Assembly (NCBI GenBank): GCA_020073545.1
Contig: JAIQEZ010000009.1
Location: 528 to 64,527, forward strand
Length of the DNA stretch: 64,000 nucleotides
Reading direction: 5' to 3'
Source: Terriglobia bacterium
GTDB taxonomy: Bacteria > Acidobacteriota > Terriglobia > UBA7540
Part shown: positions 1-64,000 of the stretch, piece after piece
How positions within the stretch are numbered: position 1 is the first letter of the stretch
Layout of the letters: every line of letters begins with the position of its first letter
Notes under the pieces: generated by a model
The model's database searches: none
The model's input: the letters and a program-made list of their open reading frames with translations, nothing else
What the model was told of the DNA's origin: nothing
Program-made: the position numbers and the translations under genes

Positions 1-239
1 CGGCGGAGTACTTCACCGTGGCCGTCCGGCTAAACCCACAGGATGTGGAGTCGCGATTTTTTCTTGGCACCTGCGCGCTGAAGCTCGGCGAGCCGCGTCA
101 GGCCGCCGCGCAATTTCGCGCGGCTCGCCAGGTCGATCCGACCTATATTGAAGCTTATGAAGCCGAGGCTCGCGCGCTCGAAGCGGCCGGCGACGCGGCC
201 GAGGCAGCGCGCGTCCGCGCTTTGGTCGCGAAGCGCTAG
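1..239 (+). CDS. 3' fragment (5' end lies outside the window) of a membrane/TPR protein, paralog of the next two genes
   Basis: The reading frame is open from the window edge. AEYFTVAVRLNPQDVESRFFLGTC...YEAEARALEAAGDAAEAARVRAL aligns position-for-position with the C-termini of 347..2179 and 2318..4099. TAG stop at 237-239. Confidence 0.8.
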   Translation, partial: AEYFTVAVRLNPQDVESRFFLGTCALKLGEPRQAAAQFRAARQVDPTYIEAYEAEARALEAAGDAAEAARVRALVAKR

Positions 240-346
240 TCGCGTGCCCGCCTGGTTAGGTGCGTTATGGAAGCGCCCGCAACCAACCAAGGCGTCGCGT
301 CGGTGGAATGCACTCGGGACTTGGTTAGGCTGTCTCGAGACTAGTC

Positions 347-2179
347 GTGGCAGGACCTTGCCTCGACGTTGCCTATTCCTGCTGTGAGGCTGACCCATTG
401 TTGAGTCGTTGCAACGAATTACTCAAAAACCATCGTGCGGTGGCCAACTGGCTGCTCGTGCTAGCGGTCGTCGCGGTCTTTCGCGGCATGCTCGCCAACG
501 GGTTTGTCTACGACGACGGCAGGCAGATTCTGGAAAATCCCTTCGTGCGCAATCCACACTTGTGGAGGCACATCTTCACCGGGTCGGTCTGGTCGTTCCT
601 GGGAGCGGCGGCGGAAACGAATTTCTACCGGCCCTTGCACATCTTTTCCCATTGGCTCGTCTGGCAAATCGCAGGGCCTGACCCGGGAGCATTCCATCTC
701 TATCAATTGGTTTTTTACGTGCTCGCTGTGCTGCTGGTTTACCGACTAGGCCGCGAGCTTTTTCGGAATCACTTGACCGCCTTCGCGGGCGCGCTGCTTT
801 GGGCGCTGCACCCCTTGCACGTCGAGCCGGTCTGCTGGATTGCCGGTGTTCCCGACGTCGGCTGCGGCCTTTTTTACGTGCTGGCCTTCGTGTTGTTTCT
901 TCGCGCGGAGAAAACTCCTGAGCGGCGCTGGGCGTGGCACGCTCTCGCGGCGTCGATCTTTTTTGTCGCACTTCTCTTCAAGGAAATGGCCATCAGTTTT
1001 CCGCTGCTGCTTGGCGTGTACTGGTTCGTCCTGGCGGGGCAGGAAAGCTGGCTGCGCAGAGCAATCCGCTGGCTTCCTTACGCGGCGGTTGTTGCCGCCT
1101 ATCTGGAGCTCCGCATCATCGTCTTGGGACACGTGTCGCACGCTGCGCATCTCTGGAAAGTTACGCCGCGTGTTGCGGCTGCGGGTGCAGGACTGCTGGG
1201 ACAGCACACCAAGCTTTTCTTCTGGCCCACGGGTCTGAACGATTTCCATACCTTCCAGCTGGCCGCGAGCCTGCATTCGCCTTGGCCGTGGATCACACTG
1301 CTGGTGCTCGCGTTGGCTGTGACCATGCGCAAGCGCGACCCCGTCTTGCGTTTCCTGATCCTGTGGTGGCCGGTGACGCTGCTTCCTTGTCTCGACGTGC
1401 GGCAGCTCAGCTTCCCGCTCCTGGCGGAGCGCTTCTCCTATGTGCCCTCCATGGGACTCTGCCTGGCGGTGGCGCATTTCATTCTGAGCTCTCTCCCTGC
1501 GAGCGCGCCGAACCTGCGCCCGGCTCGCGTGCTGGTTCCTGCCCTGGGGCTCGCTCTCGCCCTCTTTGCCGTCCAGGATTTGCGCGCCGTCCCGCGCTGG
1601 CGCGACAACGAGACCCTGTGGAGCTATTCCTACCGCGTTGCTCCGCAGGCGGCGCTCGTGCACGTCCACCGCGCGCTCGACCTGCAGTATCGTAACGGCA
1701 ATCTGGCTGACGCGACACAGGAATATGAGACGGCGCTCCAGCTCAACCACACCAGTTTTGTCGAGCTGTCTTCCGTCACCTACGACTGCCTGATCGGGCT
1801 CGGCCAGATCGCCTACACGCGGGGGCACACCGACGAAGCTGTGGCCTATTTCCGGAAGGCGGTCGAGCTCACGCCACGCTACAGCGCGGCCTACGATGCG
1901 CTTGGCTCGGTCTATTTCCCGCGCGGCGACTACACGCGGGCCGCGGGATATTTCCAGCAGGCGGTGCGCGTGAACCCGCAAGACGTGGTTGCGCGGTTCT
2001 TTCTAGGAACTTGTTGGATGAAACTCGGCAAGCCGGCGCTGGCGGCGGAACAATTCCACGCCGCACGCGAAGTCGATCCGGATTATTTTCAAGCCTATGA
2101 GGCTGAGGCTCGCGCGCTGGAAGCCGCGGGCGATCGAGCAGGCGCGGCGAGGGTTCGACGCTTAATTCCCAGGGCATAA
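347..2179 (+). CDS. Polytopic membrane protein with C-terminal TPR repeats (TMTC/PMT-like glycosyltransferase architecture, family tentative)
   Basis: 610-aa ORF. The N-terminal ~400 aa are hydrophobic with a FVYDD motif after the first helix. The C-terminal ~180 aa are TPR-like. The start is uncertain (GTG 347, or TTG near 398-401 by alignment with the paralog). Confidence 0.8.
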   Translation: MAGPCLDVAYSCCEADPLLSRCNELLKNHRAVANWLLVLAVVAVFRGMLANGFVYDDGRQILENPFVRNPHLWRHIFTGSVWSFLGAAAETNFYRPLHIFSHWLVWQIAGPDPGAFHLYQLVFYVLAVLLVYRLGRELFRNHLTAFAGALLWALHPLHVEPVCWIAGVPDVGCGLFYVLAFVLFLRAEKTPERRWAWHALAASIFFVALLFKEMAISFPLLLGVYWFVLAGQESWLRRAIRWLPYAAVVAAYLELRIIVLGHVSHAAHLWKVTPRVAAAGAGLLGQHTKLFFWPTGLNDFHTFQLAASLHSPWPWITLLVLALAVTMRKRDPVLRFLILWWPVTLLPCLDVRQLSFPLLAERFSYVPSMGLCLAVAHFILSSLPASAPNLRPARVLVPALGLALALFAVQDLRAVPRWRDNETLWSYSYRVAPQAALVHVHRALDLQYRNGNLADATQEYETALQLNHTSFVELSSVTYDCLIGLGQIAYTRGHTDEAVAYFRKAVELTPRYSAAYDALGSVYFPRGDYTRAAGYFQQAVRVNPQDVVARFFLGTCWMKLGKPALAAEQFHAAREVDPDYFQAYEAEARALEAAGDRAGAARVRRLIPRA

Positions 2180-2317
2180 GAAGTTGACAATCGTAATAGT
2201 AGTTGTAACCTACCCGTCGTCTGGCCCCGTGCTTCGGACAAATCCTCGAGCACTTGACTCTTCTCCTCCCTGGACGCGTCCTAAGACCGCCACGGGGAGA
2301 AACTTGAGGCCTGAGCT

Positions 2318-4099
2318 TTGTTAACCCGGTGGAATGCACAAATCGCCAGACACCCGCGGCTCGCGGGCGCAGTCTTGTTCCTGACCACCACACTCGTCTT
2401 TCAAAGAACTTTGGCGGGGTTGTTCGTCTTTGACGATACTGCGCTGATCCTGAGCAATCCCTACATCACCAACCCGAGCTACTGGCAGCGGCTTTTTCTC
2501 GGCTCCATCTGGTCTTTTCGCGGCGGGGCGGAGCAGAGCCATTTCTATCGCCCCTTCCAATTCTGGGTGTACTGGGTCCTGTATCGGATCGCGGGTCCGA
2601 ACCCGGCGGTTTTTCACGCTCTTCAACTGTGTGTCTATGCTGGCACGGTGTGGCTGGTCTTTCGGCTGGGACAAAAGTTGCTGCGCCACGATTTAGCCGC
2701 CTTCTTCGGGGCATTACTTTGGGCGTTGCATCCCTTACACGTGGAGGCCGTCGCCTGGATTTCCGCGCTTTCGGACACGGGCTCGGCATGCCTGGTGATT
2801 GGGAGTTTCTTGCTCTTCCTGCGCGCCGAGAGCGAGGCAACCCGTCCGGTCGCGCGCCACGCTTTGGCGGCGTTGGTTTATTTCCCAGCCCTTTTCTTCA
2901 AAGAGATGGCCCTCAGTTTTCCGCTCCTGGTTGTCGTGTACTGGGTCTTCCTTGGCGAGAAGGAGTCGTGGTCCCGCCGTGCGCTGCGATGGCTTCCTTA
3001 CGCACTCGCAGCGGCCGGCTATATTGCGGTGCGCATCGCGGCGCTGGGCCGATTTTCTGCAGCCCCACAGCCCTGGAAAATCTCACTGCGCATGATCACT
3101 GTGGCCGTAGGGGTTCTTGGTCAGCACGCCAAGCTCTTCTTTTGGCCCGTCAATCTGAACCTGGCTCGCACTTTTGACTTTTCAGGCAGCCTGCGCTCGC
3201 CTTGGCCTTGGCTGACGTTGCTGGCGATCCTCGCTGTGTTCGTCCTGCGGAAACGACAACCTGTGTTGGGGTTTCTCGTGGCATGGTGGGCCATAGCGCT
3301 TTTGCCTTGTCTGGACGTTCGGCAGCTTGTGGGCCTTCCAGTCGGGGATCGCTTCTCGTATCTACCTTCCGTCGGACCGTGCCTGGCCATCGCCTTCGCT
3401 GCGCTGGTGCTGCTGCCACAGTGTCTGCCGCACCTTGAGCCCGCCCGCATAACGCTCCCCGCTTTGCTCGTCGTGCTAGCGTTGTGGACGGTCCAGGACA
3501 TTCGCACCGTCCCAAACTGGCATGACGATGCAGCGCTCTGGAACCACACCGCACGCGCTGCTCCTGACTCGGCCCTGGCGCACTTGTTTCAAGGGATACT
3601 GTTGGAACAACAAAAGGGCGATCTCGACGGCGCAGCCCGGGAATACGAAACTGCGCTGCGACTGAACGAAGTGAGCTTCCGGCCCACCGCCGGGATGATT
3701 TACGAGTGCGATCTTGGTTTGGGCCGCATCGCCCTGATGAAGGGGCGCACCGGAGACGCTGTCGCTTACTTCGAAAAAGCCGTCCACGTGGCCCCTGTCC
3801 TGAGCCCGGCTTACCGAGCGCTCGGCGCGCTTTATTTCCCCCAGGGGAATTACGCCAAGGCGGCGCAATATTTCGTCCGGGTCGTGAAGATCAATCCGCA
3901 AGACGTCGAGGCCCGATTTTATCTCGGCACGTGCTGGATGAAACTCGGCAAGCCGGCGCAGGCGGCGGGCGAGTTCCACGCGGCGCGCGAAGTGGCTCCC
4001 GACTATTTCCAGGCTTATGACGCTGAAGCGCGAGCGCTGGAGGCCGCGGGTGATGCGGCTGGCGCTGCGCGCGTGCGCAGCTTGAAACCGCCCAGGTAG
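2318..4099 (+). CDS. Polytopic membrane protein with C-terminal TPR repeats, paralog of 347..2179
   Basis: 593-aa ORF collinear with the previous gene (FVFDD, HFYRP, LWALHPLHVE, FFKEMA.SFPLL and a C-terminal TPR tail are all shared). TTG start. Confidence 0.8.
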   Translation: MLTRWNAQIARHPRLAGAVLFLTTTLVFQRTLAGLFVFDDTALILSNPYITNPSYWQRLFLGSIWSFRGGAEQSHFYRPFQFWVYWVLYRIAGPNPAVFHALQLCVYAGTVWLVFRLGQKLLRHDLAAFFGALLWALHPLHVEAVAWISALSDTGSACLVIGSFLLFLRAESEATRPVARHALAALVYFPALFFKEMALSFPLLVVVYWVFLGEKESWSRRALRWLPYALAAAGYIAVRIAALGRFSAAPQPWKISLRMITVAVGVLGQHAKLFFWPVNLNLARTFDFSGSLRSPWPWLTLLAILAVFVLRKRQPVLGFLVAWWAIALLPCLDVRQLVGLPVGDRFSYLPSVGPCLAIAFAALVLLPQCLPHLEPARITLPALLVVLALWTVQDIRTVPNWHDDAALWNHTARAAPDSALAHLFQGILLEQQKGDLDGAAREYETALRLNEVSFRPTAGMIYECDLGLGRIALMKGRTGDAVAYFEKAVHVAPVLSPAYRALGALYFPQGNYAKAAQYFVRVVKINPQDVEARFYLGTCWMKLGKPAQAAGEFHAAREVAPDYFQAYDAEARALEAAGDAAGAARVRSLKPPR

Positions 4100-4220
4100 G
4101 CGCGAAGCGCTGTGGTGTGGCCGCGTGCCGCTGCGCTGAGATCGCGCCCTTATAGGAAGACGGTTTCTGTGCCCTCCACCAGGCAATAGGCGCGGGCAAC
4201 GCCCGGAAAACATACCCACC

Positions 4221-4260
4221 CGAATAAGAAACAGCCAGCCCTCTCCAGTGAGGAGAGGGC
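4221..4260 (-). terminator. Candidate intrinsic terminator downstream of the rhomboid/ybgA-like genes
   Basis: Perfect 9-bp stem gccctctcc/ggagagggc (4238-4246 and 4252-4260) with a 5-nt loop. On the minus strand it is followed by the T-rich tggctgtttcttatt. Confidence 0.45.
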
Positions 4261-4369
4261 CAATTTCCGAATACATGGGCGCAGCGCCGCCGGAAGTCGA
4301 ACGCCTTTTCTGCTACGGCCCGAATCTTCTCACTTCACGCGGCGCGTGCGCTCCGCATGATGAGGTTGG

Positions 4370-5332
4370 TTACACGTGATTCCTGAGCATGAGCTCCTTG
4401 GGGTGCGGCTCCAAGTAGACTTGTCCCTGCAGATAAGTGATCTGAAATTTCCGAAAGTAGTGGCGGACGAGCGTGAGGGGAACGACCAATGGAACCAGAC
4501 CCTGCCGATAATCTTCGATCAGGGAAAGCAATTCGCGGCGTGAACCGTCGTCGAGCTGCCTGCGGAAGTAACCTGCCATATGCTGCAGCACGCTGGCGTG
4601 CCGCTTGGGAGTGGCGATCACGCGCAGCGCGCTCATGAACTCCGCTGCATACCGCGCGCTGAGCGTCGAGCGGGGCAGGGCCCGGGCATTCGCCACCAAG
4701 CGCCCCAGGTTCCCATACATTCTCGGAGAGTGAGCCGCCAGCAAGAGCTTGTGCGTGGTGTGGAACCTCACCAAATCTCCTCGCTTCCACTTCCCCGCAA
4801 ACAGTAAGCGCAAGCGGTGATAGGCAAAGACGCGCTCGATGAAGTTCTCCCGCAGGCGCGGATCCGCCAGCCGGCCTTCTTCCTCGACCGGAAGATCAGG
4901 GAAGCGCTCGAGGAGCGCTGTTGCGAAGAGGCCGCGGCCGGACTTGGTCGGCACGCCATGGGCATCGAAAACCCGCACGCGCTCCATTCCGCAACTCGGC
5001 GAGCCCTTTTTCAGAACATAACCGCACAAATCCTGGCCGGCCAGTGCCCGCACTCGCCGGCTGGAAAAGCTGCGCATCCCTTCAGTGTGATCGGCGCCGG
5101 TCTTCGGCATGACCATGCGGATTGCTTCGCCGATGCGCACTAGCCGCAGAGTATCGCGCGGCGTGCCCAGGCCCATCTCAACCTCCGGGCAGACGGGTAC
5201 CCACTCGAGATAGTGGCCCAGCGTGTCAACAAGGTAAGCATCCCGCTTGTGTCCCCCGTCGTAACGGACCTGCTCACCCAGCAGGCAGGACGAGATCCCG
5301 ATGCGAATCGGCGGCGATGCTGTCTTACTCAT
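4370..5332 (-). CDS. YbgA-like protein (DUF523 + DUF1722 architecture)
   Basis: MSKTASPPIRIGISSCLLGEQVRYDGGHKRD... is a typical DUF523 N-terminus, and the C-terminal half is DUF1722-like. The start was moved to ATG 5332 so the gene no longer overlaps the upstream rhomboid gene, whose stop is at 5370. Confidence 0.75.
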   Translation of the reverse strand: MSKTASPPIRIGISSCLLGEQVRYDGGHKRDAYLVDTLGHYLEWVPVCPEVEMGLGTPRDTLRLVRIGEAIRMVMPKTGADHTEGMRSFSSRRVRALAGQDLCGYVLKKGSPSCGMERVRVFDAHGVPTKSGRGLFATALLERFPDLPVEEEGRLADPRLRENFIERVFAYHRLRLLFAGKWKRGDLVRFHTTHKLLLAAHSPRMYGNLGRLVANARALPRSTLSARYAAEFMSALRVIATPKRHASVLQHMAGYFRRQLDDGSRRELLSLIEDYRQGLVPLVVPLTLVRHYFRKFQITYLQGQVYLEPHPKELMLRNHV

Positions 5333-5369
5333 TCGGAAGGTATCTCGGCCAGGGACTCTGGGGTCGCAC

Positions 5370-6794
5370 TCAGATTCCGGCGGCCTCACGGTAACGAGAC
5401 ATGTGCTCCTGGAGTTCGTGGTTGTCGGGCTCGAGCGCCAGCGCCTTGTCCTGGGTAACGACCGCCTCTCGATAGTTTCCCTTGGCAAATTGCGCTTCCG
5501 CCAAAGTATCGATGAATCCGGCTACTTTCCATTGTGTCAAGTCCACCGCGCGCTGGGCATGGGCCAGCGCGGCCTGTGGGTCGCGAAACTTGAGATCTTC
5601 ACTCGTGGCATAGAGCCACGCCAGATTGTTGTGAGCTTCTGCCATATTGGGCTCAAGGCGCAAGGCTTCCTGGTAGTGGGCGATGGCGTCGCCATAGAGT
5701 TTCTGATCCGCGTAAAGATCCGCCAGCAGGCGCTGACCCTCGGCGGTCTGCGGATTCTTCCCGAGCACAGCTTCGAAGATCTGCTGCGCTTTCGCAAGGT
5801 CTCCCTTCAACCGATAAGCCATGCCGAGCCCGAGGCGGGACTGGGGATCGCCCGGACTTAGACGCTCGGCTGCCTCAAACTCCTGAATGGCCTGGTCGTA
5901 TTTCCTCTGCGCGAGGTAAAGGGCGCCCAGTTGCTGGCGCGGCCGCTCATCGCGGGGAGCTCTGCGCGCCGCTTCCTGGAAACTCTGGAGCGCGCGATCG
6001 TATCGCTGGGCAGCCTCGAAGCGAGCGCCTTCCACCAGCAGGCCGCTCACGGCCTGGGAAGTCCGGTAATGGTCCAGTGTCGCACCCATAGCGAAGAGCA
6101 CTACCACGAGTGGGAGGGCAACGATGGCTTGAGAAGGGGGCTCGGCAATTTCTCCGGGTGGGAGATCATGTCCGGGCGGGGCAATAACCAGAGCCAGCAG
6201 GACGCCGCTCGCCAGCCCGCCCAGATGTCCCCAGTTGTCAATACCGCGCACCGAGAATCCGAAGGCCAGATTCACGACGATGAAGGGAATCATTCCTCTG
6301 CCGAAAGCCCTGCCCCAGCGGGGAGGAATCACGTCACGGTGAAGGTAACCGGTGACCAGCATCGCGCCGGCAACACCGAAGATGGCTCCGGATGCCCCGG
6401 CGGCGATGTTATTCGAAATGGTCATGGAGAGGAGCGCGCTGCCAATCCCCGTGGCAACGTAAATCGCGGCATAGCGGCCGTAACCATACACGCGTTCCAG
6501 GATAGGCCCCAGGATATAGAGAGCGTAGCTGTTAACCAATAAGTGAAGCCAGCCGATGTGAAGGAACATCGGCATGACCAGCCGCCAGTACTCGCCTCGC
6601 CGAAGGTAGGGACCGTAAGAGGCGCCGAAGTCGAGTAGAATGCCGGGATTTTTCGATCCCCCGGCGAGGGTCTCCAAAACGAAAAGCAGGCCGTTGACCG
6701 CCAGGATGGCGAGTGTGGCGACGGGCCAGTAGCGCTGCGGGGCTACCCTGTCGTCGTGCCGGCCAGCGGGCGAAATCAAAGGTTGCTCGGCCAT
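5370..6794 (-). CDS. Rhomboid-family intramembrane serine protease fused to C-terminal TPR repeats
   Basis: WRLVMPMFLH, GASGAIFG (GxSG catalytic Ser) and HLGG (catalytic His) lie within about 6 TM helices. The C-terminal ~230 aa are TPR-like (AxxxYxxAL.L.P repeats). Confidence 0.85.
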   Translation of the reverse strand: MAEQPLISPAGRHDDRVAPQRYWPVATLAILAVNGLLFVLETLAGGSKNPGILLDFGASYGPYLRRGEYWRLVMPMFLHIGWLHLLVNSYALYILGPILERVYGYGRYAAIYVATGIGSALLSMTISNNIAAGASGAIFGVAGAMLVTGYLHRDVIPPRWGRAFGRGMIPFIVVNLAFGFSVRGIDNWGHLGGLASGVLLALVIAPPGHDLPPGEIAEPPSQAIVALPLVVVLFAMGATLDHYRTSQAVSGLLVEGARFEAAQRYDRALQSFQEAARRAPRDERPRQQLGALYLAQRKYDQAIQEFEAAERLSPGDPQSRLGLGMAYRLKGDLAKAQQIFEAVLGKNPQTAEGQRLLADLYADQKLYGDAIAHYQEALRLEPNMAEAHNNLAWLYATSEDLKFRDPQAALAHAQRAVDLTQWKVAGFIDTLAEAQFAKGNYREAVVTQDKALALEPDNHELQEHMSRYREAAGI

Positions 6795-6839
6795 CGGTCT
6801 CCGTCGAATGCCAGATCTTTGAAACGGGTGAGCCGCAAC

Positions 6840-7427
6840 TCAGGCGTCGCGGATCTCTTGGCAATAGCCTTCCCCGGCGCACGGGCGGCACAAAACCCGC
6901 CCATCGATGCGGCGTTCGCGTCCGTCGTTGATTCCCTCGCCACAACTTTCGCAGCTCACATGAGATCGCGGCCTGCCGGGAAGGTCGGCGGGACCGAGCG
7001 CCACGCGCACCCGCTGCAAGGTGAACAATTCCTCATCGCCCATCAGCCTGTAAGCTTCCAGTTGCGCCTCGTAAGGGTCGGAAAGGGCAGGGAACATGGA
7101 GTTGGCCCGCTCGCGTGAATCGTCCCGGGCCACGATCCGAACCGCACGCTCGGTCTCAAGATCCACAAAGGTCGCAGCCACCTTGCCGTAATCGCGGAAC
7201 TTGAGCGAACGTTTTCCCAGCCGGCAACCCGTGACCAGGCTGACGGCGTCCGTCGCGCAGCGGTCGATCTCAACAAAAGTCAACAGGCGCTTGCGGCATT
7301 CGACCGGATCGTCAAAGCCCAGCGCGTTGAGTCCGAACATCGCCATGCGAATTCCCAAAACCTGCCCCGGACACATGTGGCCGTGATTCTGCGCCGCGAG
7401 CGTGATGTACTCCTGGAGCGTCTTCAT
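6840..7427 (-). CDS. FmdE/FwdE-family protein with C-terminal Cys-rich zinc-ribbon
   Basis: The HGHMCPGQVLGIRM motif is typical of the FmdE domain. The C-terminus carries CESCGEG...CRPC. Confidence 0.75.
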   Translation of the reverse strand: MKTLQEYITLAAQNHGHMCPGQVLGIRMAMFGLNALGFDDPVECRKRLLTFVEIDRCATDAVSLVTGCRLGKRSLKFRDYGKVAATFVDLETERAVRIVARDDSRERANSMFPALSDPYEAQLEAYRLMGDEELFTLQRVRVALGPADLPGRPRSHVSCESCGEGINDGRERRIDGRVLCRPCAGEGYCQEIRDA

Positions 7428-7727
7428 GATCGAAGCGAACGGGATACGGCGAGGGGCAATTCGATCCCAAGGTTCCCAACCCTTTGAGCCCGCCCCACGC
7501 GTGGCAAGAAATTATACCATCCCGCGCCGGGTCGCGGCTTCATCAGCGCCATCAAAGGACCGTCATCCCGACGCAGAGAAGCTGTGGAATTATCGATGAA
7601 GTCAGGCTGCTTTCTGCTGCCAGGGCGGGGTTGAGCGGGGAGCCGCCGGTCAACTATCGCTTCCGACCTTTATGGTGATGGCATCCCAATTTCCTTTCGA
7701 CTTCGGCCGGGGCAGCACCTGCTAGGT

Positions 7728-8419
7728 TCAGGCCGGGGCGGTGAACTGCTGCGGTCGCCAGACGATTCGGAACCATTGCTGCAGGTTGTAAGTCAGCGCC
7801 GCCCACAGCGTCTCGCACAGGACTTTGTTCAACCCTCGCACCCGAAACTGCCGCAATCCGATTTTGGCTTTCAGCCAGGCGTGGGTGAACTCCGCCACTC
7901 GGGCGCGCTCCCGACAAATCTTTTGGGCCTCGGGGGTCTGCATCTTTTCCAGGAACACCGCCACTTCCGGGGAGTTTTCTGTGCGTGCGATGGTGCGGCC
8001 CTGCTGGCGGGTGGGGCAGCACTGCGGCCGCGACGCCCAGGCCCGGCAGTCCGCCGCTCGCGCGCCATAGACGTGTTGCCGAACTCCCGCCCGATCGTGC
8101 TGGGCTTGCTGATAGACCCAGCGTTGGCCCCGGGGGCAAGTCAGGGTGTGGGCCTGCGGGTTCAGGACAAAGCGCTCGGCCTGAAACTCCGGCGTCACCC
8201 CGCGCCGCGCATAGGCTTTCTTCACCCCTCGGGGTGCTCCGCCCGCCCCCTGCGCCCCGAAGAAATCCACAGGCTGATCAGCAACTGTGGATCGTAGGCT
8301 GGCCGCCCCGGCTCCCCCGCGGCCACTTCGATCGCCGCCCGGAATCCGCGCAGATCCAGCCGCCCCACCAACTCCCCAATCGCCCGCGCCAGATGGCCCG
8401 GTTCGATCAGCTTCTCCAC
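7728..8419 (-). pseudogene. Internally deleted, frameshifted IS1182/IS5-like transposase remnant
   Basis: ORF 8222..8419 encodes an InsH-type transposase N-terminus (GHLARAIGELVGRLDL...GRPAYDPQLLISLWI). ORF 7728..8270, in another frame, encodes only the C-terminal part (...FRVRGLNKVLCETLWAALTYNLQQW). The central DDE region is absent. Confidence 0.6.
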
Positions 8420-8934
8420 ATCCGCCGCCGGTTAACCACCTTCAACCGCAGCTCCTTCCGTACCTCGTTCCCTACCGCCGGCTCTTCTCTCCCCATGCTC
8501 GATCACCTGCCTCTGCCTAGCCCCTCCGAGCGGCCCTTGCCGCACTTCCACCGCTTCGCTGTCAAGACCAGCACTCACATCTCCACTTCCTCAACGCCCG
8601 CAAACAGAAGTGGGGAGATGATTTCACAGCTTCAGAACATCGGGACAAGTTCCCGCGAAGGCCTGTCTGAGCATGCAGGCGGGAATCCAGCGTGGCTGCC
8701 CGCTGCGCAAAAGCGCGGGTCAGCCATTTCACGAATAAGTTCCGGTCTCTGGGCTTTGTCGATTACAACGGCGGTCTGGCGGTCCATAGTTCCCTCCTGA
8801 ATGTCGTTTTCCACGACTAGTCCCTATTCCAAGCTCGCAAATAATCCCACCCAAGATGAGCAATATTGAACAGACAGGCTCTATCCGGGGGCGTAACATT
8901 TAGACTGGCGTCTTAAGATGCTGAGGGGGCGACC

Positions 8935-9528
8935 ATGGTCGGACAATTAAGCGATCGGGTCTTGCTGGTGGACGACGAGCCTCTTGTCCGAAGGCTTATC
9001 TCAGGATACTTGGTGGCTGCGGGGTATGTTGTTCGGGTCGCTGTTGACGGTCTCGATGCGCTCGGAAAACTCCGAGAGGGACTTCCGGACTTAATCATTT
9101 CCGACCTCAACATGCCCCGCATGTCAGGGTTTGAGCTTCTGGACGTGGTGCGCCAACGCTTCCCTCAAATACCCGTCATTGTAATTAGCGGAGTCGCCGC
9201 CGATGAAATGCCAGAAGGAGTGGCGGCCGACGCTTACTACCACAAGAATGGATTCGGATTTGATCAGCTCCTGCGAACTGTATCCGACCTGACCCGAAAA
9301 CCTCCCCTGCGGACTGCTGCCCCACGAGTCGACAACAAACCAGTCTGGGCAAGATGGGATGGGAACGGGCACTACACCCTCAATTGCGAAGACTGCTTGC
9401 GCTCGTTTAGTGTCCCCCGCGCCCCGAACATGGGGCGAGATGAAAAGTTGACCCTCTGCGTCCACTGTGGCAGAACAGTCCAGTTCCTAACCAGCGACGG
9501 AGATCCACAGGACCCTGCCTTGCCATGA
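8935..9528 (+). CDS. Response regulator receiver domain protein with C-terminal zinc-ribbon-like tail
   Basis: LLVDDEPLVRRLI...DLIISDLNMPRMSGFELL...PVIVISG is a CheY-like REC domain. The C-terminus has CEDC...CVHC. A purine-rich RBS (gaggggg) precedes the ATG. Confidence 0.85.
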   Translation: MVGQLSDRVLLVDDEPLVRRLISGYLVAAGYVVRVAVDGLDALGKLREGLPDLIISDLNMPRMSGFELLDVVRQRFPQIPVIVISGVAADEMPEGVAADAYYHKNGFGFDQLLRTVSDLTRKPPLRTAAPRVDNKPVWARWDGNGHYTLNCEDCLRSFSVPRAPNMGRDEKLTLCVHCGRTVQFLTSDGDPQDPALP

Positions 9529-9689
9529 TTTGATGTGGCCAATTCCCCTCCCGTTTTAAACCTGCGAGCGAAAAAATCAGTGATGGTATTGAGACCCGGG
9601 AGCACACAGTTGTTGTGCAAGTCTGCGGTTTTTAGGCTCCCGGCGGGAGGGGTGGCCGCCCGCTGCGCAAGAGAGTGGGGCGGTGGTCT

Positions 9690-10352
9690 TCAGCTTGCCT
9701 GTTCAATTGCCTTGAGGATGTCGAGCACCCTGTCCAGCCCGAAGCTATATTCGTGCCCGATGAAGGCTGACTCGGTCCGAACGGTCGTGCGGATAATCGC
9801 TTCGGCGCCTGCAGGGTCGGGCCGCACCGTCACAGATGCCTCCGGCAATTCTAGGAACTTCTTTGAGGCCACGAAACCAAAGAGCGGGGGCTCATAGCGG
9901 CGGCTGAGGCCGTCTTTGATTTTCTTCAGCAGCGGCTTCTGCGTTCCGAATCGCTCCGCGCCTGGACCTTCAACTTCGAGCTTCTCACTCAACAAGCCCA
10001 AGGATTTCTTGAAGGAAACCTCCGCCGTGATGGGAACTTTCAAGACCGCCCGGTAGAGGACGTCCGTGACGATACCTGAATCGGTAGTCATCACGACTAC
10101 CTGCAACGGCCATGGCGCGCCGGGAATCGTGGCGGCATAAAGGTGCGCATTCACCGTCGCCGCGCGCTGCATCACTAACGACTCGAACAGTTGCTTGCCA
10201 GTGCTCCATGCAGGGAGCTGGCCGCCGACTGGCGCATGCTCGATGGCAACCGTGCCACCCAGGCCGCACTTCCGCATTTCCTCTTCCCACCACACGCGCA
10301 ACTTCTCGGAGTCTTCCGGCGGGTTTCCACGCGGATAGCCTTGTTTTTTCAT
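9690..10352 (-). CDS. Hypothetical protein
   Basis: The long ORF was shortened to ATG 10352, which is preceded by gaaaggg. No motif was recognised. Confidence 0.5.
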   Translation of the reverse strand: MKKQGYPRGNPPEDSEKLRVWWEEEMRKCGLGGTVAIEHAPVGGQLPAWSTGKQLFESLVMQRAATVNAHLYAATIPGAPWPLQVVVMTTDSGIVTDVLYRAVLKVPITAEVSFKKSLGLLSEKLEVEGPGAERFGTQKPLLKKIKDGLSRRYEPPLFGFVASKKFLELPEASVTVRPDPAGAEAIIRTTVRTESAFIGHEYSFGLDRVLDILKAIEQAS

Positions 10353-10702
10353 CGATGAACCCTTTCCATGACGCCAACCCAGCTCCCCGGCTGGACATCG
10401 CACCGGCTGGCGCAGAGCGTAGCCCAGCAACATGGAGATGTGTGCGTAAGCCGAGCAATCATACTGCCTTTCATGCCCAATTACAGGCTGCAATTCCCCT
10501 TCGGTTAACCGCAATTCCTTACCACCAGCGCCGCTGTACCCCCGGCCTGCGCCCCGGCATGGCCAAATCTATGGTTGGCCCGGCGGACGGTGACCTGCGA
10601 CTCCGCCGCAGGGAAAGCGTTGGGGAGGGGAGCGTTGGTCGTCACATCAGTGGTGGAGAGCCCGTCCACGGAAAACTGGGGCGGCAGGCGCAGAGGGGGG
10701 CA

Positions 10703-11935
10703 TCATCCGGCAGCTCGCCCTTGCGCTTGCTTCATCAGTTCCAGCAGGCAACTGGCGGCGCCTCGGGCGAAGCCCTCGTCGTTGATGTGGGCGTCGACCT
10801 CGACAAGCCGGATTCGCACATCGAGGTTCGCCTTGAGGGCGTCGAGATAGCTTCTATCGGCTTCCGGCCAAGAGAAGGGCTGACCCGTGGAGTCGATAGC
10901 AGAAACGCCGCGTAAGGGCATGAAAAACACCACAGGGCCTTGCGCCCGGTTGAGCTTCTCGGCTGTGATACGGCCCAATTCAGCGCACTCCGCAGGGGTC
11001 GTACGCATCAAGGTCACGTTCGCGTTATGAACGTAGAGCCGACGCTGCCGGTATTTTTCGGGGACCGAATCGAGGGGACCAAAGTTGACCATGTCGACCG
11101 CACCAGGACATATAACCTGGGGAATACCCTTCAGTGCGGCTGCCTCGAGCCGATGCGGTCCCGCACTCATCACGCCGCCGGCCAGCTCATCCGCGAGCTC
11201 GGTCGTGGTGATGTCCAGAACCCCCGCAACGTAGCCGTCGGCGATCAGGCCCTCCATGGCCTGACCGCCCGCACCGGTGGCATGAAAGACCAGGACTTCG
11301 AAACCGTTTTGTTCCAAAATGTGCCGCGCCAGGGTTACACACGGAGTGGTCACTCCGAACATGGTGGCCGCAATCAGTGGCTTGGCCTCCCGATCTTCGA
11401 CCTCCTCCTGGTTCACCATGCCTGCGATGGCGGCGGCCGCATTCCCCAGAATCCGCCTCGACAGCCGATTAAGCCCGGCGATGTCGACAATCGGGTACAG
11501 CATGGCAATGTCCTTTGTCCCGACGAACGGGCGAGTGTCACCCGACGCCAGCGTGGAAACCATCACCTTCGGGAAACCTGCCGGTAGCGACCGCATCGCC
11601 GCGGTTCCGAGGGTAGTACCGGCCGAACCTCCCAGGGAGATCAACCCTTGGATCCTTCCCTCCTCGAACAGCCGCCGGACCACCACCGCAGCGCCTGCCC
11701 CCATGGCCGCGATACTGCTGCCGCGGTCATGCGTGGCAACGAGGTCTTCGAGGTTTTGTCCAGCGGCGCTGGCTACCTCCCGGCTGGAGACGTCCGGTGC
11801 AAACGCCGGTGCTTCCAGAACGCCACAATCGATGACGAGCGTGGCCAGTCCTGCCGACTCGATGCGGCTGCGAAGATAGGCAAACTCCTCTCCCTTCGTA
11901 TCGAGCGTCCCGACAATGGCCACCGTCTTTGGCAT
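10703..11935 (-). CDS. Tm-1-like ATP-binding domain protein (UPF0261 family)
   Basis: MPKTVAIVGTLDTKGEEFAYLR... and the overall 410-aa layout are typical of UPF0261. It is co-operonic with the TIM-barrel partner at 12440..13273. Confidence 0.75.
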   Translation of the reverse strand: MPKTVAIVGTLDTKGEEFAYLRSRIESAGLATLVIDCGVLEAPAFAPDVSSREVASAAGQNLEDLVATHDRGSSIAAMGAGAAVVVRRLFEEGRIQGLISLGGSAGTTLGTAAMRSLPAGFPKVMVSTLASGDTRPFVGTKDIAMLYPIVDIAGLNRLSRRILGNAAAAIAGMVNQEEVEDREAKPLIAATMFGVTTPCVTLARHILEQNGFEVLVFHATGAGGQAMEGLIADGYVAGVLDITTTELADELAGGVMSAGPHRLEAAALKGIPQVICPGAVDMVNFGPLDSVPEKYRQRRLYVHNANVTLMRTTPAECAELGRITAEKLNRAQGPVVFFMPLRGVSAIDSTGQPFSWPEADRSYLDALKANLDVRIRLVEVDAHINDEGFARGAASCLLELMKQAQGRAAG

Positions 11936-11980
11936 TATGTTCCAATTTCCTGTACGCCGCGGCGCCTGGCGATGCGGCGA

Positions 11981-12409
11981 CTACGATCTTCGGGGCGGCT
12001 CGCCCGGGGGAACTAACCGGCAGCCCGGCAACGTGCGGAGGATCGCTTCGGGACCGGGGGGAGAATAGACGGCAATCATTTTCAGGGGCTCCCAACCGGT
12101 ATTGATCGTGGCATGGAAAATGTCTGCGGGGATGTGAACCATGTCACCCGCCGCGATGGGTTGCCACCGCTCACCCTCGACGTCGATCATCTGGTTGCCC
12201 TGGCCGGACACGACGTAGAGGATCTCTTCACAACCCGGGTGATTGTGACGCTCGTGTCCTTTGCCGGGTTCGAGAAGTACAACTCCCATGGTAAAGCGTT
12301 GGGCGGCGGTCACCCGAGGCTCACTCATCCACTTGATGGTGCCCCAGTCGAACACCATCGTCTCAACGTCGGACGGTCGTACAAAGCGAAGTCCGGGAAG
12401 GTCCGCCAT
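11981..12409 (-). CDS. Cupin domain protein
   Basis: 142 aa with G.HERHNHPGCEEILYVVSG...GDMVHIP, which match cupin motifs 1 and 2. Confidence 0.75.
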   Translation of the reverse strand: MADLPGLRFVRPSDVETMVFDWGTIKWMSEPRVTAAQRFTMGVVLLEPGKGHERHNHPGCEEILYVVSGQGNQMIDVEGERWQPIAAGDMVHIPADIFHATINTGWEPLKMIAVYSPPGPEAILRTLPGCRLVPPGEPPRRS

Positions 12410-12439
12410 AAGTCCTCCTTATCGTGAACGCCTGATGGC

Positions 12440-13273
12440 TCATCGCTTCAGCGTAAGCGATTTGAATCTCTGTACCTGTTCAGTGATGGCCCGCTCCGCG
12501 GGGAGTCGCTCCACACTCGAAGCTCCAAAAAAGCCGGCGAGGCCGTGAGTCTTGCTCAGCATGTAGGCGACGTCGTCCGGCTCGGCCAGCGGCCCGCCGT
12601 GACAGATTACCAGGACCTCGGGGTTGACGGACACCGCGGCATCTCGAATGGATTGGACGAGTGTCGCAGCCTGATCGAGGGTCAGGGCCGTCCTGGCGCC
12701 GACGGTTCCCTTGGTGGTCAACCCCGCGTGGGCCACAATGATGTCCGCTCCGGCTCGGGCCATTTCCCGCGCCTGCTCCTCGTCGAATACATAGGGGCAC
12801 GTGAGCAAGCCCATCTCACTCGCCTGGTGAATCATCCGCACCTCAAGCTCGAAGCCCATCCCGGTCTCTTCCAGGTTGGCGCGGAAAACTCCGTCGATCA
12901 GGCCCACGGTGGGGAAGTTCTGCACCCCGGCAAAGCCCAGGTTGCGGAGTTCCGGGAGGAAGCGGCTCATCAGGCGAAATGGGTCGGTGCCGTTGACCCC
13001 AGCCAGCACGGGCGTCTGCTTAACCACCGGAAGGACTTCGCGAGCCATTTCTACCACAATGGCGTTGGCGTCGCCGTAAGCCAACAGGCCGGCCAGCGAA
13101 CCTCGTCCTGCCATGCGGTAGCGGCCCGAATTGTAAATGATGATCAGGTCTGCGCCCCCCGCCTCCGCGCACTTTGCGGAAATCCCGGTACCCGCGCCGG
13201 CGCCGATGATAGGCCGACCCGAGGCCACGACTTGCCGAAGGCGCTGGATATGCTCCGGTTTGGTAAGAGCCAT
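12440..13273 (-). CDS. Phosphoenolpyruvate hydrolase-like TIM-barrel protein (partner of UPF0261)
   Basis: 277 aa. IIGAGAGTGISAKCAEAGGADLIIIYNSGRYRMAG... is typical of this family. Confidence 0.7.
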   Translation of the reverse strand: MALTKPEHIQRLRQVVASGRPIIGAGAGTGISAKCAEAGGADLIIIYNSGRYRMAGRGSLAGLLAYGDANAIVVEMAREVLPVVKQTPVLAGVNGTDPFRLMSRFLPELRNLGFAGVQNFPTVGLIDGVFRANLEETGMGFELEVRMIHQASEMGLLTCPYVFDEEQAREMARAGADIIVAHAGLTTKGTVGARTALTLDQAATLVQSIRDAAVSVNPEVLVICHGGPLAEPDDVAYMLSKTHGLAGFFGASSVERLPAERAITEQVQRFKSLTLKR

Positions 13274-13337
13274 GGGATTAGTCCTCCGGGAGCTTGCTGC
13301 GCTTACGCACTTTTCGTCTCACGCGGGTCTCCCGATA

Positions 13338-13430
13338 CTGCCTGGTCCAGGCCTCCGACGTTGGTCCGCCCTCCCGCGAGATGCGGCCACTTGTTCGGTT
13401 TGCGACCCTACGGCCAATCAACTGCTCGTT
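13338..13430 (+). repeat. Intergenic repeat, copy A
   Basis: 13338-13388 matches 15960-16010 at 47 of 51 positions. 13380-13426 matches 60974-61020 at 44 of 47 positions (hand count). Confidence 0.8.
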
Positions 13431-13455
13431 TAGCTCTCTGCCGTTCCCGCGGCAG

Positions 13456-15780
13456 TTACGCGCGTTCGGGAGAAACCGCCGTGAGTTCGAATTGCACCTG
13501 CTGCTTGCCCAGTTGCGGGTGCGTCGCCGTAAGCTTCACCGTTCCCGGTTGTTCTTTGGCGCGAATCCAGATGGCACCCGTGCCGCCGATCAGGGCGAAG
13601 GGATTATCTCCGATGATTTCCGCAGGGCCGTCGAGTTCCAGTTTAATCGCGTCATTCGCAAATGGCCTGATGGCACCGAATTCGTCGGTCACGCGAAGGA
13701 CGACGCGGGTTGTGTCGGCTCCGTCGGCGTTTAATTTGGTGTCGTCCGGAAGCAGTACAAATTTCTGGTCTACTCCCCTTCCCGACAACGTTTTGGAGAT
13801 CACTTGCTTGCCTTGGAGGAAGCCGTCAATGCGCAAGTCTCCCCAATGGTTCACTGCCCTCGACAAATCAGCGACAAACGGCGCATAGCGGAGATGAGCG
13901 AAAGTCTTTGTGTCCGGATCGACTTCCGCGACCAGCTTGTCGGCAATATAGAACTTGAGGTGATCGCAGTTGGAGCAGACGACGGCCTTGGAGAATCCGA
14001 TGGACTCATCGCCTCTAGCCCAGTGGAAAGCCGGCTCGAGCGCGACTTCTTCCGCGGGATCGCACTGCGACTTGTAGAACCCGGCAGCGGGTTTGGGTTC
14101 GCGGAAAATATCGGTCACGCCGTGATAGCAGATGCGCTCTCCGCTACCGAAGTCAGCGTGCGTGTTGTAATCGAACGCGCACCAGCCGATGCCGCCGGCA
14201 TATTGCGGATTAGAAGCAAGTTGGTCGTGAATACGCGCGTGGCGCAGGGTATGTTCAGTGAGGCGTTCCACCTGGTCGATGGTCTTGGTGGGGTAGGTGT
14301 GACCGACGAATTCCGTGTTGAGATAGCGCGGGTGGTTCGGCGGTTTCAAAGGGAATCCGAAATCGTTCATGGTGAAGACATCTTCGAGAAATTCGGATTC
14401 CTGGAAGTAGCGGATGCCCCCTGTCTGACGAGTGGGATCGAGGCGGTGAGCTAGGGCGTTGGTGCGCGTGTAAAAGCCGTGGTCGTCCAAGGACTCGTTG
14501 ATGCGCACACCCCACAGGATGACGCTGGGATGATTCCAGTCGCGGCGGATCATGCGGCTGACGTTATCGATGGAGATCAATTTCCAGGGTTCATCCCCGA
14601 TGTGCTGCCAGCCAGGAATTTCCTCGAGCACCAATAGACCGAATTCGTCGCAGGCGTCGAGAAAATGGCGGGATTGCGGATAGTGCGAAGTACGGACGAT
14701 GTTGCACTTGAGTTTGCGGCGCAGAATGTCCGCATCTCTGCGCTGGACGCGGCCAGGCATGGCCTGTCCGGCAAAGGGGAACGTTTGATGACGGTCAAGG
14801 CCGCGGAGCTTGATGACTTTGCCGTTCAGTTCGAAACCGTGATCAGTGAATTGCGCTTCTCGAAAGCCAACAGTGCGCGTGTCGGAATCCACCAACTGGG
14901 TTCCGCGCAAGAGACGGACATGCACGGAATAAAGATTCGGGCTGGCGAGGTCCCAGAGTTTGATTGCGCCGAGTTTGTCCAAGTGGACGCTGTGAGCCAC
15001 CGGTTCGGTTGCGGCGTCCGAGGGCGAGATGGGCAAAGAGCCATTGGCGATGACGCGATCGCCGTCACGAAGATCAACCTCCAGGGTGAGGGGTTCCTGG
15101 GACGCTTCCAAGGGCATGAGGAAACAGTCAACGTCGAGAGACGGATGAGGGGTGAGAACGTCCTTGGGCTTTGCAAAAATGTTTTCGATGAAGGTGCCGG
15201 GAACGATGCGGAGTGAAACTTCGCGATAGATGCCACCAAATGTGAGGTAGTCGATTTGAAAACCGAAGGGCGGGATATCGGGCCGCTCGCGGGAGTCCAC
15301 GTCGACCGCCAGTACGTTTTCTCCATCGAAGTCGAGGTGAGGGGTGAGGTCAAAGGAAAAAGGCGTGTAGCCGCCTTTGTACTCGCCGAGGCGCACGCCA
15401 TTGATCCACACGGTAGAAGCGGTCATCACGCCTTCGAAATCAACGAAGACGTGGTTGCCCTTCGCTTCTGTCGGCAATTTGAAGCGGCGGCGGTAGAGGG
15501 AGACGAACTCATAAGATTTGTCGTCGAAGCTGTGCCAGGGCAGACGAGCATTGGTGTGAGGAATCACGACACGCTCGAATGCCGAGTCGTCGAACTCCCG
15601 CCGGTGTCCGCCTTCGACAAACGATTTGTTGTATCTCCAATTGCGGGTGATGGGAAGAACCAACCGTCCGTCAGACTTGGAGCCGGCCGGGAGAGGGGGA
15701 TTGCCCGCCAGTATGCGGGGAGCAAGAGTGGCGCCAGCGATTGCTGTGGTTGTGGCTTTGAGAAAGTCGCGTCGTTGCAT
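13456..15780 (-). CDS. Glycoside hydrolase family 2 enzyme (beta-galactosidase/beta-mannosidase type) with Tat signal
   Basis: 774 aa. The N-terminus MQRRDFLKATTTAIAGATLAP is a twin-arginine signal. The NHPSVILWGVRINES acid/base region and the multi-domain GH2 layout are present. Confidence 0.85.
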   Translation of the reverse strand: MQRRDFLKATTTAIAGATLAPRILAGNPPLPAGSKSDGRLVLPITRNWRYNKSFVEGGHRREFDDSAFERVVIPHTNARLPWHSFDDKSYEFVSLYRRRFKLPTEAKGNHVFVDFEGVMTASTVWINGVRLGEYKGGYTPFSFDLTPHLDFDGENVLAVDVDSRERPDIPPFGFQIDYLTFGGIYREVSLRIVPGTFIENIFAKPKDVLTPHPSLDVDCFLMPLEASQEPLTLEVDLRDGDRVIANGSLPISPSDAATEPVAHSVHLDKLGAIKLWDLASPNLYSVHVRLLRGTQLVDSDTRTVGFREAQFTDHGFELNGKVIKLRGLDRHQTFPFAGQAMPGRVQRRDADILRRKLKCNIVRTSHYPQSRHFLDACDEFGLLVLEEIPGWQHIGDEPWKLISIDNVSRMIRRDWNHPSVILWGVRINESLDDHGFYTRTNALAHRLDPTRQTGGIRYFQESEFLEDVFTMNDFGFPLKPPNHPRYLNTEFVGHTYPTKTIDQVERLTEHTLRHARIHDQLASNPQYAGGIGWCAFDYNTHADFGSGERICYHGVTDIFREPKPAAGFYKSQCDPAEEVALEPAFHWARGDESIGFSKAVVCSNCDHLKFYIADKLVAEVDPDTKTFAHLRYAPFVADLSRAVNHWGDLRIDGFLQGKQVISKTLSGRGVDQKFVLLPDDTKLNADGADTTRVVLRVTDEFGAIRPFANDAIKLELDGPAEIIGDNPFALIGGTGAIWIRAKEQPGTVKLTATHPQLGKQQVQFELTAVSPERA

Positions 15781-15959
15781 GTTTTTTCCTTTCGCGTATT
15801 GAAAAATAGCCGGGTGAATTGATTCCGGACGAACTCATCCACTTTTCGGCTTGCGCCGGTACTGCTAAGGAGCGGCAGAGTTTGGCGTCTCAGAAACTCT
15901 GTGGCTTTCCTGATCGAACGAACCGCAGGATTCGAAAAAGCCGAACTCTGCGCTACCGG

Positions 15960-16050
15960 CTGCCTGATCGAGGCCTCCGACGTTGGTACGCCCTCCCGCG
16001 GGATGCGGCCCGTTCGGCGCCAAGCCCGCCGGTAATAATAACCTGTTGTT
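15960..16050 (+). repeat. Intergenic repeat, copy B
   Basis: Same orientation as copy A. The 51-nt core differs from A at 4 positions, and the distal part is more diverged. Confidence 0.75.
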
Positions 16051-16413
16051 CGCCAAAACCGAAACGGTCCTGGGTTTGTGTACGACGGGTGTGGCAACTG
16101 GTGGGGGTTCATCACGAGCACCTTACCACTGCCGATCGGTACTTCGCGTCAGACATGCAGGGATTTGTGAACCTGGCGGGAGTCAAAGTGGCGGGCTGCG
16201 ACCGGCTGGTTCGCCCGGTTTGAACAGCGTACGGTTCCGCAGGCAAATCCCGTCGGCTACGTCGTCCGTACCGAGGATGCAGCGCTCCGGCTTGAGGAAG
16301 TACCAGTTATCAGAGGAAAGAACGTGCTTGCCGGTTCCCATGTGATAGAGTAATTATAATAGATCAACGATTGATGGGCGTGGAAGGACCCGCCCACATG
16401 GAGGTCCTCAACC

Positions 16414-17136
16414 TTGGAATCGCATGGAGAGATCGCGTTTGGAGAGCTACAACAAGTAAGTGTCCGGTCAACTTCGGAGACTGCCGCTGACATGTTGCGA
16501 AAGGCCATAATCAGCGGAGCTCTCAAGCCTGGGGAACGCCTGATCGAGCAGAAACTCGCCGCGAAGATGGGCATTGGCCAACCGACCTTGCGAGAGGCGT
16601 TGAAGGATCTCGAATACCAAGGATTCGTGAAGAAAATCCCCCAAAGAGGAACCTATGTAACCAAACTCGGCAAGGAGGACTGCCGTAAGATCCTCGAGGT
16701 CCGTATTATTCTGGAGGCTCTGGCAATCAGCTCGGCAGCTCGCAACATGAACCCCAGGATCGAGACCGAGCTGGAACACTTGGTGAGCGAAATGCGCAGC
16801 GTTACAGCATCTGGCGATTTGGCCAAGTTTCACGATTTGGATGTGAAGTTCCATCGACAGATCTGGGACGTGGCTGGCAATGAATACTTGACGAAGGCCC
16901 TGGAAGCTACGAGTTTCCAACTGTTTGCTTTTGCCCTGTTAGACCTCGGACCGGACCTCATAAAACAACGGCGCCTGGCCGTGGAGCAGCACAAAGGAAT
17001 CCTCGAAGGCCTCCGGACCCACGACTCCGTGAAGGCTCGGCTCGCTTTTGTTGGTCACACCGTGAAGTATTGGAATGAACTCTACCCTGTGGACCTAAGC
17101 CAGGAGCAACTTGTCGCGAGTTCCTCAACCCGCTAG
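16414..17136 (+). CDS. GntR-family transcriptional regulator (FadR/FCD subfamily)
   Basis: LRKAIISGALKPGERLIEQKLAAKMGIGQPTLREALKDLEYQGFV is the winged-HTH, followed by an all-helical FCD-like C-terminal domain. The TTG start is uncertain. Confidence 0.85.
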   Translation: MESHGEIAFGELQQVSVRSTSETAADMLRKAIISGALKPGERLIEQKLAAKMGIGQPTLREALKDLEYQGFVKKIPQRGTYVTKLGKEDCRKILEVRIILEALAISSAARNMNPRIETELEHLVSEMRSVTASGDLAKFHDLDVKFHRQIWDVAGNEYLTKALEATSFQLFAFALLDLGPDLIKQRRLAVEQHKGILEGLRTHDSVKARLAFVGHTVKYWNELYPVDLSQEQLVASSSTR

Positions 17137-17374
17137 GCTCTCGCTCGCCCTGGCGGCGATCGAGTCTGAGGATGCATTCTCATGGGGCCCGCACGATCGT
17201 GCATAGCGCGAAGTCGCTGGATCACGCGCACTTGCGTGAGGACGCAAGCCGTGACGGAACTTGTCGATCACACTGGGCTACGCTCCGTTCGGCCGGTGGC
17301 CTCTTGACGAACCTTGGTGAGCCTCTGCGAGACTCTTAAGCCGAGGCACTCCATCGACGGAAGGTTGATTCACA

Positions 17375-18574
17375 ATGGACCGAGCTGTTGAACTGAAGAA
17401 GGCCTTTGCAGGAATCTATCCGGGTGAACCCCGCGTCTTTCGTGCGCCGGGGCGGGTTAATCTGATCGGTGAGCACACCGACTACAATGACGGTTTTGTG
17501 ATGCCTTGTGCGATCGCTGCCTCCACGTGGGTGGCTATTGCGCCGCGGCCGGATCGGAGACTGGTGGCGTATTCGCAAGATTTCTCTGCGCACGCGGAGA
17601 TTGACCTGGACGATCCGCCTCCCGGTGCGGAGCATCACTGGAGCCGGTATGTCTTCGGAGTTGCTTGGGTGCTCGAATCGGCGGGCCACCGTCTGCGTGG
17701 TGCGAACCTGCTCATCAAAGGAGACGTGCCGATCGGCGCGGGTCTCAGCTCGTCCGCGGCTCTCGAAGTTGCCACGGGTTGCGCGCTGCTAGCCGCTTCC
17801 GAGATCCGCATGGGGCGTGTGGAGCTGGCAAAGTTCTGCCAGCGGGCTGAGAACCAGTTTGTGGGTACGCGGTGCGGAATTATGGACCAGTTCGTGTCAT
17901 GCTTCGGGGCAGTCGATAGTGCCTTGATGCTGGATTGCCGTACGCTCGAGCACCAGCTCGTGCGGATTCCTCCCAACGTTACGCTGGCCATGTGCAACAC
18001 GATGGTCAAGCATGAGCTGGCAAGTGGAGAGTACAACAAGCGACGTGAAGAGTGTGAACGGGGCACTCGCACCCTGGCCAAGAAAAAGGACGGCGTCCGC
18101 GCCTTGCGAGACGTAACGCTGGAGGACTTGACCCGCCCAGAGGCGGATCTCCCCGAAGTCGTGTACAGACGTTGCCGCCACGTGGTCAGCGAAAACGCTC
18201 GAGTCGCCCAGGCTGTAGAGGCTCTGCACAAGGGAGACCTTGCGAGGTTTGGCGCACTCATGGGTGAATCGCACGCAAGTCTGCGGGACGACTATGAGGT
18301 AAGCTGCTCTGAGCTGGATCTGATGGTGGATCTTGCCCGACAACTCCCAGGAGTATACGGCGCGCGTATGACGGGCGGAGGATTTGGAGGGTGTACGATT
18401 AATCTTGTGCGTAACGACTGTGTGGAAAAATTCAAGGAAGCAGTTAGTCGGGGATACGCAGCGGCAACGGGTAAAGTGCCGGAAATCTACACCTCGACCG
18501 CCGGTGAAGGAGCAGGAGAGGTGAGCATCGTCGATCGTGCTGAACCGGCACCGGCCACCTCTGAGGCTGCTTGA
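17375..18574 (+). CDS. galK: Galactokinase
   Basis: Carries the galactokinase signature GRVNLIGEHTDYNDGFVMPCAI and the GHMP kinase motif PIGAGLSSSAALEVA. Confidence 0.92.
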   Translation: MDRAVELKKAFAGIYPGEPRVFRAPGRVNLIGEHTDYNDGFVMPCAIAASTWVAIAPRPDRRLVAYSQDFSAHAEIDLDDPPPGAEHHWSRYVFGVAWVLESAGHRLRGANLLIKGDVPIGAGLSSSAALEVATGCALLAASEIRMGRVELAKFCQRAENQFVGTRCGIMDQFVSCFGAVDSALMLDCRTLEHQLVRIPPNVTLAMCNTMVKHELASGEYNKRREECERGTRTLAKKKDGVRALRDVTLEDLTRPEADLPEVVYRRCRHVVSENARVAQAVEALHKGDLARFGALMGESHASLRDDYEVSCSELDLMVDLARQLPGVYGARMTGGGFGGCTINLVRNDCVEKFKEAVSRGYAAATGKVPEIYTSTAGEGAGEVSIVDRAEPAPATSEAA

Positions 18575-18916
18575 CCCGGCGCTCTCCACCGTAACCTCAA
18601 AAGCCCAGCGTTTTGACTGACTCGGGCGCGTGGGTTCTGTCTGGCCTCGGGAGTGACTCTTGCGGGGGTCCAAGACGGAGTTCTTGCGGCGTTCTTGTAC
18701 CCGCCAATCTGCGTAGCGTCGCTATGGCGGTTCCCCCGACTCCGGGACCAGGTTTGGTTTTGTTGCCGCGCGAAACCTCGAAAGTTAAGTGCTCTCTCGA
18801 CCTTCACAAGGGAATCGCATAACAACAGGAAATCCAGAGCCAGCGCTGCAATTTCCACCGACGTGCCATGTTCTGTGGCAACGCGATACTAAAATGCAGC
18901 CTTGTGATGGCAGTGA

Positions 18917-19111
18917 TCATTGAATCCCATCGCTGGCGCGTCGTGGCCTGACCTCACGCTCCAGGTAAAGAGCCAGTTTGCTACGCAAGAAGAGGTTCTC
19001 AGCCATCAGCGCGGGTTTGGAGAGTAGCACCAGCCCGAGGAATCGGAGGGTGTCCCGCAACAGAGCGGCAAGGTTCAGTAGCAGGGGTGAGAGGCAATCG
19101 CGTTTTCGCAT
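18917..19111 (-). pseudogene. Possible N-terminal remnant of an IS transposase/integrase
   Basis: A 64-aa ORF with ...SKPALMAENLFLRSKLALYLEREVRPRR..., which resembles the leader helix of IS481/IS3-type integrases. No catalytic domain follows it. Confidence 0.3.
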
Positions 19112-19353
19112 CCGGTAGAGGATGGCATAAGTTGGAGATTCGTCAGACGTCTAGAAATGTCGGTCCTGTGAACGCTCAACTAGCAGAGCTGACGCCACGG
19201 TTCAGATGTTTTGCGGACGGCAAGTTTTGAGGCGAGAACCAGATCAGGCCAGTCAGTGGAATGGCCAGACGTGCCGCCTTTGCCACCCAACTGGGGCCAT
19301 GGCGATCATAAGTTGACACGAGAAAGCCAGCTGACCTATGGTCGTGTGTAGAG

Positions 19354-21132
19354 ATGGAGTTGAAATCCGAAATTCAGGTGGACATGTCCGACGGGAGCAC
19401 CGCCACTCCTGTCTCCCGTGGGTGGGGCGCAGAGTGGTGGCAGCCGATCCTGCGCAGCTTCAATCGCGACAGACGCCGGATAGCTAGGGTATTCGTATCT
19501 GCCATCACTCTGGGCAGCGGTCTTCTGAACCTCCTATCCGTCATGGGCGGGCCCTCACAGTCGAGGCTTCTTGCCGAAATCTTTCCCATCGAGTTCATCC
19601 AACTTTCTCGATCCCTTACGCTCCTCACTGGGTTCGTGCTGACAGTGTCCTCACTCAATATCTACAAGTGCAAGAAGCGCGCCTGGAACATCGTGCTTGC
19701 GTTGTCCGCGTTGTCCACGGTCTTTCACCTGATCCGCAGGTCCGACTATCGAGAGGCGGCCTTCTCGCTTGCGCTCGTCGTCTTGCTGCTGTTGACGCGC
19801 AACACGTTCACTGTGAAAAGCAGTGTGCCCGACATTGCCTCGGGTTTTTCACGTCTCGCGCTGGCCGGAGCGATTGCCATCGGATACGGTGTTGCCGGCT
19901 TTTGGTTCCTGGACAGGCAGCACTTCGGAATCAACTTTCATATCGGGGATTCCATCCGCACGACGATTCGTTTGCTCCTGCTCTCCGGCGATCCGCGACT
20001 CGTGCCACGCACTGAGTACGCGCGATGGTTTCTGGATTCCCTTTATCTCACCACTGCCACGGCCATCGTCTATTCCGGGTTCGCCCTCTTTCGGCCGGTG
20101 ATCCACCGATTCCGCGAGGTGCCGCGCGAGCGCGCCCTAGCGCGGGACATCGTGCTGCGGTACGGCCGCACTTCGCTCGATTTCTTCAAGGTTTGGCCCG
20201 ACAAGTCCTATTTCTTCTCGTCTTCCCATCGTTGCTTCATCGCCTACAAGGTGGGTGCTAACGTGGCGCTCGCTCTCGGCGATCCCGTAGGGCCAGAGGG
20301 TGAGATCGAGGCCACGATCCGTGGATTTCTGGAGATGTGCCATCAGAACGGATGGGGCGCAGGATTTCACGCGGCACTTCGTGACCTCATCCCAATCTAT
20401 AGGCGCGTGGGACTGCACAAGCTGAAGATCGGGGACGATGCTCTCGTCGAGTTGACCTCCTTTTCTCTCGAAGGCAAGCCCAGGAGGGAGTTGCGGCGAA
20501 AAGTCACCCAGCTTGAAGCCACGGGCCTCCGTACGGCCGAATTCCAGCCGCCCATGCCGAACCATATCCTCGCCCAATTGAAGGCGGTCTCGGACGAGTG
20601 GCTGAAAATCCCCGGCCGTCGTGAGCGCACGTTCACGCTGGGCCAGTTCGACACTCGGTATCTTCGCCACACTCCGATCTTCGCTGCTCTGGACAAGGAC
20701 GGGAAGGTGCTGGCCTTCATAAACCTGATCTCCACGCGCAACCAGAAGGAGATCAGCGGTGACCTGATACGCCGACGCACGCAGGCGCCCAATGGCACCA
20801 TGGACTACCTCCTCGCCAAGCTGTTCCTGCGCCTGAAGGAAAAAGGCTATGAGCGCTTCAATCTTGGCATGGCCCCCATGGCTGGATTCCACGAGCGCGA
20901 GGAGGCTACCGCGGAGGAACGCGCCATTCACAGCTTTTTCCAGCAGCTCAACTTTTTGTTCAGCTTCCGTGGACTGCGGTACTACAAAGCCAAGTTCCAT
21001 CCCATCTGGGAGCCGCGCTATCTGATCTACCGCCATATCCTGGAACTGCCCCGGCTGGCACTCGCGCTCCGCCGTGTCTCCGAAATCAAAGCAGCTGAGC
21101 GCGATCTGAATGTGGGGGAGCAGTACGAATGA
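19354..21132 (+). CDS. MprF-like aminoacyl-phosphatidylglycerol synthase domain protein (N-terminal TM helices + DUF2156/LPG-synthase C-domain)
   Basis: 592 aa. The N-terminal ~250 aa are hydrophobic. The C-terminal region (YGRTSLDFFKVWPDKSYFF...AYKV...LGDPVGP...MDYLLAKLF...FNLGMAPM) is typical of the MprF synthase domain. Confidence 0.75.
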   Translation: MELKSEIQVDMSDGSTATPVSRGWGAEWWQPILRSFNRDRRRIARVFVSAITLGSGLLNLLSVMGGPSQSRLLAEIFPIEFIQLSRSLTLLTGFVLTVSSLNIYKCKKRAWNIVLALSALSTVFHLIRRSDYREAAFSLALVVLLLLTRNTFTVKSSVPDIASGFSRLALAGAIAIGYGVAGFWFLDRQHFGINFHIGDSIRTTIRLLLLSGDPRLVPRTEYARWFLDSLYLTTATAIVYSGFALFRPVIHRFREVPRERALARDIVLRYGRTSLDFFKVWPDKSYFFSSSHRCFIAYKVGANVALALGDPVGPEGEIEATIRGFLEMCHQNGWGAGFHAALRDLIPIYRRVGLHKLKIGDDALVELTSFSLEGKPRRELRRKVTQLEATGLRTAEFQPPMPNHILAQLKAVSDEWLKIPGRRERTFTLGQFDTRYLRHTPIFAALDKDGKVLAFINLISTRNQKEISGDLIRRRTQAPNGTMDYLLAKLFLRLKEKGYERFNLGMAPMAGFHEREEATAEERAIHSFFQQLNFLFSFRGLRYYKAKFHPIWEPRYLIYRHILELPRLALALRRVSEIKAAERDLNVGEQYE

Positions 21133-21359
21133 GGCGCCGTGCCCAATCTGCCGGTTTGATCCTGCTCATCTTGTTTCTGGCTGCGCCGGCTCATGACGAG
21201 TGTCTCCCGCCCGAAACCACTCAGGCGCTTTTTGCTGCCGCGCACGACCTGAAGAAGTTGGTCGTGATCGACGCCAGCGATCCCAAGTACGACGGCAAGA
21301 ACGAGGAGTTCTTCCGCACGCTGAAAGAGGGCCTGAATTGGATCCAGCTACACCGATGA
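21129..21359 (+). CDS. Small secreted/lipid-anchored hypothetical protein
   Basis: 76 aa with the signal-like N-terminus MRRRAQSAGLILLILFLAAPAHDEC. ATGA start/stop overlaps occur at both ends (21129-21132 and 21356-21359). Confidence 0.55.
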   Translation: MRRRAQSAGLILLILFLAAPAHDECLPPETTQALFAAAHDLKKLVVIDASDPKYDGKNEEFFRTLKEGLNWIQLHR

Positions 21360-22426
21360 AGGCGGTCGCCGCCGGCACCCCGCCTACTGACGCCCCAACC
21401 TCGCGCCTGAAGCGCGCGCTGTTCTATCTGTTAGCGATCGCCTGCCTGGTCTGGGTCTTTCACGACGTTCATCCCCGGGCGCTGCGTGCCGCCATGGCTA
21501 TATCCAACTGGTGGTTTGTCGTGCTGGCGGTCGTCGTGGACATCCTCACCTATTGTCTGCAGGGCATCCGCTGGAAGCTGCTTTTGTCTCCGGTTGGACG
21601 CCTGAGCGCTCTCCGGACCACGCAGGCCATTTACGCCGGACTGTTCGTCAATGAACTAGTCCCCTTGCGGTTCGGCGAACTCGTTCGGGGGTTCCTGGTG
21701 TCGCGCTGGTTTTCATGCGGGATCACCGACGTGGTGCCTTCCATCGTCGTGGAGCGATTCTTAGATATTCTCTGGCTCGCCGTTGGGGTTGCGCTGGCAG
21801 CCCTGTGCGTACCCCTGCCGACGGACCTGATTGAGGCCGGCGACTTGCTCGGAGCCATCCTGTTGGTCATCACGGGGATATTCTTGTGGATCGTCCTACG
21901 GAGGAAAAATGAGCTGGAGTCCGGGGGAGCACAACCCGCTTCCTCATCGGGTATCGCTTCCGGCCTTTCGTCCTTCATTACGCGCCTGGCGCTAGGGTTG
22001 CGTCAGATCGGTACTTCGCGCTGGCTCTATTTCGCGGCACTGCTCTCGTCCGCCATGCTGATGTGCCAGGCCCTCGCCTTCTGGTTCATGATGCTGGCGT
22101 GTGGGATCCGTCGGCCGCTGGTAGTGGGTGCCATCGTCATGCTCATCGTGCGGTTGGGCACGATGATCCCCAACGCTCCTGCCAATGTCGGCAGCTTCCA
22201 GTTCTTCACCGTCCTGGCGCTCGGTCTTTTCGCAGTAAACAAGACAACCGCAGCCGGTTTCTCTATCGTTATGTTCGCCGCACTCACCGCGCCTCTTTGG
22301 ATCCTCGGTTTGTTCGCGATCAGTCGTACTGGCATGCGCCTGTCGACAATACGCGCGGAAGTTGCCAGCCTGCGTCTCCCCGCCCGCTGGGCCAGCGTAA
22401 CCCCGAAGAGAGAAAACCCGCGTTAA
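21356..22426 (+). CDS. Flippase-like membrane protein (LPG_synthase_TM / UPF0104 family)
   Basis: About 356 aa and polytopic. RALFYLLAIACLVWVF...GIRWKLLL...YAGLFVNELVPLRFGELVRG is typical of UPF0104. The start is set at ATG 21356. Confidence 0.75.
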   Translation: MKAVAAGTPPTDAPTSRLKRALFYLLAIACLVWVFHDVHPRALRAAMAISNWWFVVLAVVVDILTYCLQGIRWKLLLSPVGRLSALRTTQAIYAGLFVNELVPLRFGELVRGFLVSRWFSCGITDVVPSIVVERFLDILWLAVGVALAALCVPLPTDLIEAGDLLGAILLVITGIFLWIVLRRKNELESGGAQPASSSGIASGLSSFITRLALGLRQIGTSRWLYFAALLSSAMLMCQALAFWFMMLACGIRRPLVVGAIVMLIVRLGTMIPNAPANVGSFQFFTVLALGLFAVNKTTAAGFSIVMFAALTAPLWILGLFAISRTGMRLSTIRAEVASLRLPARWASVTPKRENPR

Positions 22427-22767
22427 ATTGACCTGCCCATGCCAAGAATTCCCTCGCCGCACGAAACCAATCGGCCAGACCTTCGTAGGCGCTCCATCCG
22501 GCATCCTCATTGTCCAGCATTCCGTCCACGCCCGCTGTTTTCGCCTGCCCGCAAGGCGCTCGGTAGCGCACAGTTTATGCAGCTCGAACTCTGCGGCCCT
22601 CGTATTAATGGCTAGGGTTATAAGCGCTTTAATATTTGTCTGTACCACCAAGCCACGGAGCGCCGGTCCCGCCCTGTGGGATAGCCCCTGGCGCAAGCCT
22701 GCTTGCCGGCAGGCAGGCCCGGGGTTCACGGCCCCCCCTCACCCCCGGCAACGGATCGGTTCCGCCT

Positions 22768-24018
22768 TCACCGGGTCCTGCGCTTCACTTGCCGGCTCGA
22801 GCCGCGGGCAGGCCGCCGGGGCGCTGGCTTTTGGATGGAATTCAGCATCTTGAGGTTCTTATTGATCAGAGCGTAGCGCTTCTCGACGCATGCAGAGCTG
22901 CGTAACGGATCCTCGGGGGTGTTCAACACGTAGTCCAGAAGCCTGTCAACCGTGCTGGTCGCCACATGGAGCCGGGTGTCCGAAGAGCCATAGTAGATGA
23001 AAACCCGGCCGTCCTGGCGCGCGACCCAACCATTGCTGAAGACGACGTTGGAAACATCCCCGATGCGTTCCTCTCCCTGCGGGGCAAGGAAATAGCCCGC
23101 CGGACGGTGCGTGATCACTTGGGGCCATTCGAGTTCGCAGAGGAAAAGGTAGAGCACGTAACGCAAGCCGGCCGCCGTGTTGCGCACACCGTGGGCCAAG
23201 TGCAACCAGCCTTTGTCGGTCCGGATGGGTGCAGGGCCAAGACCGTTCTTCACCTCCTTGATGGTGTGGTATTCGCGGCTGTCGATGATGGTTTCCTCCT
23301 CGATGATGGGGTTCTCCATGCTCGTCGCGAGGCCCCAGCCAATGCCTCCGCCTTTGCCTGCTTGAATGAAGTCGTCTTGCGGCCGCGTGTAGAACGCGTA
23401 TTTGCCCTCCACAAATTCGGGATACAGCACGACGTTCCTCTGTTGCGGGGATTTGGTCTTTAAATCGGGCAGGCGCTCCCAGTTCTTCAGGTCCTTGGTT
23501 CGGGCGATGCCGCACTGGGCCACGGCCGATGAGGTGTCCCAGGAGGGAGCCCGAGGGTCTTTGCGCTCCGTGCAAAAGAGCCCGTAGATCCAGCCGTCCG
23601 CATGCCGCACGACGCGAATGTCGTAGACGTTGACGTCAGGATCCTCAGTCTCCGGCATCAAGAGGGGATAATCCCAGAAGCGGAAGTTGTCGATGCCGTT
23701 TGGACTCTCGGCTACGGCGAGGAAGGATTTCCGTTCCACCCCTTCAACGCGGGCCACTACGAGGATCTTCCCCTCGTGTTCTATGGCCCCGGCATTAAAA
23801 GTCGAATTGATCCCCATTCGTTCCATCAGATGCGGGTTGGTCTCCTGATCGAGGTCATAGCGCCAGAACACGGGTGTATGTTCAGCGGTAAGCACGGGAT
23901 GCGTGTAGCGATCGAAGACTCCATTGCCGGCCTCGATTCGGTGATTCTTTCGCGTCACCAGCTTCTCATGATTCCTGAACAATTCCCGAATCCGGCTTCT
24001 GAATTCAGCTTGATTCAT
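22768..24018 (-). CDS. GH130 glycoside phosphorylase (4-O-beta-D-mannosyl-D-glucose phosphorylase type)
   Basis: 416 aa. The N-terminus ...[44 protein letters not shown]... and the beta-propeller-type sequence are typical of GH130 subfamily 1. Its ATG overlaps the stop of the upstream epimerase (ATGA). Confidence 0.8.
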
Positions 24019-25258
24019 GGCTGTTCTCCCTCGGTCCGAGAACTAGGCCCCGTCGTGTCATGGTTGGCATGCCCCATGCAGTCCAGCCGTTCAATGACTT
24101 CGAAGCACGTGCGGCTGTTGTGGTACGGGCACTTCCACTGATCTACTTTGAACCGCTCCTGGCTGGGTACGCCCGCTCGGGAGACCTTCCAAAACCACTC
24201 GCCATGTTGGCCATCGACGATGTACTTCTCGATGAAGTCCCAACTTCTGCCGGTGGCCGCCCGGAATTGTTCCCGGCCCGAAAGCTGATAGGCGTTCAGG
24301 AATCCCACTACGGCTTCCGCCTGCGGCCACCATTCCTTGTCCGTGTTAATGATCCCGCCGGAGTCCGCCTCATAGAGCAGCCCGCCATCGGGATCGACTG
24401 CCTCGTCGAGCACGGCTTGCGCTATCTTGACGGCCGCTTGCCGCACCTCGGCCAGGAGCCGCTGGTCCCCGAGGATTTCGGCTGCCTCGCAGAGGAGCCA
24501 GCTTCCTTCGATATCGTGACCGAACGAGACGTGATCGGATTTGGGGTGCCAATCCTCATCAAAGAACATTCGGAAGTGGTGCGTCTCGGGGTCGATGATG
24601 TGCTCCAGGAAAACACGGATGAGTTCCTCAAGGCGGCCGCGCAAGCTGCCATTCTCCCAGGAGCGCAACAAATTTGCGTAGGCTTCTAGAAGGTGGAGAT
24701 GGGTGTTCATGGATTTTTTTCGTCCATGTCCACGGCGCTTAGCCGCTGTTCCCGAGCCAGCGCCCAGTCACGCTCGAATGTTTCAAGGTATCCCCGGTGC
24801 AGCGCATCGTGACTGACGGCTTCGATCGCTTCATAAAGACGGATCGCCTTCCGCAGTGATTCCTGATCGTGGGTTGCGCGGTGGTATTCGGTCAGCGCGT
24901 AGACGGTGAACGCCTGACCATAGATGCGCTTCTTAGATTCGAGGTGCCGGCCAAGATAATCCAGGAGCCAGAAGACGCCGTTGAACTCGGCATCCCAGAA
25001 AAACTGGGCAATGTAGTCGTGGGCGCGGCGGGCCGTTCGCAGGTAGACCTCCTCACCGTAAACGCTGAACGCTTTGGAGAAAGTCCAGAGAATACGCGCA
25101 TTCAGGATCAGCCCTTTGGGCGCGAGCGGATCAATCGTAAGGTCATTCGCGATCTGGCCCCTGAAACCGCCGTATTGTTCATCGATCGCGTACTGGACCC
25201 AGAAGGGCAAGATATTCGACCGCAGTTCGGTCTCAACTCGCTGTCGCAGGTTCTGCAC
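24015..25258 (-). pseudogene. Cellobiose/mannobiose 2-epimerase (AGE superfamily) split by a frameshift in an A7 run
   Basis: ORF 24707..25258 (N-terminal half) ends ...[12 protein letters not shown] 24015..24710 starts [11 protein letters not shown]... One extra A in the run at 24714-24720 would give a contiguous ...[18 protein letters not shown]... Confidence 0.8.
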
Positions 25259-25346
25259 GGCTTAACTCCACGGGAAGCAAGTCGAAAGCCGAAAGTGAAA
25301 GGAGCCTGGTGCTTTTCGACTTTCGACTGTTAACTGTCGACTGCTT

Positions 25347-27239
25347 TCAAGCCGTCGCCAAGGGCTCCGCGGCCCTGCGCGGAGCGCTTGCCTGATCGAA
25401 AGCTTCTCGAACCTTCAGGTGGTTGTACCAGGTGAACTTCAGCACGATCGAGGTCACGGCGATGATTGCCGCCGTGAGCGCGGCGCTGCGGAACTTCTGG
25501 ATCACGATGTAGATGGGCAAAGCCACGAGACTGATCTGCCAAGTAATGCCGACCACGACGTTGAACATATCGCGCCAGAAGTCCTTGTTGCGCTTAAACG
25601 TTGGATCTTCGGCGCGGACCTTCGCCAGGATGGGCCCCCAGAACCCCCACGGTCGCACGCGGCGATAGAAGTCTTTCAAGACTTCTTCATCTTCCGGCTT
25701 AGTCAGCCATGTCCCCGCCAGACATCCCACCAGGGAGAGCGCAAAGGTGAGCGGGAACACCAGCGCCACATCCGCGTTCACCGGATGCGCCTGCAAAAGT
25801 CCCCTGACGATGGAAATCCCGGGGAGAAGCTTCGGCAGGATCAACGAGCTGGCGATGCCGGTGACCATTCCCCAGAAATACCCGTAGCCGTTAAACCGCC
25901 ACCAGTACCACTTCAGAGCGTTGGAAGCCGTGTACCCGCCCCAGAGCCCGGAAACAATCCAAAGGACCACGGAGTTTACGGACGTCACATACCAGCCGAT
26001 CAAAACGCCCACAACCACCACGGCAAACGAACTCAGGTAGCTCAACCGGACGTAGGTCCTGGGGCTGGCATTCGGGTTGATGAAGCGCTTGTAGATATCG
26101 TTCACAAAGTAGGGCGGCGCGGCGTTCACCGTGGCCGCGAAGTTGGACATGAACGCCGCCAGCAATCCAGCGATCAGGAACCCGAGCAGGCCGGTCGGAA
26201 CAAACCGGCCTAGCGCGTAGGGAAGCACCAGCTCAAAATCCATGTTCGTTCCCATCGCCCGAATCTGATCGCTGAAGAAAACCAGGGCCAGGACGGTCAA
26301 CCCGGTGATCAGGAAGTAGCGCGGAAAGGTCAGCACCACGTTCACCCAACTGCTCATCATGGATGCTTCACGGGCATCTTTCGACGAGAGGACCCGCTGC
26401 ATGTCGTAATTCGGCGCCGGGCCGGCCATGCTGATCAGCACGCCTTTGAACAACAACATCATGACGAAAAACCCGTAGATTCCGTAGCCGTCTTCCGCGA
26501 TCTTCGCGTTCGCCGCGACGATGAGCGATGACCAATCGAGGTTCAGATGCCAGCCGAAGAAGATCTGGTCCCAGCCGGCGGGGACAACATGCTGAAGCGT
26601 GCCGGGCGAGACTTTGGCCATGGCAATGATGCCGACCGCGAACGAGGCAACCGACAGAATGCAGAATTGGATGACCTCGGTAATCACAACGCTGAACATA
26701 CCGCCCTTGATCACATAAATGGCGGTGATCGCGATCAAGATGGTTGCGTATTGGTTGGGAGAGAGGTGCCAAGGCAGGAACGTCGCCGCAAACTTTCCGA
26801 TCCCTTTGAACCCATAACTGAAGAAGCCAATGATGCTGACGAACGCGTAGATGACGACGATCAGGTGAGCAAGCTGCGCGCCACGGCCCGTCCCGAACCG
26901 CGTCTTGATCCACTCCGCCCCGGTCATCACGTTGGAACGGCGCAACCACGCCGACAAGTAAACCATCAGGAAAACTTGGTTGAAGGTCGGCCACAGCCAC
27001 GGGATCCACACGCTCTTCAGGCCGTAAATGAACATCCAGTAGACGAGCAGCATTGTGCCGCTAATGTCGAACATTCCCGAGGCGTTCGAAATGCCCAGCA
27101 CATACCAAGGCATGACGTTGCCGCCAAGAAAATACGCCCTCATGTCACGGGAAGCGCGATGGGAGACCCAGTAGCCGATCACCACGGAGGCCGCGAGATA
27201 AGCCAAGATAATCGCAATATCAATGAACTGCAAATTCAT
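25347..27239 (-). CDS. Sodium:solute symporter family (SSF) transporter
   Basis: 630 aa with about 13-14 TM helices. The N-terminus MNLQFIDIAIILAYLAASVVIGYWVSHRASRDMRAYFLGG is typical of SSF. Confidence 0.85.
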   Translation of the reverse strand: MNLQFIDIAIILAYLAASVVIGYWVSHRASRDMRAYFLGGNVMPWYVLGISNASGMFDISGTMLLVYWMFIYGLKSVWIPWLWPTFNQVFLMVYLSAWLRRSNVMTGAEWIKTRFGTGRGAQLAHLIVVIYAFVSIIGFFSYGFKGIGKFAATFLPWHLSPNQYATILIAITAIYVIKGGMFSVVITEVIQFCILSVASFAVGIIAMAKVSPGTLQHVVPAGWDQIFFGWHLNLDWSSLIVAANAKIAEDGYGIYGFFVMMLLFKGVLISMAGPAPNYDMQRVLSSKDAREASMMSSWVNVVLTFPRYFLITGLTVLALVFFSDQIRAMGTNMDFELVLPYALGRFVPTGLLGFLIAGLLAAFMSNFAATVNAAPPYFVNDIYKRFINPNASPRTYVRLSYLSSFAVVVVGVLIGWYVTSVNSVVLWIVSGLWGGYTASNALKWYWWRFNGYGYFWGMVTGIASSLILPKLLPGISIVRGLLQAHPVNADVALVFPLTFALSLVGCLAGTWLTKPEDEEVLKDFYRRVRPWGFWGPILAKVRAEDPTFKRNKDFWRDMFNVVVGITWQISLVALPIYIVIQKFRSAALTAAIIAVTSIVLKFTWYNHLKVREAFDQASAPRRAAEPLATA

Positions 27240-27500
27240 GGACCACCTTTATCCGCCCTCGTCGAGGCGTCTCACCACAGGGACGCGGAGGCACGGAGCA
27301 GGAATGCCAGAGGCGGAAGGATGAAGGATGAATTGAAGACGGCCGTTCGTTCAGCATTGCATGGTCAGCGCGCATCGCTTCACTCTGGGTCTCTGTGTCA
27401 ATGTGGTGAAGACTCACAAGTCCTCAAGACTGGAGTTGGACCCAGCCGCACAACTATACAACAGATGTCAAATCGCGATTGGGGACTGCCGCTGGCTACC

Positions 27501-29258
27501 TCATGGCAACGCCCCGGCGAGCAGGAAAACCAGCAGTGCCTGCCAGTTTATGCAAACCTCATTGCTGGCGTATGAGCTCTGATCATCAGCGTAGACCTTG
27601 GCGGGCGGCAAATCGGGGAGCAGGGCCTTGAGTACGGGGTCTTGTCTGGCAGCATTAGGACCCCTGGAGAGCAACCCAGGCCAAGCTTCGGGGTTTTTGT
27701 CAGCGCCGCTGGGGCGATGATGCGGATGACGGAAAGGATTCGCGCCGACTTGTGTTACCCACGAGATCGAGAAGGTGTTACGTCCCAACAGGTAGTGGAC
27801 GTTGTCGAGAGCGGTCTCCACGAAAACGCGGTCCGTGGAGAGAGCGTTCGCGATCAGCAACTCCATGCCGTAATTCGCGGCAAGCCCGTTCGAACCCCAG
27901 AGAAAATCCCCCGCGACCAAGCTAACGTGGTACGGGTTGTGGCGCGTGCGCTCTACCGTCTCGTGCGCTGCCGCGAGGGCTGCATCTCGAACGTCGGCAA
28001 GAGCGTGCGGATCCGAGTCTGGGCAAGTCGCCAGCGCGTACGCCCACAAGCCCATCGGTGCCACCACCCTCCAGGACTCGGCATCGAGAGCGCGCAGGGT
28101 CGGCAGATATTTCGCATGATGGTCGACAAAGTAGCGATTGTATCGAGCCTCGCCCGTCGTTCGCCATAACTCCGCGGCCGCCCACAGCCGCTCGTCCCCG
28201 CAATCCGCATCCCCATACTCTCCGGTGGAGATTCCGGGCGGGTTCTTGAACGTTACGTCCGGATAGCGCTCGGCCCAGGCCCAAGCTTTTCGCGCCGCGC
28301 GCAGGTTCCGGGCGGCAAAAGTCTTGTCGAAGGGCTCATACACACGGGCCGCGATCGCTGCCACCGCAGCCAAGTCAGCGGTGGCGCTGGTGCTTTTGTA
28401 GGGCGCCTTCCCGGTGCCAATCACTTCACTGGGAAGGCGGTCGTCTTCCGGCATCACGACATCGCAAAAGTGCTCGCTCGTTTGTTTGTGCCAGACACCC
28501 CCGTCGTCGTGCTGCATCTTGAGCATCCACTCCAAGTTCCAACGGATCTCGCTCAGGATGTCAGGCGTACCGTTCCCGCTCTCCGGAATGTTCAGCTTGA
28601 TACTTCCCAGCTTCGAACCGAACATCTCCCAGGCCCAGAGGAGAGTGCCCGTCGCAATCCCCGAGTTCACCATGTAGCGGCCATAGTCCCCCGCGTCATG
28701 CCAACCGCCGACGATATCGCGTCGACCCTCTTTGCCGGAAGACGGATGGAAACTTCCCTTGAGATGGCACGCCGCATGGGTGTATCCGGGAAACTCTGGC
28801 CCCAGGTCCACCGCGGCCCCGCACCGTTGTCCATAAAACGCGCGCATCGCCAAATAACACGTGCGGGAAAAGACCTCTGGGCCGATGGAAAAAGTCCAAC
28901 TGCGGCCCACCCCGGGGACGTCGAGGTAGTACGTTCCCGGTTGCCGAAGGCGGGAAAAATCTGCAGCCTCGACCTGGTCTCCCGAACTCGCGTCCATGGT
29001 GCGGGCGCTCAATTTTCCTTGGAACGCCGTAACGTTATCGCCAACGCGCTTCACCTCGAAAGTCTGGGCGGGGGCGCTCACCATGGCAATCTTCGGACCG
29101 TCGAGGGGGTAACCCACCTGATCCAATTTGATGCTGGTGCCACCGCTCTCCCCCACTCTTGCGACGGCCACTGAAAAGCAGACAAGGAAGAACGCCAGCG
29201 TCGCCAACCTTTGAGGCCAGGGTGCTTTGATCAAAGAACCGCCAGAAGGATTCGACAT
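27501..29258 (-). CDS. Glycoside hydrolase family 9 endoglucanase-like enzyme with N-terminal Ig-like (CelD_N) domain and signal peptide
   Basis: 585 aa from ATG 29258 (MSNPSGGSLIKAPWPQRLATLAFFLVCFSVAVA). Contains the GGWHDAGDYGRY motif and an (alpha/alpha)6-type sequence. The rest of the 1238-aa ORF in the track is antisense to the GH94 gene. Confidence 0.8.
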   Translation of the reverse strand: MSNPSGGSLIKAPWPQRLATLAFFLVCFSVAVARVGESGGTSIKLDQVGYPLDGPKIAMVSAPAQTFEVKRVGDNVTAFQGKLSARTMDASSGDQVEAADFSRLRQPGTYYLDVPGVGRSWTFSIGPEVFSRTCYLAMRAFYGQRCGAAVDLGPEFPGYTHAACHLKGSFHPSSGKEGRRDIVGGWHDAGDYGRYMVNSGIATGTLLWAWEMFGSKLGSIKLNIPESGNGTPDILSEIRWNLEWMLKMQHDDGGVWHKQTSEHFCDVVMPEDDRLPSEVIGTGKAPYKSTSATADLAAVAAIAARVYEPFDKTFAARNLRAARKAWAWAERYPDVTFKNPPGISTGEYGDADCGDERLWAAAELWRTTGEARYNRYFVDHHAKYLPTLRALDAESWRVVAPMGLWAYALATCPDSDPHALADVRDAALAAAHETVERTRHNPYHVSLVAGDFLWGSNGLAANYGMELLIANALSTDRVFVETALDNVHYLLGRNTFSISWVTQVGANPFRHPHHRPSGADKNPEAWPGLLSRGPNAARQDPVLKALLPDLPPAKVYADDQSSYASNEVCINWQALLVFLLAGALP

Positions 29259-29540
29259 GGAAGGTGTCTCGCCTCGCCGCGATCTGGAAGACTCAGGCCG
29301 CCGAGTTTCCCGCTTTCCGGTTGGCTTTGCAAACGATTTCAATGTTGGGTGTCGATGTTTCCCGCTTCGCGAAAAAGTCACTGACATGGAGGCGTGGCGC
29401 GGAGCTATCTGTTTTCGCGCCCGATTCAGATATAATCGCGCGTCCCTTTGGCGACAGATCCGTGCCGCTGCACGAACGGCCACCAAGATCCGCCGCGGAT
29501 ACCTCAGTAACCGCGGATATTTATTCCAGGAGCAGTCCTT

Positions 29541-31985
29541 ATGAAATGTGGTCATTTTGACGATGAGAATCGAGAGTATGTCATTACGCAGCCGGATACT
29601 CCCTTGCCCTGGATCAATTACCTCGGATGCCAGGCTTATTTCGGAATCATCTCGAACACGGCGGGGGGGTATTCGTTCTACCGCGATGCACGACTGCGAC
29701 GCATCACGCGCTACCGCTACAACAACGTCCCCTACGACTTGGGTGGCCGCTACATCTATTTGCGCGATGATGAATCGAGCGATTTTTGGTCGCCCTCCTG
29801 GCAGCCGACTCGGCACGAGCTCGAGAATTACACCTGCCGCCACGGGATGGGTTACACGGTCATCGGCTCGAGCTACGGCGGTATAGATGCCCAGACCAAC
29901 TACTTCGTTCCGCTGGACGAAAACCTCGAGATCTGGCGGCTCACCCTCACGAACCAGCGCTCCCGGCCCGCCAGGATCTCCGTCTTTTCCAGCATCGAAT
30001 TCTGCTTGTGGGATGCACAGGACGATGCCACGAATTTTCAACGCAATTTCAGCATCGGCCAGGTGGAAATCGAGGACGGCATCATTTACCACAAGACAGA
30101 ATACCGCGAGCGGCGTGACCACTTCGCCTACTTCGCCTGCTCGCGCGAGCTGGCAGGATTTGACACGCAGCGCGAGGCGTTTGTGGGACCGTACCGCGGC
30201 TGGGACAAGCCGGCGGCCGTCGAGCGCGGACGGTTGTCGAATTCCGTCGCGCACGGATGGGCCCCGATGGGCGCGCACCATGTCAGGCTCGATCTGGGAC
30301 CTGGTGAAACGCAGCACATCATCTTCGTGCTGGGCTACCACGAGAACCCACAGGACCAGAAGTTCGATCCACACGATTCGCAGACGCTTAACAAGAAAAC
30401 GGTCAAGCCGGTAATCGCCAAGTATCTGGACTCTGCCCACGTCGATGCGGCTTTCGAACAGTTGCGCCAGTACTGGAGCGGACTGCTCGGCATCTGCCAA
30501 GTTGAGACACCGGACGTGCACACCAACCGCATGGTCAATATTTGGAACGCTTACCAGTGCATGGCGACCTTCAATATGTCGCGCTCGGCATCTTTCTACG
30601 AGTCCGGGATCGGGCGCGGTCTGGGCTTTCGGGATTCCAACCAGGACTTGCTGGGGTTCGTGCACATGATTCCAGCCCGCGCGCGCGAACGCATAGTGGA
30701 TCTTGCCGCCACGCAATTGCCGACGGGCGGTGCTTATCACCAGTATCAGCCGCTCACCAAGCGTGGCAACGACGATGTCGGCAGCAACTTCAACGACGAT
30801 CCCCACTGGCTCATTCTGGGCGTGGCGGCTTATCTGAAGGAGACGGGCGACTGGAGCATTCTGGACGAGCCCGTCCCGTACGATAATGCTCCGAGCTCGG
30901 AGCAGCCCCTCTATGAGCACCTGCAGCGCAGTTTCCAATACACACTGGACCGGCTGGGACCGCATGGACTGCCGCTGATCGGCCGCGCCGATTGGAATGA
31001 TTGCCTGAATTTGAACTGCTTCTCCGACACCCCGGGACAATCGTTCCAGACCACGACCAACAAAGATGGCAAGGTCGCCGAGTCTGTCTTCATTGCCGGA
31101 CTGTTCGTGCTGGCGGGCAGGGAACTCGCGGATATTGCCCGATGTCGTGGCCGGAAGGCCGAGGCGAAGCGTTATTTCGCCCAGGTGGCGAAGATGGAAG
31201 ACACCGTCCGCAAACACGGATGGGATGGCGACTGGTTCCTGCGCGCCTACGATGACTTCGGCCGCAAGGTCGGCTCAAAGGAATGTGCGGAGGGAAGGAT
31301 CTTCATCGAGACTCAGGGCTTCTGCGTGCTGGCGGGAATTGGATTGGACGACGGCATGGCCGCGAAGTCGATGGAATCGGTCCGCAAGCATCTCGCTACT
31401 GAACATGGGATCATTCTGCAGCAGCCCGCGTATTCGAAGTACTATCTCGAATTGGGTGAAATCTCATCTTACCCGCCGGGCTACAAAGAAAACGCCGGCA
31501 TTTTTTGCCACAACAATCCCTGGGTGATGATTGCTGAGACGCGAATCGGAAACGGCGATCAAGCCCACGACTATTATTCGCGCATCAACCCCTCGGCCCG
31601 AGAGCTGATCAGCGACTTGCATCGTTGCGAGCCGTATGTTTATGCCCAGATGATCGCCGGACGGGATGCTCCCGCGCACGGTGAAGCGAAGAACTCCTGG
31701 CTGACGGGAACTGCAGCGTGGAATTACTACGCCATCACCCAGTGGATCCTGGGTATTCGCCCCTCTTATGAAGGGCTGCAGATTCGACCCGTCGTCCCGA
31801 AGAGCTGGCGGGGATTCAAGGCCACTCGCATCTTCCGGGGTGTGACTTACCACATCACGGTCAAACGCGCGGGTGATGGCAACCGAGTCGCGCTTGAGGT
31901 TGATGGCGTGCCGCTGGGGGGCGAGGTTGTGCCTCCCCCAGCCGACGTGCGGCGAGAGGTCACGGTAGAAGCGATACTGACTTAG
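29541..31985 (+). CDS. GH94 cellobiose/cellodextrin (or chitobiose) phosphorylase
   Basis: 814 aa. [29 protein letters not shown]...[23 protein letters not shown] is a typical GH94 N-terminus. Confidence 0.85.
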
Positions 31986-32243
31986 AGACCGTGAAGTTGA
32001 GAACTTGCTGTGAATGAGTCGACTCTTTCCCGCTCTGGAAGGGCGGGGCGGAACTTGCCCCGATGCCTTTTATCGGGAGCGCTGTCCTTCCGACCACGCG
32101 ATGAAACCAACGGAGTCCGGTGGGAAGTTGGGGCTAGATGAAACCTGCCCCCTGCCCAACCGCAGAGTCTTTGTGGAGTCGACGTGGAGGGGTTGGCCTG
32201 GAGGGTTCAGGACGGCATCCGTAGACCGTCCTCGAACAAACGG

Positions 32244-33872
32244 CTACTCCGGTTCCTCCTCAACTTCAACGCCGTTTACGCAGGCATAATCCTTCACGGG
32301 GACAAAGCTGAGGACGAGTTTGCCTTGGGCATCAGGCTGGAGATTATGAAAAGTCTTGTCGATGGCGGTCAATGGACCGCCGGCCTCCTTGAAGATGTTG
32401 AAACTGCGCAACAGGGCCGTGCCGTTGCAATAGACATCGAAGATTCGACTCCCGACTCCTCCCAGGGGCGAGCCATCCTGGTCGGGCAAGGTGTGACGCT
32501 GATTTTCTATGCCCCAATAAGTCTCCGCAAACCGGAGGGTGACCTTGTACTTGCCCGGCGCCACCGGAATCGTGTAGCTGAAATGGCCAAACCTCTCCCC
32601 GGAGTAGAGGCTGGGATCCAAGGTTTGCCTGACGGGCGTGGGCGCGATATGCAAAGCCAGTTGACCACCGCTGTAATAGCGGTCGGGACTCCAAGCGTTG
32701 CCCGCGTGGTCGGTGTAGGAACTGTTCTGAGCCACGATGCGAATGGGATTGATTCTCCCCCTTGGGGCCGGCACGATTGCGATCGCATTCAGAACCGGCA
32801 TGTCGTTGAGCGCCTGAAAGCCCAAGTGCAGGGCTCCGTCGGCGGCCGGGGTTACGTCCTTGAAAACGCGCTCATCCCCGACGTTGCTCCCTCCGCCGTC
32901 CTTGATGATATCGAAGCTTTTCAGCAGGAGTTTCCCGTTCAGCAGCATGTCGAACAGGCGGCTGGTCTCCCCGCCACCGGAAAGGTTTCCCGGCCCATAG
33001 TGCGTCTCCACGAAGAAGAGATGCAGCTCGTAGTTACCGGGCTTGAGCGGGATGTTGTATGAAAAATTCCCGAAGCGGAAGGTCTGGTACAACGTCATAT
33101 CCGCTGCCCGCGCCAGAAATTGCTGGGGCTGGCTGGACGTCACGCCCCCGGAATAGTACCGGTCACCCAGCCAGACATTCCCGGCGTGGTCGACATACTT
33201 GTCTTTGGGATAACCGCACAGGATGCGCACAGAATCGAGCGGTCCGGCCACCACCGGGGAACCTGCCATTGCTGAGGGACCAGCCGTAGGCGATCCCTTT
33301 ACCCAAGCTCCCAACTGTGCCCCGAACCTCAGAAGAATTGCTCCCACCAGGACCGCGAGAACAAGGCCCCCTAAAGCAAGACGCCATGCGCCGACGCCCG
33401 CCCGTTTGACACTCGCAGTAACCCGGCGGCGCAGGGGTTGAGGGGATTCCAGAACCTGAGCTTCCCAGGAATGGGAAGTTTCCGACCTCGCCTCAGGCGC
33501 AAGCGCGGAGTTTTTTTCGCGGGGAACGAACCGAGGGACGTACTGCCCAGGGTCGATCACAATGTGCAGGGAGTGCCCCGATCCCTCGCCCTCGTAATAC
33601 TCTTTCAGCTTCTTGCGCAGGCGGTGCAGTTCCACCCGCACGATGGCGTCACGGTTCTGGTCGAAATCCGCTGCCCGGCCGAGGGCTTCGGTGGCCAGAG
33701 TGTATTCCTTGATCTGGTCGGCCCGGCCCCCGAAGTACTCTTCGCAAATGTGCTTAAGCAGTTCTGCCTGGCTCGGAGCTTTGGCAAAGATGCCCGAACT
33801 GAGGACACTCTCGAGTTCGTCCCTTTCCTGGCGATTTGAAACGGGTGCGGCCATGCGACTGACCAGAGACAA
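32244..33872 (-). CDS. Single-pass membrane protein with cytoplasmic N-terminal domain and two extracytoplasmic malectin-like carbohydrate-binding domains
   Basis: 542 aa with a TM segment WRLALGGLVLAVLVGAILL. Two repeats carry D.AGN.W..DRYYSGG ... LY...RFG.FSY.IP..PG.Y.., which is malectin-like. The N-terminal ~110 aa resemble the segment found after the wHTH in ToxR/CadC-like regulators. Confidence 0.65.
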   Translation of the reverse strand: MSLVSRMAAPVSNRQERDELESVLSSGIFAKAPSQAELLKHICEEYFGGRADQIKEYTLATEALGRAADFDQNRDAIVRVELHRLRKKLKEYYEGEGSGHSLHIVIDPGQYVPRFVPREKNSALAPEARSETSHSWEAQVLESPQPLRRRVTASVKRAGVGAWRLALGGLVLAVLVGAILLRFGAQLGAWVKGSPTAGPSAMAGSPVVAGPLDSVRILCGYPKDKYVDHAGNVWLGDRYYSGGVTSSQPQQFLARAADMTLYQTFRFGNFSYNIPLKPGNYELHLFFVETHYGPGNLSGGGETSRLFDMLLNGKLLLKSFDIIKDGGGSNVGDERVFKDVTPAADGALHLGFQALNDMPVLNAIAIVPAPRGRINPIRIVAQNSSYTDHAGNAWSPDRYYSGGQLALHIAPTPVRQTLDPSLYSGERFGHFSYTIPVAPGKYKVTLRFAETYWGIENQRHTLPDQDGSPLGGVGSRIFDVYCNGTALLRSFNIFKEAGGPLTAIDKTFHNLQPDAQGKLVLSFVPVKDYACVNGVEVEEEPE

Positions 33873-34200
33873 CAGTGCAAATTAAGCATACCACTAGACT
33901 GCTTTCTTCGGAAGAGTAACTCGTTACAACTGAAACCCCACTTGTACCGACTTGAATCAAAACCGGTTATCAGAGTAACGGGCGGTGGAGAAGAATTAAC
34001 TGGGACAACCTTGTGTTACAGCTTGCATGTGTGGTACTGCTGTTCGCGCATTCTTGGTGGTCTCTGAGCGGCGTGTGTCTTGCCGCACTGCGTGTTCCCA
34101 TTTGCAGGGTGTAGTCGAGTCTTCGGGCGATTGAGCCTCAGAGTGCTCTACTGTGTGTGCAAGACATGGAGTCTTGGGCGTCATTCACTGGGAGGTGAAC

Positions 34201-37200
34201 GTGAAGCAGCTTAGTCTTCGAGGAATCTTCCTCATTTGCGGATTCCTGGGCGTGTTCTGTCTTTCGGCACTAGCTCAGGAAGCGACCATCGTTGGAACTG
34301 TGACGGACCCGTCGAATGCCGCAGTTCCCAACGTGGCCATTGCAATCACAAACACCGATACCGGTCAGGTTCACCGTATTTCCAGCAACGAAGCTGGACA
34401 ATATGTAGCCCCTGACCTTCACATCGGCCACTATGTTGTCCGCGCGGAAGCGGCGGGCTTTAAGGTGGCCGAACAAAAGGGTATTGTGCTGGCCGTCGGT
34501 GATCGAACCCGTGTGGATTTCCAGTTGGAACTCGGCAGCACACAACAGAGCATTACCGTTGAAGCGACCCCCGTCGCTGTCCAAGCGGACACAGGCGAGG
34601 TCAGCCACTTGATCAGCGGCCAGCAGATCACTCAGATCGCCACCAACGGGCGGTCCTTCTACAATCTGGTCGCGCTGCTGCCGGGGACCGCCAGTAACAT
34701 GCCCGACAGTCAGGTCCCCGTTCCGGTGGGTGGTAACGCCGACGTGAGCTTTAACGGCAACCGGATGGCGCACAACATTTATCTGATCGATGGCGGGGAA
34801 GATCTGGACCGCGGGGGATCCGGCACGATAAGCGTCATGCCTTCCCAAGACGCCATCGCGGAATTCCGCGCGCTCAGCTCAAACTACAGCGCGGATTATG
34901 GCTTGTCCTCCGCCGGAACCATGTCCATGGTTCTAAAGTCCGGAACGAGCCAGTTCCGTGCTTCGGCGTGGGAGTTTGTTCGCAACGACTACCTTAATGC
35001 CACCAACGCCTTTGCCACATCGAAGCCGGAGTTGAGATTCAATGTGTTTGGCTTCAACGTTGGCGGCCCGGTTACTCTCCACGAAAAGGCCGCCCAACAC
35101 AAGACCTTCTTCTTCTATAACATGGAGTGGCGCAGAATCATTCAGGGCGGTCTGCTGAACACGAACGTTCCTGACCCCGGCACTTACAGTGGTGCGTTTC
35201 CTTCCTCGATGACCGCTGCTCAACTGCACACGCCCTGCTCGAACCAAGTCTCCGCGGCGATTGCTGCACAATTTGAAGCCAACGGTCAAACCCTCAGCAC
35301 TGCTGGCTCCGGGGGAGCCTGCACGGAGGCGGGCGGCGCCACCTTAGTGCCATTCACCAGCAACACGATCCCTGGGGGCGCTGGGGGATTGCTCGACGCG
35401 AACGCGCAGGTCCTGCTGACGACTGCCAAGATTTTCCCTACTACAAACCTTGTAGCTGTATCTGGAACACCTTGGATCGATCAATACAGGGGCGGCAACA
35501 ACGCACCGACGAACGTGAAGGAAGAGATTGCCCGGGTTGACCACCACTTCAGCGATAAGGTCTCGATTTTCGGGCACTGGATTTCCGAGCAGATCCTGCA
35601 GACCTACGGAACAACCATGTGGAGTGGCGATAACGTGCCCTCCATTGGCAACACGTTCGGCAATCCCTCTTATAGCGCCGTGGCCCATGCGATCTATACC
35701 ATCAACCCGACGCTAATCAACGAGACCGCGTTCAACTACAACGGCAACCGCATCAACATCCTTCCCTTTGGCACGTACACAGCGCCCAGCGGGTTCACGT
35801 TCGGCAGGGTGTTTACGGGCCCGAACTCCTACGACCGCATCCCGTCGATCAACCTGGGTGGCGGCACGGGCACAAACTACACTGCCAATTGGGTCCCGTG
35901 GATTAACAAGGCGGACGATTACCAGATCCGCGACGACATTTCCTGGGTGAAGGGATCCCACCAGCTCAAGTTGGGGGCCAGTTGGGCGCTCTACAAGAAG
36001 ATCCAGGACGTGTTCGCCAGTACCCAGGGTTCGTTCGGCTTCAACGGCTTCTACACAGGGAATGACATTGCTGATTTCCTGCTGGGTTATGCCAACTCGT
36101 ATTCCGAGGACGGCGTTCACGACAGCGGTCACTGGAACAACGTTTCCTGGGCGGCTTATGTTCAGGACAACTGGCGTGCCACGAGGCGCCTGACCTTGAA
36201 CCTTGGCCTGCGGTGGGATGGAGCCCCGCATACGTACGAGGCGAACAACCGATTTTCGAACTTTTATCCCAACCTGTACGATCCGGCCAACGCGGCCGTC
36301 TTTCTGGCGAATGGTACGATCGACCCCGTCAACACTCCAGCGGCGGCCCTGGGCACGAGTCCCAATGCCATTTTGGCGGGCTATCAATTCTATTTGAACG
36401 GCGTGGGCATCTCCGGCCAGCCCGGAATTCCTAAGGGTATGGTGGACAACCACTGGGCCGTTTTTGGGCCGCGCATCGGCTTTGCTTACGATCTCACCGG
36501 CTCGGGCAAGACCCTTCTTCGCGGCGGATTTGGCATGATGTACGAGCGCATCCAGGGCAACGACATGTACGACGGCGGTACGGACGTTCCGTTCAGTGCG
36601 AATGTCGGGCTCAACAACGTTTCTTTTGAGAATGCTAAAACCAACCTCGCCACTGGCACCACGGTGACTATCCCGCCTGCACCGATCGTTGTCGCCAGTT
36701 TTACTGGCCTCGCGCGTGATGACTACAAGATGCCGGTGAGCAACCAGTACAGCCTTGGCGTGGAACGCCAGTTGGGAGCCAAGGCCGTCTTGTCCGTTGC
36801 TTACGTCGGAAACCAGAACCGGCATCAGAGCTACTACCAACAGATCAATAACCCGCCTGAGGCCGACTTGGCAACCCTGGTCGCGAATGGTGGGGCCACC
36901 TTCAACCAACTGGTTCCGTATCTCGGTTTCCGCACGATCAACATGGCTACGAATGCGCAAAACGGCCATTACAGCAGCCTCCAGGTTAGCCTCCACGGAC
37001 AGATCAAGAGCGACCTCTCGATCCAGGCCGCTTACACGTATGCGAAGGCTATTGACCCGACCACCGGTGGTGCGAATGGCACCGATCTCTGCAATGGTTC
37101 AAATCCTTACGACCGGAATTACGATACCGGGCCGTCCCTTTTCGATCGTCGGCAGGTCTTCGTCGCCAACTTCATCTACCAGATCCCGCTTCTCAAGAAG

Positions 37201-37674
37201 AGTCCGAACCGAGCCCTGAGAACGGGGCTGGGCGGATGGGAACTGGCAGGGGTCGTCATTGCCGAAACCGGTGTGCCGATGAACATCACTCTGGGCGGGA
37301 CGGCCGGCAGCAATGGCCTCCCCACCGCCACGAACCGGCCAGACCTCACCGGGAGCGTCTCGTATCCGAAAAACCAGGGCGAGTGGTTCGATACGTCGGC
37401 TTTTTCGGCACCGGCGATTGGAGAGTGGGGCAGTGTCGGGCACAACGCGGTCTACGGTCCTGGCCGCCACAACTGGAACCTGTCGCTCTTCAAGAGCTTC
37501 GCCATCAGCGAAGCGCGCGGCAGCCGTCTCGAATTCCGCTTCGAGACGTTCAACACGTTCAACCACGTGCAATGGAACGGCGTTCAGAACAGCTACTCGT
37601 CCAGTGTCTTCGGCCAAGTCACTTCTGCCTTCGACCCGAGGACGATCCAACTTGGGTTGAAGCTGTACTTCTAG
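34201..37674 (+). CDS. TonB-dependent receptor with N-terminal carboxypeptidase-regulatory-like domain
   Basis: The GTG at 34201 is preceded by gggagg. Signal peptide ...FCLSALAQEATIVGTVTDPSNAAVPNV is followed by CarboxypepD_reg, plug and a long beta-barrel. The C-terminal ...IQLGLKLYF ends in an aromatic residue. Confidence 0.85.
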   Translation: MKQLSLRGIFLICGFLGVFCLSALAQEATIVGTVTDPSNAAVPNVAIAITNTDTGQVHRISSNEAGQYVAPDLHIGHYVVRAEAAGFKVAEQKGIVLAVGDRTRVDFQLELGSTQQSITVEATPVAVQADTGEVSHLISGQQITQIATNGRSFYNLVALLPGTASNMPDSQVPVPVGGNADVSFNGNRMAHNIYLIDGGEDLDRGGSGTISVMPSQDAIAEFRALSSNYSADYGLSSAGTMSMVLKSGTSQFRASAWEFVRNDYLNATNAFATSKPELRFNVFGFNVGGPVTLHEKAAQHKTFFFYNMEWRRIIQGGLLNTNVPDPGTYSGAFPSSMTAAQLHTPCSNQVSAAIAAQFEANGQTLSTAGSGGACTEAGGATLVPFTSNTIPGGAGGLLDANAQVLLTTAKIFPTTNLVAVSGTPWIDQYRGGNNAPTNVKEEIARVDHHFSDKVSIFGHWISEQILQTYGTTMWSGDNVPSIGNTFGNPSYSAVAHAIYTINPTLINETAFNYNGNRINILPFGTYTAPSGFTFGRVFTGPNSYDRIPSINLGGGTGTNYTANWVPWINKADDYQIRDDISWVKGSHQLKLGASWALYKKIQDVFASTQGSFGFNGFYTGNDIADFLLGYANSYSEDGVHDSGHWNNVSWAAYVQDNWRATRRLTLNLGLRWDGAPHTYEANNRFSNFYPNLYDPANAAVFLANGTIDPVNTPAAALGTSPNAILAGYQFYLNGVGISGQPGIPKGMVDNHWAVFGPRIGFAYDLTGSGKTLLRGGFGMMYERIQGNDMYDGGTDVPFSANVGLNNVSFENAKTNLATGTTVTIPPAPIVVASFTGLARDDYKMPVSNQYSLGVERQLGAKAVLSVAYVGNQNRHQSYYQQINNPPEADLATLVANGGATFNQLVPYLGFRTINMATNAQNGHYSSLQVSLHGQIKSDLSIQAAYTYAKAIDPTTGGANGTDLCNGSNPYDRNYDTGPSLFDRRQVFVANFIYQIPLLKKSPNRALRTGLGGWELAGVVIAETGVPMNITLGGTAGSNGLPTATNRPDLTGSVSYPKNQGEWFDTSAFSAPAIGEWGSVGHNAVYGPGRHNWNLSLFKSFAISEARGSRLEFRFETFNTFNHVQWNGVQNSYSSSVFGQVTSAFDPRTIQLGLKLYF

Positions 37675-37775
37675 ACGGATCGTGCACTTCGCCCCGCTCG
37701 CGCCCCTACGGGCGAGCGGGGCGGCGTTCCTAACGTCGACCCCACGCACAAAGGGGACAAAGGTTTTACCTACCT

Positions 37776-37820
37776 CCGGCCAGCAGCCTTGTTAGCGAGA
37801 CTGCTGGCCGGCTGTTTTTC
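37776..37820 (+). terminator. Candidate intrinsic terminator after the TonB-dependent receptor gene
   Basis: An 11-bp stem ccggccagcag/ctgctggccgg (37776-37786 and 37801-37811) is followed by ctgtttttct. A second GC-rich hairpin lies at about 37690-37723. Confidence 0.55.
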
Positions 37821-37946
37821 TGGAGCGGTAGTTAGGCGTCAGCCGTGAGCAATTAGCCGAGACCAGAAAAGGTCCCTTTTGAGTTGAAGGCCGACGGCTG
37901 ACCGCTGAAAGCTGTCTTTGCTGCAAATGAACTGGGGAGCGCCCGG

Positions 37947-39665
37947 TTACTTCGGGGGTTCTTTCACTTTGACAACTTGATCAGCGGGTACGTTTCTGAG
38001 CTCCTGCGTGATACCTGAAGGCCAGCGGATTTCCACCAAGTCAGCAGACTTGTTCGGGCCCAATCCGAAGTGAGTGGGTCCGGCACTCGAAGAGGCATAC
38101 CCGGCGGCAAAAGAGACGTGGTTGTATTGAGTGGTCCCTCCGGCCACCACCTTGATTCTGGCTCCGATGCCATCGCGATTGCTCTTCGTGCCCTCCAGCT
38201 CGAACTCCAGCCAGTGGTTGCCCCCCGGGCTGTCGTTGATCCAAATCTCGGCCGGAGCGCTGAGCGCGCTGACCACGACGTCCAGGCGCCCGTCCCCATT
38301 CAGGTCTCCTACCGCCGAGCCCCGATGCCGGCTGGGTGGCTGCGCAGTCAAACCTGCCTCCGCGGTGAGGGCCCGAAATTTCGCCCCGCGCTGGTTCCGA
38401 AACACGGTGTTCGGCTGCGCCACGGGCGCTCGCGAGGCATAATCAAGCGACTGAACGTGCCCGCGCGTAACAAAAATGTCTTTCCACCCATCGTTGTCAA
38501 AATCGGCGATGGTGGGTGAATAGCCCGCCATCGGCACGCTGAGCCGGGCCATCGCGCTGGGTTCGCTGATATCCTCAAATTCGCCGTCCCCTAAGTTTCG
38601 GAACAACGGAAAGGTCTCATTGTCGAGCGCCGCGAAAGCGATGTCGGGATAACCATCGTTGTCGATGTCTCGAAAGTCTACCCCCATCCCTGAAATAAAC
38701 GCTCCGTTCGCGGTGAGCGCCAGGCCGGCCTGGAAAGCAATCTCCTCAAATTTCGCGCCGCCTTTGTTATGGAAAAACGAGTTATACATCTTGTCGTTCG
38801 TGACGAAAATATCCATCAAGCCATCCAGGTCGTAGTCCGCGATGCCCACGCCCATGCCCTTCCCGGGATGGGCGCGGATTCCCGATTCCGCCGAAACATC
38901 CCGGAAAGTCCCGTCGCCGTTGTTCAGGAACAACTGATTGGGAGTGGGCTTGTAGAATCTCGGATGGCAGTAATCGAACCGGCCCGGCGCCGCCTCGCAG
39001 GGGGGTTCGGTGTTGACGTCCCAAGCGAGATAGTTGATCACAAAGAGGTCCAAAAGCCCGTCGTTATTCACGTCCAGCCAGGCGGCGCCGACCGACCACA
39101 AAGGGCCATATTGGCTGTCCGGTTTGTTCAGACCCGCCTTCGCCGTGACATCCGTGAACGTGCCGTCGCCGTTGTTATGGTAGAGGTGGTTGCCGTGAAC
39201 GCCGCCCACAAACATATCTTCGTAACCGTCGTTATCGTAATCACCGATCGCGACGCCGTTGTCGAAGCCTGCCCCCGCGAGCCCGGCCTTCTCGGTGACA
39301 TCCTTAAAGTTGCCTTTTCCGTCGTTTTCGAAGAGCCGGTCGGAGTACTTGGGCGAGTCCTTTTTCAGCGTCCGAATATCGGCTCCGTTGGTGAAGAAAA
39401 CATCCAGGTGGCCGTCGTTGTTATAGTCGAAAACAGCAACCCCGCCGGCCATGGTTTCCGGCGCATGGCGCTCCGGCGTCTCACAACTGTCGAGACGGAA
39501 GTCGATCGGCTGATAAACGAAATGGATGGGTGCCCCGGTATCGGGGCTGGAAGCGGCTACCCAAACGGCAGCCAACAGTGCTGCCGCCGTCCAAAGAACC
39601 GGCGACGCTGCCACGGACCGTAGGAGGACGTTCCTTCCGCGCCACGCGAACGATGGTCTATTCAT
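37947..39665 (-). CDS. CRTAC1-family protein (FG-GAP/VCBS repeats + ASPIC/UnbV C-terminal domain)
   Basis: 572 aa with repeated D.DNDG..D.F motifs. The C-terminus NHWLEFELEGTKSNRDGIGARIKV...EIRWPSG is the ASPIC/UnbV signature. Confidence 0.85.
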   Translation of the reverse strand: MNRPSFAWRGRNVLLRSVAASPVLWTAAALLAAVWVAASSPDTGAPIHFVYQPIDFRLDSCETPERHAPETMAGGVAVFDYNNDGHLDVFFTNGADIRTLKKDSPKYSDRLFENDGKGNFKDVTEKAGLAGAGFDNGVAIGDYDNDGYEDMFVGGVHGNHLYHNNGDGTFTDVTAKAGLNKPDSQYGPLWSVGAAWLDVNNDGLLDLFVINYLAWDVNTEPPCEAAPGRFDYCHPRFYKPTPNQLFLNNGDGTFRDVSAESGIRAHPGKGMGVGIADYDLDGLMDIFVTNDKMYNSFFHNKGGAKFEEIAFQAGLALTANGAFISGMGVDFRDIDNDGYPDIAFAALDNETFPLFRNLGDGEFEDISEPSAMARLSVPMAGYSPTIADFDNDGWKDIFVTRGHVQSLDYASRAPVAQPNTVFRNQRGAKFRALTAEAGLTAQPPSRHRGSAVGDLNGDGRLDVVVSALSAPAEIWINDSPGGNHWLEFELEGTKSNRDGIGARIKVVAGGTTQYNHVSFAAGYASSSAGPTHFGLGPNKSADLVEIRWPSGITQELRNVPADQVVKVKEPPK

Positions 39666-40696
39666 GGCGACGGCTTACTCCCGGGTCCTGATACCTTGAT
39701 GAGGGGCGCCTGCTGCTCTTCTTTCGCCAGCTCCTTCACCTTGGCGAACTCGGAATCTGCTTCCTGTTTACGGCCCAAAGAACTCCACAGCCTGCCAAGC
39801 TGGTAATGCGCGTCTGGCTTCGACGGATCGATGCGGATCGCCTCACGAAAATGACGTTCGGCTCCGGTGGAGTCGTTCCTGCTCGCCAGAAGGATGCCGA
39901 GATCCAGATGCGCGAGCCGAAAATTCGGATCCAACTTCAACGCCCGCCGCAGATGTTCCTCGGCTTTTTTTTCGTTTCCCGCATGCATTTCTGCGTCGCC
40001 CAAATATGCCAAGGCCTGCGTGTGCTGCGGTTGATTGGTCAATTCCTCCTGGAATTCGCGGCGGGCGTCTTCGTACCGCTTCCGCTTCCAATAGAGGTAT
40101 CCAAGACCGAAGTGAACCTCGGGCTCGCGAGGCGAGGCTTTCACCGCAGCTTCAAACTCCGCCGTGGCCTGGTCTTCCTGGTTTGCCGCATCGAGCACTT
40201 CGCCCAACAGCATGTGAACGGGCGCGGAATCCGGATTCTTGGTCAGCAAAAACCGGAACTCATCGATCGCGCCCTGGTATTGTTTTGACCATAAGTAGCT
40301 TTGGGCCAGCTTGTATCGCAATTCCGTGTTCTCGGGCTGCTGCGCGGCCGCAAGTTTCAGTTGGGCCGCGGCGGCATCGAATCTGCGGCTGCCATAATAG
40401 CTCATCCCAAGCAACACTCGGGCCTGAAAACTGGTGGGGTCGGCGTTTGTGGCCTGTTCGAATGCGGAAGCGGCTTCGCGGAGCTTGCTCAGCTTAAAGT
40501 AGGCCAAGCCGAGATTCAGGTAAATGCCGGGCAGATGAGGATCCAGCGCGATGGCCGCCCGGTAATGCGGAATGGCAAGTTCGTACTTTCCCTGGCGCGC
40601 CAGCGCAAGGCCCGTGCTGGCCTCGGCCACAGCTCCAGGGTTAGTAGAAGCCCATAAGCATGCGGCACACGCCAGGACAGCCAGTACGGACTTCAC
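39662..40696 (-). CDS. Secreted TPR-repeat protein
   Basis: Signal-like VKSVLAVLACAACLWAS is followed by about 8 TPR units. The start was placed at GTG 40696 and is uncertain. The stop overlaps the ATG of the CRTAC1 gene (ATGA). Confidence 0.75.
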   Translation of the reverse strand: MKSVLAVLACAACLWASTNPGAVAEASTGLALARQGKYELAIPHYRAAIALDPHLPGIYLNLGLAYFKLSKLREAASAFEQATNADPTSFQARVLLGMSYYGSRRFDAAAAQLKLAAAQQPENTELRYKLAQSYLWSKQYQGAIDEFRFLLTKNPDSAPVHMLLGEVLDAANQEDQATAEFEAAVKASPREPEVHFGLGYLYWKRKRYEDARREFQEELTNQPQHTQALAYLGDAEMHAGNEKKAEEHLRRALKLDPNFRLAHLDLGILLASRNDSTGAERHFREAIRIDPSKPDAHYQLGRLWSSLGRKQEADSEFAKVKELAKEEQQAPLIKVSGPGSKPSP

Positions 40697-41476
40697 GAAA
40701 TCAATACGGAGGCTGTCATTCCTTTCGACGTGGCTGCGGCCACGTCTCCAGGTGCCTTGGAGGTGTAGGCAGGTTTTGCGTGGCGCCCTTGAAAATGGCC
40801 TATTCCGCGCACCGCAAACCGTCAATCTCTCGGACTTTACACCGGACATTCTCATGAACGCCCAAGGCACCGAGCCGGCGGCGATTCTCGACCCGCAATG
40901 TCGAGTCACGGATTCCGCCGGGATTTCCATTTTTGGCGTTGCGCTCCGGCGGAGTATACCATGAATGCGGACGGCCCTGAGCCTTCGAGATGTAGTTTAG
41001 CGGTTTCGGAAGCCAGAAGTCGGGAGGAGAACGAGAAACAACGGCAGGGCAGCTTCCAGGCCTGAGGTGAGGCGTTGGGAGAACTATTCCTGAACAGGAA
41101 ATCCTACAACGAGGCGCAGGCTGAACCGGAAAAAAACTTGGCGCTCGATTCTTCCCGCGCGCGGAACTCCGCCCTTGGGTGGCCGGCGGGAGCCAACGCA
41201 AGATTCAGCACATGCTGCCCAAGCTGGTTTCTCCCGGGGGGTGCCGTTTTCCGCCGACCAGACCATGAGTCCCGGCCAGCCTAGCGGGTGCCCTTGCACA
41301 CAAAGGAATCTCAGAAAACCCTCAGTTTGTACTTGCGGAGCCGGGTCAGCCACTATGCCCTACCGGCTTCTGCGATACGGTCCCCCTTCAAGCCTCTACT
41401 AAGGGCTTCACGACCCTATACAGCTCCCGCAATTGTTCGAAAGTGCAGTGACGGAGCAGTCCGTCTATATTCTTCC

Positions 41477-41710
41477 TCAAGACCTTCTCATCGCCTTCCT
41501 CCCTGTCAAGTCAAAAAAAGACCTACGGCGAAACCTGTAGGGCCTTCCGAGCGACATGACAGCATCGAAAGAGGGACGCTTCACTCCTCTTGCGATCTGG
41601 CCAAGCCATTTTGGATTCAAGCGGGCTCCTTCAGCGGCCTCTTCTTGGGTGAGTCTTCCTGCCTTCCTCACGGTACGCAGCCGCCTTCCGAAAAGCTCTA
41701 GCTGGTTCAT
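41477..41710 (-). CDS. XRE-family helix-turn-helix protein
   Basis: MNQLELFGRRLRTVRKAGRLTQEEAAEGARLNPKWLGQIARGVKRPSFD matches the HTH_XRE pattern. Confidence 0.6.
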   Translation of the reverse strand: MNQLELFGRRLRTVRKAGRLTQEEAAEGARLNPKWLGQIARGVKRPSFDAVMSLGRPYRFRRRSFFDLTGRKAMRRS

Positions 41711-42104
41711 CCATTCTCCCCTCCTAGACGTTAGCGGGAAGCAGGTCGGCCCATAGCGCATATCCTAGGTCGGCAAAGCCTCGTTCTTTCTTCGTGCTGA
41801 CCCCGCCTTGCGGGGTCAGTGCTAGGACGGCGCGCGAGGAACGCGGCCCGAAGCGAGGTGGTCATGCATTACCGAGAGCCTCCGGCTCCCGCCTTGACAG
41901 TGGATCTCGATTGACAGGTCTCGAAAGGAGTATGAGGTCAGAGAACTCTGCTGCCCGTTCCGCTGTCAGTTTCCTCTGACGACCCAAAGCCGAGAGTGCC
42001 GCGGACGACAAAATAGCCGAATCGGGGCCTCATGTTTGCCGCAAGTTAGCATCACAAAAGGGCTAAATCCTTGGCTGGCGACGGCCGATATAAAGAGGTG
42101 CCGC

Positions 42105-42450
42105 ATGACTGAACGCGGACCAACGCCGCGCGTCTTGTTCGCTGATGACAGACCCGCGGTGTACGAGCTACTGAGCGGAGTACTCCCTTAGGGAGACTAT
42201 GGGTGCAGGACAGATTCGGGTGGGACCGAGGCGTTCGAGTCGGTGTGGCAAGAAGGGAGGTCTCGGGTCTCGCGATGCCGCGAATTCTCGGTCCGAACCT
42301 CTCACGTGAAGCTCAAGACAGCTCTCAACGTAAGGGAGCTCTGGAGAGGGCTTGCGATGAATCCCTCCATGCCGCTGGAGATCCGTTCTTTGGGTTCAGT
42401 CGAGCATGTGACATGGCTTCTGTCCGTTTTTTACCCGGGCCCATTTGGAG
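42105..42450 (+). pseudogene. Decayed single-domain response regulator (REC)
   Basis: MTERGPTPRVLFADDRPAVYELLSGVLP runs into an in-frame TAG at 42189. REC-like sequence continues in frame (GTEAFESV), then only in another frame (GLAMPRILGPNLSRE...DESLHAAGDP...). That implies a nonsense mutation plus at least one frameshift. Confidence 0.4.
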
Positions 42451-42798
42451 CAGCAGATGCTCGCGAGCGGCGAGGAGTAGCAATCGGAGGGTGTTCGCCG
42501 GGTGGCCGAAAGCTGCGCGTAAGTCTAGGACCACTCTTTTGATGTTGAGAGAACAGGGGGTGATGTCTTTCCCGAGCTTTGCGGCGGTCTGTTGAGCACG
42601 AATCCCTATGCCAAGACCGGCGTAAGTTCTTGCTCCCAGGCGGTTGCTTCTCCAGGCAAAGCACAATGGGTGAGGTTATCTTTCATGACGATGCGATTGC
42701 GTGGAGACTTCCCGAAAACACTCGATGCTCCACCGCACCTCGATGGATTTATTTCCATGGTGCGGATGCGACATGTGCCATTTTGATACAGTTATGCT

Positions 42799-43467
42799 AT
42801 GGGCGGACCAACCGAGAAGAGCGTTGCAGGGGTCAAAGTTCCTGGATCTGGTGAAAGGACGCTCGTCTACATTCCGATTATCCACACCCAAGCGGATATG
42901 GGAGCGCTGAGCGAGTCAATCCAGCGCCTGAAGCTCAAGAGGCTAGGTAGAAAGGGCTGGGAGCGCAACGTGAATCTGGTCGGCCAATTGTGGGGCCAGA
43001 TCGAACAAGCCATCGAGAGTCTGACCCTTCCCTACGAACGGGTTCGTCTTTATCAGGACGGACTGCCGGTTTGTGGTCGCGAGGTGGAGATTGTTACGGA
43101 GCTCGCAAAGGCGGGGAGCCGGAACCATCGGCTGCTTCTTCGCTTAAGGGAGAAGGGCGCCACGATCATGGGCACGGAATCCTCCCAGCTCCTGGTGGAG
43201 GAATATCAACTCGTCAAGGAGGTTTTCGCTTCCGCGAAGCCTGCGGTCGCCACCCGAGGAGGGGCGCGCCAGGCAGCCTTGCGGGATTCCTTGCTCAAAC
43301 GGCGTGATCAATATATTGCCCGCCGGATCAACGACACGCTTCTCCCGGGGGAAACAGGCCTGATCTTCCTGGGAATGCTTCATGCCGCGGGGCACTGGCT
43401 GGATGCGGACATCCGAGTCGTCCATCCGCTTCATCAACCCTTGGATCGTGGAGAGAGGAAACCGTGA
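42799..43467 (+). CDS. Hypothetical protein, first gene of gvp block 1
   Basis: 222-aa ORF. Its stop overlaps the GTG start of the sigma-54 activator (GTGA at 43464-43467). No motif was recognised. Confidence 0.6.
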   Translation: MGGPTEKSVAGVKVPGSGERTLVYIPIIHTQADMGALSESIQRLKLKRLGRKGWERNVNLVGQLWGQIEQAIESLTLPYERVRLYQDGLPVCGREVEIVTELAKAGSRNHRLLLRLREKGATIMGTESSQLLVEEYQLVKEVFASAKPAVATRGGARQAALRDSLLKRRDQYIARRINDTLLPGETGLIFLGMLHAAGHWLDADIRVVHPLHQPLDRGERKP

Positions 43468-44873
43468 AACCCCTGGGAAGCAAGATCCTCATTTCGGACG
43501 ATAAAACCGAGATTCGAGCCATCCTTTCCGAATACATGGAGCGTGAGGGACTAACCCCCGTGGTGGCGCAGACTGGGCAAGAGGCCATGGAGAGGATCCG
43601 CGCGGAACATCCCGACGTTCTAATCGCAGATTTGAAGCTGCCCGATATGGACGGGATGCAAATCATGAAAGGAGCGAAAGCCCTGGACGAGGACCTCCCG
43701 GTCATTCTGATTACGGGCTTCCCGGACATTCGGGGCGCCGTGGCGGCCATGCGGGCTGGCGCTCACGATTACCTGGCGAAACCTCTCAAACACCACGAGG
43801 TGCTGCGCGTAGTCTTACGCGCGCTGAACGAACGCGCGCTCAAGCGCAAGCTCCGGCGCCTGTCCTCCCAGATTCAGGATAAGTCTTCGCTCCGAGAGAC
43901 CATGGGGCCCAGCGATGCCGTGGGCCGGTTGATCTCCGATGTAGGCCGGGTAGCCAGAACCAACTTCAGCGTCTTGATTCTGGGGGAAACCGGCTCGGGG
44001 AAAGAGTTGGTGGCACACGCCATCCATCAGAGCAGCCTTCGCTGCGAGGCAGCTTTCATGGCAGTCGATTGCGGGGCCATCCCGGAAACGCTTTTGGAAA
44101 GCGAATTGTTTGGCCACGAAAAGGGGGCCTACACCGGAGCCGACCGACAGAAGATCGGCAAGATCGAAATGGCCCGTGACGGAACACTCTTCCTGGACGA
44201 AATCTCCAACATGCCTCTCGGTTCCCAGGCCAAACTCCTGCGCGTGCTGCAGGAGAAGACGATTTGCCGCATCGGCGGCGCGCAGCCCATCAGCGCGGAT
44301 GTCCGCGTTCTGGCGGCCAGCAACCAGGACTTGCATCGCTTGGGGGAATCGGGCTCATTTCGCCGTGACGTCTATTTTCGGTTGAACGAATTCACCATCT
44401 GGGTTCCGCCCTTGCGGGAACGCCAGGAGGACATTCTCTATCTGGCCAAGCGGTTCATGGATCTCACCAGTCTTGAGTTGCAGAAGAAGGTGAAGGGCAT
44501 GACGCAGCCGGCGGTGGACGCTCTGCTCGCCTATCCCTGGCCCGGCAATGTTCGGCAGCTCCGTTCCATGATCCGCCGGGCGGCGCTTTTGGCGGACGAT
44601 ATGATCACCGAGCAGCACCTGGGGATGGATTGGGTATCCCCCCAACCCGCAAGTCCGGGCCCGGGATGCAGCCAGGAAACTCAGGACACACCCCAGGGAG
44701 ACCTTTCCCTCAAAGAAATCAAGCATCGTAAGATCGTCGCCATGGAGCGGGAGATCTTGGCTCAAGTGTTGCGGGAAACGGGCGGGAATAAGGCGAAAGC
44801 CGCTCGCTTGCTTCACATCGATTATAAAACCATCTATTCAAAAATCAGGCAATACGGTATCTCGGTAGACTGA
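43464..44873 (+). CDS. Sigma-54-dependent response regulator (REC + AAA+ + Fis-type HTH; NtrC class)
   Basis: REC domain (ISDDK...VLIADLKLPDMDG...YLAKP), Walker A GETGSGKE, a GAYTGA variant of the GAFTGA loop, and C-terminal HTH GNKAKAARLLHIDYKTIYSKIRQYGI. Confidence 0.9.
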   Translation: MKPLGSKILISDDKTEIRAILSEYMEREGLTPVVAQTGQEAMERIRAEHPDVLIADLKLPDMDGMQIMKGAKALDEDLPVILITGFPDIRGAVAAMRAGAHDYLAKPLKHHEVLRVVLRALNERALKRKLRRLSSQIQDKSSLRETMGPSDAVGRLISDVGRVARTNFSVLILGETGSGKELVAHAIHQSSLRCEAAFMAVDCGAIPETLLESELFGHEKGAYTGADRQKIGKIEMARDGTLFLDEISNMPLGSQAKLLRVLQEKTICRIGGAQPISADVRVLAASNQDLHRLGESGSFRRDVYFRLNEFTIWVPPLRERQEDILYLAKRFMDLTSLELQKKVKGMTQPAVDALLAYPWPGNVRQLRSMIRRAALLADDMITEQHLGMDWVSPQPASPGPGCSQETQDTPQGDLSLKEIKHRKIVAMEREILAQVLRETGGNKAKAARLLHIDYKTIYSKIRQYGISVD

Positions 44874-44890
44874 AAGGAATAAGGTGCGTT

Positions 44891-45409
44891 ATGACGGAAA
44901 AGAGAAGAGACCAAACTTCACACGGCGGGATGGAAGGCGGCCTCGGGGGGATCCTCAAGGGCCTGGGAGACCTGGTGGAAAAGCTCGGCGAACTGGACGA
45001 AACCGGTCAAGAGCTTTCCAAAACGGGAGAAATTAACGGTCCCGGGAAACAGCTCCGAGGGATTTACGGATTCACCGTTAAGGTCGGGCTGGGCGATCAA
45101 GGGCCTCGCATCGAGCCCTTCGGAAATATTCGCCGAGACATCAAATCCGGGCGAACCGAGGTTCAGGAGGTCCGTGAACCCATGGTCGATATCTTTGAGG
45201 AAGACGACCACCTGCTGGTTTTGGCGGAGTTGCCCGGCATCGGCAAGGAGAACCTGCGGATTGACCTCAAGGACGATGTGCTGACGATTTCCGCCGAGAA
45301 AAGGGACAAGAAGTACCGCAAGGAGGTCCTCTTGCCCCGCAGCGTCTCCAAGGAAAAGATGCAGATCTCGTGTAACAACGGGGTCTTGGAAATTGAATGT
45401 CCTAAGTAA
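44891..45409 (+). CDS. Hsp20/alpha-crystallin family small heat shock protein (GvpH-like position)
   Basis: 172 aa. EPMVDIFEEDDHLLVLAELPGIGKENLRIDLKDDVLTISAEKRDKKYRKEVLLP...NNGVLEIE is an alpha-crystallin domain. Confidence 0.85.
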   Translation: MTEKRRDQTSHGGMEGGLGGILKGLGDLVEKLGELDETGQELSKTGEINGPGKQLRGIYGFTVKVGLGDQGPRIEPFGNIRRDIKSGRTEVQEVREPMVDIFEEDDHLLVLAELPGIGKENLRIDLKDDVLTISAEKRDKKYRKEVLLPRSVSKEKMQISCNNGVLEIECPK

Positions 45410-45426
45410 CTCCCTAGAAAGGCGCC

Positions 45427-47583
45427 ATGAGTGAAGCCGGAGAGAAGTCTCTCAAACTCAAAGTCAGCGAGGCCCTCAGCAAGGACGTGAGCCGGGCTTA
45501 CGCCCGCTTGGGGCCGGAGGACCTCGCGCGCTTGCAGATCGATGTCGGCGACATCGTGGAAGTGGTGGGCAAGGGCAGGACGGTCTGCAAAGCGATGCCG
45601 GCTTACAAGGAGTTGCGCGGTCAGTCCCGGATTCAACTGGACGGACTCACGCGCGAGAATGCCGGGACAGGGCTCGATGAATTCGTTCGAGTGCGCAAAA
45701 TTGCGTGCCCGCCCGCCGAACGCGTGGTGCTGGCCCCCACGAACGTTACTCCTTCCGAGCGCGATTTGGATTACATCGGCAGCCGCCTCGATGGCCTGCC
45801 TGTCCTAGCCGAGAACCGCATCCGGGCCATCCTCTTTGGCGCCCGCTGGGCGGATTTTAAGGTGGAAAGCACCGTGCCCAAGGGTCCAGCCCTCATTCAC
45901 CCGACGACACAACTCGTGATCTCCAAAGGGGCTCAATCCGAAGAGGTGTCCGCCCGTGCGATTTCCTACGAAGACATCGGCGGACTGAGGCCCCAACTCC
46001 AGCGCATCCGCGAAATGATTGAGCTCCCCTTGCGTTACCCCGAGGTCTTCGAACGCCTGGGGATTGATGCGCCAAAAGGTGTGCTTCTGCACGGACCTCC
46101 CGGATGCGGAAAGACGCTTATTGCCCGGGCGATTGCCCATGAGACCCAGGCGAACTTTTTTGCCGTCAGCGGGCCCGAAATCATCCATAAGTTTTACGGG
46201 GAGAGTGAAGCCCATTTGCGGAAGATCTTTGAAGAGGGCAGCCGCAAGGCCCCCAGCATCATCTTCCTGGATGAGATCGACGCCATTGCCCCGCGACGCG
46301 AGCAAGTCGTGGGCGAGGTCGAGAAGCGGGTAGTCGCCCAGCTCTTGGCGTTGATGGACGGGCTCGCCAAGCGCCGGAAGGTTATCGTCATTGCCGCGAC
46401 CAACCTGCCTAACATGCTCGATCCGGCTTTGCGGCGGCCGGGCCGGTTCGACCGCGAGATTGCCATCCCCATTCCTGACCGTAACGGACGGTTGCAGATC
46501 CTCGAGATTCACAGTCACGGCATGCCTCTCGCCGAAAAGGTGGACTTGAATCACTTGGCGGAGATCACGCACGGTTTTGTGGGGGCCGACCTCGAAGCTC
46601 TTTGCCGCGAAGCCGCGATGATCTGCCTGCGGCACATCATGCCTGACGTGGACTTTGGCTTGGCGCAGATTCCTTATGCGCAACTGGCCAAGCTCGAGGT
46701 GGGAATGGACGATTTCCTGGAGGCCCTGCGGGATATTGAGCCTTCGGCGCTGCGCGAAGTGTTTGTGGAGGTTCCCGACGTGCACTGGAACGACGTCGGG
46801 GGGCTGGCCGAGGTCAAACAGCGCCTCGTGGAAGCCGTCGAGTGGCCTCTCCAGCACCCGGAGCTGTTCACCCAGGCGGGGATCCGGCCACCCAAGGGAA
46901 TCCTGCTATCGGGCTCCCCAGGCTGCGGAAAAACTCTCCTCGCTAAAGCGGTTGCCAGCGAAACCAAGGTGAACTTCATCTCCGTCAAAGGGCCGGAATT
47001 GCTCTCCAAGTATGTGGGGGAATCGGAGAAAGGCGTGCGCGAGGTATTTCGCAAGGCGCGCCAAGCCGCTCCCTGCATCGTTTTTTTCGATGAGATTGAC
47101 GCCCTTGTGCCCAGCCGGAGCGCTGGATCGTCCGACTCGCACGTGGCTGAGCGTGTCCTGAGCCAGTTTCTCGCGGAATTGGACGGGGTGGAAGAGCTGA
47201 AAGGAGTCTTGGTTCTTGGCGCGACCAACCGTTCAGACCTGCTGGATCCCGCTGCTCTCAGGCCCGGCCGGTTTGACGAGATTGTGGAAATTCCGGCCCC
47301 CGACGAGGAGGGGCGCCGCGAGATTTTCGCTATCCATCTGCGAAACAAACCTCTCGGCCGGGGCATCAGCGTGAAGGAACTGGCCTCCCGAACTGACGGG
47401 TTCGGCGGCGCCGACATCAGTTCGGTTTGCACTCGCGCCGCTCGCCGCGCCGTCCGGCGAGCCGTTCAGGCGGGCGAAAAAGCACCCGCCGACAAGGTGC
47501 GGGTGATTATCGAGGTCAGCGACCTCGAGGCGACGCTGGAAGAGACTCGCCAGCAGACTCTCAAAGAGATTGGTGAACGGTAG
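45427..47583 (+). CDS. Cdc48/VAT-like double-ring AAA+ ATPase
   Basis: 718 aa. The CDC48_N-like N-domain (LKLKVSEA...DVGDIVEVVGKGRTVCKAMP...IQLDGLTRENAG) is followed by two AAA modules with GPPGCGKT and GSPGCGKT Walker A motifs. Confidence 0.9.
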   Translation: MSEAGEKSLKLKVSEALSKDVSRAYARLGPEDLARLQIDVGDIVEVVGKGRTVCKAMPAYKELRGQSRIQLDGLTRENAGTGLDEFVRVRKIACPPAERVVLAPTNVTPSERDLDYIGSRLDGLPVLAENRIRAILFGARWADFKVESTVPKGPALIHPTTQLVISKGAQSEEVSARAISYEDIGGLRPQLQRIREMIELPLRYPEVFERLGIDAPKGVLLHGPPGCGKTLIARAIAHETQANFFAVSGPEIIHKFYGESEAHLRKIFEEGSRKAPSIIFLDEIDAIAPRREQVVGEVEKRVVAQLLALMDGLAKRRKVIVIAATNLPNMLDPALRRPGRFDREIAIPIPDRNGRLQILEIHSHGMPLAEKVDLNHLAEITHGFVGADLEALCREAAMICLRHIMPDVDFGLAQIPYAQLAKLEVGMDDFLEALRDIEPSALREVFVEVPDVHWNDVGGLAEVKQRLVEAVEWPLQHPELFTQAGIRPPKGILLSGSPGCGKTLLAKAVASETKVNFISVKGPELLSKYVGESEKGVREVFRKARQAAPCIVFFDEIDALVPSRSAGSSDSHVAERVLSQFLAELDGVEELKGVLVLGATNRSDLLDPAALRPGRFDEIVEIPAPDEEGRREIFAIHLRNKPLGRGISVKELASRTDGFGGADISSVCTRAARRAVRRAVQAGEKAPADKVRVIIEVSDLEATLEETRQQTLKEIGER

Positions 47584-48402
47584 ATGAAGAAGATTGAGGG
47601 GGCGCTCTATCTTTTTTGCTTTGCCCGCGCGGACCTCGTCGGCGAGCTCGAGGGGACGGGTGTGGATGGCCACCATCCCCTTTTCGTCCTACGAGGCTCG
47701 CCGGATCTAGGTGCGGTCGTCAGCGAGGTGCGCCTGGAAGATTTCTGCGGCCCGGTGGCGGAACTTCGAATGCAAGACCTGGCTTGGGTAGGGCCACGCG
47801 CCTTCCGCCACGAGGCCGTAGTCGAGCAGGTGATGCGTCATTCTCCCGTGCTGCCTGCCCGCTTCGGAACCCTTTTCTCATCGCAGGAAAGCTTGGCGGA
47901 ATTTCTTGCTACACATCGCAAGACCATTTCGCAGTTTCTCGAGCGGGTGGCCGACCAAGAAGAATGGTCAATCAAGGGGCTGCTCGACAGAAAGCAAGCC
48001 CTGCAGGCCCTCATGTCCGGAAGCTTGGCCGCGCAACAGGTGCAGCTTGCCGCGCTGCCTCCGGGAACCCGTTACTTTCAAGAACAGCGCATCCGATCGG
48101 CTGCGGAGAAGGAACTGAGCCGCTGGCTAAACGAAACCTGCCGGCAAGTCGCGAGCGACATGAGGAAGCAGGCTTCGGATTTCCGCGAATGCCAAGTTGT
48201 ACCTCGCGAGCCCCCAGAGAGCGGAACCGAGGTTGTGCTGAATTGGGCCTTTCTACTCCCGAGGAGTGCGACCACGGCATTTCGCTTGCGAATCGATCGG
48301 GTGAACGAAACCCATGCCACCCCGGGGCTGGTTTTCGAACTCTCCGGGCCCTGGCCCCCATATCGCTTCGTTCCTCCCCTATCGATGGGAACGGCCCCAT
48401 GA
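47584..48402 (+). CDS. GvpL/GvpF-family gas vesicle protein (copy 1)
   Basis: The N-terminus YLFCFARADL...GAVVSEVRLEDF...HEAVVEQVMRHSPVLPARFGTLF and the C-terminus LSGPWPPYRF are GvpF/L hallmarks. The ATG directly follows the Cdc48 stop. Confidence 0.85.
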   Translation: MKKIEGALYLFCFARADLVGELEGTGVDGHHPLFVLRGSPDLGAVVSEVRLEDFCGPVAELRMQDLAWVGPRAFRHEAVVEQVMRHSPVLPARFGTLFSSQESLAEFLATHRKTISQFLERVADQEEWSIKGLLDRKQALQALMSGSLAAQQVQLAALPPGTRYFQEQRIRSAAEKELSRWLNETCRQVASDMRKQASDFRECQVVPREPPESGTEVVLNWAFLLPRSATTAFRLRIDRVNETHATPGLVFELSGPWPPYRFVPPLSMGTAP

Positions 48403-49172
48403 GTTGCCTGCTTTACTGCATCTTCCGCAGCCCGGCACAGCCAAGACCCGGAATACCTCCCGGCGTCGGAGGGAAACCGGCATTCGTGGTGACGCGGAAT
48501 GGTTTGAGCGCAGGGCTTTCCGAGCTTGCGGAATCGGACCGGGTTCCTGATATCCCACAAATCCTCGCCTACGAAAGGGTGGTTGAATTCTTCTGTCGCG
48601 ACCTCACCATAATCCCCGTGCGGTATGGATGTCAGCTTGAAGACGCACGCGGGGCCCTCCGGTTGCTGGAAAGACACCGCGAGGAATACAGCGCGCTTCT
48701 CGACGAACTCGAGGGCCTAGGGGAGATGGGCATCCATCTTCTCCTCGACGGTTCCCGAGATGCAACGGAGAACGATGCACTGCCTGTCGCTCCCCAATCC
48801 TTTCCCCTTCCCTGTAGTTCCGGTGCTGCCTACCTTGCAGCAAAGCGACAACGTTATTTGGGTCTGGACCGGTTAGCCCTGCACGAGCGCTTGTTGGTGG
48901 ACGAGGTTTGCGGCTCCCTGTCCGGCCTCTTCGTCCGGCACAAGGTGGAATTTCCCGACTCGACCAGGAACCAACTGCTCTCCCTTTATTTCCTCGTGCC
49001 CCGCGGTTATGTCGAATCCTTTCGCCAAGCCGCTCGCAACCTCCGCTCGAAGGAGCCCGTCAAGCTGCTCTTGAGTGGCCCCTGGCCACCCTACAACTTC
49101 GTTCATTCCCTCGAAACGGCGATCCTGCCGCCACACGCTAGCCCCGAAAACAGCCTGCCCCTCAAAGGGTGA
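48399..49172 (+). CDS. GvpL/GvpF-family gas vesicle protein (copy 2)
   Basis: The ATG at 48399 overlaps the upstream stop (ATGA). MSCLLYCIFRS...ILAYERVVEFFCRDLTIIPVRYGC...LLSGPWPPYNF. The N-terminal half of the 518-aa track ORF is out-of-frame overlap. Confidence 0.8.
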   Translation: MSCLLYCIFRSPAQPRPGIPPGVGGKPAFVVTRNGLSAGLSELAESDRVPDIPQILAYERVVEFFCRDLTIIPVRYGCQLEDARGALRLLERHREEYSALLDELEGLGEMGIHLLLDGSRDATENDALPVAPQSFPLPCSSGAAYLAAKRQRYLGLDRLALHERLLVDEVCGSLSGLFVRHKVEFPDSTRNQLLSLYFLVPRGYVESFRQAARNLRSKEPVKLLLSGPWPPYNFVHSLETAILPPHASPENSLPLKG

Positions 49173-49358
49173 CCACTGGGGACTACCTACCCCGCAACTA
49201 GCGCCTGCATTGTATGGAGTGAATTCCTCAATGACCTGTTCCAGGTGCAACAATTCTCCCCGCGATGGCGCCTTTCTCTTTCGAATCAAGCTTTTCGGGA
49301 GGGAAGTATGCACTTTACGCAAGGGGTCGGCTTTCTAGCTAGCATGGCGCACCACCGA

Positions 49359-49550
49359 TTACTTCGGCCATCCCTCGGGCGGTTTCTTCTTCGCCAGCGA
49401 CTTCTTTATTGCCTGCTTCCAGTTGCCCTTAACCTTGAGGAGTTCCGGCTTTGGGCCTGGAGCGGCCTTATCCTGGCGCATGGTATTTTTGCTTTTCTTT
49501 CTCCGGTTATTTATGGGCTTAGGAAACATAGTACTTTTGTACCTTGACAA
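49359..49550 (-). CDS. Possible small basic hypothetical protein
   Basis: A 63-aa Lys/Arg-rich ORF in the lower-GC insertion. No motif was recognised. Confidence 0.25.
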   Translation of the reverse strand: MSRYKSTMFPKPINNRRKKSKNTMRQDKAAPGPKPELLKVKGNWKQAIKKSLAKKKPPEGWPK

Positions 49551-49710
49551 GCCCCTTGCGTCCCTTGTACTCTAAAGACGCTTCCAAGGCTTGTGCGTCC
49601 GATGTTCCGCTAATCGGGCTTCGGCCACAACACAAAATGTATGCCTCTCCAATAAAATGAAGAGGTTTACGTAATAAAGGGGGCCAATCCAATGAGCCCC
49701 CATTTTTATT

Positions 49711-50232
49711 TCACGCCTGTTTTCTCTCAATTCGAGCACGGATCGTTTCCAAGTCCAAAAACTTATTCGCAACGTTGATTAGGTCGTTAGAGATCGATCC
49801 CTTTCGACCAACAATGGTGACGACCTTTCCGATTGCGCGCAAGTGGCCAATGACCGGAATATAGTCGCTATCGCAGCCCATCAAGACAATTTCATCGTAA
49901 GTGTTGGCCTCGGTAAGCAACCTGAAAACCAACTCGATGTCCAGGTTCCCCTTGATCCTCAGGGGAACATCCGATGTCTCACTTTTGATGACTCTGACTT
50001 CCTTGTCCACAACGCTATAACCGATGCTCTGTAAGGCTGTCTTGAAATGACGATATTTTGTAACTCTCTCTGAGTCGCCAACCGGCGGCGTTGCAGTGAA
50101 ATAGTAAGCTGCGGCCTTTTCCTTGTTATCCGTAAAAAAGTTAAAGACCAAGCGCCAGTCAATATGCCAGTGATTGTCTCGCTGGGCATAGAACATGTTG
50201 GCTCCATCTACAAACAGTCCTACTCTTTGCAT
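49711..50232 (-). CDS. NYN (LabA-like/DUF88) domain protein, putative RNase
   Basis: MQRVGLFVDGANMFYA...DIELVFRLL...IVLMGCDSDYIPVIGHLRAIGKVVTIVG is the NYN pattern. The start is set at ATG 50232, which is preceded by ggagga. The upstream part of the track ORF is antisense to a tRNA. Confidence 0.8.
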   Translation of the reverse strand: MQRVGLFVDGANMFYAQRDNHWHIDWRLVFNFFTDNKEKAAAYYFTATPPVGDSERVTKYRHFKTALQSIGYSVVDKEVRVIKSETSDVPLRIKGNLDIELVFRLLTEANTYDEIVLMGCDSDYIPVIGHLRAIGKVVTIVGRKGSISNDLINVANKFLDLETIRARIERKQA

Positions 50233-50315
50233 TTTGTTCCTCCAAGGCGGCGGGACTTCCAAGGCCCGTACCTCATGGGGTATTATATCAGAGTCAGCCA
50301 TTAGAGTCCTCCTGT

Positions 50316-50399
50316 GCGGGGGTGGCGGAACCGGCAGACGCAACAGCCTTGGAAGCTGCTGGACGCAAGTCCGTGCGGGTTCAAATCCCGTCCCCCGCA
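50316..50399 (+). tRNA. Type II (long variable arm) Leu-like tRNA; hand-folded anticodon UGG
   Basis: Hand fold: acceptor GCGGGGG/CCCCCGC (7 bp) with discriminator A; D-arm GCGG-AACCGGCAG-ACGC; anticodon stem ACAGC/GCTGC (A:C mismatch at the top) with loop CTTGGAA; 15-nt variable arm with a GGAC/GTCC stem; T-arm GCGGG-TTCAAAT-CCCGT. No encoded CCA. Confidence 0.8.
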
Positions 50400-50400
50400 C

Positions 50401-51360
50401 TCACCTAACAAGTGGCTCTTTGTACATCAACCGCCTTCCCTCAGCCGCTTTAATCGCTATTACCGTGCGCTCTCCGTCGTTCAGCCCACGGTTATTCCAC
50501 AGAAAGTCGAACTGCCACAAGTAGCGGTGCAAGTATTCCTTGCTAACGTTGTGATAGATTCCCGCGATTCCGCGCTTGATGATGGCGAAAGATGATTCCG
50601 CCGTATTTGTGTGCGCCGTTCCCCGGACGTACTCTCGCTTGCTGTGCCGGACTCTTCGATGGCCGCCAGCAAACTCTTTCCCAATGCCGTCATAGGCGGA
50701 GAAATCGTCTGTGAAAATCCGCGCATTCGGATCGACTACTTCCCGAATGGCTGCCTTGAGAGTCTTGCCGCTAACATCAGCAACCACGCGCCGTCGGATT
50801 TCACCTTGCCGCTGCACAGCCGCGAACACCGGCGTCTTTCTCGTACCGCGTCCCGGCAGGCTATGCCCACGATAGCGCGGTTTGCCGCCCACATAGGTTT
50901 CATCACATTCGACCGTGCCCGTTAGTTTGGGTGCCGTGGCTTGATCTGGGGCCATCGCAAAACGAATCCGGTTCATAAGGAATAGCGCCGACTTGTAACT
51001 GATCTGACAATGCCGCTTGATCTCAAGGGCAGCCACACCTTTCTTCGATGTGGAAGCACGCCAAAACGCATAGCACCAGTGGCGAAGGTCAAGACGGCTC
51101 TCTTCATACACCGTGCCAATACGCACCGTGTATTGCCCCTTGCAATCATGGCAGCGCCAGAGAAACCGCTTGTTTCGTTTACCGCTGGCCGCATCAGTCA
51201 TCTTATAAACCGCCACGCTTCCGCAATGGACGCACGCGGGAGTCTGTCCCCAGCGCAGTTCTTCCAAGAGTTCCACCGCAGCCAATTCATCTGAGCAAGC
51301 CAGTGGAATCTGCTCCACAGTGACGGACCTTGATAGGTTGTGTCGTTTCTCGTTTTCCAT
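50401..51360 (-). mobile_element. IS1595-family (ISXO2-like) transposase gene; IS ends not defined
   Basis: 319 aa. An N-terminal zinc ribbon (CVHCGS...WRCHDCKGQYTVRIGT) is followed by a DDE_Tnp_IS1595-type domain (VECDETYVGGK...IFTDDFSAYDGI...HNVSKEYLHRYL). The stop codon abuts the tRNA 3' end. Confidence 0.85.
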
Positions 51361-51606
51361 GGTCTAATGTTATACATAACACAAGCCTTGTGTCAAGTAA
51401 AAAATGGAGTCTCCCCCACGCTTTTTAGAGTGTATTGTAAAGTTTCTTGATTACTGATATAAGTGTCACAGGTCTACTCGATTCTTCGTCTGTGAGGACA
51501 TCATCTTGGACCTCGGCGACGAAGCGTAAAGACTAGATATATCAGCCCGCCGATGCCCCCCACGACTACATAGAAGGAGAAGTATTCCTCATCGAAATCA
51601 TTACCC

Positions 51607-52437
51607 ATGAACAAGACAGAACTCGTATCCGCACTTTCGGCCCTGGGAACTTGGATACAAGTATTCGGAGTACTTGTAGCGATTGGAATTGTCGGCGAAG
51701 TTGGCGTTGGTGTTCGGAGTTGGATACTCAATAGAAGGTTGCAGGCCATCGAGCGCGTCGAGGACATGGAACAACGGACGGAAATAGCTCGATTAAACCG
51801 AGAGGCTGGAGATGCCCGTAAGGATGCAGCGCTCGCGATAGAACGCGCAAGCAGTGCTGAAGAAAACCTAGCTGGAGCAAATGAGCGAGCTGCACTAGCC
51901 GAACAACATGCCGCAGAGGCAAGCGCCAAAGCGGAAGGGTTCCGTCTTGATATTGCTAAGGCCAATGAACGTGCCGCAGATGCCAACCGAATTGCGGAGC
52001 AAGAAAGACTTGCTCGACTCCAACTAGAAGCTAGGCTTGCGGATCGAGTCTTGACCCCCGACGGGCAATCCCGGCTCACAGCCTTGGCCGCTACCTTTCC
52101 GCATGGCACTCGGATCGACATATTCATGTTCGGCGGCACCTTGGAGATTGCCAATATTACCCAATCAATCAATAAGTCATTGGCAGCCGGGGGCTGGACG
52201 GTACGGCAGTGGCAAGTAACCGGGGGAGGAGCCGTTCGTGGAATATTGGTCGGCACTAACCCCAGTGCCGATGCCGCGACAGCCCGAGCCGCTTCTGGGA
52301 TTATCTCCACGTTAGTTTCGGCAGGGGTAGGCGCAGGCCCTTGGAAGTTCGATGAGTTGGTCATGAGTGGAATGGCGCAGGGACCGGGCGAGCCGATGGA
52401 CGCGCCCATAAGAATGTTCATCGGCAGCAAGCAATAG
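51607..52437 (+). CDS. Hypothetical membrane-anchored coiled-coil protein
   Basis: 276 aa. An N-terminal TM helix (WIQVFGVLVAIGIVGEVGVGV) is followed by an Ala/Glu/Arg-rich coiled coil and a globular C-terminal domain. It is preferred over the low-complexity antisense ORF 51501..52490. Confidence 0.6.
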   Translation: MNKTELVSALSALGTWIQVFGVLVAIGIVGEVGVGVRSWILNRRLQAIERVEDMEQRTEIARLNREAGDARKDAALAIERASSAEENLAGANERAALAEQHAAEASAKAEGFRLDIAKANERAADANRIAEQERLARLQLEARLADRVLTPDGQSRLTALAATFPHGTRIDIFMFGGTLEIANITQSINKSLAAGGWTVRQWQVTGGGAVRGILVGTNPSADAATARAASGIISTLVSAGVGAGPWKFDELVMSGMAQGPGEPMDAPIRMFIGSKQ

Positions 52438-52528
52438 AAAATCCCACCAACAGTCCAAATTAGGACACTACGTCCTTGCGTAAAGTGCATACTTCCGTTT
52501 CGGGAAACCCACCGATACTGAACTCGCG

Positions 52529-52544
52529 TGGCATCAGTCCTGCT
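52529..52544 (+). promoter_or_regulatory. Candidate sigma-54 (-24/-12) promoter of gvpA
   Basis: TGGCAT-cagtc-CTGCT compares with the consensus TGGCAC-N5-TTGCW. GG (52530-31) and GC (52542-43) have the canonical spacing. It lies about 85 nt upstream of the gvpA ATG, and a sigma-54 activator is encoded in the locus. Confidence 0.55.
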
Positions 52545-52629
52545 ATTAAGGTTGGCGGGGCCGGTCTCTTGTACGCGAGGCTTGCCCTAATCAAACTTGG
52601 GTAACTTTTTACCCGGAAGGAGAACGGCC

Positions 52630-52848
52630 ATGGCAAAGGTCGCAAAGTCGACTGACTCCTCAAGCCTGGCGGAAGTAGTTGATCGGATTCTCGACAAGGG
52701 AATCGTGATCGACGCCTGGGCCAAGGTGTCGCTGGTCGGGATCGAGCTGTTATCCGTCGAAGCCCGCGTGGTGATCGCTTCGGTCGAGACCTACCTGAAG
52801 TACGCCGAAGCTATTGGTCTGACAGCGAATGCTGCGGCTCCTGCTTAA
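52630..52848 (+). CDS. gvpA: Gas vesicle structural protein GvpA
   Basis: 72 aa. [55 protein letters not shown] is the canonical GvpA core. The RBS ggaaggag lies 7 nt upstream of the ATG. Confidence 0.95.
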
Positions 52849-52955
52849 TGCTCGCTGGGAGACCGATCGCTGCCGATTGGGGGGCCGTGGTATGGCCCTC
52901 CGTTTGGCAGTGAGAGGTGAGATGAAGGGACCAGAAGATCAAAGGGAGGGGAACC

Positions 52956-53246
52956 ATGGGTAGATTGTTGGAAGACATGACTCGACTGAGCGAGGAAATC
53001 CAAGCGCTGCGCGGAAGCCGTCGGGCGTTCCGAAAAGAACTCGCGGACGGCAACAAGGATCGCCAGATGGATGTCTTTGAAATGTGTGTCGACCTTGCAG
53101 ACACACAAGCTCGAATGGCAAAGAGGGCGAAAGCGGAGCGTCTTGCTTTCTTGAACAACCTGAAGCGAAACGTCGGCGGGCAGCAACGGGAAATGAGGGC
53201 TGATATTGCTGGCGCGCGCCGTGCCTGGGCGGGCGGGGGCGCGTAG
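52956..53246 (+). CDS. Coiled-coil protein, gvp-associated (paralog 1)
   Basis: 96 aa with a strong RBS (agggagggg). The N-terminus MGRLLEDMTRLSEEIQALRGSR is shared with the next gene. Confidence 0.7.
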   Translation: MGRLLEDMTRLSEEIQALRGSRRAFRKELADGNKDRQMDVFEMCVDLADTQARMAKRAKAERLAFLNNLKRNVGGQQREMRADIAGARRAWAGGGA

Positions 53247-53384
53247 CGGCTTGGCGATTAGGAAACCTCCGGAGGTTGGAATTGAACCCTCCCCTTTGAC
53301 CCCGCCGGCGCACTCAACGGCAGGTAGCTGACCGAATGGGGGGCAGCGAGGACGACGAGGTTAAGAAATCTTAAGGAGAACAAC

Positions 53385-53792
53385 ATGGGGATGCTAACCG
53401 AAGACATGACTCGATTGCGGGACGAAATCCTGGCGCTACGAAGCTCGCGCCAGGGACTGATCCATGATCTGGCGCGCGAGACCGAGAAGCGACGGGCTGA
53501 CGTGTCAAGTATGCTCGCCAACACTTCCGAAGCCCTCAGTGCCGTCGCCAAGGCGACGAAAGCCGATCGTTTGGGTTCCATCGCGGACCTCAAAAGCGCC
53601 GTCGCCGACATTCTGAGTGGCGTTAGCACGGATCTGTGCGGCATTCGACAAGTCTGGCTGGCCTCGGGCACTCCAGCGCGCTGGGCTGGGGGGGAATGCG
53701 GAAAACAGACAAGGCAGGTAGCCGCGGCCGACTCGAAAGGAAGCCGGAGTGTGACAGGTCGCAAGCCCGCGCCGGTACGCAAGAAGCGATAG
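53385..53792 (+). CDS. Coiled-coil protein, gvp-associated (paralog 2) with basic C-terminal tail
   Basis: 135 aa with RBS aaggag. MGMLTEDMTRLRDEILALRSSR... is collinear with 52956..53246 over about 90 aa. Confidence 0.7.
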   Translation: MGMLTEDMTRLRDEILALRSSRQGLIHDLARETEKRRADVSSMLANTSEALSAVAKATKADRLGSIADLKSAVADILSGVSTDLCGIRQVWLASGTPARWAGGECGKQTRQVAAADSKGSRSVTGRKPAPVRKKR

Positions 53793-53867
53793 CATTAAGT
53801 CTCCAACAGCCGGGATGCGGGTTAAGCTCCGACGAGCTCGAGATGCTTGGAGAGAGGGAAAAACACG

Positions 53868-54884
53868 ATGAATGGTGACGAGGCGAAGGATGTCCTGGTG
53901 GCCAGCGAAGTAGTCGAACCCCAAGGACACAGTATTGTGCTTGAGCCCAGCGATGAGTTCGTCTTGACCCCGCAGATCAAGGCGCTGGCAGACAGGGCGC
54001 TGAGCTACCTGGATGTCGGATACGCGGTCCACTTCGCAGGGCCGGCAGGCACGGGAAAGACGACCCTCGCCCTGCACGTGGCTGCGCAGATCGGTCGGCC
54101 GGTTGTCCTCATCCATGGCGACGACGAATTTGGCAGTTCCAACCTGATTGGCAAGAATTCCGGCTTCCGCACGTCCAAGCTCATTGATAATTATATTCAC
54201 TCCGTGGTGAAGACCGAAGAAAGCTTGAGCACGCTTTGGGAGGACCATCAGCTCACCACCGCCTGCCTCGACGGACACACCCTCATTTACGATGAGTTCA
54301 ACCGTTCCCGGCCCGAAGCCAACAATGTGCTCCTCAGCATCCTGGAAAAGAGGATTCTCAATCTGCCTAGCCTGCGCCGGTCCGGTGAGGGGTACGTACA
54401 TGTACACGAGAACTTTCGGGCCATCCTGACGTCGAACCCTGAGGAATATGCCGGCGTCCACAAGACGCAGGACGCGCTGGTGGACAGGATGATTACCATC
54501 GACCTCGGACATTTCGATCGCGAAACGGAGATTCAAATCACCAAGGCGAAGTCAGGCATTCCCACCGAGGATGCCGAAAGGATCGTGGACATTGTCAGGG
54601 AGCTCCGCGGGGTGGGTGTGAACAACCACCGCCCCACGATTCGGGCCTGCATCGCCATCGCCAAGATCCTTTCCCGCCGCAATGGGCGCGCCCAGATAGG
54701 GGATCCCACCTTTTGGTGGGTATGCTGCGACGTTCTCAAAACGGACACGGCCAAGGTTACTCATGATGGCCAGTCACTTATGTTGGGGAAGGTGGAAGAG
54801 GCGATCAGGAGAATCTGCGGGAACCATGGGAACGGCAACCATGCGAAGCGCCGAAAGAATCACCACCGGGGCGCTACGGCCTGA
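53868..54884 (+). CDS. gvpN: Gas vesicle AAA+ ATPase GvpN
   Basis: YAVHFAGPAGTGKTTLALHVAAQIGRPVVLIHGD...LIYDEFNRSRPEANNVLLSILEKRIL is the GvpN/CbbQ-type pattern. The start could be 53847 or 53868. Confidence 0.9.
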   Translation: MNGDEAKDVLVASEVVEPQGHSIVLEPSDEFVLTPQIKALADRALSYLDVGYAVHFAGPAGTGKTTLALHVAAQIGRPVVLIHGDDEFGSSNLIGKNSGFRTSKLIDNYIHSVVKTEESLSTLWEDHQLTTACLDGHTLIYDEFNRSRPEANNVLLSILEKRILNLPSLRRSGEGYVHVHENFRAILTSNPEEYAGVHKTQDALVDRMITIDLGHFDRETEIQITKAKSGIPTEDAERIVDIVRELRGVGVNNHRPTIRACIAIAKILSRRNGRAQIGDPTFWWVCCDVLKTDTAKVTHDGQSLMLGKVEEAIRRICGNHGNGNHAKRRKNHHRGATA

Positions 54885-54898
54885 AAAGGAGCGCAAGT

Positions 54899-55204
54899 AT
54901 GCCTATACCGTTAAGGGGTCTAAGGACCATTCGTACGTTGGCTGGTCGAGTGGACCGCCTCTTTGTCCCCCACAGAGCGCACATGCGAGTCGCATGCCTG
55001 GAAATCGAAAAGGCTCGGCGCGCCACCGAAAGAATAACCGCGAGCCGGCGGGTGGCAGAGCTTGATGCCCGTCTCCACGAGATCGAGGCCGAAGAGGCGG
55101 CCCTCTTGCAGGGTCTGGCCGGACGCAAACGGGTTGGTCTGCCTGGGGCTGGGACAAGGCCCACACCGCGGGGGAGTGCCGGTGCGTTTAGGATCAGGTA
55201 CTAA
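54899..55204 (+). CDS. Small hypothetical protein in gvp block 2
   Basis: 101 aa. The RBS aaggag lies 8 nt upstream. Central helix ACLEIEKARRATERITASRRVAELDARLHEIEAEEAALL. Confidence 0.6.
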   Translation: MPIPLRGLRTIRTLAGRVDRLFVPHRAHMRVACLEIEKARRATERITASRRVAELDARLHEIEAEEAALLQGLAGRKRVGLPGAGTRPTPRGSAGAFRIRY

Positions 55205-55281
55205 GGTGAGGGAGCGCGGTGTGGCATTGAAGAGACCCGCTACCTGGAACCTCTGAAATCGTCGCAAGGGGACGAGGAGCG

Positions 55282-55629
55282 ATGATTCTGGAAACCGAAA
55301 AGGAGCTCCGGCAGGTCGTGCAGATTGCCGTCGCCACGGCACTGGCTTGTTGGGGCTTTCCTTTGCTGGCGCTCTTGCTAGTTCTTCTAATCTTGCCGTG
55401 GCAGCCGATCTATCGGATGGCCGCGTATCTCGGGGGTGTGGTCCTGGAAGTCAAAGCGCAAAGGACGGTCAAGCGGGCGATGAAGAAGCTGCACGAGGAA
55501 CCCGCGCACGTCACCCAGCCCAGCCCGGGGGCGGGGGGGGCCGAGCGGGGTTCTCCCGCACATCGTCGTCCTGGGAACTCGGAGGAGAGGATATGCGAAT
55601 CAACTGTTTGGGCTGCGGGTACAAATTAG
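55282..55629 (+). CDS. Small membrane protein in gvp block 2
   Basis: 115 aa with RBS gaggag and a hydrophobic segment VVQIAVATALACWGFPLLALLLVLLILPW. Its 3' end overlaps the next small ORF, so the true stop and extent are uncertain. Confidence 0.45.
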   Translation: MILETEKELRQVVQIAVATALACWGFPLLALLLVLLILPWQPIYRMAAYLGGVVLEVKAQRTVKRAMKKLHEEPAHVTQPSPGAGGAERGSPAHRRPGNSEERICESTVWAAGTN

Positions 55630-55712
55630 ACCTGGACGAGGCTTACGACGACTATGATGGCCCGGTGAAATGCTTCGCATGCGAGGCAATTCTTGAGATC
55701 CGCACGGAATAG
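55593..55712 (+). CDS. 39-aa zinc-ribbon protein in gvp block 2
   Basis: MRINCLGCGYKLDLDEAYDDYDGPVKCFACEAILEIRTE contains two CxxC pairs. A strong RBS (ggaggagagg) precedes the ATG. The TAG stop is followed by 44 in-frame sense codons. Confidence 0.6.
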   Translation: MRINCLGCGYKLDLDEAYDDYDGPVKCFACEAILEIRTE

Positions 55713-55913
55713 GGCTACATCAAAGCGGTCCAGCAAGCGAATATCGCACGGCACCCTTCGGCCAAGGAGGCCTTCGAGCGCGTTCTCAACCCGATGGACG
55801 AGGCTGCCCAGCGGGCGTACGCTTCCGGCCATGCCCGCACCGGTTAAAGGAGAGCGAAGAAACGGCCGATATATCCCCTCAGAGATCATGTTGATGAAAG
55901 GAGTAAGGCAGCC

Positions 55914-56171
55914 TTGGGTGGAGAAAAGCCTGAGGAGGCAGCAAATCGCCGGAATCGACAAAGACCCGAGCTGATGGAGCGCGACCATGCTCGAGCCTCC
56001 CAGACCTTGCTCACCCGTATCTTGGACCTCCACATCTCGGGCCGCACAGCGGACGAAATCGCCGCGCAGCCTCTTACCACCGAGCCCGAGGACGCCATGT
56101 TCCGTGCCGCGATGCTGGTGGAGATGATCCTTCACTACGCCCGCCGCTGTCCGGGGGAGACAAACCAGTGA
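55914..56171 (+). CDS. Small protein with possible helix-turn-helix (LuxR/sigma region-4-like) segment
   Basis: 85 aa from TTG 55914, or 65 aa from ATG 55974. Contains LLTRILDLHISGRTADEIAAQ. The stop overlaps the GTG start of the next gene (GTGA). Confidence 0.45.
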   Translation: MGGEKPEEAANRRNRQRPELMERDHARASQTLLTRILDLHISGRTADEIAAQPLTTEPEDAMFRAAMLVEMILHYARRCPGETNQ

Positions 56172-56971
56172 GTATGGGCCAAACAACGACCGCGAAAGCG
56201 CCTGAGAAGCAACCGCCGAGTCAACCTGCAGCCAGGGGCAGGACGTACCTTTACGCGGTCATAGGCGACGCGCAGGGCCGGACGTACGGTGACTTCGGCG
56301 TCGATGGGCGAAAGGTATATTCCATCCCTGCTGGGAAAGTGGCGGCTGTCGTCAGCGACGTGCCCAGCGGAACGCTCCGCCCGGAACGCTCCCGTCTCGC
56401 CGCCCATCAGGAAGTCCTCAAAAAACTCATGGCGGAGGCCACGCCGCTGCCCATGTCCTTCGGGATCCTTGCGGACAGCCCGCAGGCCGTTCGAAACATG
56501 CTTTCTCGCAACCAGCATGCCCTCCGCGAGCAACTCCGTCGCGTGGCGGGCAAAGTGGAGATGGGTTTGCGAGTCACTTGGGACGTGCCCAACATCTTCG
56601 AGTATTTCGTGAATACCCATCCGGAACTGAGGCTCGCCCGGGACCGATTACTGGGAGGCCAACGCGAGCCCACGCAGGAGCAGAAGATCGAAGTCGGAAG
56701 GCTGTTCGAGCGTCTTCTCAACGAGGATCGGGAAGCCTACGCCGACAAAGTGGAAGCAATCCTAGCGCCCCACTGCTTTGAGATCGAGCCGAACAAATGC
56801 CGCAACGAAGGCGAGGCGCTGAATCTGGCCTGTCTCGTCGAGCGTGCGGCGATGCCACAATTCGAAAGCAGCGTCTTCGAGGCCGCGAAGCAGTTTGATA
56901 ACAACTTTGCCTTCGACTATAACGGACCGTGGGCGCCCCACAACTTTGTCGAGGTCGACCTCGAGCTTTAA
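56168..56971 (+). CDS. GvpL/GvpF-family gas vesicle protein (copy 3)
   Basis: YLYAVIGDAQ...VYSIPAGKVAAVVSDVP...LAAHQEVLKKLMAEATPLPMSFG...YNGPWAPHNF. Confidence 0.85.
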   Translation: MSMGQTTTAKAPEKQPPSQPAARGRTYLYAVIGDAQGRTYGDFGVDGRKVYSIPAGKVAAVVSDVPSGTLRPERSRLAAHQEVLKKLMAEATPLPMSFGILADSPQAVRNMLSRNQHALREQLRRVAGKVEMGLRVTWDVPNIFEYFVNTHPELRLARDRLLGGQREPTQEQKIEVGRLFERLLNEDREAYADKVEAILAPHCFEIEPNKCRNEGEALNLACLVERAAMPQFESSVFEAAKQFDNNFAFDYNGPWAPHNFVEVDLEL

Positions 56972-56994
56972 GACCGGCGATACGGGAGGAAGCC

Positions 56995-57291
56995 ATGGTG
57001 CTCGTGGATGACGTCTTGATGTTTCCCATCCGCAGTGTGCTCTGGATCTTCCGTGAGATTCACAACGCCGCCCAGGAGGAGCTTGCCAACGAGAGTGAAT
57101 CCATTACCGCGGAGCTGAGTGGTCTTTACATGATGCTGGAAACCGGAAAGATCTCGGAGGAAGAGTTCGCCGCGGAAGAAAAGACCTTACTCGACCGGTT
57201 GGACAGAATCCAAAAGCCTGACAGGGGCCTCGAACGGGAGGATGGCAGAGAGCAAAAGCAGGACCAACGTGAAGAGAGAAGCGTCGCGTGA
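56995..57291 (+). CDS. gvpG: Gas vesicle protein GvpG
   Basis: MVLVDDVLMFPIRSVLWIFREIHNAAQEEL...LSGLYMMLETGKISEEEFAAEEKTLLDRL is the GvpG pattern. RBS gggagga. Confidence 0.85.
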   Translation: MVLVDDVLMFPIRSVLWIFREIHNAAQEELANESESITAELSGLYMMLETGKISEEEFAAEEKTLLDRLDRIQKPDRGLEREDGREQKQDQREERSVA

Positions 57292-57316
57292 GGGGCGCAT
57301 TAGATGCGCAGAGAGC

Positions 57317-59263
57317 ATGGCAGCTCCACCGTTTTTGGACAACCGAGGCTTACAACTGCTTGTCTTTGGAGGCAAAGGCGGAGTCGGAAAGACGACGTGC
57401 GCTACCGCAACGGCGCTGAAATTGGCCAGACGCTCACCCAAATCATCTTTTCTCCTGGTTTCCACGGACCCCGCGCACTCCCTCACGGATAGCCTGGCGG
57501 GCTCGCTTCCACCCGACAATTTGAAGGTATTCGAACTGGATGCGCAGGAATACCTCGCCACCTTCAAGAAGAGCCATCACGCCAAACTCCGGGAAATCGC
57601 CTCGCGTGGAACCTTCCTCGATGACGACGAAATTAGCCGCTTCCTGGATCTCTCCTTGCCGGGCTTGGATGAACTCATGGGCTTTCTGGAGATCTCCGCC
57701 TGGGTGGAAAATCGGAGCTACGATTGCATTATCCTGGACACCGCCCCCAGTGGTCACACGCTACGCTTGCTTGCCATGCCGGAATTCCTCCGCAAATGGC
57801 TGGACATGCTGGAAACGCTGCTGGCGAAGCACCGCTACATGAAGTGGGCCTTCACCCGCTCCAACCATCGCGACGAGCTCGACACCTTCCTCGAGGGGTT
57901 AGCGGCATCGGTGAAACGGATGGAAGAATTACTCCAGGATCCGGTTCGTTGCCGGTTTGTCCCGGTCATGCTCGCCGAGGCGATGAGCATCCGCGAGACC
58001 ATGGCAATCGTGAAGGAACTGGATCGTCTCAAGCTTCCAAGGACCGACGTCGTGATCAACGGGCTCTATCCGGATAACGCCTGCGCGATTTGTCGGGACG
58101 GGCGCCCCCGCCAGATTCGGGAACTGCAGAGTCTTTTCCGTCAAACCCATCTGTCCAAGTTGGCATTCTGGGCTGTCCCGTTTTACGCCGAGGAGGTCCG
58201 CGGGCGGGAAGCTCTCGAATCGTTCTGGGATCAGGTGGAGCAAATCAGCGCAGCGCCACGCGCGGGGCGCGGACCGTCGGTGGCTCCGCCGCTAAGCGTG
58301 GAGGCAGCCGCACCGTGGCCTCCCCCTGAGACTACCCTTCTGATCTTTGCGGGCAAGGGTGGTGTGGGAAAGACAACCCTGGCCTGCGCCACAGCACTGC
58401 AACTGGCGCACACCGGTTCAGGGAAGAATGTCCTTCTGTTCTCGACGGGACCTGCTCACTCGTTGTCAGGGTGTCTCGAGACGCAGATCGACTCCCGGCC
58501 GAAGGTCGTGAGCTCCGGCCTCACGGCCCTGGACATTGATTCGGAGGCGGAATTGGAGGCTTTGAAAAAACAGTACGCGGGGGACATTGAGAAATTCCTG
58601 CACTCGCTGGCGAGCAACTTTGATCTGACTTTCGACCGCGAGGTGCTCGAGAGGATTCTGGATCTCTCCCCTCCCGGCCTGGACGAGGTGATGGCCCTGA
58701 CGCGCGTCATGGCCCTACTCGCCTCAGGCAGCTACGACGTTCTGGTCCTCGACTCAGCATCGACGGGTCACCTGGTTCGGCTGCTGGAGCTCCCGGAAAT
58801 CATTGACCAGTGGCTGAAGCTCTTTTTCGAACTCTTCCTGAAATACCAACAGGTCTTTCGCCTGACGAAGTTTTCTCAGGAATTGGTGACGATGTCGAAA
58901 AATCTCAAAAGACTCAGAGAACTGTTGAGCGATCCGGCTAGGGCCGCTCTGTATGCCGTTAGCATTCCGACAGATATGGCCTTTGAGGAAACACGGGATT
59001 TGGTGGCCGCCTGCGAGCGCTTAGGCATCCGGGTGCCCGGGATGTTTCTCAACCTCGTCACGCCGCGCAGTGATTGCGACTTGTGTTCCGCCCTGTACCG
59101 CCGGGAGTCTCGAGTGCGCCAGAAGTTTCAACAGAGCCTTTCGGGTAGGGACGTCACAGTGGTTTATCGTCGCGGAGACATGCGAGGCCTTTGCCGGCTG
59201 GGAGAACTGGGGAAGGCCCCTTACCAAAGCAGCCGCGTGGAATCGAGAGCCTATGTCTGTTGA
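57317..59263 (+). CDS. Tandem-duplicated ArsA/Get3 (TRC40)-family ATPase
   Basis: It has two homologous halves. Each carries a deviant Walker A (FGGKGGVGKTT and FAGKGGVGKTT), an STDPAHSL/STGPAHSL motif, and a DTAP-type switch (ILDTAPSGHTLRLL and VLDSASTGHLVRLL). The start is set at ATG 57317. Confidence 0.85.
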   Translation: MAAPPFLDNRGLQLLVFGGKGGVGKTTCATATALKLARRSPKSSFLLVSTDPAHSLTDSLAGSLPPDNLKVFELDAQEYLATFKKSHHAKLREIASRGTFLDDDEISRFLDLSLPGLDELMGFLEISAWVENRSYDCIILDTAPSGHTLRLLAMPEFLRKWLDMLETLLAKHRYMKWAFTRSNHRDELDTFLEGLAASVKRMEELLQDPVRCRFVPVMLAEAMSIRETMAIVKELDRLKLPRTDVVINGLYPDNACAICRDGRPRQIRELQSLFRQTHLSKLAFWAVPFYAEEVRGREALESFWDQVEQISAAPRAGRGPSVAPPLSVEAAAPWPPPETTLLIFAGKGGVGKTTLACATALQLAHTGSGKNVLLFSTGPAHSLSGCLETQIDSRPKVVSSGLTALDIDSEAELEALKKQYAGDIEKFLHSLASNFDLTFDREVLERILDLSPPGLDEVMALTRVMALLASGSYDVLVLDSASTGHLVRLLELPEIIDQWLKLFFELFLKYQQVFRLTKFSQELVTMSKNLKRLRELLSDPARAALYAVSIPTDMAFEETRDLVAACERLGIRVPGMFLNLVTPRSDCDLCSALYRRESRVRQKFQQSLSGRDVTVVYRRGDMRGLCRLGELGKAPYQSSRVESRAYVC

Positions 59264-59540
59264 AACCAGCACCGGAAACCGGCCACCCGTGGTTTCCGAA
59301 CTCGCGCTCGATGACGCCAAGCGGGTCTCTTTGTGTGAGGTGCTCGACCGGGTGCTGAACAAGGGGGTTGTGGTGGCCGGGGATGTGACGATCTCGGTCG
59401 CTGATGTCGACCTCATTTACCTCGGACTGCAACTCGTGCTCACATCCATGGAGAAGGCGCGCCAAGGCTTTCGCCGAGCGCCGGTACAATTGGACGCAGA
59501 CCTGGGCATCGAGAAGGAGCTGGCCAGTGGATTCCGCTGA
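59253..59540 (+). CDS. GvpA/J/M-family gas vesicle protein (GvpM/S-like)
   Basis: 95 aa. SLCEVLDRVLNKGVVVAGDVTISVADVDLIYLGLQLVLTSMEKA. The start overlaps the ArsA-like gene by 11 nt. Confidence 0.85.
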   Translation: MSVETSTGNRPPVVSELALDDAKRVSLCEVLDRVLNKGVVVAGDVTISVADVDLIYLGLQLVLTSMEKARQGFRRAPVQLDADLGIEKELASGFR

Positions 59541-59904
59541 GCTGCCGTGGGTCGAGTCTGAAGCCCTCAGTGACTTCGCTCGGGTGATGAAAGTAGGCCC
59601 GTTACCTCGGTCTCAACCGTCTAAAGGTCGGCAGGGGCGGAACGCCCGCCTGAACCTCGATGAGAATGATATAAAGAACGGCCTCGGACAACTGGTGCTG
59701 ACTCTGGTCAAGCTCTTGCACGAATTGCTGGAGCGCCAGGCCATCCACCGCATCGAGGGCGGCGACTTGAGTGACCAGCAGATTGAAAGGCTCGGAATGA
59801 CGCTGATGAGGCAAACCCAGGAAATCACCCGGCTCCGAAAGGAATTCGGCCTGGAAGAAGAAGATCTTAACCTGGATCTCGGCCCGCTGGGCAAGCTTTT
59901 GTAA
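59527..59904 (+). CDS. gvpK: Gas vesicle protein GvpK
   Basis: LGQLVLTLVKLLHELLERQAIHRIEGGDLSDQQIERLGMTLMRQTQEITRLRKEFGLEEEDLNLDLGPLGKLL. The GTG start at 59527 overlaps the upstream stop and is tentative. Confidence 0.85.
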   Translation: MDSAELPWVESEALSDFARVMKVGPLPRSQPSKGRQGRNARLNLDENDIKNGLGQLVLTLVKLLHELLERQAIHRIEGGDLSDQQIERLGMTLMRQTQEITRLRKEFGLEEEDLNLDLGPLGKLL

Positions 59905-59915
59905 AAGGAGATGTC

Positions 59916-60239
59916 ATGGCGCAGCAACGCAGCCTGTCACACGCGGTGCAAAGTTCAACTTTGGCGGACGTGTTGGAGCGGGTTTTAGACAAAGGGGTCG
60001 TCATCGCTTGCGATATCCGAGTGAAGCTGGTCGATATCGAACTCCTGTCCATCCAGATCCGCCTGGTCATCTGCTCGGTCGACAAAGCCAAGGAAATGGG
60101 GATGGATTGGTGGGTGAACAACCCGATCTTTCGCCGGGAAGAGGACCGTGAAACGCTGGCAACCTCTCTCGCCAGCATCGAGGAAAGGATGGCAAGGCTG
60201 GAGGCCTCTCTCCCGAAAGAGGAAGTGCGTGCTGGCTAA
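59916..60239 (+). CDS. gvpJ: GvpA/J-family gas vesicle protein (GvpJ-like)
   Basis: TLADVLERVLDKGVVIACDIRVKLVDIELLSIQIRLVICSVDKAKEMGMDWW. Confidence 0.85.
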   Translation: MAQQRSLSHAVQSSTLADVLERVLDKGVVIACDIRVKLVDIELLSIQIRLVICSVDKAKEMGMDWWVNNPIFRREEDRETLATSLASIEERMARLEASLPKEEVRAG

Positions 60240-60973
60240 CCCGCCCCTTCCCCGCAATCCGTCCATAGGTCTTAAGGTTACAACTAGAATCGCCGCCCCG
60301 CTCGATCCCTTTGGAATTGCGGCTTCGATGTCGCCGCCGTCGGTTTCAAGGCGAGCAGAGAAACCGCTCATCAAGGGATTTCCTGCGGCAGACCTGGCAA
60401 GCTGGCACGCCCCTGTCGAAGCCCTGAGATTCCCGTACAGGGACAGCTCGCGTTGAGACTTCGCCCAGTTTCGGTTGATACGCTCCCTGGCTCCTGCCGC
60501 CAACTCGCAAAACCCCATTCAATCCCCATACCTGGCCGCGTCCGCCACGAGTGCCTCAACCATTACCAGTGGTGTCTGGACATCTGGCCTCAGATCCAGA
60601 GAGAAAGCTGGCTGAGGCTTGTGGACAAGGCGTTGGCGGAAGTTGTCACCCAGGCTGTGAAAGAGCGCAAATCAGGCCTCGGGGACTAGGCTGCCGACCA
60701 ATTCTAAAAACCTCGAAGACCTCATCCTTCGTCACTCGCGCGTGTTCTCAACCGTGGTCTAGAGGCGACCCCCGGCACGGCCGAAGTAAAGCCGCCCCCT
60801 TTGAGGTGGAAAGCCGCGGTCTTCTTAACCGTTGCTCTACATATTCCCGCCTCTCTGGATTGAACGGTCACCCCTTCACCGCTGGCACCGACGAGGAATC
60901 TTCGCGGGAAAAGTCTGGATTGTCTGGTGTGAAAATCCTTTCTCGGCGCTTGCCCGGCGCGGCGCACCAAGCC

Positions 60974-61022
60974 GATGCGGCCACTTGTCCGGTTTGCGAC
61001 TCTACGGCCAATCAGCTGCTAA
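60974..61022 (+). repeat. Intergenic repeat, copy C (distal half only)
   Basis: gatgcggccacttgtccggtttgcgactctacggccaatcagctgct matches 13380-13426 at 44 of 47 positions. Confidence 0.75.
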
Positions 61023-61631
61023 CTGTCGGGGAGTGACTGCGGACGATTGTTTCCGAGTACGCGACGATTCGCCCAGAACCGGTCCAACGCGTGATGAAGT
61101 GGTGGCTGGCGAGCATAGTTGGCCACTTGCACCCGTAGCGCCTCGGGCGCAATCCTCCCTGGCCCGCGGCTGTCCTTTCAGCATGATTGCCCAGTCCCGT
61201 GGGTGAACTGCAGAGTGCTTTATCGGGACCCGCAGTTCGAAGATCCACACTGGAAGCCCTGAGGTTGGGACGCCAAGGCGTAATGTCTCGAGGCCGTTGG
61301 TAGTGAACGGATGGGTTCTTCGCGAGCCACGGCGCGTTTTGGTCTGTCCGCTTACTCTAAGGCGGGAAATTCATCCGGCAGAGGAGGGTTTGGTACGGCA
61401 GGTCGGACTCACTCGTCGGTCTCATTTCGGCATGTCTGCACGGCAGCAGGCTCAGAACCCGAGCTGACTAGCGTGCAACCAGCCGACAACTCACTCTGAA
61501 GTTGGTACAAAAACCCCGGACCACGCAACAGGTGGATTCTCTCTCATTCCACTTGGCACGAAAATCCGGTCCAGTCAGACCAAGGCACTTGGCGCCCTGG
61601 GGGTGCTGCTCAAGCCGGATTCTCTCGGCGT

Positions 61632-64000
61632 TTAAAGCGGGGCGACCTCCTCCGTGTATTCGGTCTCAACGTTGTCGAAGACCAGTCCCCGGAACTGGTC
61701 AGGTTTCAGTTTCGGAAGGGTGAGTTGAACCCGATGTTCCATGCCGGGTGACAGGTAAGAAACATCCGCGTAGAAACCGACAAAGGATGGCCGATGCACG
61801 CGAATTGAGGCATAGGCTTTCCGCAGCTCGACCGGCTGACCGTCGATCTTGAGGTGAATCTCCATGGCGTCATCATGCTCCGCGACTTGCACGAACAGGA
61901 GCAAGCGTTCGGGCGCGAGCCAGGTGGTTTTCAGATCTTCTTCCGTCCAGGGAATGGGCCAGGACTTCTTCCTCGCCGCCAGTTGTTCAAAAACGCGGGA
62001 GGGAATCCGAAATGTTCCTTGAAGCGTGCCGCCCTCTCCGCCTGCGGGCCCGTTCATTTCCACGGCCTGGCTTCGTCCGAAGTAGGCACCGGCAAACCGG
62101 ACGGGGATGGTAATGACGCCGCCCACCTGCTGGAATTTCGCAGTTCGGCCGTTGACCGTCACTTGCTTGACGGTGGCGCCTTTCGGAACCAGGGCCAGCA
62201 CCTTTTCATCCGTCCCAATCTCGCCACGAATCCCGGTCAATGCCAGCGATCCACCGGCAAGGGCCGCCTGGCCCGGTGCGTTGAAGAGGAGCGCGCTGGA
62301 GATCGGTTCGGAGGCCGGCACGACTTTCAGGACCAGCGCGCTCGTGCCGTCCAGGGTGAGGGAGACGCTATCCCCGTATGACCAGAGACCGGCCTCCGCT
62401 TTGCCGAGCAGGCGTCCTTCCAGGGGATAAATCTCCTTCAGCAGGTAATGGCCTTGCTTCTTGAGACCTATTGAACCATCCAGAGCGAATCGCGCGAGCG
62501 TCTTGTTGCCGTTGGAATTAAAGAGGAAGAGGTATCCACAATTCTTCACGATGGCCGAGGTCCCGTCCGCCTTCCCGATGGCGGGCTGGCCGAGAATCGG
62601 ACGGGTGTTTCGCAGGAAGTCCCGGTTCGTGTCGGCCCAATCCAGCCAGTGACGGAACCATTGCTTGTCCGGCTCGGAAAACAGGTGGAACTCCTCGGGG
62701 TCGCGCGCCGGAATCATGTCAATCACATTGTTCCACCCCGCTGTGGCAATCGAGGAGAGCACTGAATACCGCCACCCCAGATAGTCCCAGTCACGCTGGC
62801 GGAACGGCACCAACATGTCTCTTGATTTCGCTGTACTGATGTGGGGCATTTCCCCGCTTTCATCATTCCGGGGAGTCTGATGTGTGAAAAACCCCGGCAT
62901 GATCTCCGTCGGGCAGAACTCATAGCTGCGATACCAGTATGCCGTGTAGCGCTGCCGGTTGGCAGAGACCCGGTCGATGTGCAGGTCGGGGAAAACCGTG
63001 AAGCTTTCCGGCTGCTCGTCGGTGGACGTGGGGTGCGGGTAGCTGCCGGCCAGCCAGATCCAGGGGCCGTACCTCTGATAGAGTTGCCGGCCGTCTATCG
63101 CCATATCCGGAACTTGGGTGCGGAGAGTTTCTAACACCCGTCGCCAGCCCCACCATTGCGCATAGCGGCTCGTGCCGTCGTACCAGAGGAAGGTATAGTC
63201 GAAACAGAATCCCCCGATGCCGGTTCGACGATAAAACGCCAGCAGGTTTTCAATCAGCCAATCCTGAAAGCTACGAACACCGAGGCTGGCATAGAGCGTC
63301 TGACCCTGAAATTTGGTGTTGCGCGCCAGCCACTCCGGATTTTGTGAGAACGGCAGCACGGGATAAACATAGGCAACCAGTTTGAGTCCTTTGGATCGGG
63401 CGAGGTCCAGCAGCCACTCGACCGATGCGGGAAGCGGGTCGGCCTTGGGGTCCCACTCGCCCTTGCGTATCTTCTGGCCCAGGTTCAACCAGAGTTCGTA
63501 CTCCCACTTCCAGTCGTCGACGCTGTCTTCGCGGCGGGCCAGCGCGGAGTTGCTAGGGGTGGTGAGGACATACTCCGCGCCAAGTTCAGCCGCGCGGTCG
63601 AATATCCGCTCGATCTCTACCCTTCCGGCCGGAGAATCGATATCGAGCTGATAATCATTTTCGCACCAGCCGACGTGAATCCTTAGCGGCTCGTTCGGTT
63701 TGTGGAGCAAAAACGCCCGCACGCAGTCCGTGAACGCCTGGACCTCAGCCTCATCCGGGCCGGACCCGGGCGGGGACGGAGCCTCTCCAGGCAGCTTCCA
63801 TTCAGGGAGCATCTTTTCGGGAAGCCGCCGGCCCGTCAGCCTGTAAGTGCCAAGGCACCCCCGGTCGGACTCGAATGGTCCGTACTCAGCCTTCCAATCC
63901 ATTTCGGGATCGTAGGAGATCTCGAGGGAGGCGCTATCCTGATGAACCTTCAGGAAGGGGTTCTGAACCAGAACAAGAATCCCAAATGCCTCATCAAACC
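61632..64000 (-). CDS. Putative glycoside hydrolase-like TIM-barrel protein, 5' end outside the window
   Basis: The frame stays open upstream of the annotated Met to the window edge. The central region (...GLKLVAYVYP...GFCFDYTF...) looks like a glycosidase-like barrel followed by beta-sandwich domains. The family was not assigned. Confidence 0.6.
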   Translation of the reverse strand, partial: FDEAFGILVLVQNPFLKVHQDSASLEISYDPEMDWKAEYGPFESDRGCLGTYRLTGRRLPEKMLPEWKLPGEAPSPPGSGPDEAEVQAFTDCVRAFLLHKPNEPLRIHVGWCENDYQLDIDSPAGRVEIERIFDRAAELGAEYVLTTPSNSALARREDSVDDWKWEYELWLNLGQKIRKGEWDPKADPLPASVEWLLDLARSKGLKLVAYVYPVLPFSQNPEWLARNTKFQGQTLYASLGVRSFQDWLIENLLAFYRRTGIGGFCFDYTFLWYDGTSRYAQWWGWRRVLETLRTQVPDMAIDGRQLYQRYGPWIWLAGSYPHPTSTDEQPESFTVFPDLHIDRVSANRQRYTAYWYRSYEFCPTEIMPGFFTHQTPRNDESGEMPHISTAKSRDMLVPFRQRDWDYLGWRYSVLSSIATAGWNNVIDMIPARDPEEFHLFSEPDKQWFRHWLDWADTNRDFLRNTRPILGQPAIGKADGTSAIVKNCGYLFLFNSNGNKTLARFALDGSIGLKKQGHYLLKEIYPLEGRLLGKAEAGLWSYGDSVSLTLDGTSALVLKVVPASEPISSALLFNAPGQAALAGGSLALTGIRGEIGTDEKVLALVPKGATVKQVTVNGRTAKFQQVGGVITIPVRFAGAYFGRSQAVEMNGPAGGEGGTLQGTFRIPSRVFEQLAARKKSWPIPWTEEDLKTTWLAPERLLLFVQVAEHDDAMEIHLKIDGQPVELRKAYASIRVHRPSFVGFYADVSYLSPGMEHRVQLTLPKLKPDQFRGLVFDNVETEYTEEVAPL

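Follow-up and report, generated by a model that had tools for sequence, protein, structure and literature searches.

The window, that is, the whole 64,000-nucleotide stretch of DNA analysed here, contains at positions 42799-60239 a genuine gas-vesicle gene cluster, specifying a buoyancy organelle, in a peat-soil bacterium of the Terriglobia (Acidobacteriota). Profile HMM searches of the open reading frames supported gvpA, gvpN, three gvpF/L genes, gvpG, gvpK, two gvpJ-like genes, a tandem Get3/ArsA ATPase and a CDC48 ATPase. This upheld every core gvp assignment of an earlier sequence-only reading, which had also guessed correctly at an Acidobacteriota-like host. The features are as follows; counts out of 47 refer throughout to those loci among the best 80 that span the region from the Cdc48 gene to the last gvpJ.

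42799-43467, +: 222-aa conserved accessory protein, first gene of the left operon
43464-44873, +: sigma-54-dependent response regulator (REC, AAA+ and Fis HTH), Serratia gvrA position (Sigma54_activat 9e-65, Response_reg 1e-24, HTH_8 1e-10)
44891-45409, +: Hsp20/GvpH-like small heat-shock protein (HSP20 3.6e-9, GvpH 1.1e-6, ArsA_HSP20 3.3e-5)
45427-47583, +: CDC48-family double-ring AAA+ ATPase (N domain, D1, D2), Serratia gvpZ position (TIGR01243 886 bits, cut-off 803)
47584-48402, +: GvpF/L paralogue 1, Serratia gvpF2 position (PF06386 2.8e-53)
48399-49172, +: GvpF/L paralogue 2, Serratia gvpF3 position (PF06386 2.8e-38)
49301-52497, no strand: IS1595-family element, 3,197 bp, foreign to the gvp system
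49711 to about 50300, -: NYN protein in the IS
50316-50400, +: tRNA-like gene in the IS
50401-51360, -: IS transposase (DDE_Tnp_IS1595 and Zn_ribbon_IS1595)
51607-52437, +: 276-aa membrane/coiled-coil ORF in the IS
52529-52544, +: sigma-54 -24/-12 promoter element (TGGCAT-N6-TGCT) of the gvpA operon
52630-52848, +: gvpA, major shell protein, 72 aa (PF00741 2e-16; NF006874 133 bits, cut-off 100)
52956-53246, +: GvpC-like helical protein 1, 96 aa
53385-53792, +: GvpC-like helical protein 2, 135 aa, basic tail
53847-54884, +: gvpN, AAA+ ATPase (TIGR02640 333 bits, cut-off 267)
54899-55204, +: GvpV-like 101-aa protein
55282-55629, +: small membrane protein, close Terriglobia relatives only (6/47 loci)
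55593-55712, +: zinc-ribbon gene shortened by a nonsense codon
55974-56171, +: 65-aa lineage-specific small protein (9/47 loci)
56168-56971, +: GvpF/L paralogue 3, Serratia gvpF1 position (PF06386 3e-66)
56995-57291, +: gvpG (PF05120 1.7e-16)
57242-59263, +: tandem (pseudo-dimeric) Get3/ArsA-fold ATPase (TIGR00345 381 bits, cut-off 135)
59253-59540, +: GvpA-family minor protein (GvpJ/M/S-like), Serratia gvpA2 position (PF00741 6.8e-18)
59404-59904, +: gvpK (PF05121 2.7e-31 over ORF residues 82-166)
59916-60239, +: GvpA-family minor protein (GvpJ-like), Serratia gvpA3 position, last gene of the cluster (PF00741 3.8e-16)

The GvpA encoded here and that of Anabaena, whose structure is known (PDB 8GBS; E 1e-30), share about 84% identity. 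The minor protein at 59253-59540 matched the GvpM and GvpJ models below threshold, and the likely start of gvpK is the ATG at 59587. Homology with related loci stops at about 60222-60306. The genes are tightly packed, with overlapping start and stop codons at 43464/43467, 47583/47584, 48399/48402, 56168/56171 and 59253/59263, and no Pfam GvpO match was found in any ORF scanned, both as described earlier.

Among the accessory genes, the sequence-only reading had recognised the tandem Get3/ArsA and Cdc48-like ATPases, and both identifications held; it had missed the NtrC-type regulator, Hsp20/GvpH, the 101-aa gene and the sigma-54 promoter. The translated regulator contains the GAYTGA motif, and the Hsp20 protein scored 29.3 bits against the GvpH cut-off of 22. 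The Cdc48-like ATPase combines CDC48_N with two AAA domains; literature searches found no paper that discusses an ATPase of the Cdc48 type among the gvp genes. The 222-aa protein may be a distant TraB/PrgY/GumN-like alpha/beta protein, as 23 of 30 family members matched PF01963 below threshold (best E 1.6e-4). It has 3120 homologues, all those with names being 'hypothetical', and its AF2 model (pLDDT 79) had no significant fold match in the PDB.

Between gvpA and gvpN lie the two coiled-coil genes, correctly called paralogues before (38% identity, E 1e-18). Protein 1 was predicted to form a single continuous helix over residues 2-93 (pLDDT 95), and its N terminus agrees with the primer-derived N terminus of Serratia GvpC. 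Conserved caps at the N and C termini mark the family, whose long members carry 33-residue repeats; about one such repeat is recognisable in the window copies. No sequence similarity to cyanobacterial GvpC was detectable, including with Pfam Gas_vesicle_C. The earlier statement that GvpC is missing was therefore right in that the ORFs scanned lack a Gas_vesicle_C match and wrong in substance, because this family has 33-residue repeats and occupies the gvpC position.

Directly after gvpN, in 47/47 spanning loci, follows the 101-aa gene. Its family has conserved termini (MAIPxxGL... and GF(K/R)(I/L/V)(R/K)Y*) that agree with the primer-derived Serratia GvpV termini AISTRP... and ...LRIKY*. In the small membrane gene, substitutions are in excess at third codon positions (about 55285-55460). 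The gene described before as that of a 39-aa zinc-ribbon protein in fact encodes a conserved protein, normally about 60-84 aa long (consensus MKINCLSCGHKVDLDDAYDDYEGQVKCFACGAILEI...), that a nonsense codon has cut short here: at 55710-55712 the window reads TAG, as against CAG in the conspecific contig L083, the intact frame extends to 55847, and the codon-phase signal is strong. The neighbouring 65-aa gene shows a codon-phase signal across 55960-56140; its product lacks a Pfam match, and the previous HTH label found no support.

The tandem Get3-like ATPase has two P-loops, with a canonical N half and a C half in which the switch I Asp is replaced by Gly. Its identity as an arsenite-pump ArsA was rejected, the ArsA equivalog TIGR04291 reaching 168 bits against a cut-off of 650, and no ars genes lie inside the gvp cluster of the window. 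ArsA together with Hsp20 was already described from the gvp operons of members of four phyla, an acidobacterium among them, in a report of 2010, in which Castillo and Saier proposed that the ArsA homologue energises a biogenesis step (PMC2963123). The four SEED gvp operons of ArsA cluster 4 were found there to hold no ars homologues, and gas vesicle operons no arsR (PMC2963123).

The two-block layout seen earlier is one cluster split by a mobile element, the gap at 49301-52497 being the IS1595-family insertion and not a native spacer. Perfect 23-bp terminal inverted repeats (49302-49324 and 52474-52496) are flanked by an 8-bp target duplication, TTTCGGGA (49293-49300 and 52498-52505), and GC falls to 0.53 in this region. 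The empty site is present in L002, L004 and the conspecific contig L083, which is 98-99% identical; the insertion is recent and strain-specific. The element ends 32 nt upstream of the -24 box, so that about 250 bp of conserved DNA further upstream are cut off from the core promoter. The GG-N10-GC of the sigma-54 box is kept in 11/11 aligned close relatives, and 23 of 81 gvpA upstream regions have the strict motif at an identical offset (about 2 expected). With the promoter parted from its upstream DNA by the IS and the zinc-ribbon gene cut short, this strain probably has a deregulated or decaying cluster, which a conspecific strain retains intact. The same intergenic region may also exist as a third, rearranged allele.

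A GvpN relative was found in 270 species-level genomes, and the gene order of the cluster is contiguous in 47 of the best 80 related loci, from at least 8 phyla. In these 47 loci, the Cdc48-like and GvpV-like genes are always present, followed by NtrC, Hsp20 and GvpC-like genes (46 each), the zinc ribbon (39), the 222-aa protein (35) and ArsA (33). The hosts come from peat, bog, fen and groundwater, not from open water.

The closest characterised counterpart is that of Serratia sp. ATCC 39006, ordered gvrA-gvpH-gvpZ-gvpF2-gvpF3 / gvpA1-C-N-V-F1-G-W-A2-K-X-A3 (PMC9501494, PMC4982088). Both left operons hold a regulator, Hsp20, a large ATPase and two gvpF genes, and both right operons run from gvpA through a helical protein, gvpN, a protein of about 100 aa, gvpF and gvpG to a gvpA-like gene, gvpK and another gvpA-like gene. 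Shared, too, are three GvpA-family and three GvpF-family genes, a sigma-54 promoter upstream of gvpA and an NtrC-family regulator, which in the window would control it. The coiled-coil genes correspond to gvpC, Hsp20 to gvpH and the regulator to gvrA. Judged by position and a few residues taken from published primers, not from full sequences, the Cdc48-like gene is probably the equivalent of GvpZ and the 101-aa protein appears GvpV-like. In contrast to Serratia, with its single gvpC, the window has a pair of short GvpC-like genes, the Get3/ArsA-like ATPase in place of gvpW, no recognised counterpart of gvpX/gvpY and, in the cluster, no gvrB/gvrC kinase and receiver pair, which Serratia requires. 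It adds the TraB-like 222-aa, zinc-ribbon and two lineage-specific small genes.

Part of this gene set also occurs in a single cluster on plasmid p1 of a cultured isolate, Methylocella tundrae T4 (NZ_CP139088; RefSeq), with identities of 86% for gvpA, 55% for gvpN, 44% for the GvpV-like protein, 38% for the 222-aa homologue and 55% for a 'CDC48 family AAA ATPase', alongside a sigma-54 regulator, two GvpF, GvpG, GvpJ/K and Hsp20. There, the 222-aa homologue sits between Hsp20 and CDC48, and these three lie at the end of the cluster rather than at its start. Unlike the window, it has a gvrB/C-like histidine kinase and receiver; no ArsA-like gene, zinc ribbon or GvpC-like match was detected in it. 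The operons of Castillo and Saier 2010 (Polaribacter irgensii, Pelodictyon luteolum, Geobacter uraniireducens, Anabaena/Nostoc and an acidobacterium; PMC2963123) resemble the window in that an ArsA homologue with two domains (about 640 aa) lies inside gvpN/F/L/G/J/K/M clusters without ars genes nearby. Hsp20 occurs in three of their five cluster types (Polaribacter, Pelodictyon, Geobacter), whereas the Cdc48-type ATPase, sigma-54 regulator, GvpC-like repeat family, GvpV-like, 222-aa and zinc-ribbon genes were not reported. With Anabaena flos-aquae (gvpA-C-N-J-K-F-G-V-W) the window shares gvpA, an outer helical protein, gvpN and the 33-residue period; Anabaena GvpC, however, has five repeats, and the window adds the sigma-54 regulator and Hsp20/Cdc48 module.

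We therefore read the locus, with a probability of roughly 0.85, as the widespread Serratia/Desulfobacterota-type gvp cluster carried by a Terriglobia bacterium. In such a system, the GvrA-like regulator would activate the sigma-54 promoter of the gvpA operon, and GvpA would form the ribbed shell, nucleated by the three GvpF/L proteins, GvpG, GvpK and the two GvpJ-like proteins. GvpN and the GvpV-like protein may drive growth from bicone to cylinder, and the two long-helix GvpC-like proteins could bind and stiffen the outside. Hsp20 (GvpH), the TraB-like protein, the Cdc48-type unfoldase and the Get3-like tandem ATPase would make up a proteostasis module that holds, delivers or recycles the very hydrophobic GvpA-family subunits.

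The sequence-only reading had instead suggested a distinct assembly lineage; on such a view, the accessory set would replace GvpC/GvpO and imply a different mechanism. The missing Pfam GvpC and GvpO matches, several conserved genes without family assignment and the silence of the literature on a Cdc48-type gvp ATPase would fit this. Yet the identity of GvpA to the cyanobacterial protein, colinearity with Serratia, a 33-residue-repeat family at the gvpC position, the ArsA-Hsp20 link in print since 2010 (PMC2963123) and an architecture common in public genomes, partly characterised and in part annotated in RefSeq for an isolate, make it highly improbable and have already largely refuted it. Several of the accessory genes placed outside known inventories are indeed unstudied, but the Cdc48-like and coiled-coil genes have Serratia counterparts and the ArsA link was published. 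Still harder to credit is that the ArsA-like, Cdc48-like, Hsp20 and 222-aa genes are mere neighbours with general proteostasis or arsenic functions. All four belong to broad housekeeping-type superfamilies, and native Serratia can do without gvpH and gvpZ (PMC9501494 Table 1; PMC4982088); against this, deletion of gvpH or gvpZ in E. coli reduced or abolished the gas-vesicle signal (PMC10344784), the four genes lie inside operons with overlapping stop and start codons and are conserved as members of gvp clusters across many phyla (33-47 of 47 loci), the ArsA equivalog model failed by a wide margin, and ars genes are absent both from the cluster here and from the four SEED operons (PMC2963123).

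Against the preferred reading, literature searches returned no observation of gas vesicles in any acidobacterium, and we know of none. It is unlikely, though it deserves weight, that the cluster is cryptic or serves another role in soil and peat bacteria, such as stress or desiccation response or cell-volume control, and is possibly a decaying remnant in this strain. The IS beside the gvpA promoter, the nonsense codon in a conserved gene, the possible third allele and the hosts' habitats point this way. IS-mediated inactivation of gvp clusters underlies Halobacterium Vac- mutants. Some gvp clusters, such as those of Streptomyces, are cryptic (PMC4982088), and a Microcystis cluster was inactivated by an IS (Mlouka 2004, as cited in PMC2963123). 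As in the Microcystis and Halobacterium cases, a transposable element lies in or beside gvpA regulatory DNA and an intact allele coexists in the population; here, by contrast, it is an IS1595-family element with passenger genes, and its insertion may affect expression. Across phyla, all of the roughly 18 genes are kept in the same order, which speaks for selection acting on the machinery as a whole, and in the water-filled pores and steep redox gradients of waterlogged peat buoyancy could matter. In addition, the 98-99% identical contig has the intact allele.

Translation of the ORFs in the window, together with Pfam and NCBIfam profile scans, bore out the gene content proposed by the sequence-only reading, and the profile HMM check that it had suggested supported its core gvp assignments. 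The predicted GvpA is ~84% identical to the Anabaena shell protein of known structure (8GBS), and gvpN matched TIGR02640 with 333 bits (cut-off 267). Three genes matched GvpL/GvpF (PF06386), gvpG and gvpK matched PF05120 and PF05121, respectively, and two further PF00741 proteins besides GvpA are GvpJ/M-type GvpA paralogues. No Pfam match to GvpO or Gas_vesicle_C was found in any window ORF, and scanning all ORFs with the GvpC and GvpO profiles of Pfam and NCBIfam likewise returned nothing. While all genes listed in the earlier reading are present, that list had omitted three: a regulator, an Hsp20/GvpH-like gene and a 101-aa gene.

Genes omitted from the earlier list, and gvpA, with the supporting evidence
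43464-44873: NtrC-type sigma-54 response regulator (receiver, Sigma54_activat and Fis-type HTH)
44891-45409: Hsp20/GvpH-like gene (GvpH model, 29 bits against 22)
52630-52848: gvpA (PF00741, 2e-16; NF006874, 133 bits, cut-off 100; 8GBS, E 1e-30)
54899-55204: 101-aa gene directly 3' of gvpN

The left block thus reads 222-aa gene, regulator, Hsp20, Cdc48, gvpF, gvpF, and the right block gvpA, two helical-protein genes, gvpN, the 101-aa gene, small genes, gvpF, gvpG, the ArsA-like gene, a gvpA-like gene, gvpK and a second gvpA-like gene. The sequence-only reading had described the cluster as two-block. Alignment with L002, a Terriglobia MAG that is the closest public relative (GvpN 96% identical), and with a second relative, L004, revealed 49301-52497 as extra DNA in the window. 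This segment, in which G+C falls to 0.53, carries 23-bp perfect terminal inverted repeats (49302-49324 and 52474-52496), is flanked on both sides by the 8-bp direct duplication TTTCGGGA, and encodes an IS1595-type transposase with a zinc ribbon (DDE_Tnp_IS1595), which together place it in the IS1595 family. The site is empty in L002, L004 and L083, the last a conspecific contig from another metagenome (ENA ERZ25039515, contig_29869) that is 98-99% identical to the window. Because the gvp cluster of L083 is uninterrupted, with a single copy of TTTCGGGA and a gvpF-gvpA spacing of 253 bp, the two-block layout reflects a recent strain-specific transposition that split one cluster.

A second lesion lies in the zinc-ribbon gene, whose family members are ~60-84 aa long with two CxxC pairs. 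An in-frame TAG (55710-55712) occupies codon 40, where L083 has CAG and an 84-aa product, and homology continues past the stop; the TAG could be a real pseudogene mutation, a sequencing error or a read-through codon. The cluster in this strain has been caught in a disrupted state, and both intact and IS-disrupted alleles occur naturally among closely related strains. The region after gvpF2 differs in length by ~240 bp from that of L002, L004 and L007, but this was rejected as a further lesion; other relatives share the short form, and the difference is natural variation. A contig from sample ERZ27247997 (L001) matches the window with 99.9% identity as far as 49246 and from there (L001:4792-4954) runs into an unrelated gene, translated by eye as a P-loop (GPPGVGKS) ATPase fragment. 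This junction, 54 bp from the IS site and likewise in the intergenic region between gvpF and gvpA, is either a third allele or an assembly chimera.

The element also carries passengers. Between its NYN-domain gene and the transposase gene lies a tRNA gene (50316-50400, +; 85 nt, Rfam 53.6 bits) with a long variable arm, which is 77% identical to the tRNA-Leu(TAA) gene of L004, while its anticodon loop CTTGGAA gives the anticodon UGG (Pro), that is, a Leu-type body with a Pro anticodon. An ORF at 51607-52437 (+) encodes 276 aa with an N-terminal hydrophobic segment, an Ala/Glu/Arg-rich region judged by eye to be coiled-coil-like, and a C-terminal domain, and had no Pfam match. The low-complexity ORF 51501-52490 (-), antisense to this plausible gene, is probably spurious.

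To place the architecture among public genomes, GvpN relatives were scanned with one genome per species, yielding 270, of which the best 80 loci were taken and searched with all window proteins. Forty-seven of these run from Cdc48 to the last gvpJ, and all 47 keep one contiguous block in the same order.

Occurrence of regulatory and accessory genes in the 47 spanning loci
101-aa gene: 47/47
Regulator: 46/47
Hsp20: 46/47
Helical (GvpC-like) protein: 46/47
Zinc ribbon: 39/47
222-aa protein: 35/47
ArsA-like ATPase: 33/47
65-aa protein: 9/47
Small membrane protein: 6/47

Going by their record titles, the hosts are Acidobacteriota (Terriglobia, Bryobacterales, Solibacter), Desulfomonilaceae, Syntrophaceae, Syntrophobacteraceae and Desulfobaccales, as well as Verrucomicrobiota, Planctomycetota, Gemmatimonas, Methylomirabilia and Poribacteria; most derive from peat, bog, fen or groundwater. 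The accessory set, described earlier as non-canonical, is therefore widespread, and the suggested distinct lineage of assembly system is very unlikely, as the architecture is shared by at least eight phyla and its gene order is colinear with that of Serratia. Among gas-vesicle clusters it is of an ordinary and widespread type: not a new system, but one architecture common to uncultured peat, wetland and groundwater bacteria, combining a sigma-54 regulator, Hsp20, a Cdc48-type ATPase, a TraB-like protein, a GvpV-like protein, GvpC-like repeat proteins, a zinc ribbon and, in many cases, a Get3-like ATPase. Among the conserved partners, several still lack any study, and it is these that merit follow-up. 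To our knowledge, gas vesicles have not been seen in this lineage.

A comparable cluster is carried by plasmid p1 of the cultured isolate Methylocella tundrae T4. Like the window, it has a sigma-54 regulator, gvpF (before gvpA and again after the GvpV-like gene), gvpA, gvpN, a GvpV-like gene, gvpG, gvpJ/K, Hsp20, a gene whose product is homologous to the 222-aa protein (38% identical), and one annotated in RefSeq as 'CDC48 family AAA ATPase'; unlike the window, it has a kinase and a receiver between gvpF and gvpA. Plasmid clusters of Spartinivicinus and Octadecabacter lack Cdc48 and the sigma-54 regulator. The 23.5-kb cluster of Desulfobacterium vacuolatum DSM 3385 (FWXY01000008:1268-24724) yields vesicles in E. 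coli; its genes are not annotated in the supplements of Hurt 2023. Several single MAGs carry two whole-cluster copies on different contigs (L015 and L026, L013 and L052, L059 and L074, L046 and L056), recalling the two vac regions of Halobacterium.

In Serratia sp. ATCC 39006, the gene order is gvpA1CNVF1GWA2KXA3Y / gvrA gvpH Z F2 F3 gvrB gvrC (PMC9501494, PMC4982088). The window is colinear with it over gvrA-H-Z-F2-F3 and A1-C-N-V-F1-G-...-A2-K-...-A3, with the Cdc48-like gene at the position of gvpZ and the ArsA-like gene at that of gvpW. Primers used for deletion and cloning of the Serratia genes encode gene ends (Table S3, PMC4982088), which allowed comparison with the window families. The gvpV primers encode an AISTRP start and an LRIKY-stop end, and the 101-aa family starts MAI(P/S)xR and ends GF(K/R)(I/L/V)(R/K)Y-stop in 76/78 copies, one ending exactly LRIKY. 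The gvpC primers encode the start MGCLTDGMA, compared with MGxLT(E/D)DMTRL in the helical family (MGCLTDDMTRL in the non-acidobacterial locus L058), and the gvpZ primers encode an MSEE start and an internal VRWEDVG, compared with an MSEAGE start and a D2 ring beginning VHWNDVGG in the window Cdc48. These matches are short and agree with gene position in all three cases; at this level of sequence resemblance they tentatively link Serratia gvpC, and gvpV and gvpZ, to which no function had been assigned, to broad sequence families.

Serratia genetics shows a requirement for A1, A2, A3, F1-3, G, K, gvrA and gvrB. Mutants in N or V do not progress beyond small bicones, collapse pressure falls more than threefold when C is lost, and the native host can dispense with H, Z, W, X and Y. 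In E. coli, the vesicle signal was reduced or lost on deletion of gvpH or gvpZ (PMC10344784). For the in-frame Serratia gvpZ deletion, the 3' homology arm runs from VRWEDVG to the stop codon (Table S3, PMC4982088); if VRWEDVG marks the start of D2, as the corresponding motif does in the window, the 'dispensable' allele may still encode a whole AAA module. No paper describing the identity of gvpZ was found in the literature on gas vesicles with Cdc48 or on GvpZ.

The two helical genes that follow gvpA are paralogues (38% identical), and the first product is predicted to form a single unbroken helix over residues 2-93 (pLDDT 95). N- and C-terminal caps (...DLAGARRAWxG) are common to their homologues, which in Desulfobacterota and Verrucomicrobiota reach 150-330 aa with internal repeats, the strongest self-similarity offset among long members being 33 residues in 15/30 and 40 residues in 7/30. 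The window copies are minimal, with about one recognisable repeat. The long homologues gave no GvpC profile match in Pfam or NCBIfam at E up to 10, and a PDB sequence search with one of them gave only chance matches. The earlier statement that no GvpC-type 33-residue repeat protein was recognised is countered by this periodicity: the family occupies the GvpC position, and such repeats (32-40 residues in GvpC) are a hallmark of GvpC, though no GvpC sequence model matches. In L013, L014, L019, L020, L022, L025, L038 and other Bryobacterales/Solibacter-type loci, the zinc-ribbon gene does not follow the GvpV-like gene but separates the two GvpC-like genes or comes directly after a single one. A C-terminal zinc-finger motif has been reported for haloarchaeal GvpC (PMC9501494); the zinc ribbon could function with the GvpC-like proteins as a detached partner.

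The Cdc48-like ATPase matched TIGR01243 (886 bits against 803), with CDC48_N, CDC48_2 and two AAA plus lid domains, and its translation has Walker A and B motifs in both rings. The tandem Get3/ArsA-fold ATPase matched the GET3/ArsA/TRC40 subfamily (TIGR00345, 381 bits against 135); an arsenite-pump ArsA identity was rejected (TIGR04291, 168 bits against 650; no ars genes in the cluster). Its N half has a canonical P-loop, DPAH and DTAPSGH, whereas in the C half (58350-58450 region) switch I reads STGPAHS instead of STDPAHS, with Gly replacing Asp. The window shares this variant with about six close relatives, and the first half is canonical throughout, which suggests an asymmetric pseudo-dimer with one putative catalytic site. 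Castillo and Saier described two-domain ArsA homologues within gvp operons from Bacteroidetes/Chlorobi, Geobacter, cyanobacteria and an acidobacterium, those of Bacteroidetes/Chlorobi and Geobacter also containing Hsp20, and proposed that the ArsA-type ATPase energises biogenesis (PMC2963123). The window Hsp20 weakly matches an HSP20-like domain fused to some ArsA proteins.

The 222-aa protein has 3120 homologues, and all named ones are 'hypothetical', as are those of the 101-aa protein. It matched PF01963 (TraB/PrgY/GumN) below threshold (E 0.0033, 17.8 bits against 26.8), as did 23/30 family members. Its confident model (pLDDT 79) gave no significant PDB match by Foldseek, nor did its sequence profile; the best relevant Foldseek match, ChaN (2g5g; TM 0.34, E 0.28), was not significant. 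A codon-phase test across eight relatives indicated that the N-terminal part of the small membrane protein, the zinc ribbon and the 65-aa gene are coding. ORF 55693-55974 was rejected as a gene, with no codon-phase bias and many indels among relatives.

Sequence criteria identified both an NtrC-family activator, with a GAYTGA motif in the translated Sigma54_activat domain, and a predicted sigma-54 promoter 5' of gvpA. The -24/-12 box TGGCATcagtccTGCT (52529-52544) lies ~85 nt 5' of the gvpA start codon; its GG-N10-GC is kept in 11/11 aligned close relatives, and the strict motif occurs at the same offset in 23/81 gvpA upstream regions (~2 expected from shuffling). The IS, whose insertion point directly follows a conserved AATCAAG block and lies 3' of a longer conserved one, ends 32 nt upstream of the -24 GG. 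Because it sits between them and the -24 GG, upstream activator sites, if any, are displaced by 3.2 kb, and we infer that the insertion impairs gvpA activation. Conserved sequence about 140-190 bp upstream of the promoter is a candidate binding site of the regulator. Serratia has the gvrB/gvrC histidine kinase and receiver, whereas the window and the Acidobacteriota loci lack them. The representative non-acidobacterial locus L058 has a PAS histidine kinase and a receiver between gvpF and gvpA, and ~20 other loci, mostly non-acidobacterial, have a similar gap of 2.2-3.0 kb there.

Published work on Serratia, Anabaena and Halobacterium suggests a scheme in which the regulator and sigma-54 would switch on the gvpA operon, GvpA would build a shell nucleated by the GvpF/L, G, K and J-like proteins, GvpN and the GvpV-like protein would extend bicones to cylinders, and the helical proteins would stiffen the wall. 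More speculatively, Hsp20, the TraB-like protein, Cdc48 and the Get3-like ATPase might keep the hydrophobic subunits soluble, deliver them or recycle them. With a probability of roughly one in four, two gene sets that are conserved in gvp clusters of many phyla, namely Hsp20, the TraB-like protein and Cdc48 (GvpZ) on the one hand and the tandem Get3-like ATPase on the other, form a dedicated ATP-driven chaperone, delivery and recycling pathway for GvpA-family subunits, the single-helix GvpC-like proteins with roughly one repeat being a minimal form of the stiffening cage. Such a pathway would be akin to the GET pathway, except that its target would be a gas-water interface and not a lipid bilayer. 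How a 2-nm shell of very hydrophobic subunits assembles around gas is an unsolved question, and the pathway, if real, would explain how the shell is fed without subunit aggregation. Helper genes that decide the success of heterologous expression also matter for acoustic reporter genes.

The tRNA gene inside the IS was the only Rfam match in 40000-64000. Downstream, ORF 61632-63902 (-) encodes 756 aa and had no Pfam match at E 0.01 or better. The ~1.9 kb upstream (40931-42798) contains no convincing ORF and is patchily conserved, at 41983-42179 relative to L002 and from 42557 relative to L004.

Follow-up and report, generated by a model that had tools for sequence, protein, structure and literature searches.

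The window analysed here, a stretch of 64,000 nucleotides from a soil acidobacterium of the class Terriglobia, carries a gas vesicle (gvp) cluster that includes built-in genes for a small heat-shock protein (sHsp) and a Cdc48/VAT-type ATPase. Six genes follow one another on the + strand, spaced -4 to 17 nt apart. The first encodes a conserved 222-aa protein, p222 (42799-43467), and its stop overlaps (GTGA) the start of the gene of an NtrC-type sigma-54 activator composed of REC, AAA+ and Fis-type HTH domains (43464-44873). They are followed by the genes of a GvpH-type sHsp, in which a GvpH-like N-terminal extension accompanies the alpha-crystallin domain (44891-45409), and of a Cdc48/VAT-family double-ring AAA+ ATPase comprising an N domain, D1 and D2 (45427-47583). 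Two GvpF/L family genes with a 4-nt overlap (ATGA) complete the series (47584-48402, Pfam GvpL_GvpF E 2.8e-53; 48399-49172, Pfam GvpL_GvpF E 2e-37 in the longer ORF 47616-49172); the second also matches NCBIfam GvpL (E 2.5e-6). The spacing given by the sequence-only reading was recovered throughout: hsp20 starts 18 nt past the activator and cdc48 18 nt past hsp20, which corresponds to gaps of 17 nt, and the first gvpF/L ATG abuts the Cdc48 stop (TAG then ATG, no gap). A scan for sigma-70 promoters and terminators revealed nothing convincing within the module on the + strand. Given this result and the narrow gaps, we read the six genes as a predicted single operon. For the related Serratia operon, 5'RACE is described in the methods, with cDNA primed in gvrC (PMC4982088).

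The sHsp gene product matches Pfam HSP20, the alpha-crystallin domain, with 37.1 bits (cut-off 20.8) and Pfam GvpH, including its specific N-terminal region, with 29.3 bits over residues 18-136 (cut-off 22); the NCBIfam archaeal Hsp20 model NF041800 gives 134.5 bits, slightly below its cut-off of 140. It aligns over its full length with the annotated GvpH of Methylosinus pMSC49b (30% identity over 160 aa), and its alignment with Halobacterium Hsp20 is confined to the 79-aa crystallin domain. Haloarchaeal GvpH prevents the aggregation of GvpM (PMC9501494). The activator shows strong Pfam matches to Sigma54_activat (E 9e-65), Response_reg (E 1e-24) and HTH_8 (E 1e-10). The sole Pfam match of p222 is weak (TraB_PrgY_gumN, 17.8 bits against a cut-off of 26.8) and all its database homologs are named hypothetical. 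Its AF2 model (pLDDT 78.8) retrieved no significant Foldseek match in the PDB, the top TM-score being 0.37 (ChaN 2g5g); p222 is possibly distantly TraB/GumN/ChaN-like in fold, which we take as a weak lead.

The large ATPase scores 885.9 bits against the NCBIfam CDC48 model TIGR01243 (cut-off 802.65), and Pfam resolves it into CDC48_N (78.1 bits), CDC48_2 (26.0 bits), two AAA and two AAA_lid_3 domains. Its closest solved structure is Thermoplasma acidophilum VAT (5g4f, E 1e-207), collinear across residues 8-682. Membership of FtsH, PAN or Mpa was rejected, as scores lay below the cut-offs and the protein possesses two AAA modules and a Cdc48 N domain. Both rings carry Walker motifs that are conserved in 76 clade members (Walker A GPPGCGKT and Walker B FLDEIDA in D1; G(S/P)PGCGKT and FFDEIDA in D2), as are the aromatic pore loops KFYG in D1 and KY/WVG in D2. 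The pore loops of the window protein read KFYG and KYVG, those of Thermoplasma VAT KYYG and KWVG. With intact Walker A and B motifs in both rings and aromatic pore loops, the protein has the sequence features of a predicted unfoldase. VAT and archaeal Cdc48 are able to dock on the 20S proteasome via a C-terminal HbYX motif; proteasomes are not known from these bacteria. The window protein ends in ...TLKEIGER, and a hydrophobic-Tyr-X ending was found in none of the clade members.

Sequence comparison places the domains of this ATPase at unequal distances from its relatives. For the N domain, identity amounts to 68% among clade members and to 48.5% with the gvp-linked Methylosinus Cdc48, but to only 27% with the haloarchaeal Hsp20-linked Cdc48; for D1 and D2, identity to the archaeal Hsp20-linked protein is 55-62%. 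In a rough neighbour-joining tree, which contains no Cpa sequence, the clade adjoins other bacterial and archaeal VAT-like sequences. Cpa is likewise a bacterial N-D1-D2 Cdc48-family ATPase; it forms its own actinobacterial clade with psd and pssA neighbours, whereas the window protein has a gvp context. Bacterial Cdc48s outside Actinobacteria group within archaeal Cdc48s according to Ziemski et al. (PMC6017811), and on both grounds we rejected membership of Cpa. A search of 50%-identity representatives returned 20,852 proteins at E up to 1e-30, a number that gives the family size only, the gvp-linked clade being merged there into more distant representatives. Ten of these representatives were named and the genomic context of two was viewed: the closest bacterial Cdc48s that do not belong to the clade, at 57% and 53% identity (two contexts inspected), have neither gvp nor Hsp20 neighbours.

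The remainder of the cluster lies downstream of a 3.2-kb IS1595-type insertion (49302-52496) that splits it and contains a NYN-domain gene, a tRNA, a transposase and one ORF, with Pfam matches to DDE_Tnp_IS1595 and NYN. The insertion has perfect 23-nt terminal inverted repeats, is flanked by the 8-bp duplication TTTCGGGA (49293-49300 and 52498-52505), lowers the GC content to 0.53-0.56 and is missing in the closest relatives (loci L007, L084, L009 and L010). Beyond it, all on the + strand, lie gvpA for the major shell protein (52630-52848; 80% identity to Anabaena GvpA by tblastn, E 4e-33, with a query sequence entered by hand), gvpN (53847-54884; TIGR02640 333.5 bits, cut-off 266.8), a third GvpF/L gene (56168-56971; Pfam GvpL_GvpF E 3e-66) and gvpG (ORF 56929-57291; Pfam GvpG E 1.7e-16). 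An ArsA/Get3-type double P-loop ATPase gene follows (57242-59263; Pfam ArsA_ATPase E 3e-111, TIGR00345 381 bits), then a GvpJ-like gene (59232-59540), gvpK (59404-59904; Pfam GvpK E 3e-31) and a GvpJ/S-like gene (59916-60239), the two J-type genes matching Pfam Gas_vesicle with E 3e-18 and 4e-16. GvpN is the usual gas vesicle AAA+ protein, and its presence in the same cluster bears out the earlier view of the Cdc48-like protein as a second AAA+ besides it. The ArsA-like gene, not mentioned in the sequence-only reading, adds a third ATPase that is optional, as just 27 of the loci have it; gvp clusters with ArsA homologs have been described previously (PMC2963123).

A sigma-54-type -24/-12 promoter-like element, TGGCATCAGTCCTGCT (52529-52544, + strand), is located 85 nt 5' of the gvpA ATG. 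Of 60 loci, 34 have the pattern YGGY-N8-TGC at a distance of 62-110 nt upstream of gvpA, compared with 3 of 60 in the reverse-complement control. A scan of the whole window with the sigma-54 consensus showed no enrichment (35 matches, 31 expected), and among these matches only the element upstream of gvpA is supported by cross-locus comparison. Internal sigma-54 promoters 5' of hsp20 and cdc48 were rejected, since the apparent enrichment falls within coding sequence (the activator HTH region and hsp20).

In order to determine if the module is shared by other genomes, we compared it with relatives 70-93% identical from 80 species genomes, whose labels cover about nine phyla. Nearly all of them (79 of 80) have the order p222-activator-Hsp20-Cdc48-GvpF/L-GvpF/L, as do loci L001 and L003-L006; the arrangement is not due to chance. 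At individual positions, 66 of 80 loci have a p222 homolog immediately 5' of the activator, the activator is kept upstream of Hsp20 in 71 and the position of the first GvpF/L gene is conserved in 75. As far as the contigs permit, gvp genes are nearby in 79 of the 80 genomes, with gvpA, gvpN, gvpF, gvpG and gvpK within 10 kb of the module. The linkage to gas vesicle genes proposed from the window thus extends over about nine phyla, and no free two-gene cassette unrelated to gvp genes was found among relatives at least 65% identical. The Hsp20-Cdc48 pair of locus L058 has no gvp genes and belongs to a remnant in which the p222 and activator genes are frameshifted. The Cdc48 ranks second in conservation among the cluster proteins (median identity across loci 74%), after GvpA (95%) and ahead of GvpN (67%) and the two adjacent GvpF/L proteins (39-44%). 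In relatives, a PAS-HisKA histidine kinase gene follows the last gvp gene; the window yielded no homolog of a histidine kinase.

The Hsp20-Cdc48-GvpF/L arrangement is not new, being already known from the gvrA-gvpH-gvpZ-gvpF2-gvpF3 operon of Serratia 39006 (PMC4982088). The gene order is the same, on one strand: an NtrC-type activator (GvrA position), Hsp20/GvpH, a large gene and two GvpF/L genes (GvpF2 and GvpF3 positions). There as here, the operon pairs with a gvpA-gvpN-gvpF-gvpG-gvpK operon, and the placing of the gvrA-type operon first is the order that Tashiro reports for Desulfomonile tiedjei and Psychromonas. Unlike the Serratia operon, that of the window ends at 49172 without gvrB or gvrC after the gvpF3-type gene and has the additional conserved p222 5' of the activator; an ArsA-like ATPase, an acidobacterial host and a cluster split by the IS1595-type insertion are further differences. 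As judged from its sequence, the locus corresponds to the half of a Serratia-type gvp cluster that holds the accessory and regulatory genes, here in a Terriglobia acidobacterium.

GvpZ is described in the Serratia papers as a protein of unknown function and as conserved in D. tiedjei (PMC4982088); Desulfomonile is among the genomes that share the gene order of the window. The primers used for the Serratia gvpZ deletion encode MSEE... and VRWEDVG, and the commonest motif at the start of D2 in the clade is (D/N)VRWEDVGG. Exact matches of a gvpZ primer 20-mer in metagenomes fell on the D2 start of a gvp-linked Cdc48 (L093) and on an unrelated ORF (L092), the latter by chance. Gene position, the primer-encoded peptides and the Desulfomonile link make it probable that the Cdc48-like protein is the ortholog of Serratia GvpZ. 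A full-text search of the literature for gas vesicles together with Cdc48 retrieved just haloarchaeal papers with no relation between the two. In Serratia, deletion of gvpH or gvpZ leaves gas vesicle production unchanged (PMC4982088), and the D2 ring is apparently still intact in the in-frame gvpZ mutant. In E. coli, the signal of the corresponding deletions is slightly lower (44-48, compared with about 46-50; PMC10344784, supplementary file 7), and in E. coli BL21-AI they give a higher yield (bioRxiv 10.1101/2024.10.30.621148).

Related pairs occur in two other settings. On pMSC49b of Methylosinus sp. C49, gvpH and a CDC48-family ATPase, 56.7% identical overall to that of the window, also lie within one gvp cluster. 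This pair closes a single gvpA-gvpN-gvpF-gvpG-gvpJ operon, its two members are separated by a hypothetical gene and, unlike here, it has neither an adjacent sigma-54 activator nor a GvpF/L pair. In archaea (Halobacterium pNRC200 and a Natrinema plasmid), an sHsp gene is directly followed, on its own strand, by a Cdc48/VAT gene, as in the window, and the ATPase is likewise a double-ring N-D1-D2 protein with aromatic pore loops. However, gvp genes are missing from the surroundings of the archaeal pairs, whose sHsp lacks the GvpH-type N-terminal region. These pairs are regulated by heat shock, whereas the gene pair of the window follows that of a sigma-54 activator. In Pyrococcus furiosus, HSP20-VAT1 belongs to the Phr regulon and is heat-induced (log2FC 5.4 for HSP20 and 6.7 for VAT1; PMC10746257). 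The existence of this gvp-free Hsp20-Cdc48 cassette in archaea points to the recruitment of a general proteostasis pair, not to a gas-vesicle-specific invention.

From the second AAA+ protein, the sequence-only reading had deduced an active quality-control, disassembly or subunit-recycling step. Its foundations hold, as the module is real, tightly packed, linked to gvp genes and equipped with unfoldase motifs, but the published deletions are still vesicle-positive. Since gvpH and gvpZ mutants still make gas vesicles, such a step would be accessory or conditional. The best explanation, which we hold with a little over even confidence, is that the pair acts as an accessory holdase and unfoldase for aggregation-prone Gvp proteins in a Serratia-type cluster. 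GvpH would be the holdase, independent of ATP, for the proteins of the GvpA family, which are very hydrophobic and prone to aggregate. Gvp proteins that are misassembled or in aggregates would be threaded by the Cdc48/VAT hexamer through the aromatic pore loops of its rings at the expense of ATP, and on release they would return to the assembly driven by GvpF/L and GvpN. This scheme resembles the logic of sHsp plus disaggregase in bacteria and the archaeal Hsp20-VAT heat-shock pair. Rather than being a core factor of assembly, the pair would be a portable helper that is transferred horizontally together with the cluster. Whether its substrates are Gvp proteins and whether it acts in this direction we regard as evenly balanced.

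The pair might instead, as in the stronger form of the sequence-only reading, be a disassembly and recycling machine, in which the Cdc48/VAT ring and GvpH extract GvpA from collapsed or surplus shells for subunit reuse or lower buoyancy. The processive look of both rings with their aromatic pore loops and the very high conservation across phyla are in line with this proposal, and if the machine were required only once vesicles have collapsed, the lack of a deletion phenotype in standard assays would be accounted for (PMC4982088). In Serratia, collapsed vesicles are noted to form again (PMC4982088). The cluster, however, encodes no protease partner and the ring has no HbYX tail for protease docking; we consider this reading unlikely. 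Equally doubtful is the bolder idea that GvpH and GvpZ form a dedicated, horizontally mobile disaggregase or extraction machine for the amyloid-like GvpA shell. Such an effect would be missed because the published assays measured vesicle formation only and because D2 is apparently intact in the Serratia deletion.

Less likely again is a hitch-hiking stress cassette, that is, an archaeal-type Hsp20-VAT pair captured by a mobile gvp island and serving general proteostasis with no gas-vesicle-specific substrate. The gvp-free pairs of Halobacterium pNRC200 and Natrinema, the heat induction in Pyrococcus (PMC10746257), the grouping of non-actinobacterial bacterial Cdc48s with archaeal ones (PMC6017811) and the small effect of the deletions would all fit. 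Yet in 79 of 80 genomes the pair lies between the activator and the essential gvpF2/F3-type genes, at distances of 0-17 nt, and its sHsp has the GvpH-specific N-terminal region. In addition, the N domain is conserved among gvp-linked Cdc48s and not with archaeal ones, and the lone gvp-free locus among the relatives is a remnant.

Haloarchaeal GvpD lowers the amount of GvpE. A comparable regulatory unfoldase, in which the AAA+ ring would control how much sigma-54 activator or GvpF/L is present, could account for the position of Cdc48 close after the activator in its operon and for the importance of GvpF and Gvr stoichiometry in Serratia (PMC5601083), but it is improbable, as the ATPase has no homology to GvpD, the Serratia gvpZ deletion brings no visible change in vesicle production (PMC4982088) and the pairing with an sHsp better fits chaperone work.

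For the engineering of gas vesicle clusters into acoustic reporter genes, it is of practical interest to know which accessory genes are important. The preferred reading, an accessory holdase and unfoldase, offers a testable role for two genes now deleted as dispensable. The clade of the pair is 70-93% conserved over about nine phyla and moves together with the cluster. GvpZ of Serratia-type clusters is recognised here as probably a VAT-like unfoldase partnered with the sHsp GvpH. With this locus, sigma-54-controlled gas vesicle clusters are now known also from Acidobacteriota of peat and soil. The pair is probably an Hsp20-Cdc48 proteostasis pair of archaeal type that was recruited into the gene cluster of a bacterial organelle. 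If the doubtful extraction machine were real, subunits would be stripped and recycled from collapsed or unwanted vesicles in proteasome-free bacteria, and buoyancy would be actively reversible.

The Hsp20 and Cdc48-like genes belong to a six-gene module on the forward strand with operon-like packing. It is headed by p222, a conserved 222-residue protein (42799-43467 on the ORF map), followed by a sigma-54 activator with REC, Sigma54_activat and HTH_8 domains (43464-44873, Pfam) and an Hsp20 protein scoring above both the HSP20 and GvpH Pfam cut-offs (44891-45409). The Cdc48-like protein (45427-47583) contains CDC48_N, CDC48_2, two AAA and two lid domains (Pfam) and matches NCBIfam CDC48; two GvpF/L proteins (47584-48402 and 48399-49172; GvpL_GvpF, Pfam/NCBIfam) complete the module. 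The intergenic gaps are, in this order, -4, 17, 17, 0 and -4 nt, and the ORF map and the sequence bore out all positions that the sequence-only reading had assigned here. The small heat-shock protein (sHsp) possesses the GvpH-type N-terminal region, reaches 134.5 against the archaeal Hsp20 equivalog, slightly short of the NCBIfam cut-off of 140, and weakly matches the model 'HSP20-like domain found in ArsA'. As for p222, it is the operon head in 66 loci and its database homologs are all named hypothetical. It shows IIHT and GMLH motifs and a TraB/PrgY/GumN match below threshold; comparison of its AF2 model (pLDDT 78.8) with the PDB gave no significant match, the best TM-score being obtained with ChaN.

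Placed relative to VAT, Cdc48, Cpa and FtsH, the AAA+ protein is VAT-like. It scores 885.9 bits against the curated CDC48 family (NCBIfam cut-off 802.65), and its best solved relative is Thermoplasma VAT (5g4f, E 1e-207), followed by plant CDC48A and human p97. Residues 8 to 682 align collinearly with VAT. The D1 ring displays GPPGCGKT, FLDEIDA and the pore loop KFYG (KYYG in VAT), and D2 displays GSPGCGKT, FFDEIDA and KYVG (KWVG in VAT); these Walker and pore-loop motifs are essentially invariant across 76 members of the clade formed by its gas vesicle-linked relatives. Judged by its sequence, the Cdc48-like ATPase has every feature of a processive unfoldase. The FtsH, PAN, Mpa and CdvC models matched through single AAA modules only, below their cut-offs. 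No HbYX motif was found at the C-terminus of the window protein or of any relative examined, so that coupling to a proteasome-like protease is not indicated. The nearest named representatives (49-57% identity) come from Bathyarchaeota, Thermoplasmatota, a haloarchaeon, an Asgard archaeon and Dadabacteria, in agreement with the placement of non-actinobacterial bacterial Cdc48 homologs inside the archaeal group, apart from Cpa (Ziemski et al., PMC6017811). Database annotation already calls these proteins 'CDC48 family AAA ATPase'.

Metagenomes contain a great many close homologs, with 76-92% identity, and the most similar MAGs were obtained from peat (SPRUCE sites). In two homolog loci, the order is p222, activator, GvpH, Cdc48, two GvpF/L, gvpA and two small genes, then gvpN, small genes, gvpF, gvpG, sometimes ArsA, gvpJ, gvpK, gvpJ and a PAS histidine kinase. 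We scanned one genome per species, giving 80 loci whose Cdc48 is 70-93% identical to the window protein, labelled Acidobacteriota, Desulfobacterota (including Geobacter), Methylomirabilota/Rokubacteria, Thermoleophilia, Verrucomicrobiota, Lentisphaerae, Clostridia, Sumerlaeota and one spirochaete. With the window proteins as tblastn queries, the six-gene order, whose conservation across genomes had been left to be checked, was retained in nearly all 80 loci, and gvpA, gvpN, gvpF, gvpG and gvpK were found at most 10 kb away wherever the contig permits. The linkage of the pair to gas vesicle genes is thus strong across phyla. The sole uncoupled pair among the 80 genomes, in a deltaproteobacterial MAG (L058, 7368-12124), is a remnant: Hsp20 and Cdc48 are both intact there, frameshifts interrupt p222 and the activator, and the nearest 10 kb contain no gvp gene. 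In another odd locus, L076, the pair adjoins divergently oriented gvpA-like and gvpF genes. No gvp or Hsp20 gene adjoins the nearest Cdc48s outside the clade (57% and 53% identity). On the alphaproteobacterial plasmid Methylosinus pMSC49b the gvp operon is organised differently: its last genes are gvpH, a hypothetical gene and one for a CDC48-family ATPase with 56.7% identity to the window Cdc48. In a rough neighbour-joining tree without bootstrap, which is indicative only, the gvp-linked sequences of nine phyla form one tight clade with the Methylosinus protein as neighbour, and the branching inside the clade does not follow organism phylogeny.

Across loci, the median identity to the window proteins is highest for GvpA (95%), followed by Cdc48 (74%), GvpN (67%), Hsp20 (61%), the activator (55%) and the two adjacent GvpF/L proteins (44% and 39%). 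Within the clade, the identity of Cdc48 amounts to 68% for the N domain, 84% for D1 and 71% for D2. The window N domain is 48.5% identical to that of the Methylosinus gvp-linked protein and only 27% to those of haloarchaeal Hsp20-linked Cdc48s, whereas the similarity of D1 and D2 is much the same for all these proteins. This pattern suggests that a partner or substrate travels with the gvp genes.

The pair also occurs on haloarchaeal plasmids, where an Hsp20 gene directly precedes a Cdc48 gene and the surroundings are free of gvp genes. In Pyrococcus furiosus, adjacent HSP20 and VAT1 are both strongly heat-induced and Phr-regulated (PMC10746257). Stand-alone Cdc48 genes of alphaproteobacterial plasmids have no Hsp20 neighbour. 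The simplest history would be that an archaeal-type sHsp-unfoldase pair was recruited into gas vesicle clusters; from distribution and similarity, we infer that the N domain and the sHsp extension became specialised afterwards and that the whole cluster spread horizontally. A less probable reading, in which the pair is a general stress cassette hitch-hiking with the gvp genes, has these archaeal pairs in its favour and the near-constant gvp neighbourhood of the 80 loci against it.

The remainder of the cluster was delineated by tblastn with GvpA sequences and by Pfam and NCBIfam searches. The former located gvpA at 52630-52848 and two further GvpA-family genes near 59.3 and 59.9 kb; the latter identified gvpN (53847-54884, +), a third gvpF/L, gvpG, gvpK and two GvpJ/S-like genes. 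The presence of gvpN makes the Cdc48-like protein a second AAA+, as initially proposed. An ArsA/Get3-type double P-loop ATPase encoded between gvpG and a gvpJ-like gene (57242-59263, +) is the third ATPase of the cluster; it was found in only 27 related loci and is missing, for example, from L003/L004. Directly 3' of gvpA, two paralogous small proteins (52956-53246 and 53385-53792, +) both begin with MG(R/M)L(L/T)EDMTRL, match nothing in Pfam or NCBIfam and keep their position in relatives (96 and 145-161 residues); they are possible candidates for GvpC-like shell-binding proteins. Among unannotated small genes between gvpN and gvpF, a short zinc-ribbon-like ORF (55596-55712, +, within ORF 55347-55712) has the C-terminal sequence MRINCLGCGYKLDLDEAYDDYDGPVKCFACEAILEIRTE with two CxxC pairs. 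Relatives carry a PAS-HisKA-HATPase sensor kinase immediately 3' of the last gvp gene; no homolog of it was detected anywhere in the window, where 60240-61600 lacks a convincing ORF.

A 3.2-kb IS1595-family element (49302-52496) splits the gvp cluster in two; it has perfect 23-nt terminal inverted repeats and a flanking 8-bp duplication, TTTCGGGA. It is missing from the closest relatives, whose gvpA begins about 2 kb past the Cdc48 stop, so the original layout was unbroken and the insertion is recent. Its cargo comprises an IS1595-type transposase, a NYN-domain gene (49711-50232, -), a tRNA and an uncharacterised 276-residue ORF (51607-52437). The 85-nt tRNA (50316-50400, +; 53.6 bits against Rfam tRNA) has discriminator A and the long variable arm typical of Leu, Ser and Tyr tRNAs (type II; here about 13-16 nt), and despite this arm its anticodon loop CUUGGAA reads UGG (Pro). 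It could be an unusual tRNA-Pro or a transposon-borne mis-decoding tRNA, and part of its anticodon region recurs in inverted orientation at 49580-49599. A sigma-54 -24/-12-like element, TGGCATCAGTCCTGCT (52529-52544, +), is located 85 nt upstream of gvpA. In 34 of 60 loci, a matching element is present 62-110 nt 5' of gvpA; the reverse-strand control yielded 3 of 60. This suggests that gvpA is driven across phyla by the cluster's own sigma-54 activator, as with GvrA in Serratia. The end of the insertion is 33 nt upstream of the window's element, and the promoter may therefore have been cut off from putative activator sites farther upstream.

The module is real, and its arrangement matches one already published for Serratia sp. 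ATCC 39006, gvrA-gvpH-gvpZ-gvpF2-gvpF3, along with the dispensability of gvpH and gvpZ for vesicle formation (PMC4982088). In that work, GvrA is an NtrC-family regulator, the unity of the operon was probed by 5'RACE on gvrC-primed cDNA, and GvpZ is listed as of unknown function and conserved in other beta-, gamma- and delta-proteobacterial clusters. The gvrA operon is placed first in Desulfomonile tiedjei and Psychromonas (PMC4982088), as in the window, and the Desulfomonile genomes among our 80 loci have Cdc48 in the GvpZ position. The gvpZ deletion primers gvpZ_5R/gvpZ_3F (PMC4982088, supplementary primer table) join the initial codons MSEE to VRWEDVG, and (D/N)VRWEDVGG is the commonest D2-start motif of the clade. 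A 20-nt primer sequence matched exactly at the D2 start of a gvp-linked Cdc48 in one metagenome contig; the 20-mer alone is no proof, since it also occurs in an unrelated ORF. Serratia GvpZ is very probably this Cdc48/VAT-type protein. Our literature search retrieved no paper tying gas vesicle clusters to a Cdc48-type ATPase; Castillo and Saier described gvp clusters with ArsA homologs and Hsp20 and made no mention of Cdc48; for one acidobacterial cluster they list an arsA homolog but no hsp20 (PMC2963123).

Deletion of gvpH or gvpZ in Serratia leaves gas vesicle formation and strength unchanged (PMC4982088). With the Serratia cluster in E. coli, both deletions are described as reducing the signal; the source data are about 44-48 for the gvpZ and 45-47 for the gvpH deletion, against 46-50 for wild type, about 25 for the gvpC deletion and about 13 for the gvpW deletion (PMC10344784). 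In BL21-AI, single gvpH and gvpZ deletions gave higher yield (preprint, bioRxiv 10.1101/2024.10.30.621148). The pair is therefore accessory. If GvpZ is the Cdc48/VAT protein, the rejoining point corresponds by homology to the D2 start; the in-frame Serratia deletion may thus express a complete D2 AAA module and may not be a true null.

The sequence-only reading had proposed quality control, disassembly or subunit recycling. In the favoured, quality-control scheme, GvpH would hold aggregation-prone GvpA-family proteins, and the Cdc48/VAT ring would unfold or extract misassembled ones for reuse. A less probable rival is a recycling or disassembly role acting on collapsed vesicles; another is a regulatory unfoldase. 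The main interest of the module is that GvpZ is probably a VAT-like unfoldase, with a possible recycling role.

What the first reader, a model, noticed from the sequence alone, without database searches (positions are those of the whole stretch)
50316..50399. Leu-like type II tRNA that folds with a proline (UGG) anticodon
Seen: an 84-nt cloverleaf with these features:
- a perfect 7-bp acceptor stem and discriminator A73
- a Leu-type D-arm (GTGGCGGAACCGGCAGACGC)
- a 15-nt variable arm with a 4-bp stem
- a canonical T-arm (GGG-TTCAAAT-CCC)

The only 7-nt anticodon loop I can draw is C-U-U-G-G-A-A, which gives anticodon UGG with A37. There is an A:C mismatch at pair 27:43.

Established: bacterial long-arm tRNAs are Leu, Ser, Tyr or Sec. 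tRNA-Pro is type I and normally has G37. Bacterial LeuRS does not read the anticodon and relies on A73 plus tertiary features. Nematode nev-tRNAs are a precedent for Leu-charged type II tRNAs with non-Leu anticodons.

Inference: if expressed and charged, this tRNA could insert Leu at CCA/CCG codons. Alternatively it is a degenerate tRNA carried by, or targeted by, the mobile insertion.
Basis: partly seen in the sequence, partly recalled or inferred. Interest (0 to 1): 0.65.

Follow-up and report, generated by a model that had tools for sequence, protein, structure and literature searches.

The report
Transposon-borne leucine-type tRNA with proline anticodon
The odd tRNA is real and conserved: it has a leucine-type body and a proline anticodon, it travels inside jumping genes in many bacterial phyla, and here it sits beside an RNA-cutting enzyme and a predicted small RNA that both carry copies or complements of its anticodon loop, an arrangement I could not find described.

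Summary
Observation confirmed. Window 50316-50399(+) is an 84-nt class II tRNA with anticodon loop CUUGGAA (UGG, A37), called by ARAGORN and Rfam (53.6 bits).

- **Not a pseudogene.** 42 distinct relatives keep the cloverleaf: 99% of cells paired, 18 of 24 pairs with compensatory changes.
- **Leucine-type body.** The family model scores E. coli tRNA-Leu at 76-77 bits and tRNA-Pro(UGG) at 43.
- **Mobile cargo.** It lies inside an intact 3,197-bp IS1595-family element (49301-52497) with perfect 23-bp inverted repeats and an 8-bp target duplication. Related elements in many phyla carry the same tRNA.
- **Three-part cassette (49580-50401).** It holds the tRNA, a divergent NYN nuclease gene whose leader has a hairpin copying the tRNA's anticodon arm, and a predicted convergent sRNA of about 125 nt. 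The sRNA's first 11 nt are the exact complement of that loop.
- **Swappable.** Sister elements hold a restriction enzyme gene or uncharacterised ORFs in the same slot.

Best reading (inferred): an RNA-level control or addiction circuit built around one anticodon loop. Leu-for-Pro decoding is untested. The element's own conserved prolines use CCA/CCG, which argues against efficient recoding. No description was found in the literature searched.

The parts
49301..52497 (.). Complete IS1595-family insertion sequence (3,197 bp) that carries everything listed below
   Evidence: Perfect 23-bp terminal inverted repeats flanked by an 8-bp direct repeat. GC content dips to 0.53 here against about 0.59 around it. 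Homologous elements in other contigs have unrelated flanks.
49293..49300 (.). Left copy of the 8-bp target-site duplication TTTCGGGA
   Evidence: Read. The matching right copy is at 52498-52505; both are confirmed.
52498..52505 (.). Right copy of the 8-bp target-site duplication TTTCGGGA
49302..49324 (+). Left terminal inverted repeat GGAAGTATGCACTTTACGCAAGG
   Evidence: 23 of 23 matches to 52474-52496. The same consensus, (C)GG(G/A)A(G/T)TATG(C/T)ACTTGAC.., ends the tRNA-carrying elements of other phyla.
52474..52496 (-). Right terminal inverted repeat
49359..49481 (-). Small basic ORF (about 40 aa from its ATG) in the terminal ~160 bp of the element
   Evidence: This terminal stretch is shared with sister elements that lack the tRNA. 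Its function is unknown.
49544..49573 (+). Predicted sigma-70 promoter of the sRNA: TTGACA, a spacer of 16-18 nt, a TAnnnT-like -10 element, then 6-8 nt to GCTTCC
   Evidence: TTGACA and this geometry are present in 15 of 15 distinct loci although the surrounding sequence is not conserved. Prediction only.
49580..49705 (+). Predicted sRNA of about 125 nt, convergent with the NYN gene. Its first 11 nt (GCUUCCAAGGC, 49580-49590) are the exact complement of tRNA nucleotides 30-40.
   Evidence: 20-nt inverted repeat with the tRNA at 90% complementarity. Alignments. The 5' helix pairs on this strand (51 Watson-Crick + 11 G.U + 3 unpaired) much better than on the NYN-sense strand (51 + 1 + 13). RNAalifold shows pair 19:51 as UG 6, UA 6, CG 1. 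Fold z-score -3.7. It ends at the hairpin 49679-49701 followed by AUUUUUAUUU.
49711..50232 (-). NYN/LabA-type (PIN-like) nuclease gene, 173 aa
   Evidence: Pfam PF01936, 87.3 bits, full length. D9, D98, D121 and D123 are invariant in 24 homologues. Matches PADLOC 'NYN family nuclease' at 4.8e-14. The only solved relative is 2qip.
50250..50269 (-). Leader hairpin of the NYN mRNA, ACGGGC-CUUGGAA-GUCCCGC. It has the same 7-nt loop and C-G closing pair as the tRNA anticodon arm and lies just upstream of the Shine-Dalgarno sequence GGAGG (50239-50243).
   Evidence: The stem covaries among clades (CGGG/CCCG, CUGG/CCAG, CGAAG/CUUCG, GGAG/CUCC). The closing pair is U.G in L013 and L019, which fits only the NYN-sense strand. 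One clade has two such hairpins in tandem. L010 has none.
50282..50290 (-). Predicted extended -10 promoter of the NYN gene (TGATATAAT)
   Evidence: A TGnTAnnnT motif is kept at this place in most loci. Prediction only.
50316..50399 (+). Class II, leucine-type tRNA with anticodon UGG (50350-52); loop CUUGGAA at 50348-50354
50401..51360 (-). IS1595-family transposase, 319 aa. Its stop codon lies 2 nt from the tRNA 3' end, and the two genes converge.
   Evidence: Pfam PF12762 (127.7 bits) and PF12760. NCBIfam NF033547, 177.3 bits against a cut-off of 75.
51501..52490 (-). ORF of 329 aa in the second cargo slot of the element; function unknown
   Evidence: No Pfam, NCBIfam or PADLOC match. Sister elements hold other ORFs in this slot.

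Best explanation
**What it is (shown).** The 84-nt sequence is a genuine tRNA under selection. It descends from tRNA-Leu and has a fixed UGG/A37 anticodon loop. It is cargo of insertion sequences of the IS1595/IS1 superfamily. In this window it sits inside an intact, recently transposed 3.2-kb IS1595-family element inserted in a gas-vesicle gene region.

**The cassette (shown as sequence anatomy).** The tRNA is one of three parts of an 822-bp cassette (49580-50401). All three parts share one 9-11-nt sequence:
1. the tRNA displays CCUUGGAAG as its anticodon loop;
2. the divergent NYN nuclease mRNA displays the same loop on a leader hairpin next to its ribosome-binding site;
3. a predicted convergent sRNA begins with the exact complement, GCUUCCAAGGC.

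**How it most likely works (inferred).**
- The NYN protein is an endoribonuclease or RNA-binding protein specific for the CUUGGAA stem-loop.
- The tRNA is its dedicated substrate or decoy.
- The leader hairpin is an autoregulatory operator, as tRNA-mimicking operators are for thrS.
- The sRNA masks the loop on the tRNA and on the leader by base pairing, as an antisense antitoxin would.
- Together they would form a self-contained RNA-level control or addiction module. It occupies a cargo slot where at least one sister element holds a restriction-endonuclease gene.

Which partner is harmful when unchecked cannot be decided from sequence. It could be the nuclease, or a long-lived tRNA that could be charged with Leu yet read Pro codons.
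For: **Real, selected tRNA:**

**Leucine-type body:**

**UGG/A37 is fixed even when not imposed by the search**
- Loci found through NYN homology.
- A locus found through transposase homology has loop UUUGGAA, which my DNA search pattern would not have matched.

**Cargo of mobile elements**
- Two copies 100% identical over at least 2118 bp, containing both transposase and tRNA, lie in one Bryobacteraceae chromosome with 25-bp inverted repeats.
- In the window: perfect 23-bp inverted repeats plus an 8-bp target duplication.
- 8-bp duplications flank tRNA-containing elements in L043, L048, L063, L064, L007, L016 and L019/L034.
- A transposase lies next to the tRNA in 18 of 31 genome loci whose record titles name many phyla.

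**Conserved cassette**
- 19 of 21 metagenome loci with the tRNA have the divergent NYN gene.
- The CCTTGGAAG motif sits at the same three places in all the NYN-linked loci first fetched, L001-L006. It occurs 6 times in the window against 0.71 expected.
- Nucleotide homology among cassettes runs exactly from 49580 to about 50401.

**Leader mimic:**

**sRNA:** promoter geometry in 15 of 15 loci, strand-specific G.U pattern, fold z-score -3.7.

**NYN active site kept:**

**Swappable cargo slot:** sister elements hold Eco29kI or other ORFs in place of the cassette. L005 also carries BglII and MT-A70 genes.

**Background (my own knowledge, not tested here):** PIN-fold VapC toxins cleave specific tRNA anticodon loops.
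Against: - No expression, charging, binding or cleavage data exist. The sRNA, all promoters and the nuclease specificity are predictions.
- In other phyla the related elements carry the tRNA without NYN or the sRNA. The circuit therefore cannot be the tRNA's general reason for being on these elements. At most a mimic hairpin accompanies it there, in L041, L044 and L047.
- L010 lacks the leader hairpin.
- No member of the LabA-type NYN group has a demonstrated nuclease activity (PMC5499597).
- Most of the wider collection was gathered with a DNA pattern that fixed the loop, so loop invariance in that set is partly by construction.
- The window's copy has an A:C at 27:43.
Confidence: 0.5

Rival explanations
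1. Mistranslating tRNA. The tRNA is charged by LeuRS, which ignores the anticodon, and inserts Leu at CCA/CCG. This would give regulated proteome-wide Pro-to-Leu mistranslation as its main function. NYN and the sRNA would merely keep its level in check.
For: - Leu-type body, and the same 84-nt length as E. coli leuT and leuZ without their CCA.
- A at the discriminator position in 41 of 42 family members, a 7/5 acceptor/T geometry, and G18G19 and the T loop kept. This suggests the RNA must fit the tRNA machinery.
- A37 instead of G37 sets it apart from canonical tRNA-Pro.
- The anti-anticodon sRNA is what one would design to silence a decoder.
- Engineered tRNA-Ser(UGG) mistranslates in yeast (PMC6827378, from its abstract).
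Against: - The element's own transposases keep conserved prolines encoded by CCA/CCG (60 Pro-majority columns, no Leu-majority column).
- Elements with only the tRNA and no visible silencer exist in many phyla. That is hard to reconcile with a strongly toxic decoder.
- Charging was not tested.
Confidence: 0.2
2. Working proline tRNA in an unusual body. ProRS charges it through G35, G36 and A73, and it supplies CCA/CCN decoding for the element's own genes, as phage-borne tRNAs do.
For: - CCA makes up 31% of Pro codons in the element's genes against 10% in 19 host ORFs of the window, and 28% in 16 linked transposases.
- CCR codons are used at conserved prolines.
- A few members have C1:G72 plus A73, as E. 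coli proM does: L048, L049 and L054.
Against: - Most members, including the window's, have G1:C72.
- All have A37 and a long variable arm.
- The body scores 43 bits for proM against 77 for leuT.
- The codon numbers are small and may simply follow the lower GC content of the element.
- This reading does not explain the mimic hairpins or the anti-anticodon sRNA.
Confidence: 0.12
3. Cis-acting or transposase-cofactor role. The tRNA gene serves the element as a promoter, antisense source or terminator unit that damps transposase expression. Alternatively, the folded RNA binds the transposase as a cofactor or regulator, and translation is irrelevant.
For: - The tRNA converges on the transposase gene, with only 2-60 nt between the tRNA 3' end and the stop codon, in most elements. 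tRNA read-through would therefore be antisense to the transposase mRNA.
- In tRNA-only elements the transposase is the only protein available to read the conserved loop and the mimic hairpins.
Against: - Order and orientation relative to the transposase vary: L036 and L038 have the tRNA upstream on the same strand, and L037, L039 and L047 have it downstream on the same strand.
- In the IS1-like elements the tRNA is far from the transposase.
- A plain cis role would not need a full cloverleaf, A73 or a fixed anticodon.
Confidence: 0.13
4. Decayed tRNA-Leu pseudogene, or the remnant of an integration site.
For: An A:C mismatch at 27:43 and no encoded CCA in the window's copy.
Against: - 99% of cells paired, with compensatory changes in all five helices across 42 distinct sequences.
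- Invariant loop.
- It lies inside the element, not at its junction.
- No integrase is adjacent in the window.
Confidence: 0.02

Closest known systems
Acidobacterial allo-tRNAs and other irregular tRNAs near toxin-antitoxin genes and transposons (Mukai et al. 2017, PMC5389517)
   Same: - Class II tRNAs, found in the same phylum among others.
- The anticodon does not match the body's identity.
- Found beside mobile elements or toxin-antitoxin genes.
- Suggested in that paper to be suppressors and/or regulatory RNAs.
   Different: - allo-tRNAs have 8/4 or 9/3 acceptor/T geometry, Sec-like D arms and serine identity. This tRNA is 7/5 with a Leu-type D arm and A73.
- A term search of that paper found no mention of a UGG anticodon, NYN or tRNA-Leu, and the section I read describes no antisense sRNA or IS1595 cargo.
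Bacterial tRNA-Leu (e.g. E. coli leuT, leuZ)
   Same: D arm almost identical, same length, long variable arm, A73. The family model scores them at 76-77 bits.
   Different: The anticodon is UGG instead of NAG or YAA. It is carried by insertion sequences rather than sitting in core tRNA operons.
Anticodon-mismatched tRNAs known to mistranslate or proposed to: nematode nev-tRNAs; Streptomyces tRNA-ProA/ProX (PMC10404621); engineered tRNA-Ser(UGG)
   Same: Body identity and anticodon disagree. An accessory gene sits next to the tRNA (the tRNA-ProA family pairs with a dedicated ProRS; this is from my own knowledge).
   Different: - Those are class I Pro-type bodies with non-Pro anticodons, or are eukaryotic.
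- None is reported as insertion-sequence cargo, or with a nuclease and an antisense RNA directed at the anticodon.
Type I toxin-antitoxin systems with convergent, 3'-overlapping antisense RNAs (e.g. B. subtilis bsrG/SR4, txpA/RatA) and nuclease-type toxins such as SymE
   Same: A small antisense RNA is convergent with a putative toxin gene, and its seed is complementary to the leader next to the ribosome-binding site.
   Different: - The toxin candidate is a 173-aa NYN nuclease, not a small membrane peptide.
- A third partner, a tRNA, bears the same target sequence.
- Nothing has been tested.
thrS operator / tRNA-mimic autoregulation, and PIN-fold VapC tRNases
   Same: - An mRNA leader hairpin copies the anticodon arm of a tRNA.
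- The protein has a PIN-like nuclease fold with the acidic residues kept.
   Different: - The protein is not a synthetase.
- No protein antitoxin gene lies next to it.
- Its specificity is unknown.
IS1595 family insertion sequences with passenger genes (Siguier, Gagnevin and Chandler 2009, cited in PMC2853133)
   Same: Zinc-ribbon plus DDE transposase, terminal inverted repeats, 8-bp duplications, and room for passenger genes.
   Different: I found no report of a tRNA gene as recurrent cargo of this family.

Membership tests
tRNA (Rfam RF00005) | Cloverleaf scoring above the family's gathering threshold | tested here: met
   53.6 bits against a threshold of 29, with full model coverage. ARAGORN also calls it.
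tRNA (Rfam RF00005) | Helices maintained by compensatory change among homologues | tested here: met
   99.0% of cells paired, 18 of 24 pairs changed on both sides, 0 of 500 shuffles reach the observed values.
Bacterial tRNA-Leu | Class II body with a Leu-type D arm and variable arm | tested here: met
   The family model scores leuT 77.2 and leuZ 76.3 bits, against serT 53.5, tyrT 46.2 and proM 43.3.
Bacterial tRNA-Leu | Discriminator A73 (a LeuRS determinant in E. coli; my own knowledge) | tested here: met
   A at the discriminator position in the window and in 41 of 42 family members.
Bacterial tRNA-Leu | Leucine anticodon (NAG or YAA) | tested here: not met
   The anticodon is UGG.
Bacterial tRNA-Leu | Aminoacylation by LeuRS | not testable with these tools
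   Needs in vitro charging or acid-urea northern / LC-MS.
Bacterial tRNA-Pro | Anticodon NGG (G35, G36) | tested here: met
   UGG.
Bacterial tRNA-Pro | Class I body with a short variable loop, G37, and C1:G72 | tested here: not met
   The window's tRNA has a 15-nt variable region, A37 and G1:C72. E. coli proM has a 5-nt variable loop, G37 and C1:G72.
allo-tRNA (Mukai 2017) | 12-bp acceptor branch in 8/4 or 9/3 configuration | tested here: not met
   7-bp acceptor stem plus 5-bp T stem.
IS1595 family insertion sequence | Transposase with an N-terminal zinc ribbon and an ISXO2-like DDE domain | tested here: met
   PF12760 and PF12762. NF033547 at 177.3 bits, cut-off 75.
IS1595 family insertion sequence | Terminal inverted repeats and an 8-bp target duplication (the family-typical length is from my own knowledge) | tested here: met
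   23 of 23 bp inverted repeats. TTTCGGGA on both sides.
Type I toxin-antitoxin system | Antisense RNA that pairs with the toxin mRNA | tested here: inconclusive
   There is a predicted promoter, an 11-nt seed complementary to the leader hairpin, and a convergent 3' overlap. No transcript data.
Type I toxin-antitoxin system | Toxicity of the protein, relieved by the RNA | not testable with these tools
   Needs expression tests.
Type III toxin-antitoxin system | Tandem repeat RNA antitoxin processed by the toxin | not tested
   No tandem-repeat search was run. The repeat search and the alignments showed only dispersed single copies of the shared motif; one clade has two leader hairpins in tandem.
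PIN/VapC-type tRNase toxin | PIN-like fold with conserved acidic active-site residues | tested here: met
   PF01936 matched over its full length. D9, D98, D121 and D123 are invariant.
PIN/VapC-type tRNase toxin | Adjacent protein antitoxin gene (VapB-like) | tested here: not met
   No such ORF lies within the cassette 49580-50401.

The most novel reading that the evidence does not exclude
A new kind of selfish module in which a tRNA is the effector. On this reading:
- the tRNA is long-lived, charged with leucine, and reads proline codons;
- insertion sequences carry it across phyla;
- in Terriglobia it is held in check by two dedicated antidotes that both read its anticodon loop. One is a NYN nuclease that also senses a copy of the loop on its own mRNA. 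The other is an sRNA that base-pairs with the anticodon.

Loss or silencing of the element would then release proteome-wide Pro-to-Leu mistranslation. That would be a tRNA toxin with an 'anti-anticodon' antitoxin.
Probability: 0.25. Interest if true: 0.93.

Novelty: new variant of a known kind. Interest (0 to 1): 0.8.

Why it matters
1. It adds a widespread, structurally canonical (7/5) family to the short list of natural tRNAs whose body and anticodon disagree. It also gives precise sequences for charging and decoding tests.
2. It shows a tRNA gene as recurrent, selected cargo of simple insertion sequences in many phyla, which is unusual for such elements. It raises the question of what a tRNA does for a DDE transposon.
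3. The Terriglobia cassette gives a testable case of three RNAs linked through one anticodon-loop sequence: the tRNA, an mRNA mimic and an antisense complement. The nuclease involved belongs to a large family (LabA-type NYN) for which a 2017 survey found no biochemically characterised member.
4. If the nuclease proves loop-specific, it would give that family its first substrate. It would also provide a compact programmable pair of RNA recognition elements.

Tried and rejected
- **Integration site next to an integrase:** rejected. The neighbour is a DDE transposase, and the tRNA lies inside the element.
- **First guesses at the element's ends were wrong.** A 9-bp repeat at 50283/51454 and an inverted-repeat-like TTGACA stretch at 49528-49552/51385-51405 were superseded by the perfect 23-bp repeats plus target duplication.
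- **The 3' tRNA-like stretch as part of the NYN 3' UTR (sense strand):** disfavoured by the G.U pattern and by NYN-sense terminators lying upstream of it.
- **Pro-to-Leu recoding of the transposase:** no support.
- **A short peptide encoded by the sRNA:** its AUG-led ORFs are not conserved (read).
- **Pairing of the anticodon loop with the element's inverted repeats:** the GGAAG end is not conserved among elements.
- **Exact-protein look-up of the window's NYN:** nothing on record.
- **BLAST of the tRNA:**
  - E. coli genomes: no hit.
  - Plasmids: one weak hit.
  - Phages: only ordinary tRNA-Leu and tRNA-Ser at about 79% identity.
- **Sister elements:** those retrieved through two of the three Verrucomicrobia-type transposase relatives and through both Terriglobia-type relatives carry no tRNA. 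The tRNA is therefore cargo of only some lineages.
- **Literature:** seven full-text searches found no description of this tRNA, of IS1595 with a tRNA, or of a NYN/tRNA/antisense trio.
- **Not attempted:** structure prediction of NYN (judged not decisive) and tRNAscan-SE isotype models (not available).
Full report
**1.

ARAGORN finds one tRNA in the window, at 50316-50400(+), and calls it tRNA-Pro(tgg). Rfam's tRNA model matches 50316-50399 at 53.6 bits (gathering score 29). It gives the anticodon loop CUUGGAA and a single non-standard pair, A:C at 27:43.

The following can be read directly:
- 7-bp acceptor stem GCGGGGG/CCCCCGC
- discriminator A
- D arm GUGGCGGAACCGGCAGACGC
- a 15-nt variable region with a 4-bp stem and a GCAA loop
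- T arm GCGGG-UUCAAAU-CCCGU

CCA is not encoded.

**2. It is not a one-off and not a pseudogene**

The gene next door, 49711-50232(-), encodes a NYN/LabA-type protein. I fetched contigs for its homologues at 65-98% identity. These come from Terriglobia and Ca. Acidiferrales MAGs and soil metagenomes, and their genomic surroundings differ. All of them have the same divergent 'tRNA-Pro(tgg)' of 83-86 nt.

Two DNA pattern scans followed:
- The metagenome collection gave 21 loci.
- One genome per species gave 31 loci, where about one was expected by chance.

A covariance model built from 12 sequences aligned 42 distinct family members. On that alignment, 99.0% of 1005 pair cells are standard pairs and 18 of 24 pairs change on both sides. 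None of 500 shuffles reaches the observed values, and sliding the partners drops pairing to 40-50%. The alignment was fitted to the model, which leans towards the structure, but the compensatory changes in the acceptor and anticodon stems are also plain in the raw sequences.

The window's A:C at 27:43 is a lineage variant shared by four loci with the identical tRNA.

**3. The body is leucine-type and the anticodon is proline-type**

| E. coli tRNA | Family-model score (bits) |
|---|---|
| leuT | 77.2 |
| leuZ | 76.3 |
| serT | 53.5 |
| tyrT/V | 46.2 |
| proM (Pro-UGG) | 43.3 |

Scores are; the loci were fetched. proM is class I with loop UUUGGGA, C1:G72 and A73. The window's tRNA has G1:C72, A73 and A37.

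A locus found only through transposase homology (L108-L117) carries a family member with loop UUUGGAA. My DNA pattern would not have matched it, yet it still has UGG, A37 and A38. The anticodon is therefore conserved even when the search does not impose it.

**4. The tRNA is cargo of insertion sequences**

The gene at 50401-51360(-), whose stop codon lies 2 nt from the tRNA 3' end, is an IS1595-family transposase. The same kind of transposase lies beside the tRNA in 18 of the 31 genome loci. Their record titles name Acidobacteriota, Planctomycetota, Verrucomicrobiota, alpha- and gammaproteobacteria, 'delta proteobacteria' and Gemmatimonadota. tRNA-only hits also come from Chloroflexota, Binataceae and Acidimicrobiia.

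Evidence that the tRNA lies inside the mobile unit:
- One Bryobacteraceae chromosome holds two copies that are 100% identical over at least 2118 bp. Each includes the transposase and the tRNA and is bounded by 25-bp inverted repeats.
- An inverted-repeat search around each locus found a shared terminal consensus, (C)GG(G/A)A(G/T)TATG(C/T)ACTTGAC... It bounds elements of 2.1-3.2 kb that contain both the transposase and the tRNA.
- 8-bp target duplications flank five of these elements.

In the window, the repeats GGAAGTATGCACTTTACGCAAGG at 49302-49324 and 52474-52496 match 23 of 23. TTTCGGGA flanks the element on both sides. The element is therefore 49301-52497, intact and probably recent. It lies between gas-vesicle genes.

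A second backbone carries the same tRNA-NYN module in other Terriglobia loci. It has an IS1-like transposase and inverted repeats GGTAGTGnnnCAGTTTGA, again with 8-bp duplications.

The order and orientation of tRNA and transposase differ among elements. This argues for a trans-acting role.

**5. The cassette**

Nucleotide homology among NYN-linked loci runs from 49580 to about 50401 and stops there. Within it, CCTTGGAAG recurs at three fixed places.

(a) The tRNA anticodon loop.

(b) A hairpin in the NYN leader, at window 50250-50269(-).
- It has the same 7-nt loop and C-G closing pair, then a bulge or mismatch and a 4-5-bp stem.
- The stem covaries among clades.
- It lies about 24-50 nt before the start codon.
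- One clade has two such hairpins in tandem. L010 has none. U.G closing pairs fit only the NYN-sense strand.

(c) A stretch downstream of NYN that first looked like a decayed inverted tRNA copy.
- On the strand opposite to NYN it is preceded, in 15 of 15 distinct loci, by TTGACA, a 16-18-nt spacer, a TAnnnT-like hexamer and 6-8 nt. It then begins GCTTCCAAGGC.
- The RNA predicted from there (window + strand, 49580 to about 49705) has three parts: a free 5' seed, a two-helix domain, and two hairpins. The last hairpin is GC-rich and followed by AUUUUUAUUU (z-score -3.7).
- The outer helix of the 5' domain gives 51 Watson-Crick, 11 G.U and 3 unpaired cells on this strand. On the NYN-sense strand it gives 51, 1 and 13. 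The functional RNA is therefore most likely this antisense transcript.
- Its first 11 nt are the exact complement of tRNA nucleotides 30-40 (the whole loop plus two pairs on each side) and of the leader hairpin tops.

The NYN protein keeps the four acidic residues of PIN-like nucleases: D9, D98, D121 and D123 are invariant in 24 homologues. It matches a PADLOC 'NYN family nuclease' model. A NYN homologue at 57% identity (L011/L012) has neither the tRNA nor the motif.

**6. The slot**

Sister elements whose transposase is 75-78% identical share the terminal ~160 bp but have no tRNA. In its place they hold:
- an Eco29kI-type restriction endonuclease gene plus a 225-aa ORF, or
- two small ORFs.

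The IS1-like element in L005 carries BglII and MT-A70 genes besides the cassette. The cassette is thus swappable cargo, in a position that in at least one sister element holds a restriction-endonuclease gene.

**7. Interpretation**

*Shown:*
- a selected, leucine-derived class II tRNA with UGG/A37;
- its residence inside mobile elements;
- the three-part cassette with one shared sequence.

*Inferred:*
- NYN recognises the CUUGGAA stem-loop. The tRNA would be its substrate or decoy and the leader hairpin an operator, in the manner of thrS-type mimicry. The precedent of PIN-fold VapC tRNases is from my own knowledge.
- The sRNA masks that loop by pairing, like a type I antitoxin.

I cannot tell which partner is harmful.

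*Against efficient Leu-for-Pro decoding:* in 16 linked transposases, CCA/CCG at conserved columns fall in Pro-majority columns 60 times and never in a Leu-majority column.

*For a possible proline-supply role:* CCA is 31% of Pro codons in the element against 10% in host ORFs, and a few members have C1:G72. These are weak hints.

*Limit of the circuit model:* elements in other phyla carry the tRNA without NYN or the sRNA, so the Terriglobia circuit cannot be the tRNA's only role. Three such elements do have a strong CUUGGAA-loop hairpin within 160 nt of the tRNA. Across 24 loci, 5 such hairpins were observed against 1.06 expected. Something, perhaps the transposase or a host factor, reads that loop there too.

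**8. Comparison and novelty**

The nearest described things are the acidobacterial allo-tRNAs and other irregular tRNAs near toxin-antitoxin genes and transposons (PMC5389517). Those have 8/4 or 9/3 geometry and serine identity.

Other natural or engineered anticodon-mismatched tRNAs are not reported as insertion-sequence cargo. None is reported with a nuclease and an anti-anticodon RNA.

LabA-type NYN proteins had no known substrate as of a 2017 survey (PMC5499597).

Seven full-text searches found no description of this family or cassette. Absence from that library is not proof of novelty.

I file it as a new variant within the known class of identity-mismatched, mobile-element-associated tRNAs. 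If the tRNA-toxin reading proves right, the cassette may be something categorically new.

Noticed in passing
window 45427-49172 and 53847-54884: The insertion sequence sits within a gas-vesicle gene region. On one side are a CDC48-like AAA ATPase and GvpL/GvpF; on the other is a GvpN-like AAA_5 ATPase. The 8-bp duplication lies about 120 nt after the GvpL/F stop codon.
   Followed up: partly
window 51501-52490 (-): A 329-aa ORF inside the element, between the transposase start and the right inverted repeat, has no Pfam, NCBIfam or PADLOC match. Sister elements hold different ORFs (265 aa, 559 aa) in this second slot.
   Followed up: partly
window 49359-49481 (-): A small lysine-rich ORF (MRQDKAAPGPKPELLKVKGNWKQAIKKSLAKKKPPEGWPK) lies in the terminal ~160 bp. 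That stretch is conserved even in sister elements that lack the tRNA cassette.
   Followed up: no
L029, L036, L040, L043, L044, L055, L056, L060 (tRNA variable arms): A subset of the tRNA family has variable arms of 26-33 nt, far longer than in ordinary tRNA-Leu or tRNA-Ser. They share an inner motif (CCU.U..UAAAGGA.AAC), which might be a protein-binding module. ARAGORN misses most of them.
   Followed up: no
L044 2150-2400: Upstream of the class II tRNA(UGG) there is a 7-bp hairpin with a CCUUGGAA loop. It is followed by an odd 75-nt tRNA-like sequence that ARAGORN calls tRNA-Leu(aag).
   Followed up: no
L041 4213-4239; L047 ~5885-5910 (-): Strong hairpins (9 bp and 6 bp) with a CUUGGAA loop lie directly beside the tRNA in elements that have a transposase but no NYN gene.
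   Followed up: partly
window 15105(-), 52339(+), 58034(-): There are three more exact copies of CCTTGGAAG outside the cassette's three sites (6 in total against 0.71 expected). They form only weak hairpins. The copy at 52339 lies inside the element, antisense to the 329-aa ORF.
   Followed up: partly
window 49585-49595 (+) and 51380-51390 (-): An 11-nt identical stretch, CAAGGCTTGTG, is shared by the 5' part of the predicted sRNA and the region just after a TTGACA upstream of the transposase start. The transposase may be leaderless (TATAAC, then 8 nt, then ATG).
   Followed up: no
window 50282-50290: The predicted -10 elements of the tRNA (TATTAT, + strand) and of the NYN gene (TGATATAAT, - strand) overlap on opposite strands, so the two divergent promoters may compete.
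   Followed up: no
L005 9799 and 9866: The IS1-like element's inverted repeat GGTAGTGGTACAGTTTGA occurs twice, 67 nt apart, at one end. L017 has a pair of these repeats only 0.8 kb apart (1450/2242), which looks like a miniature derivative.
   Followed up: no
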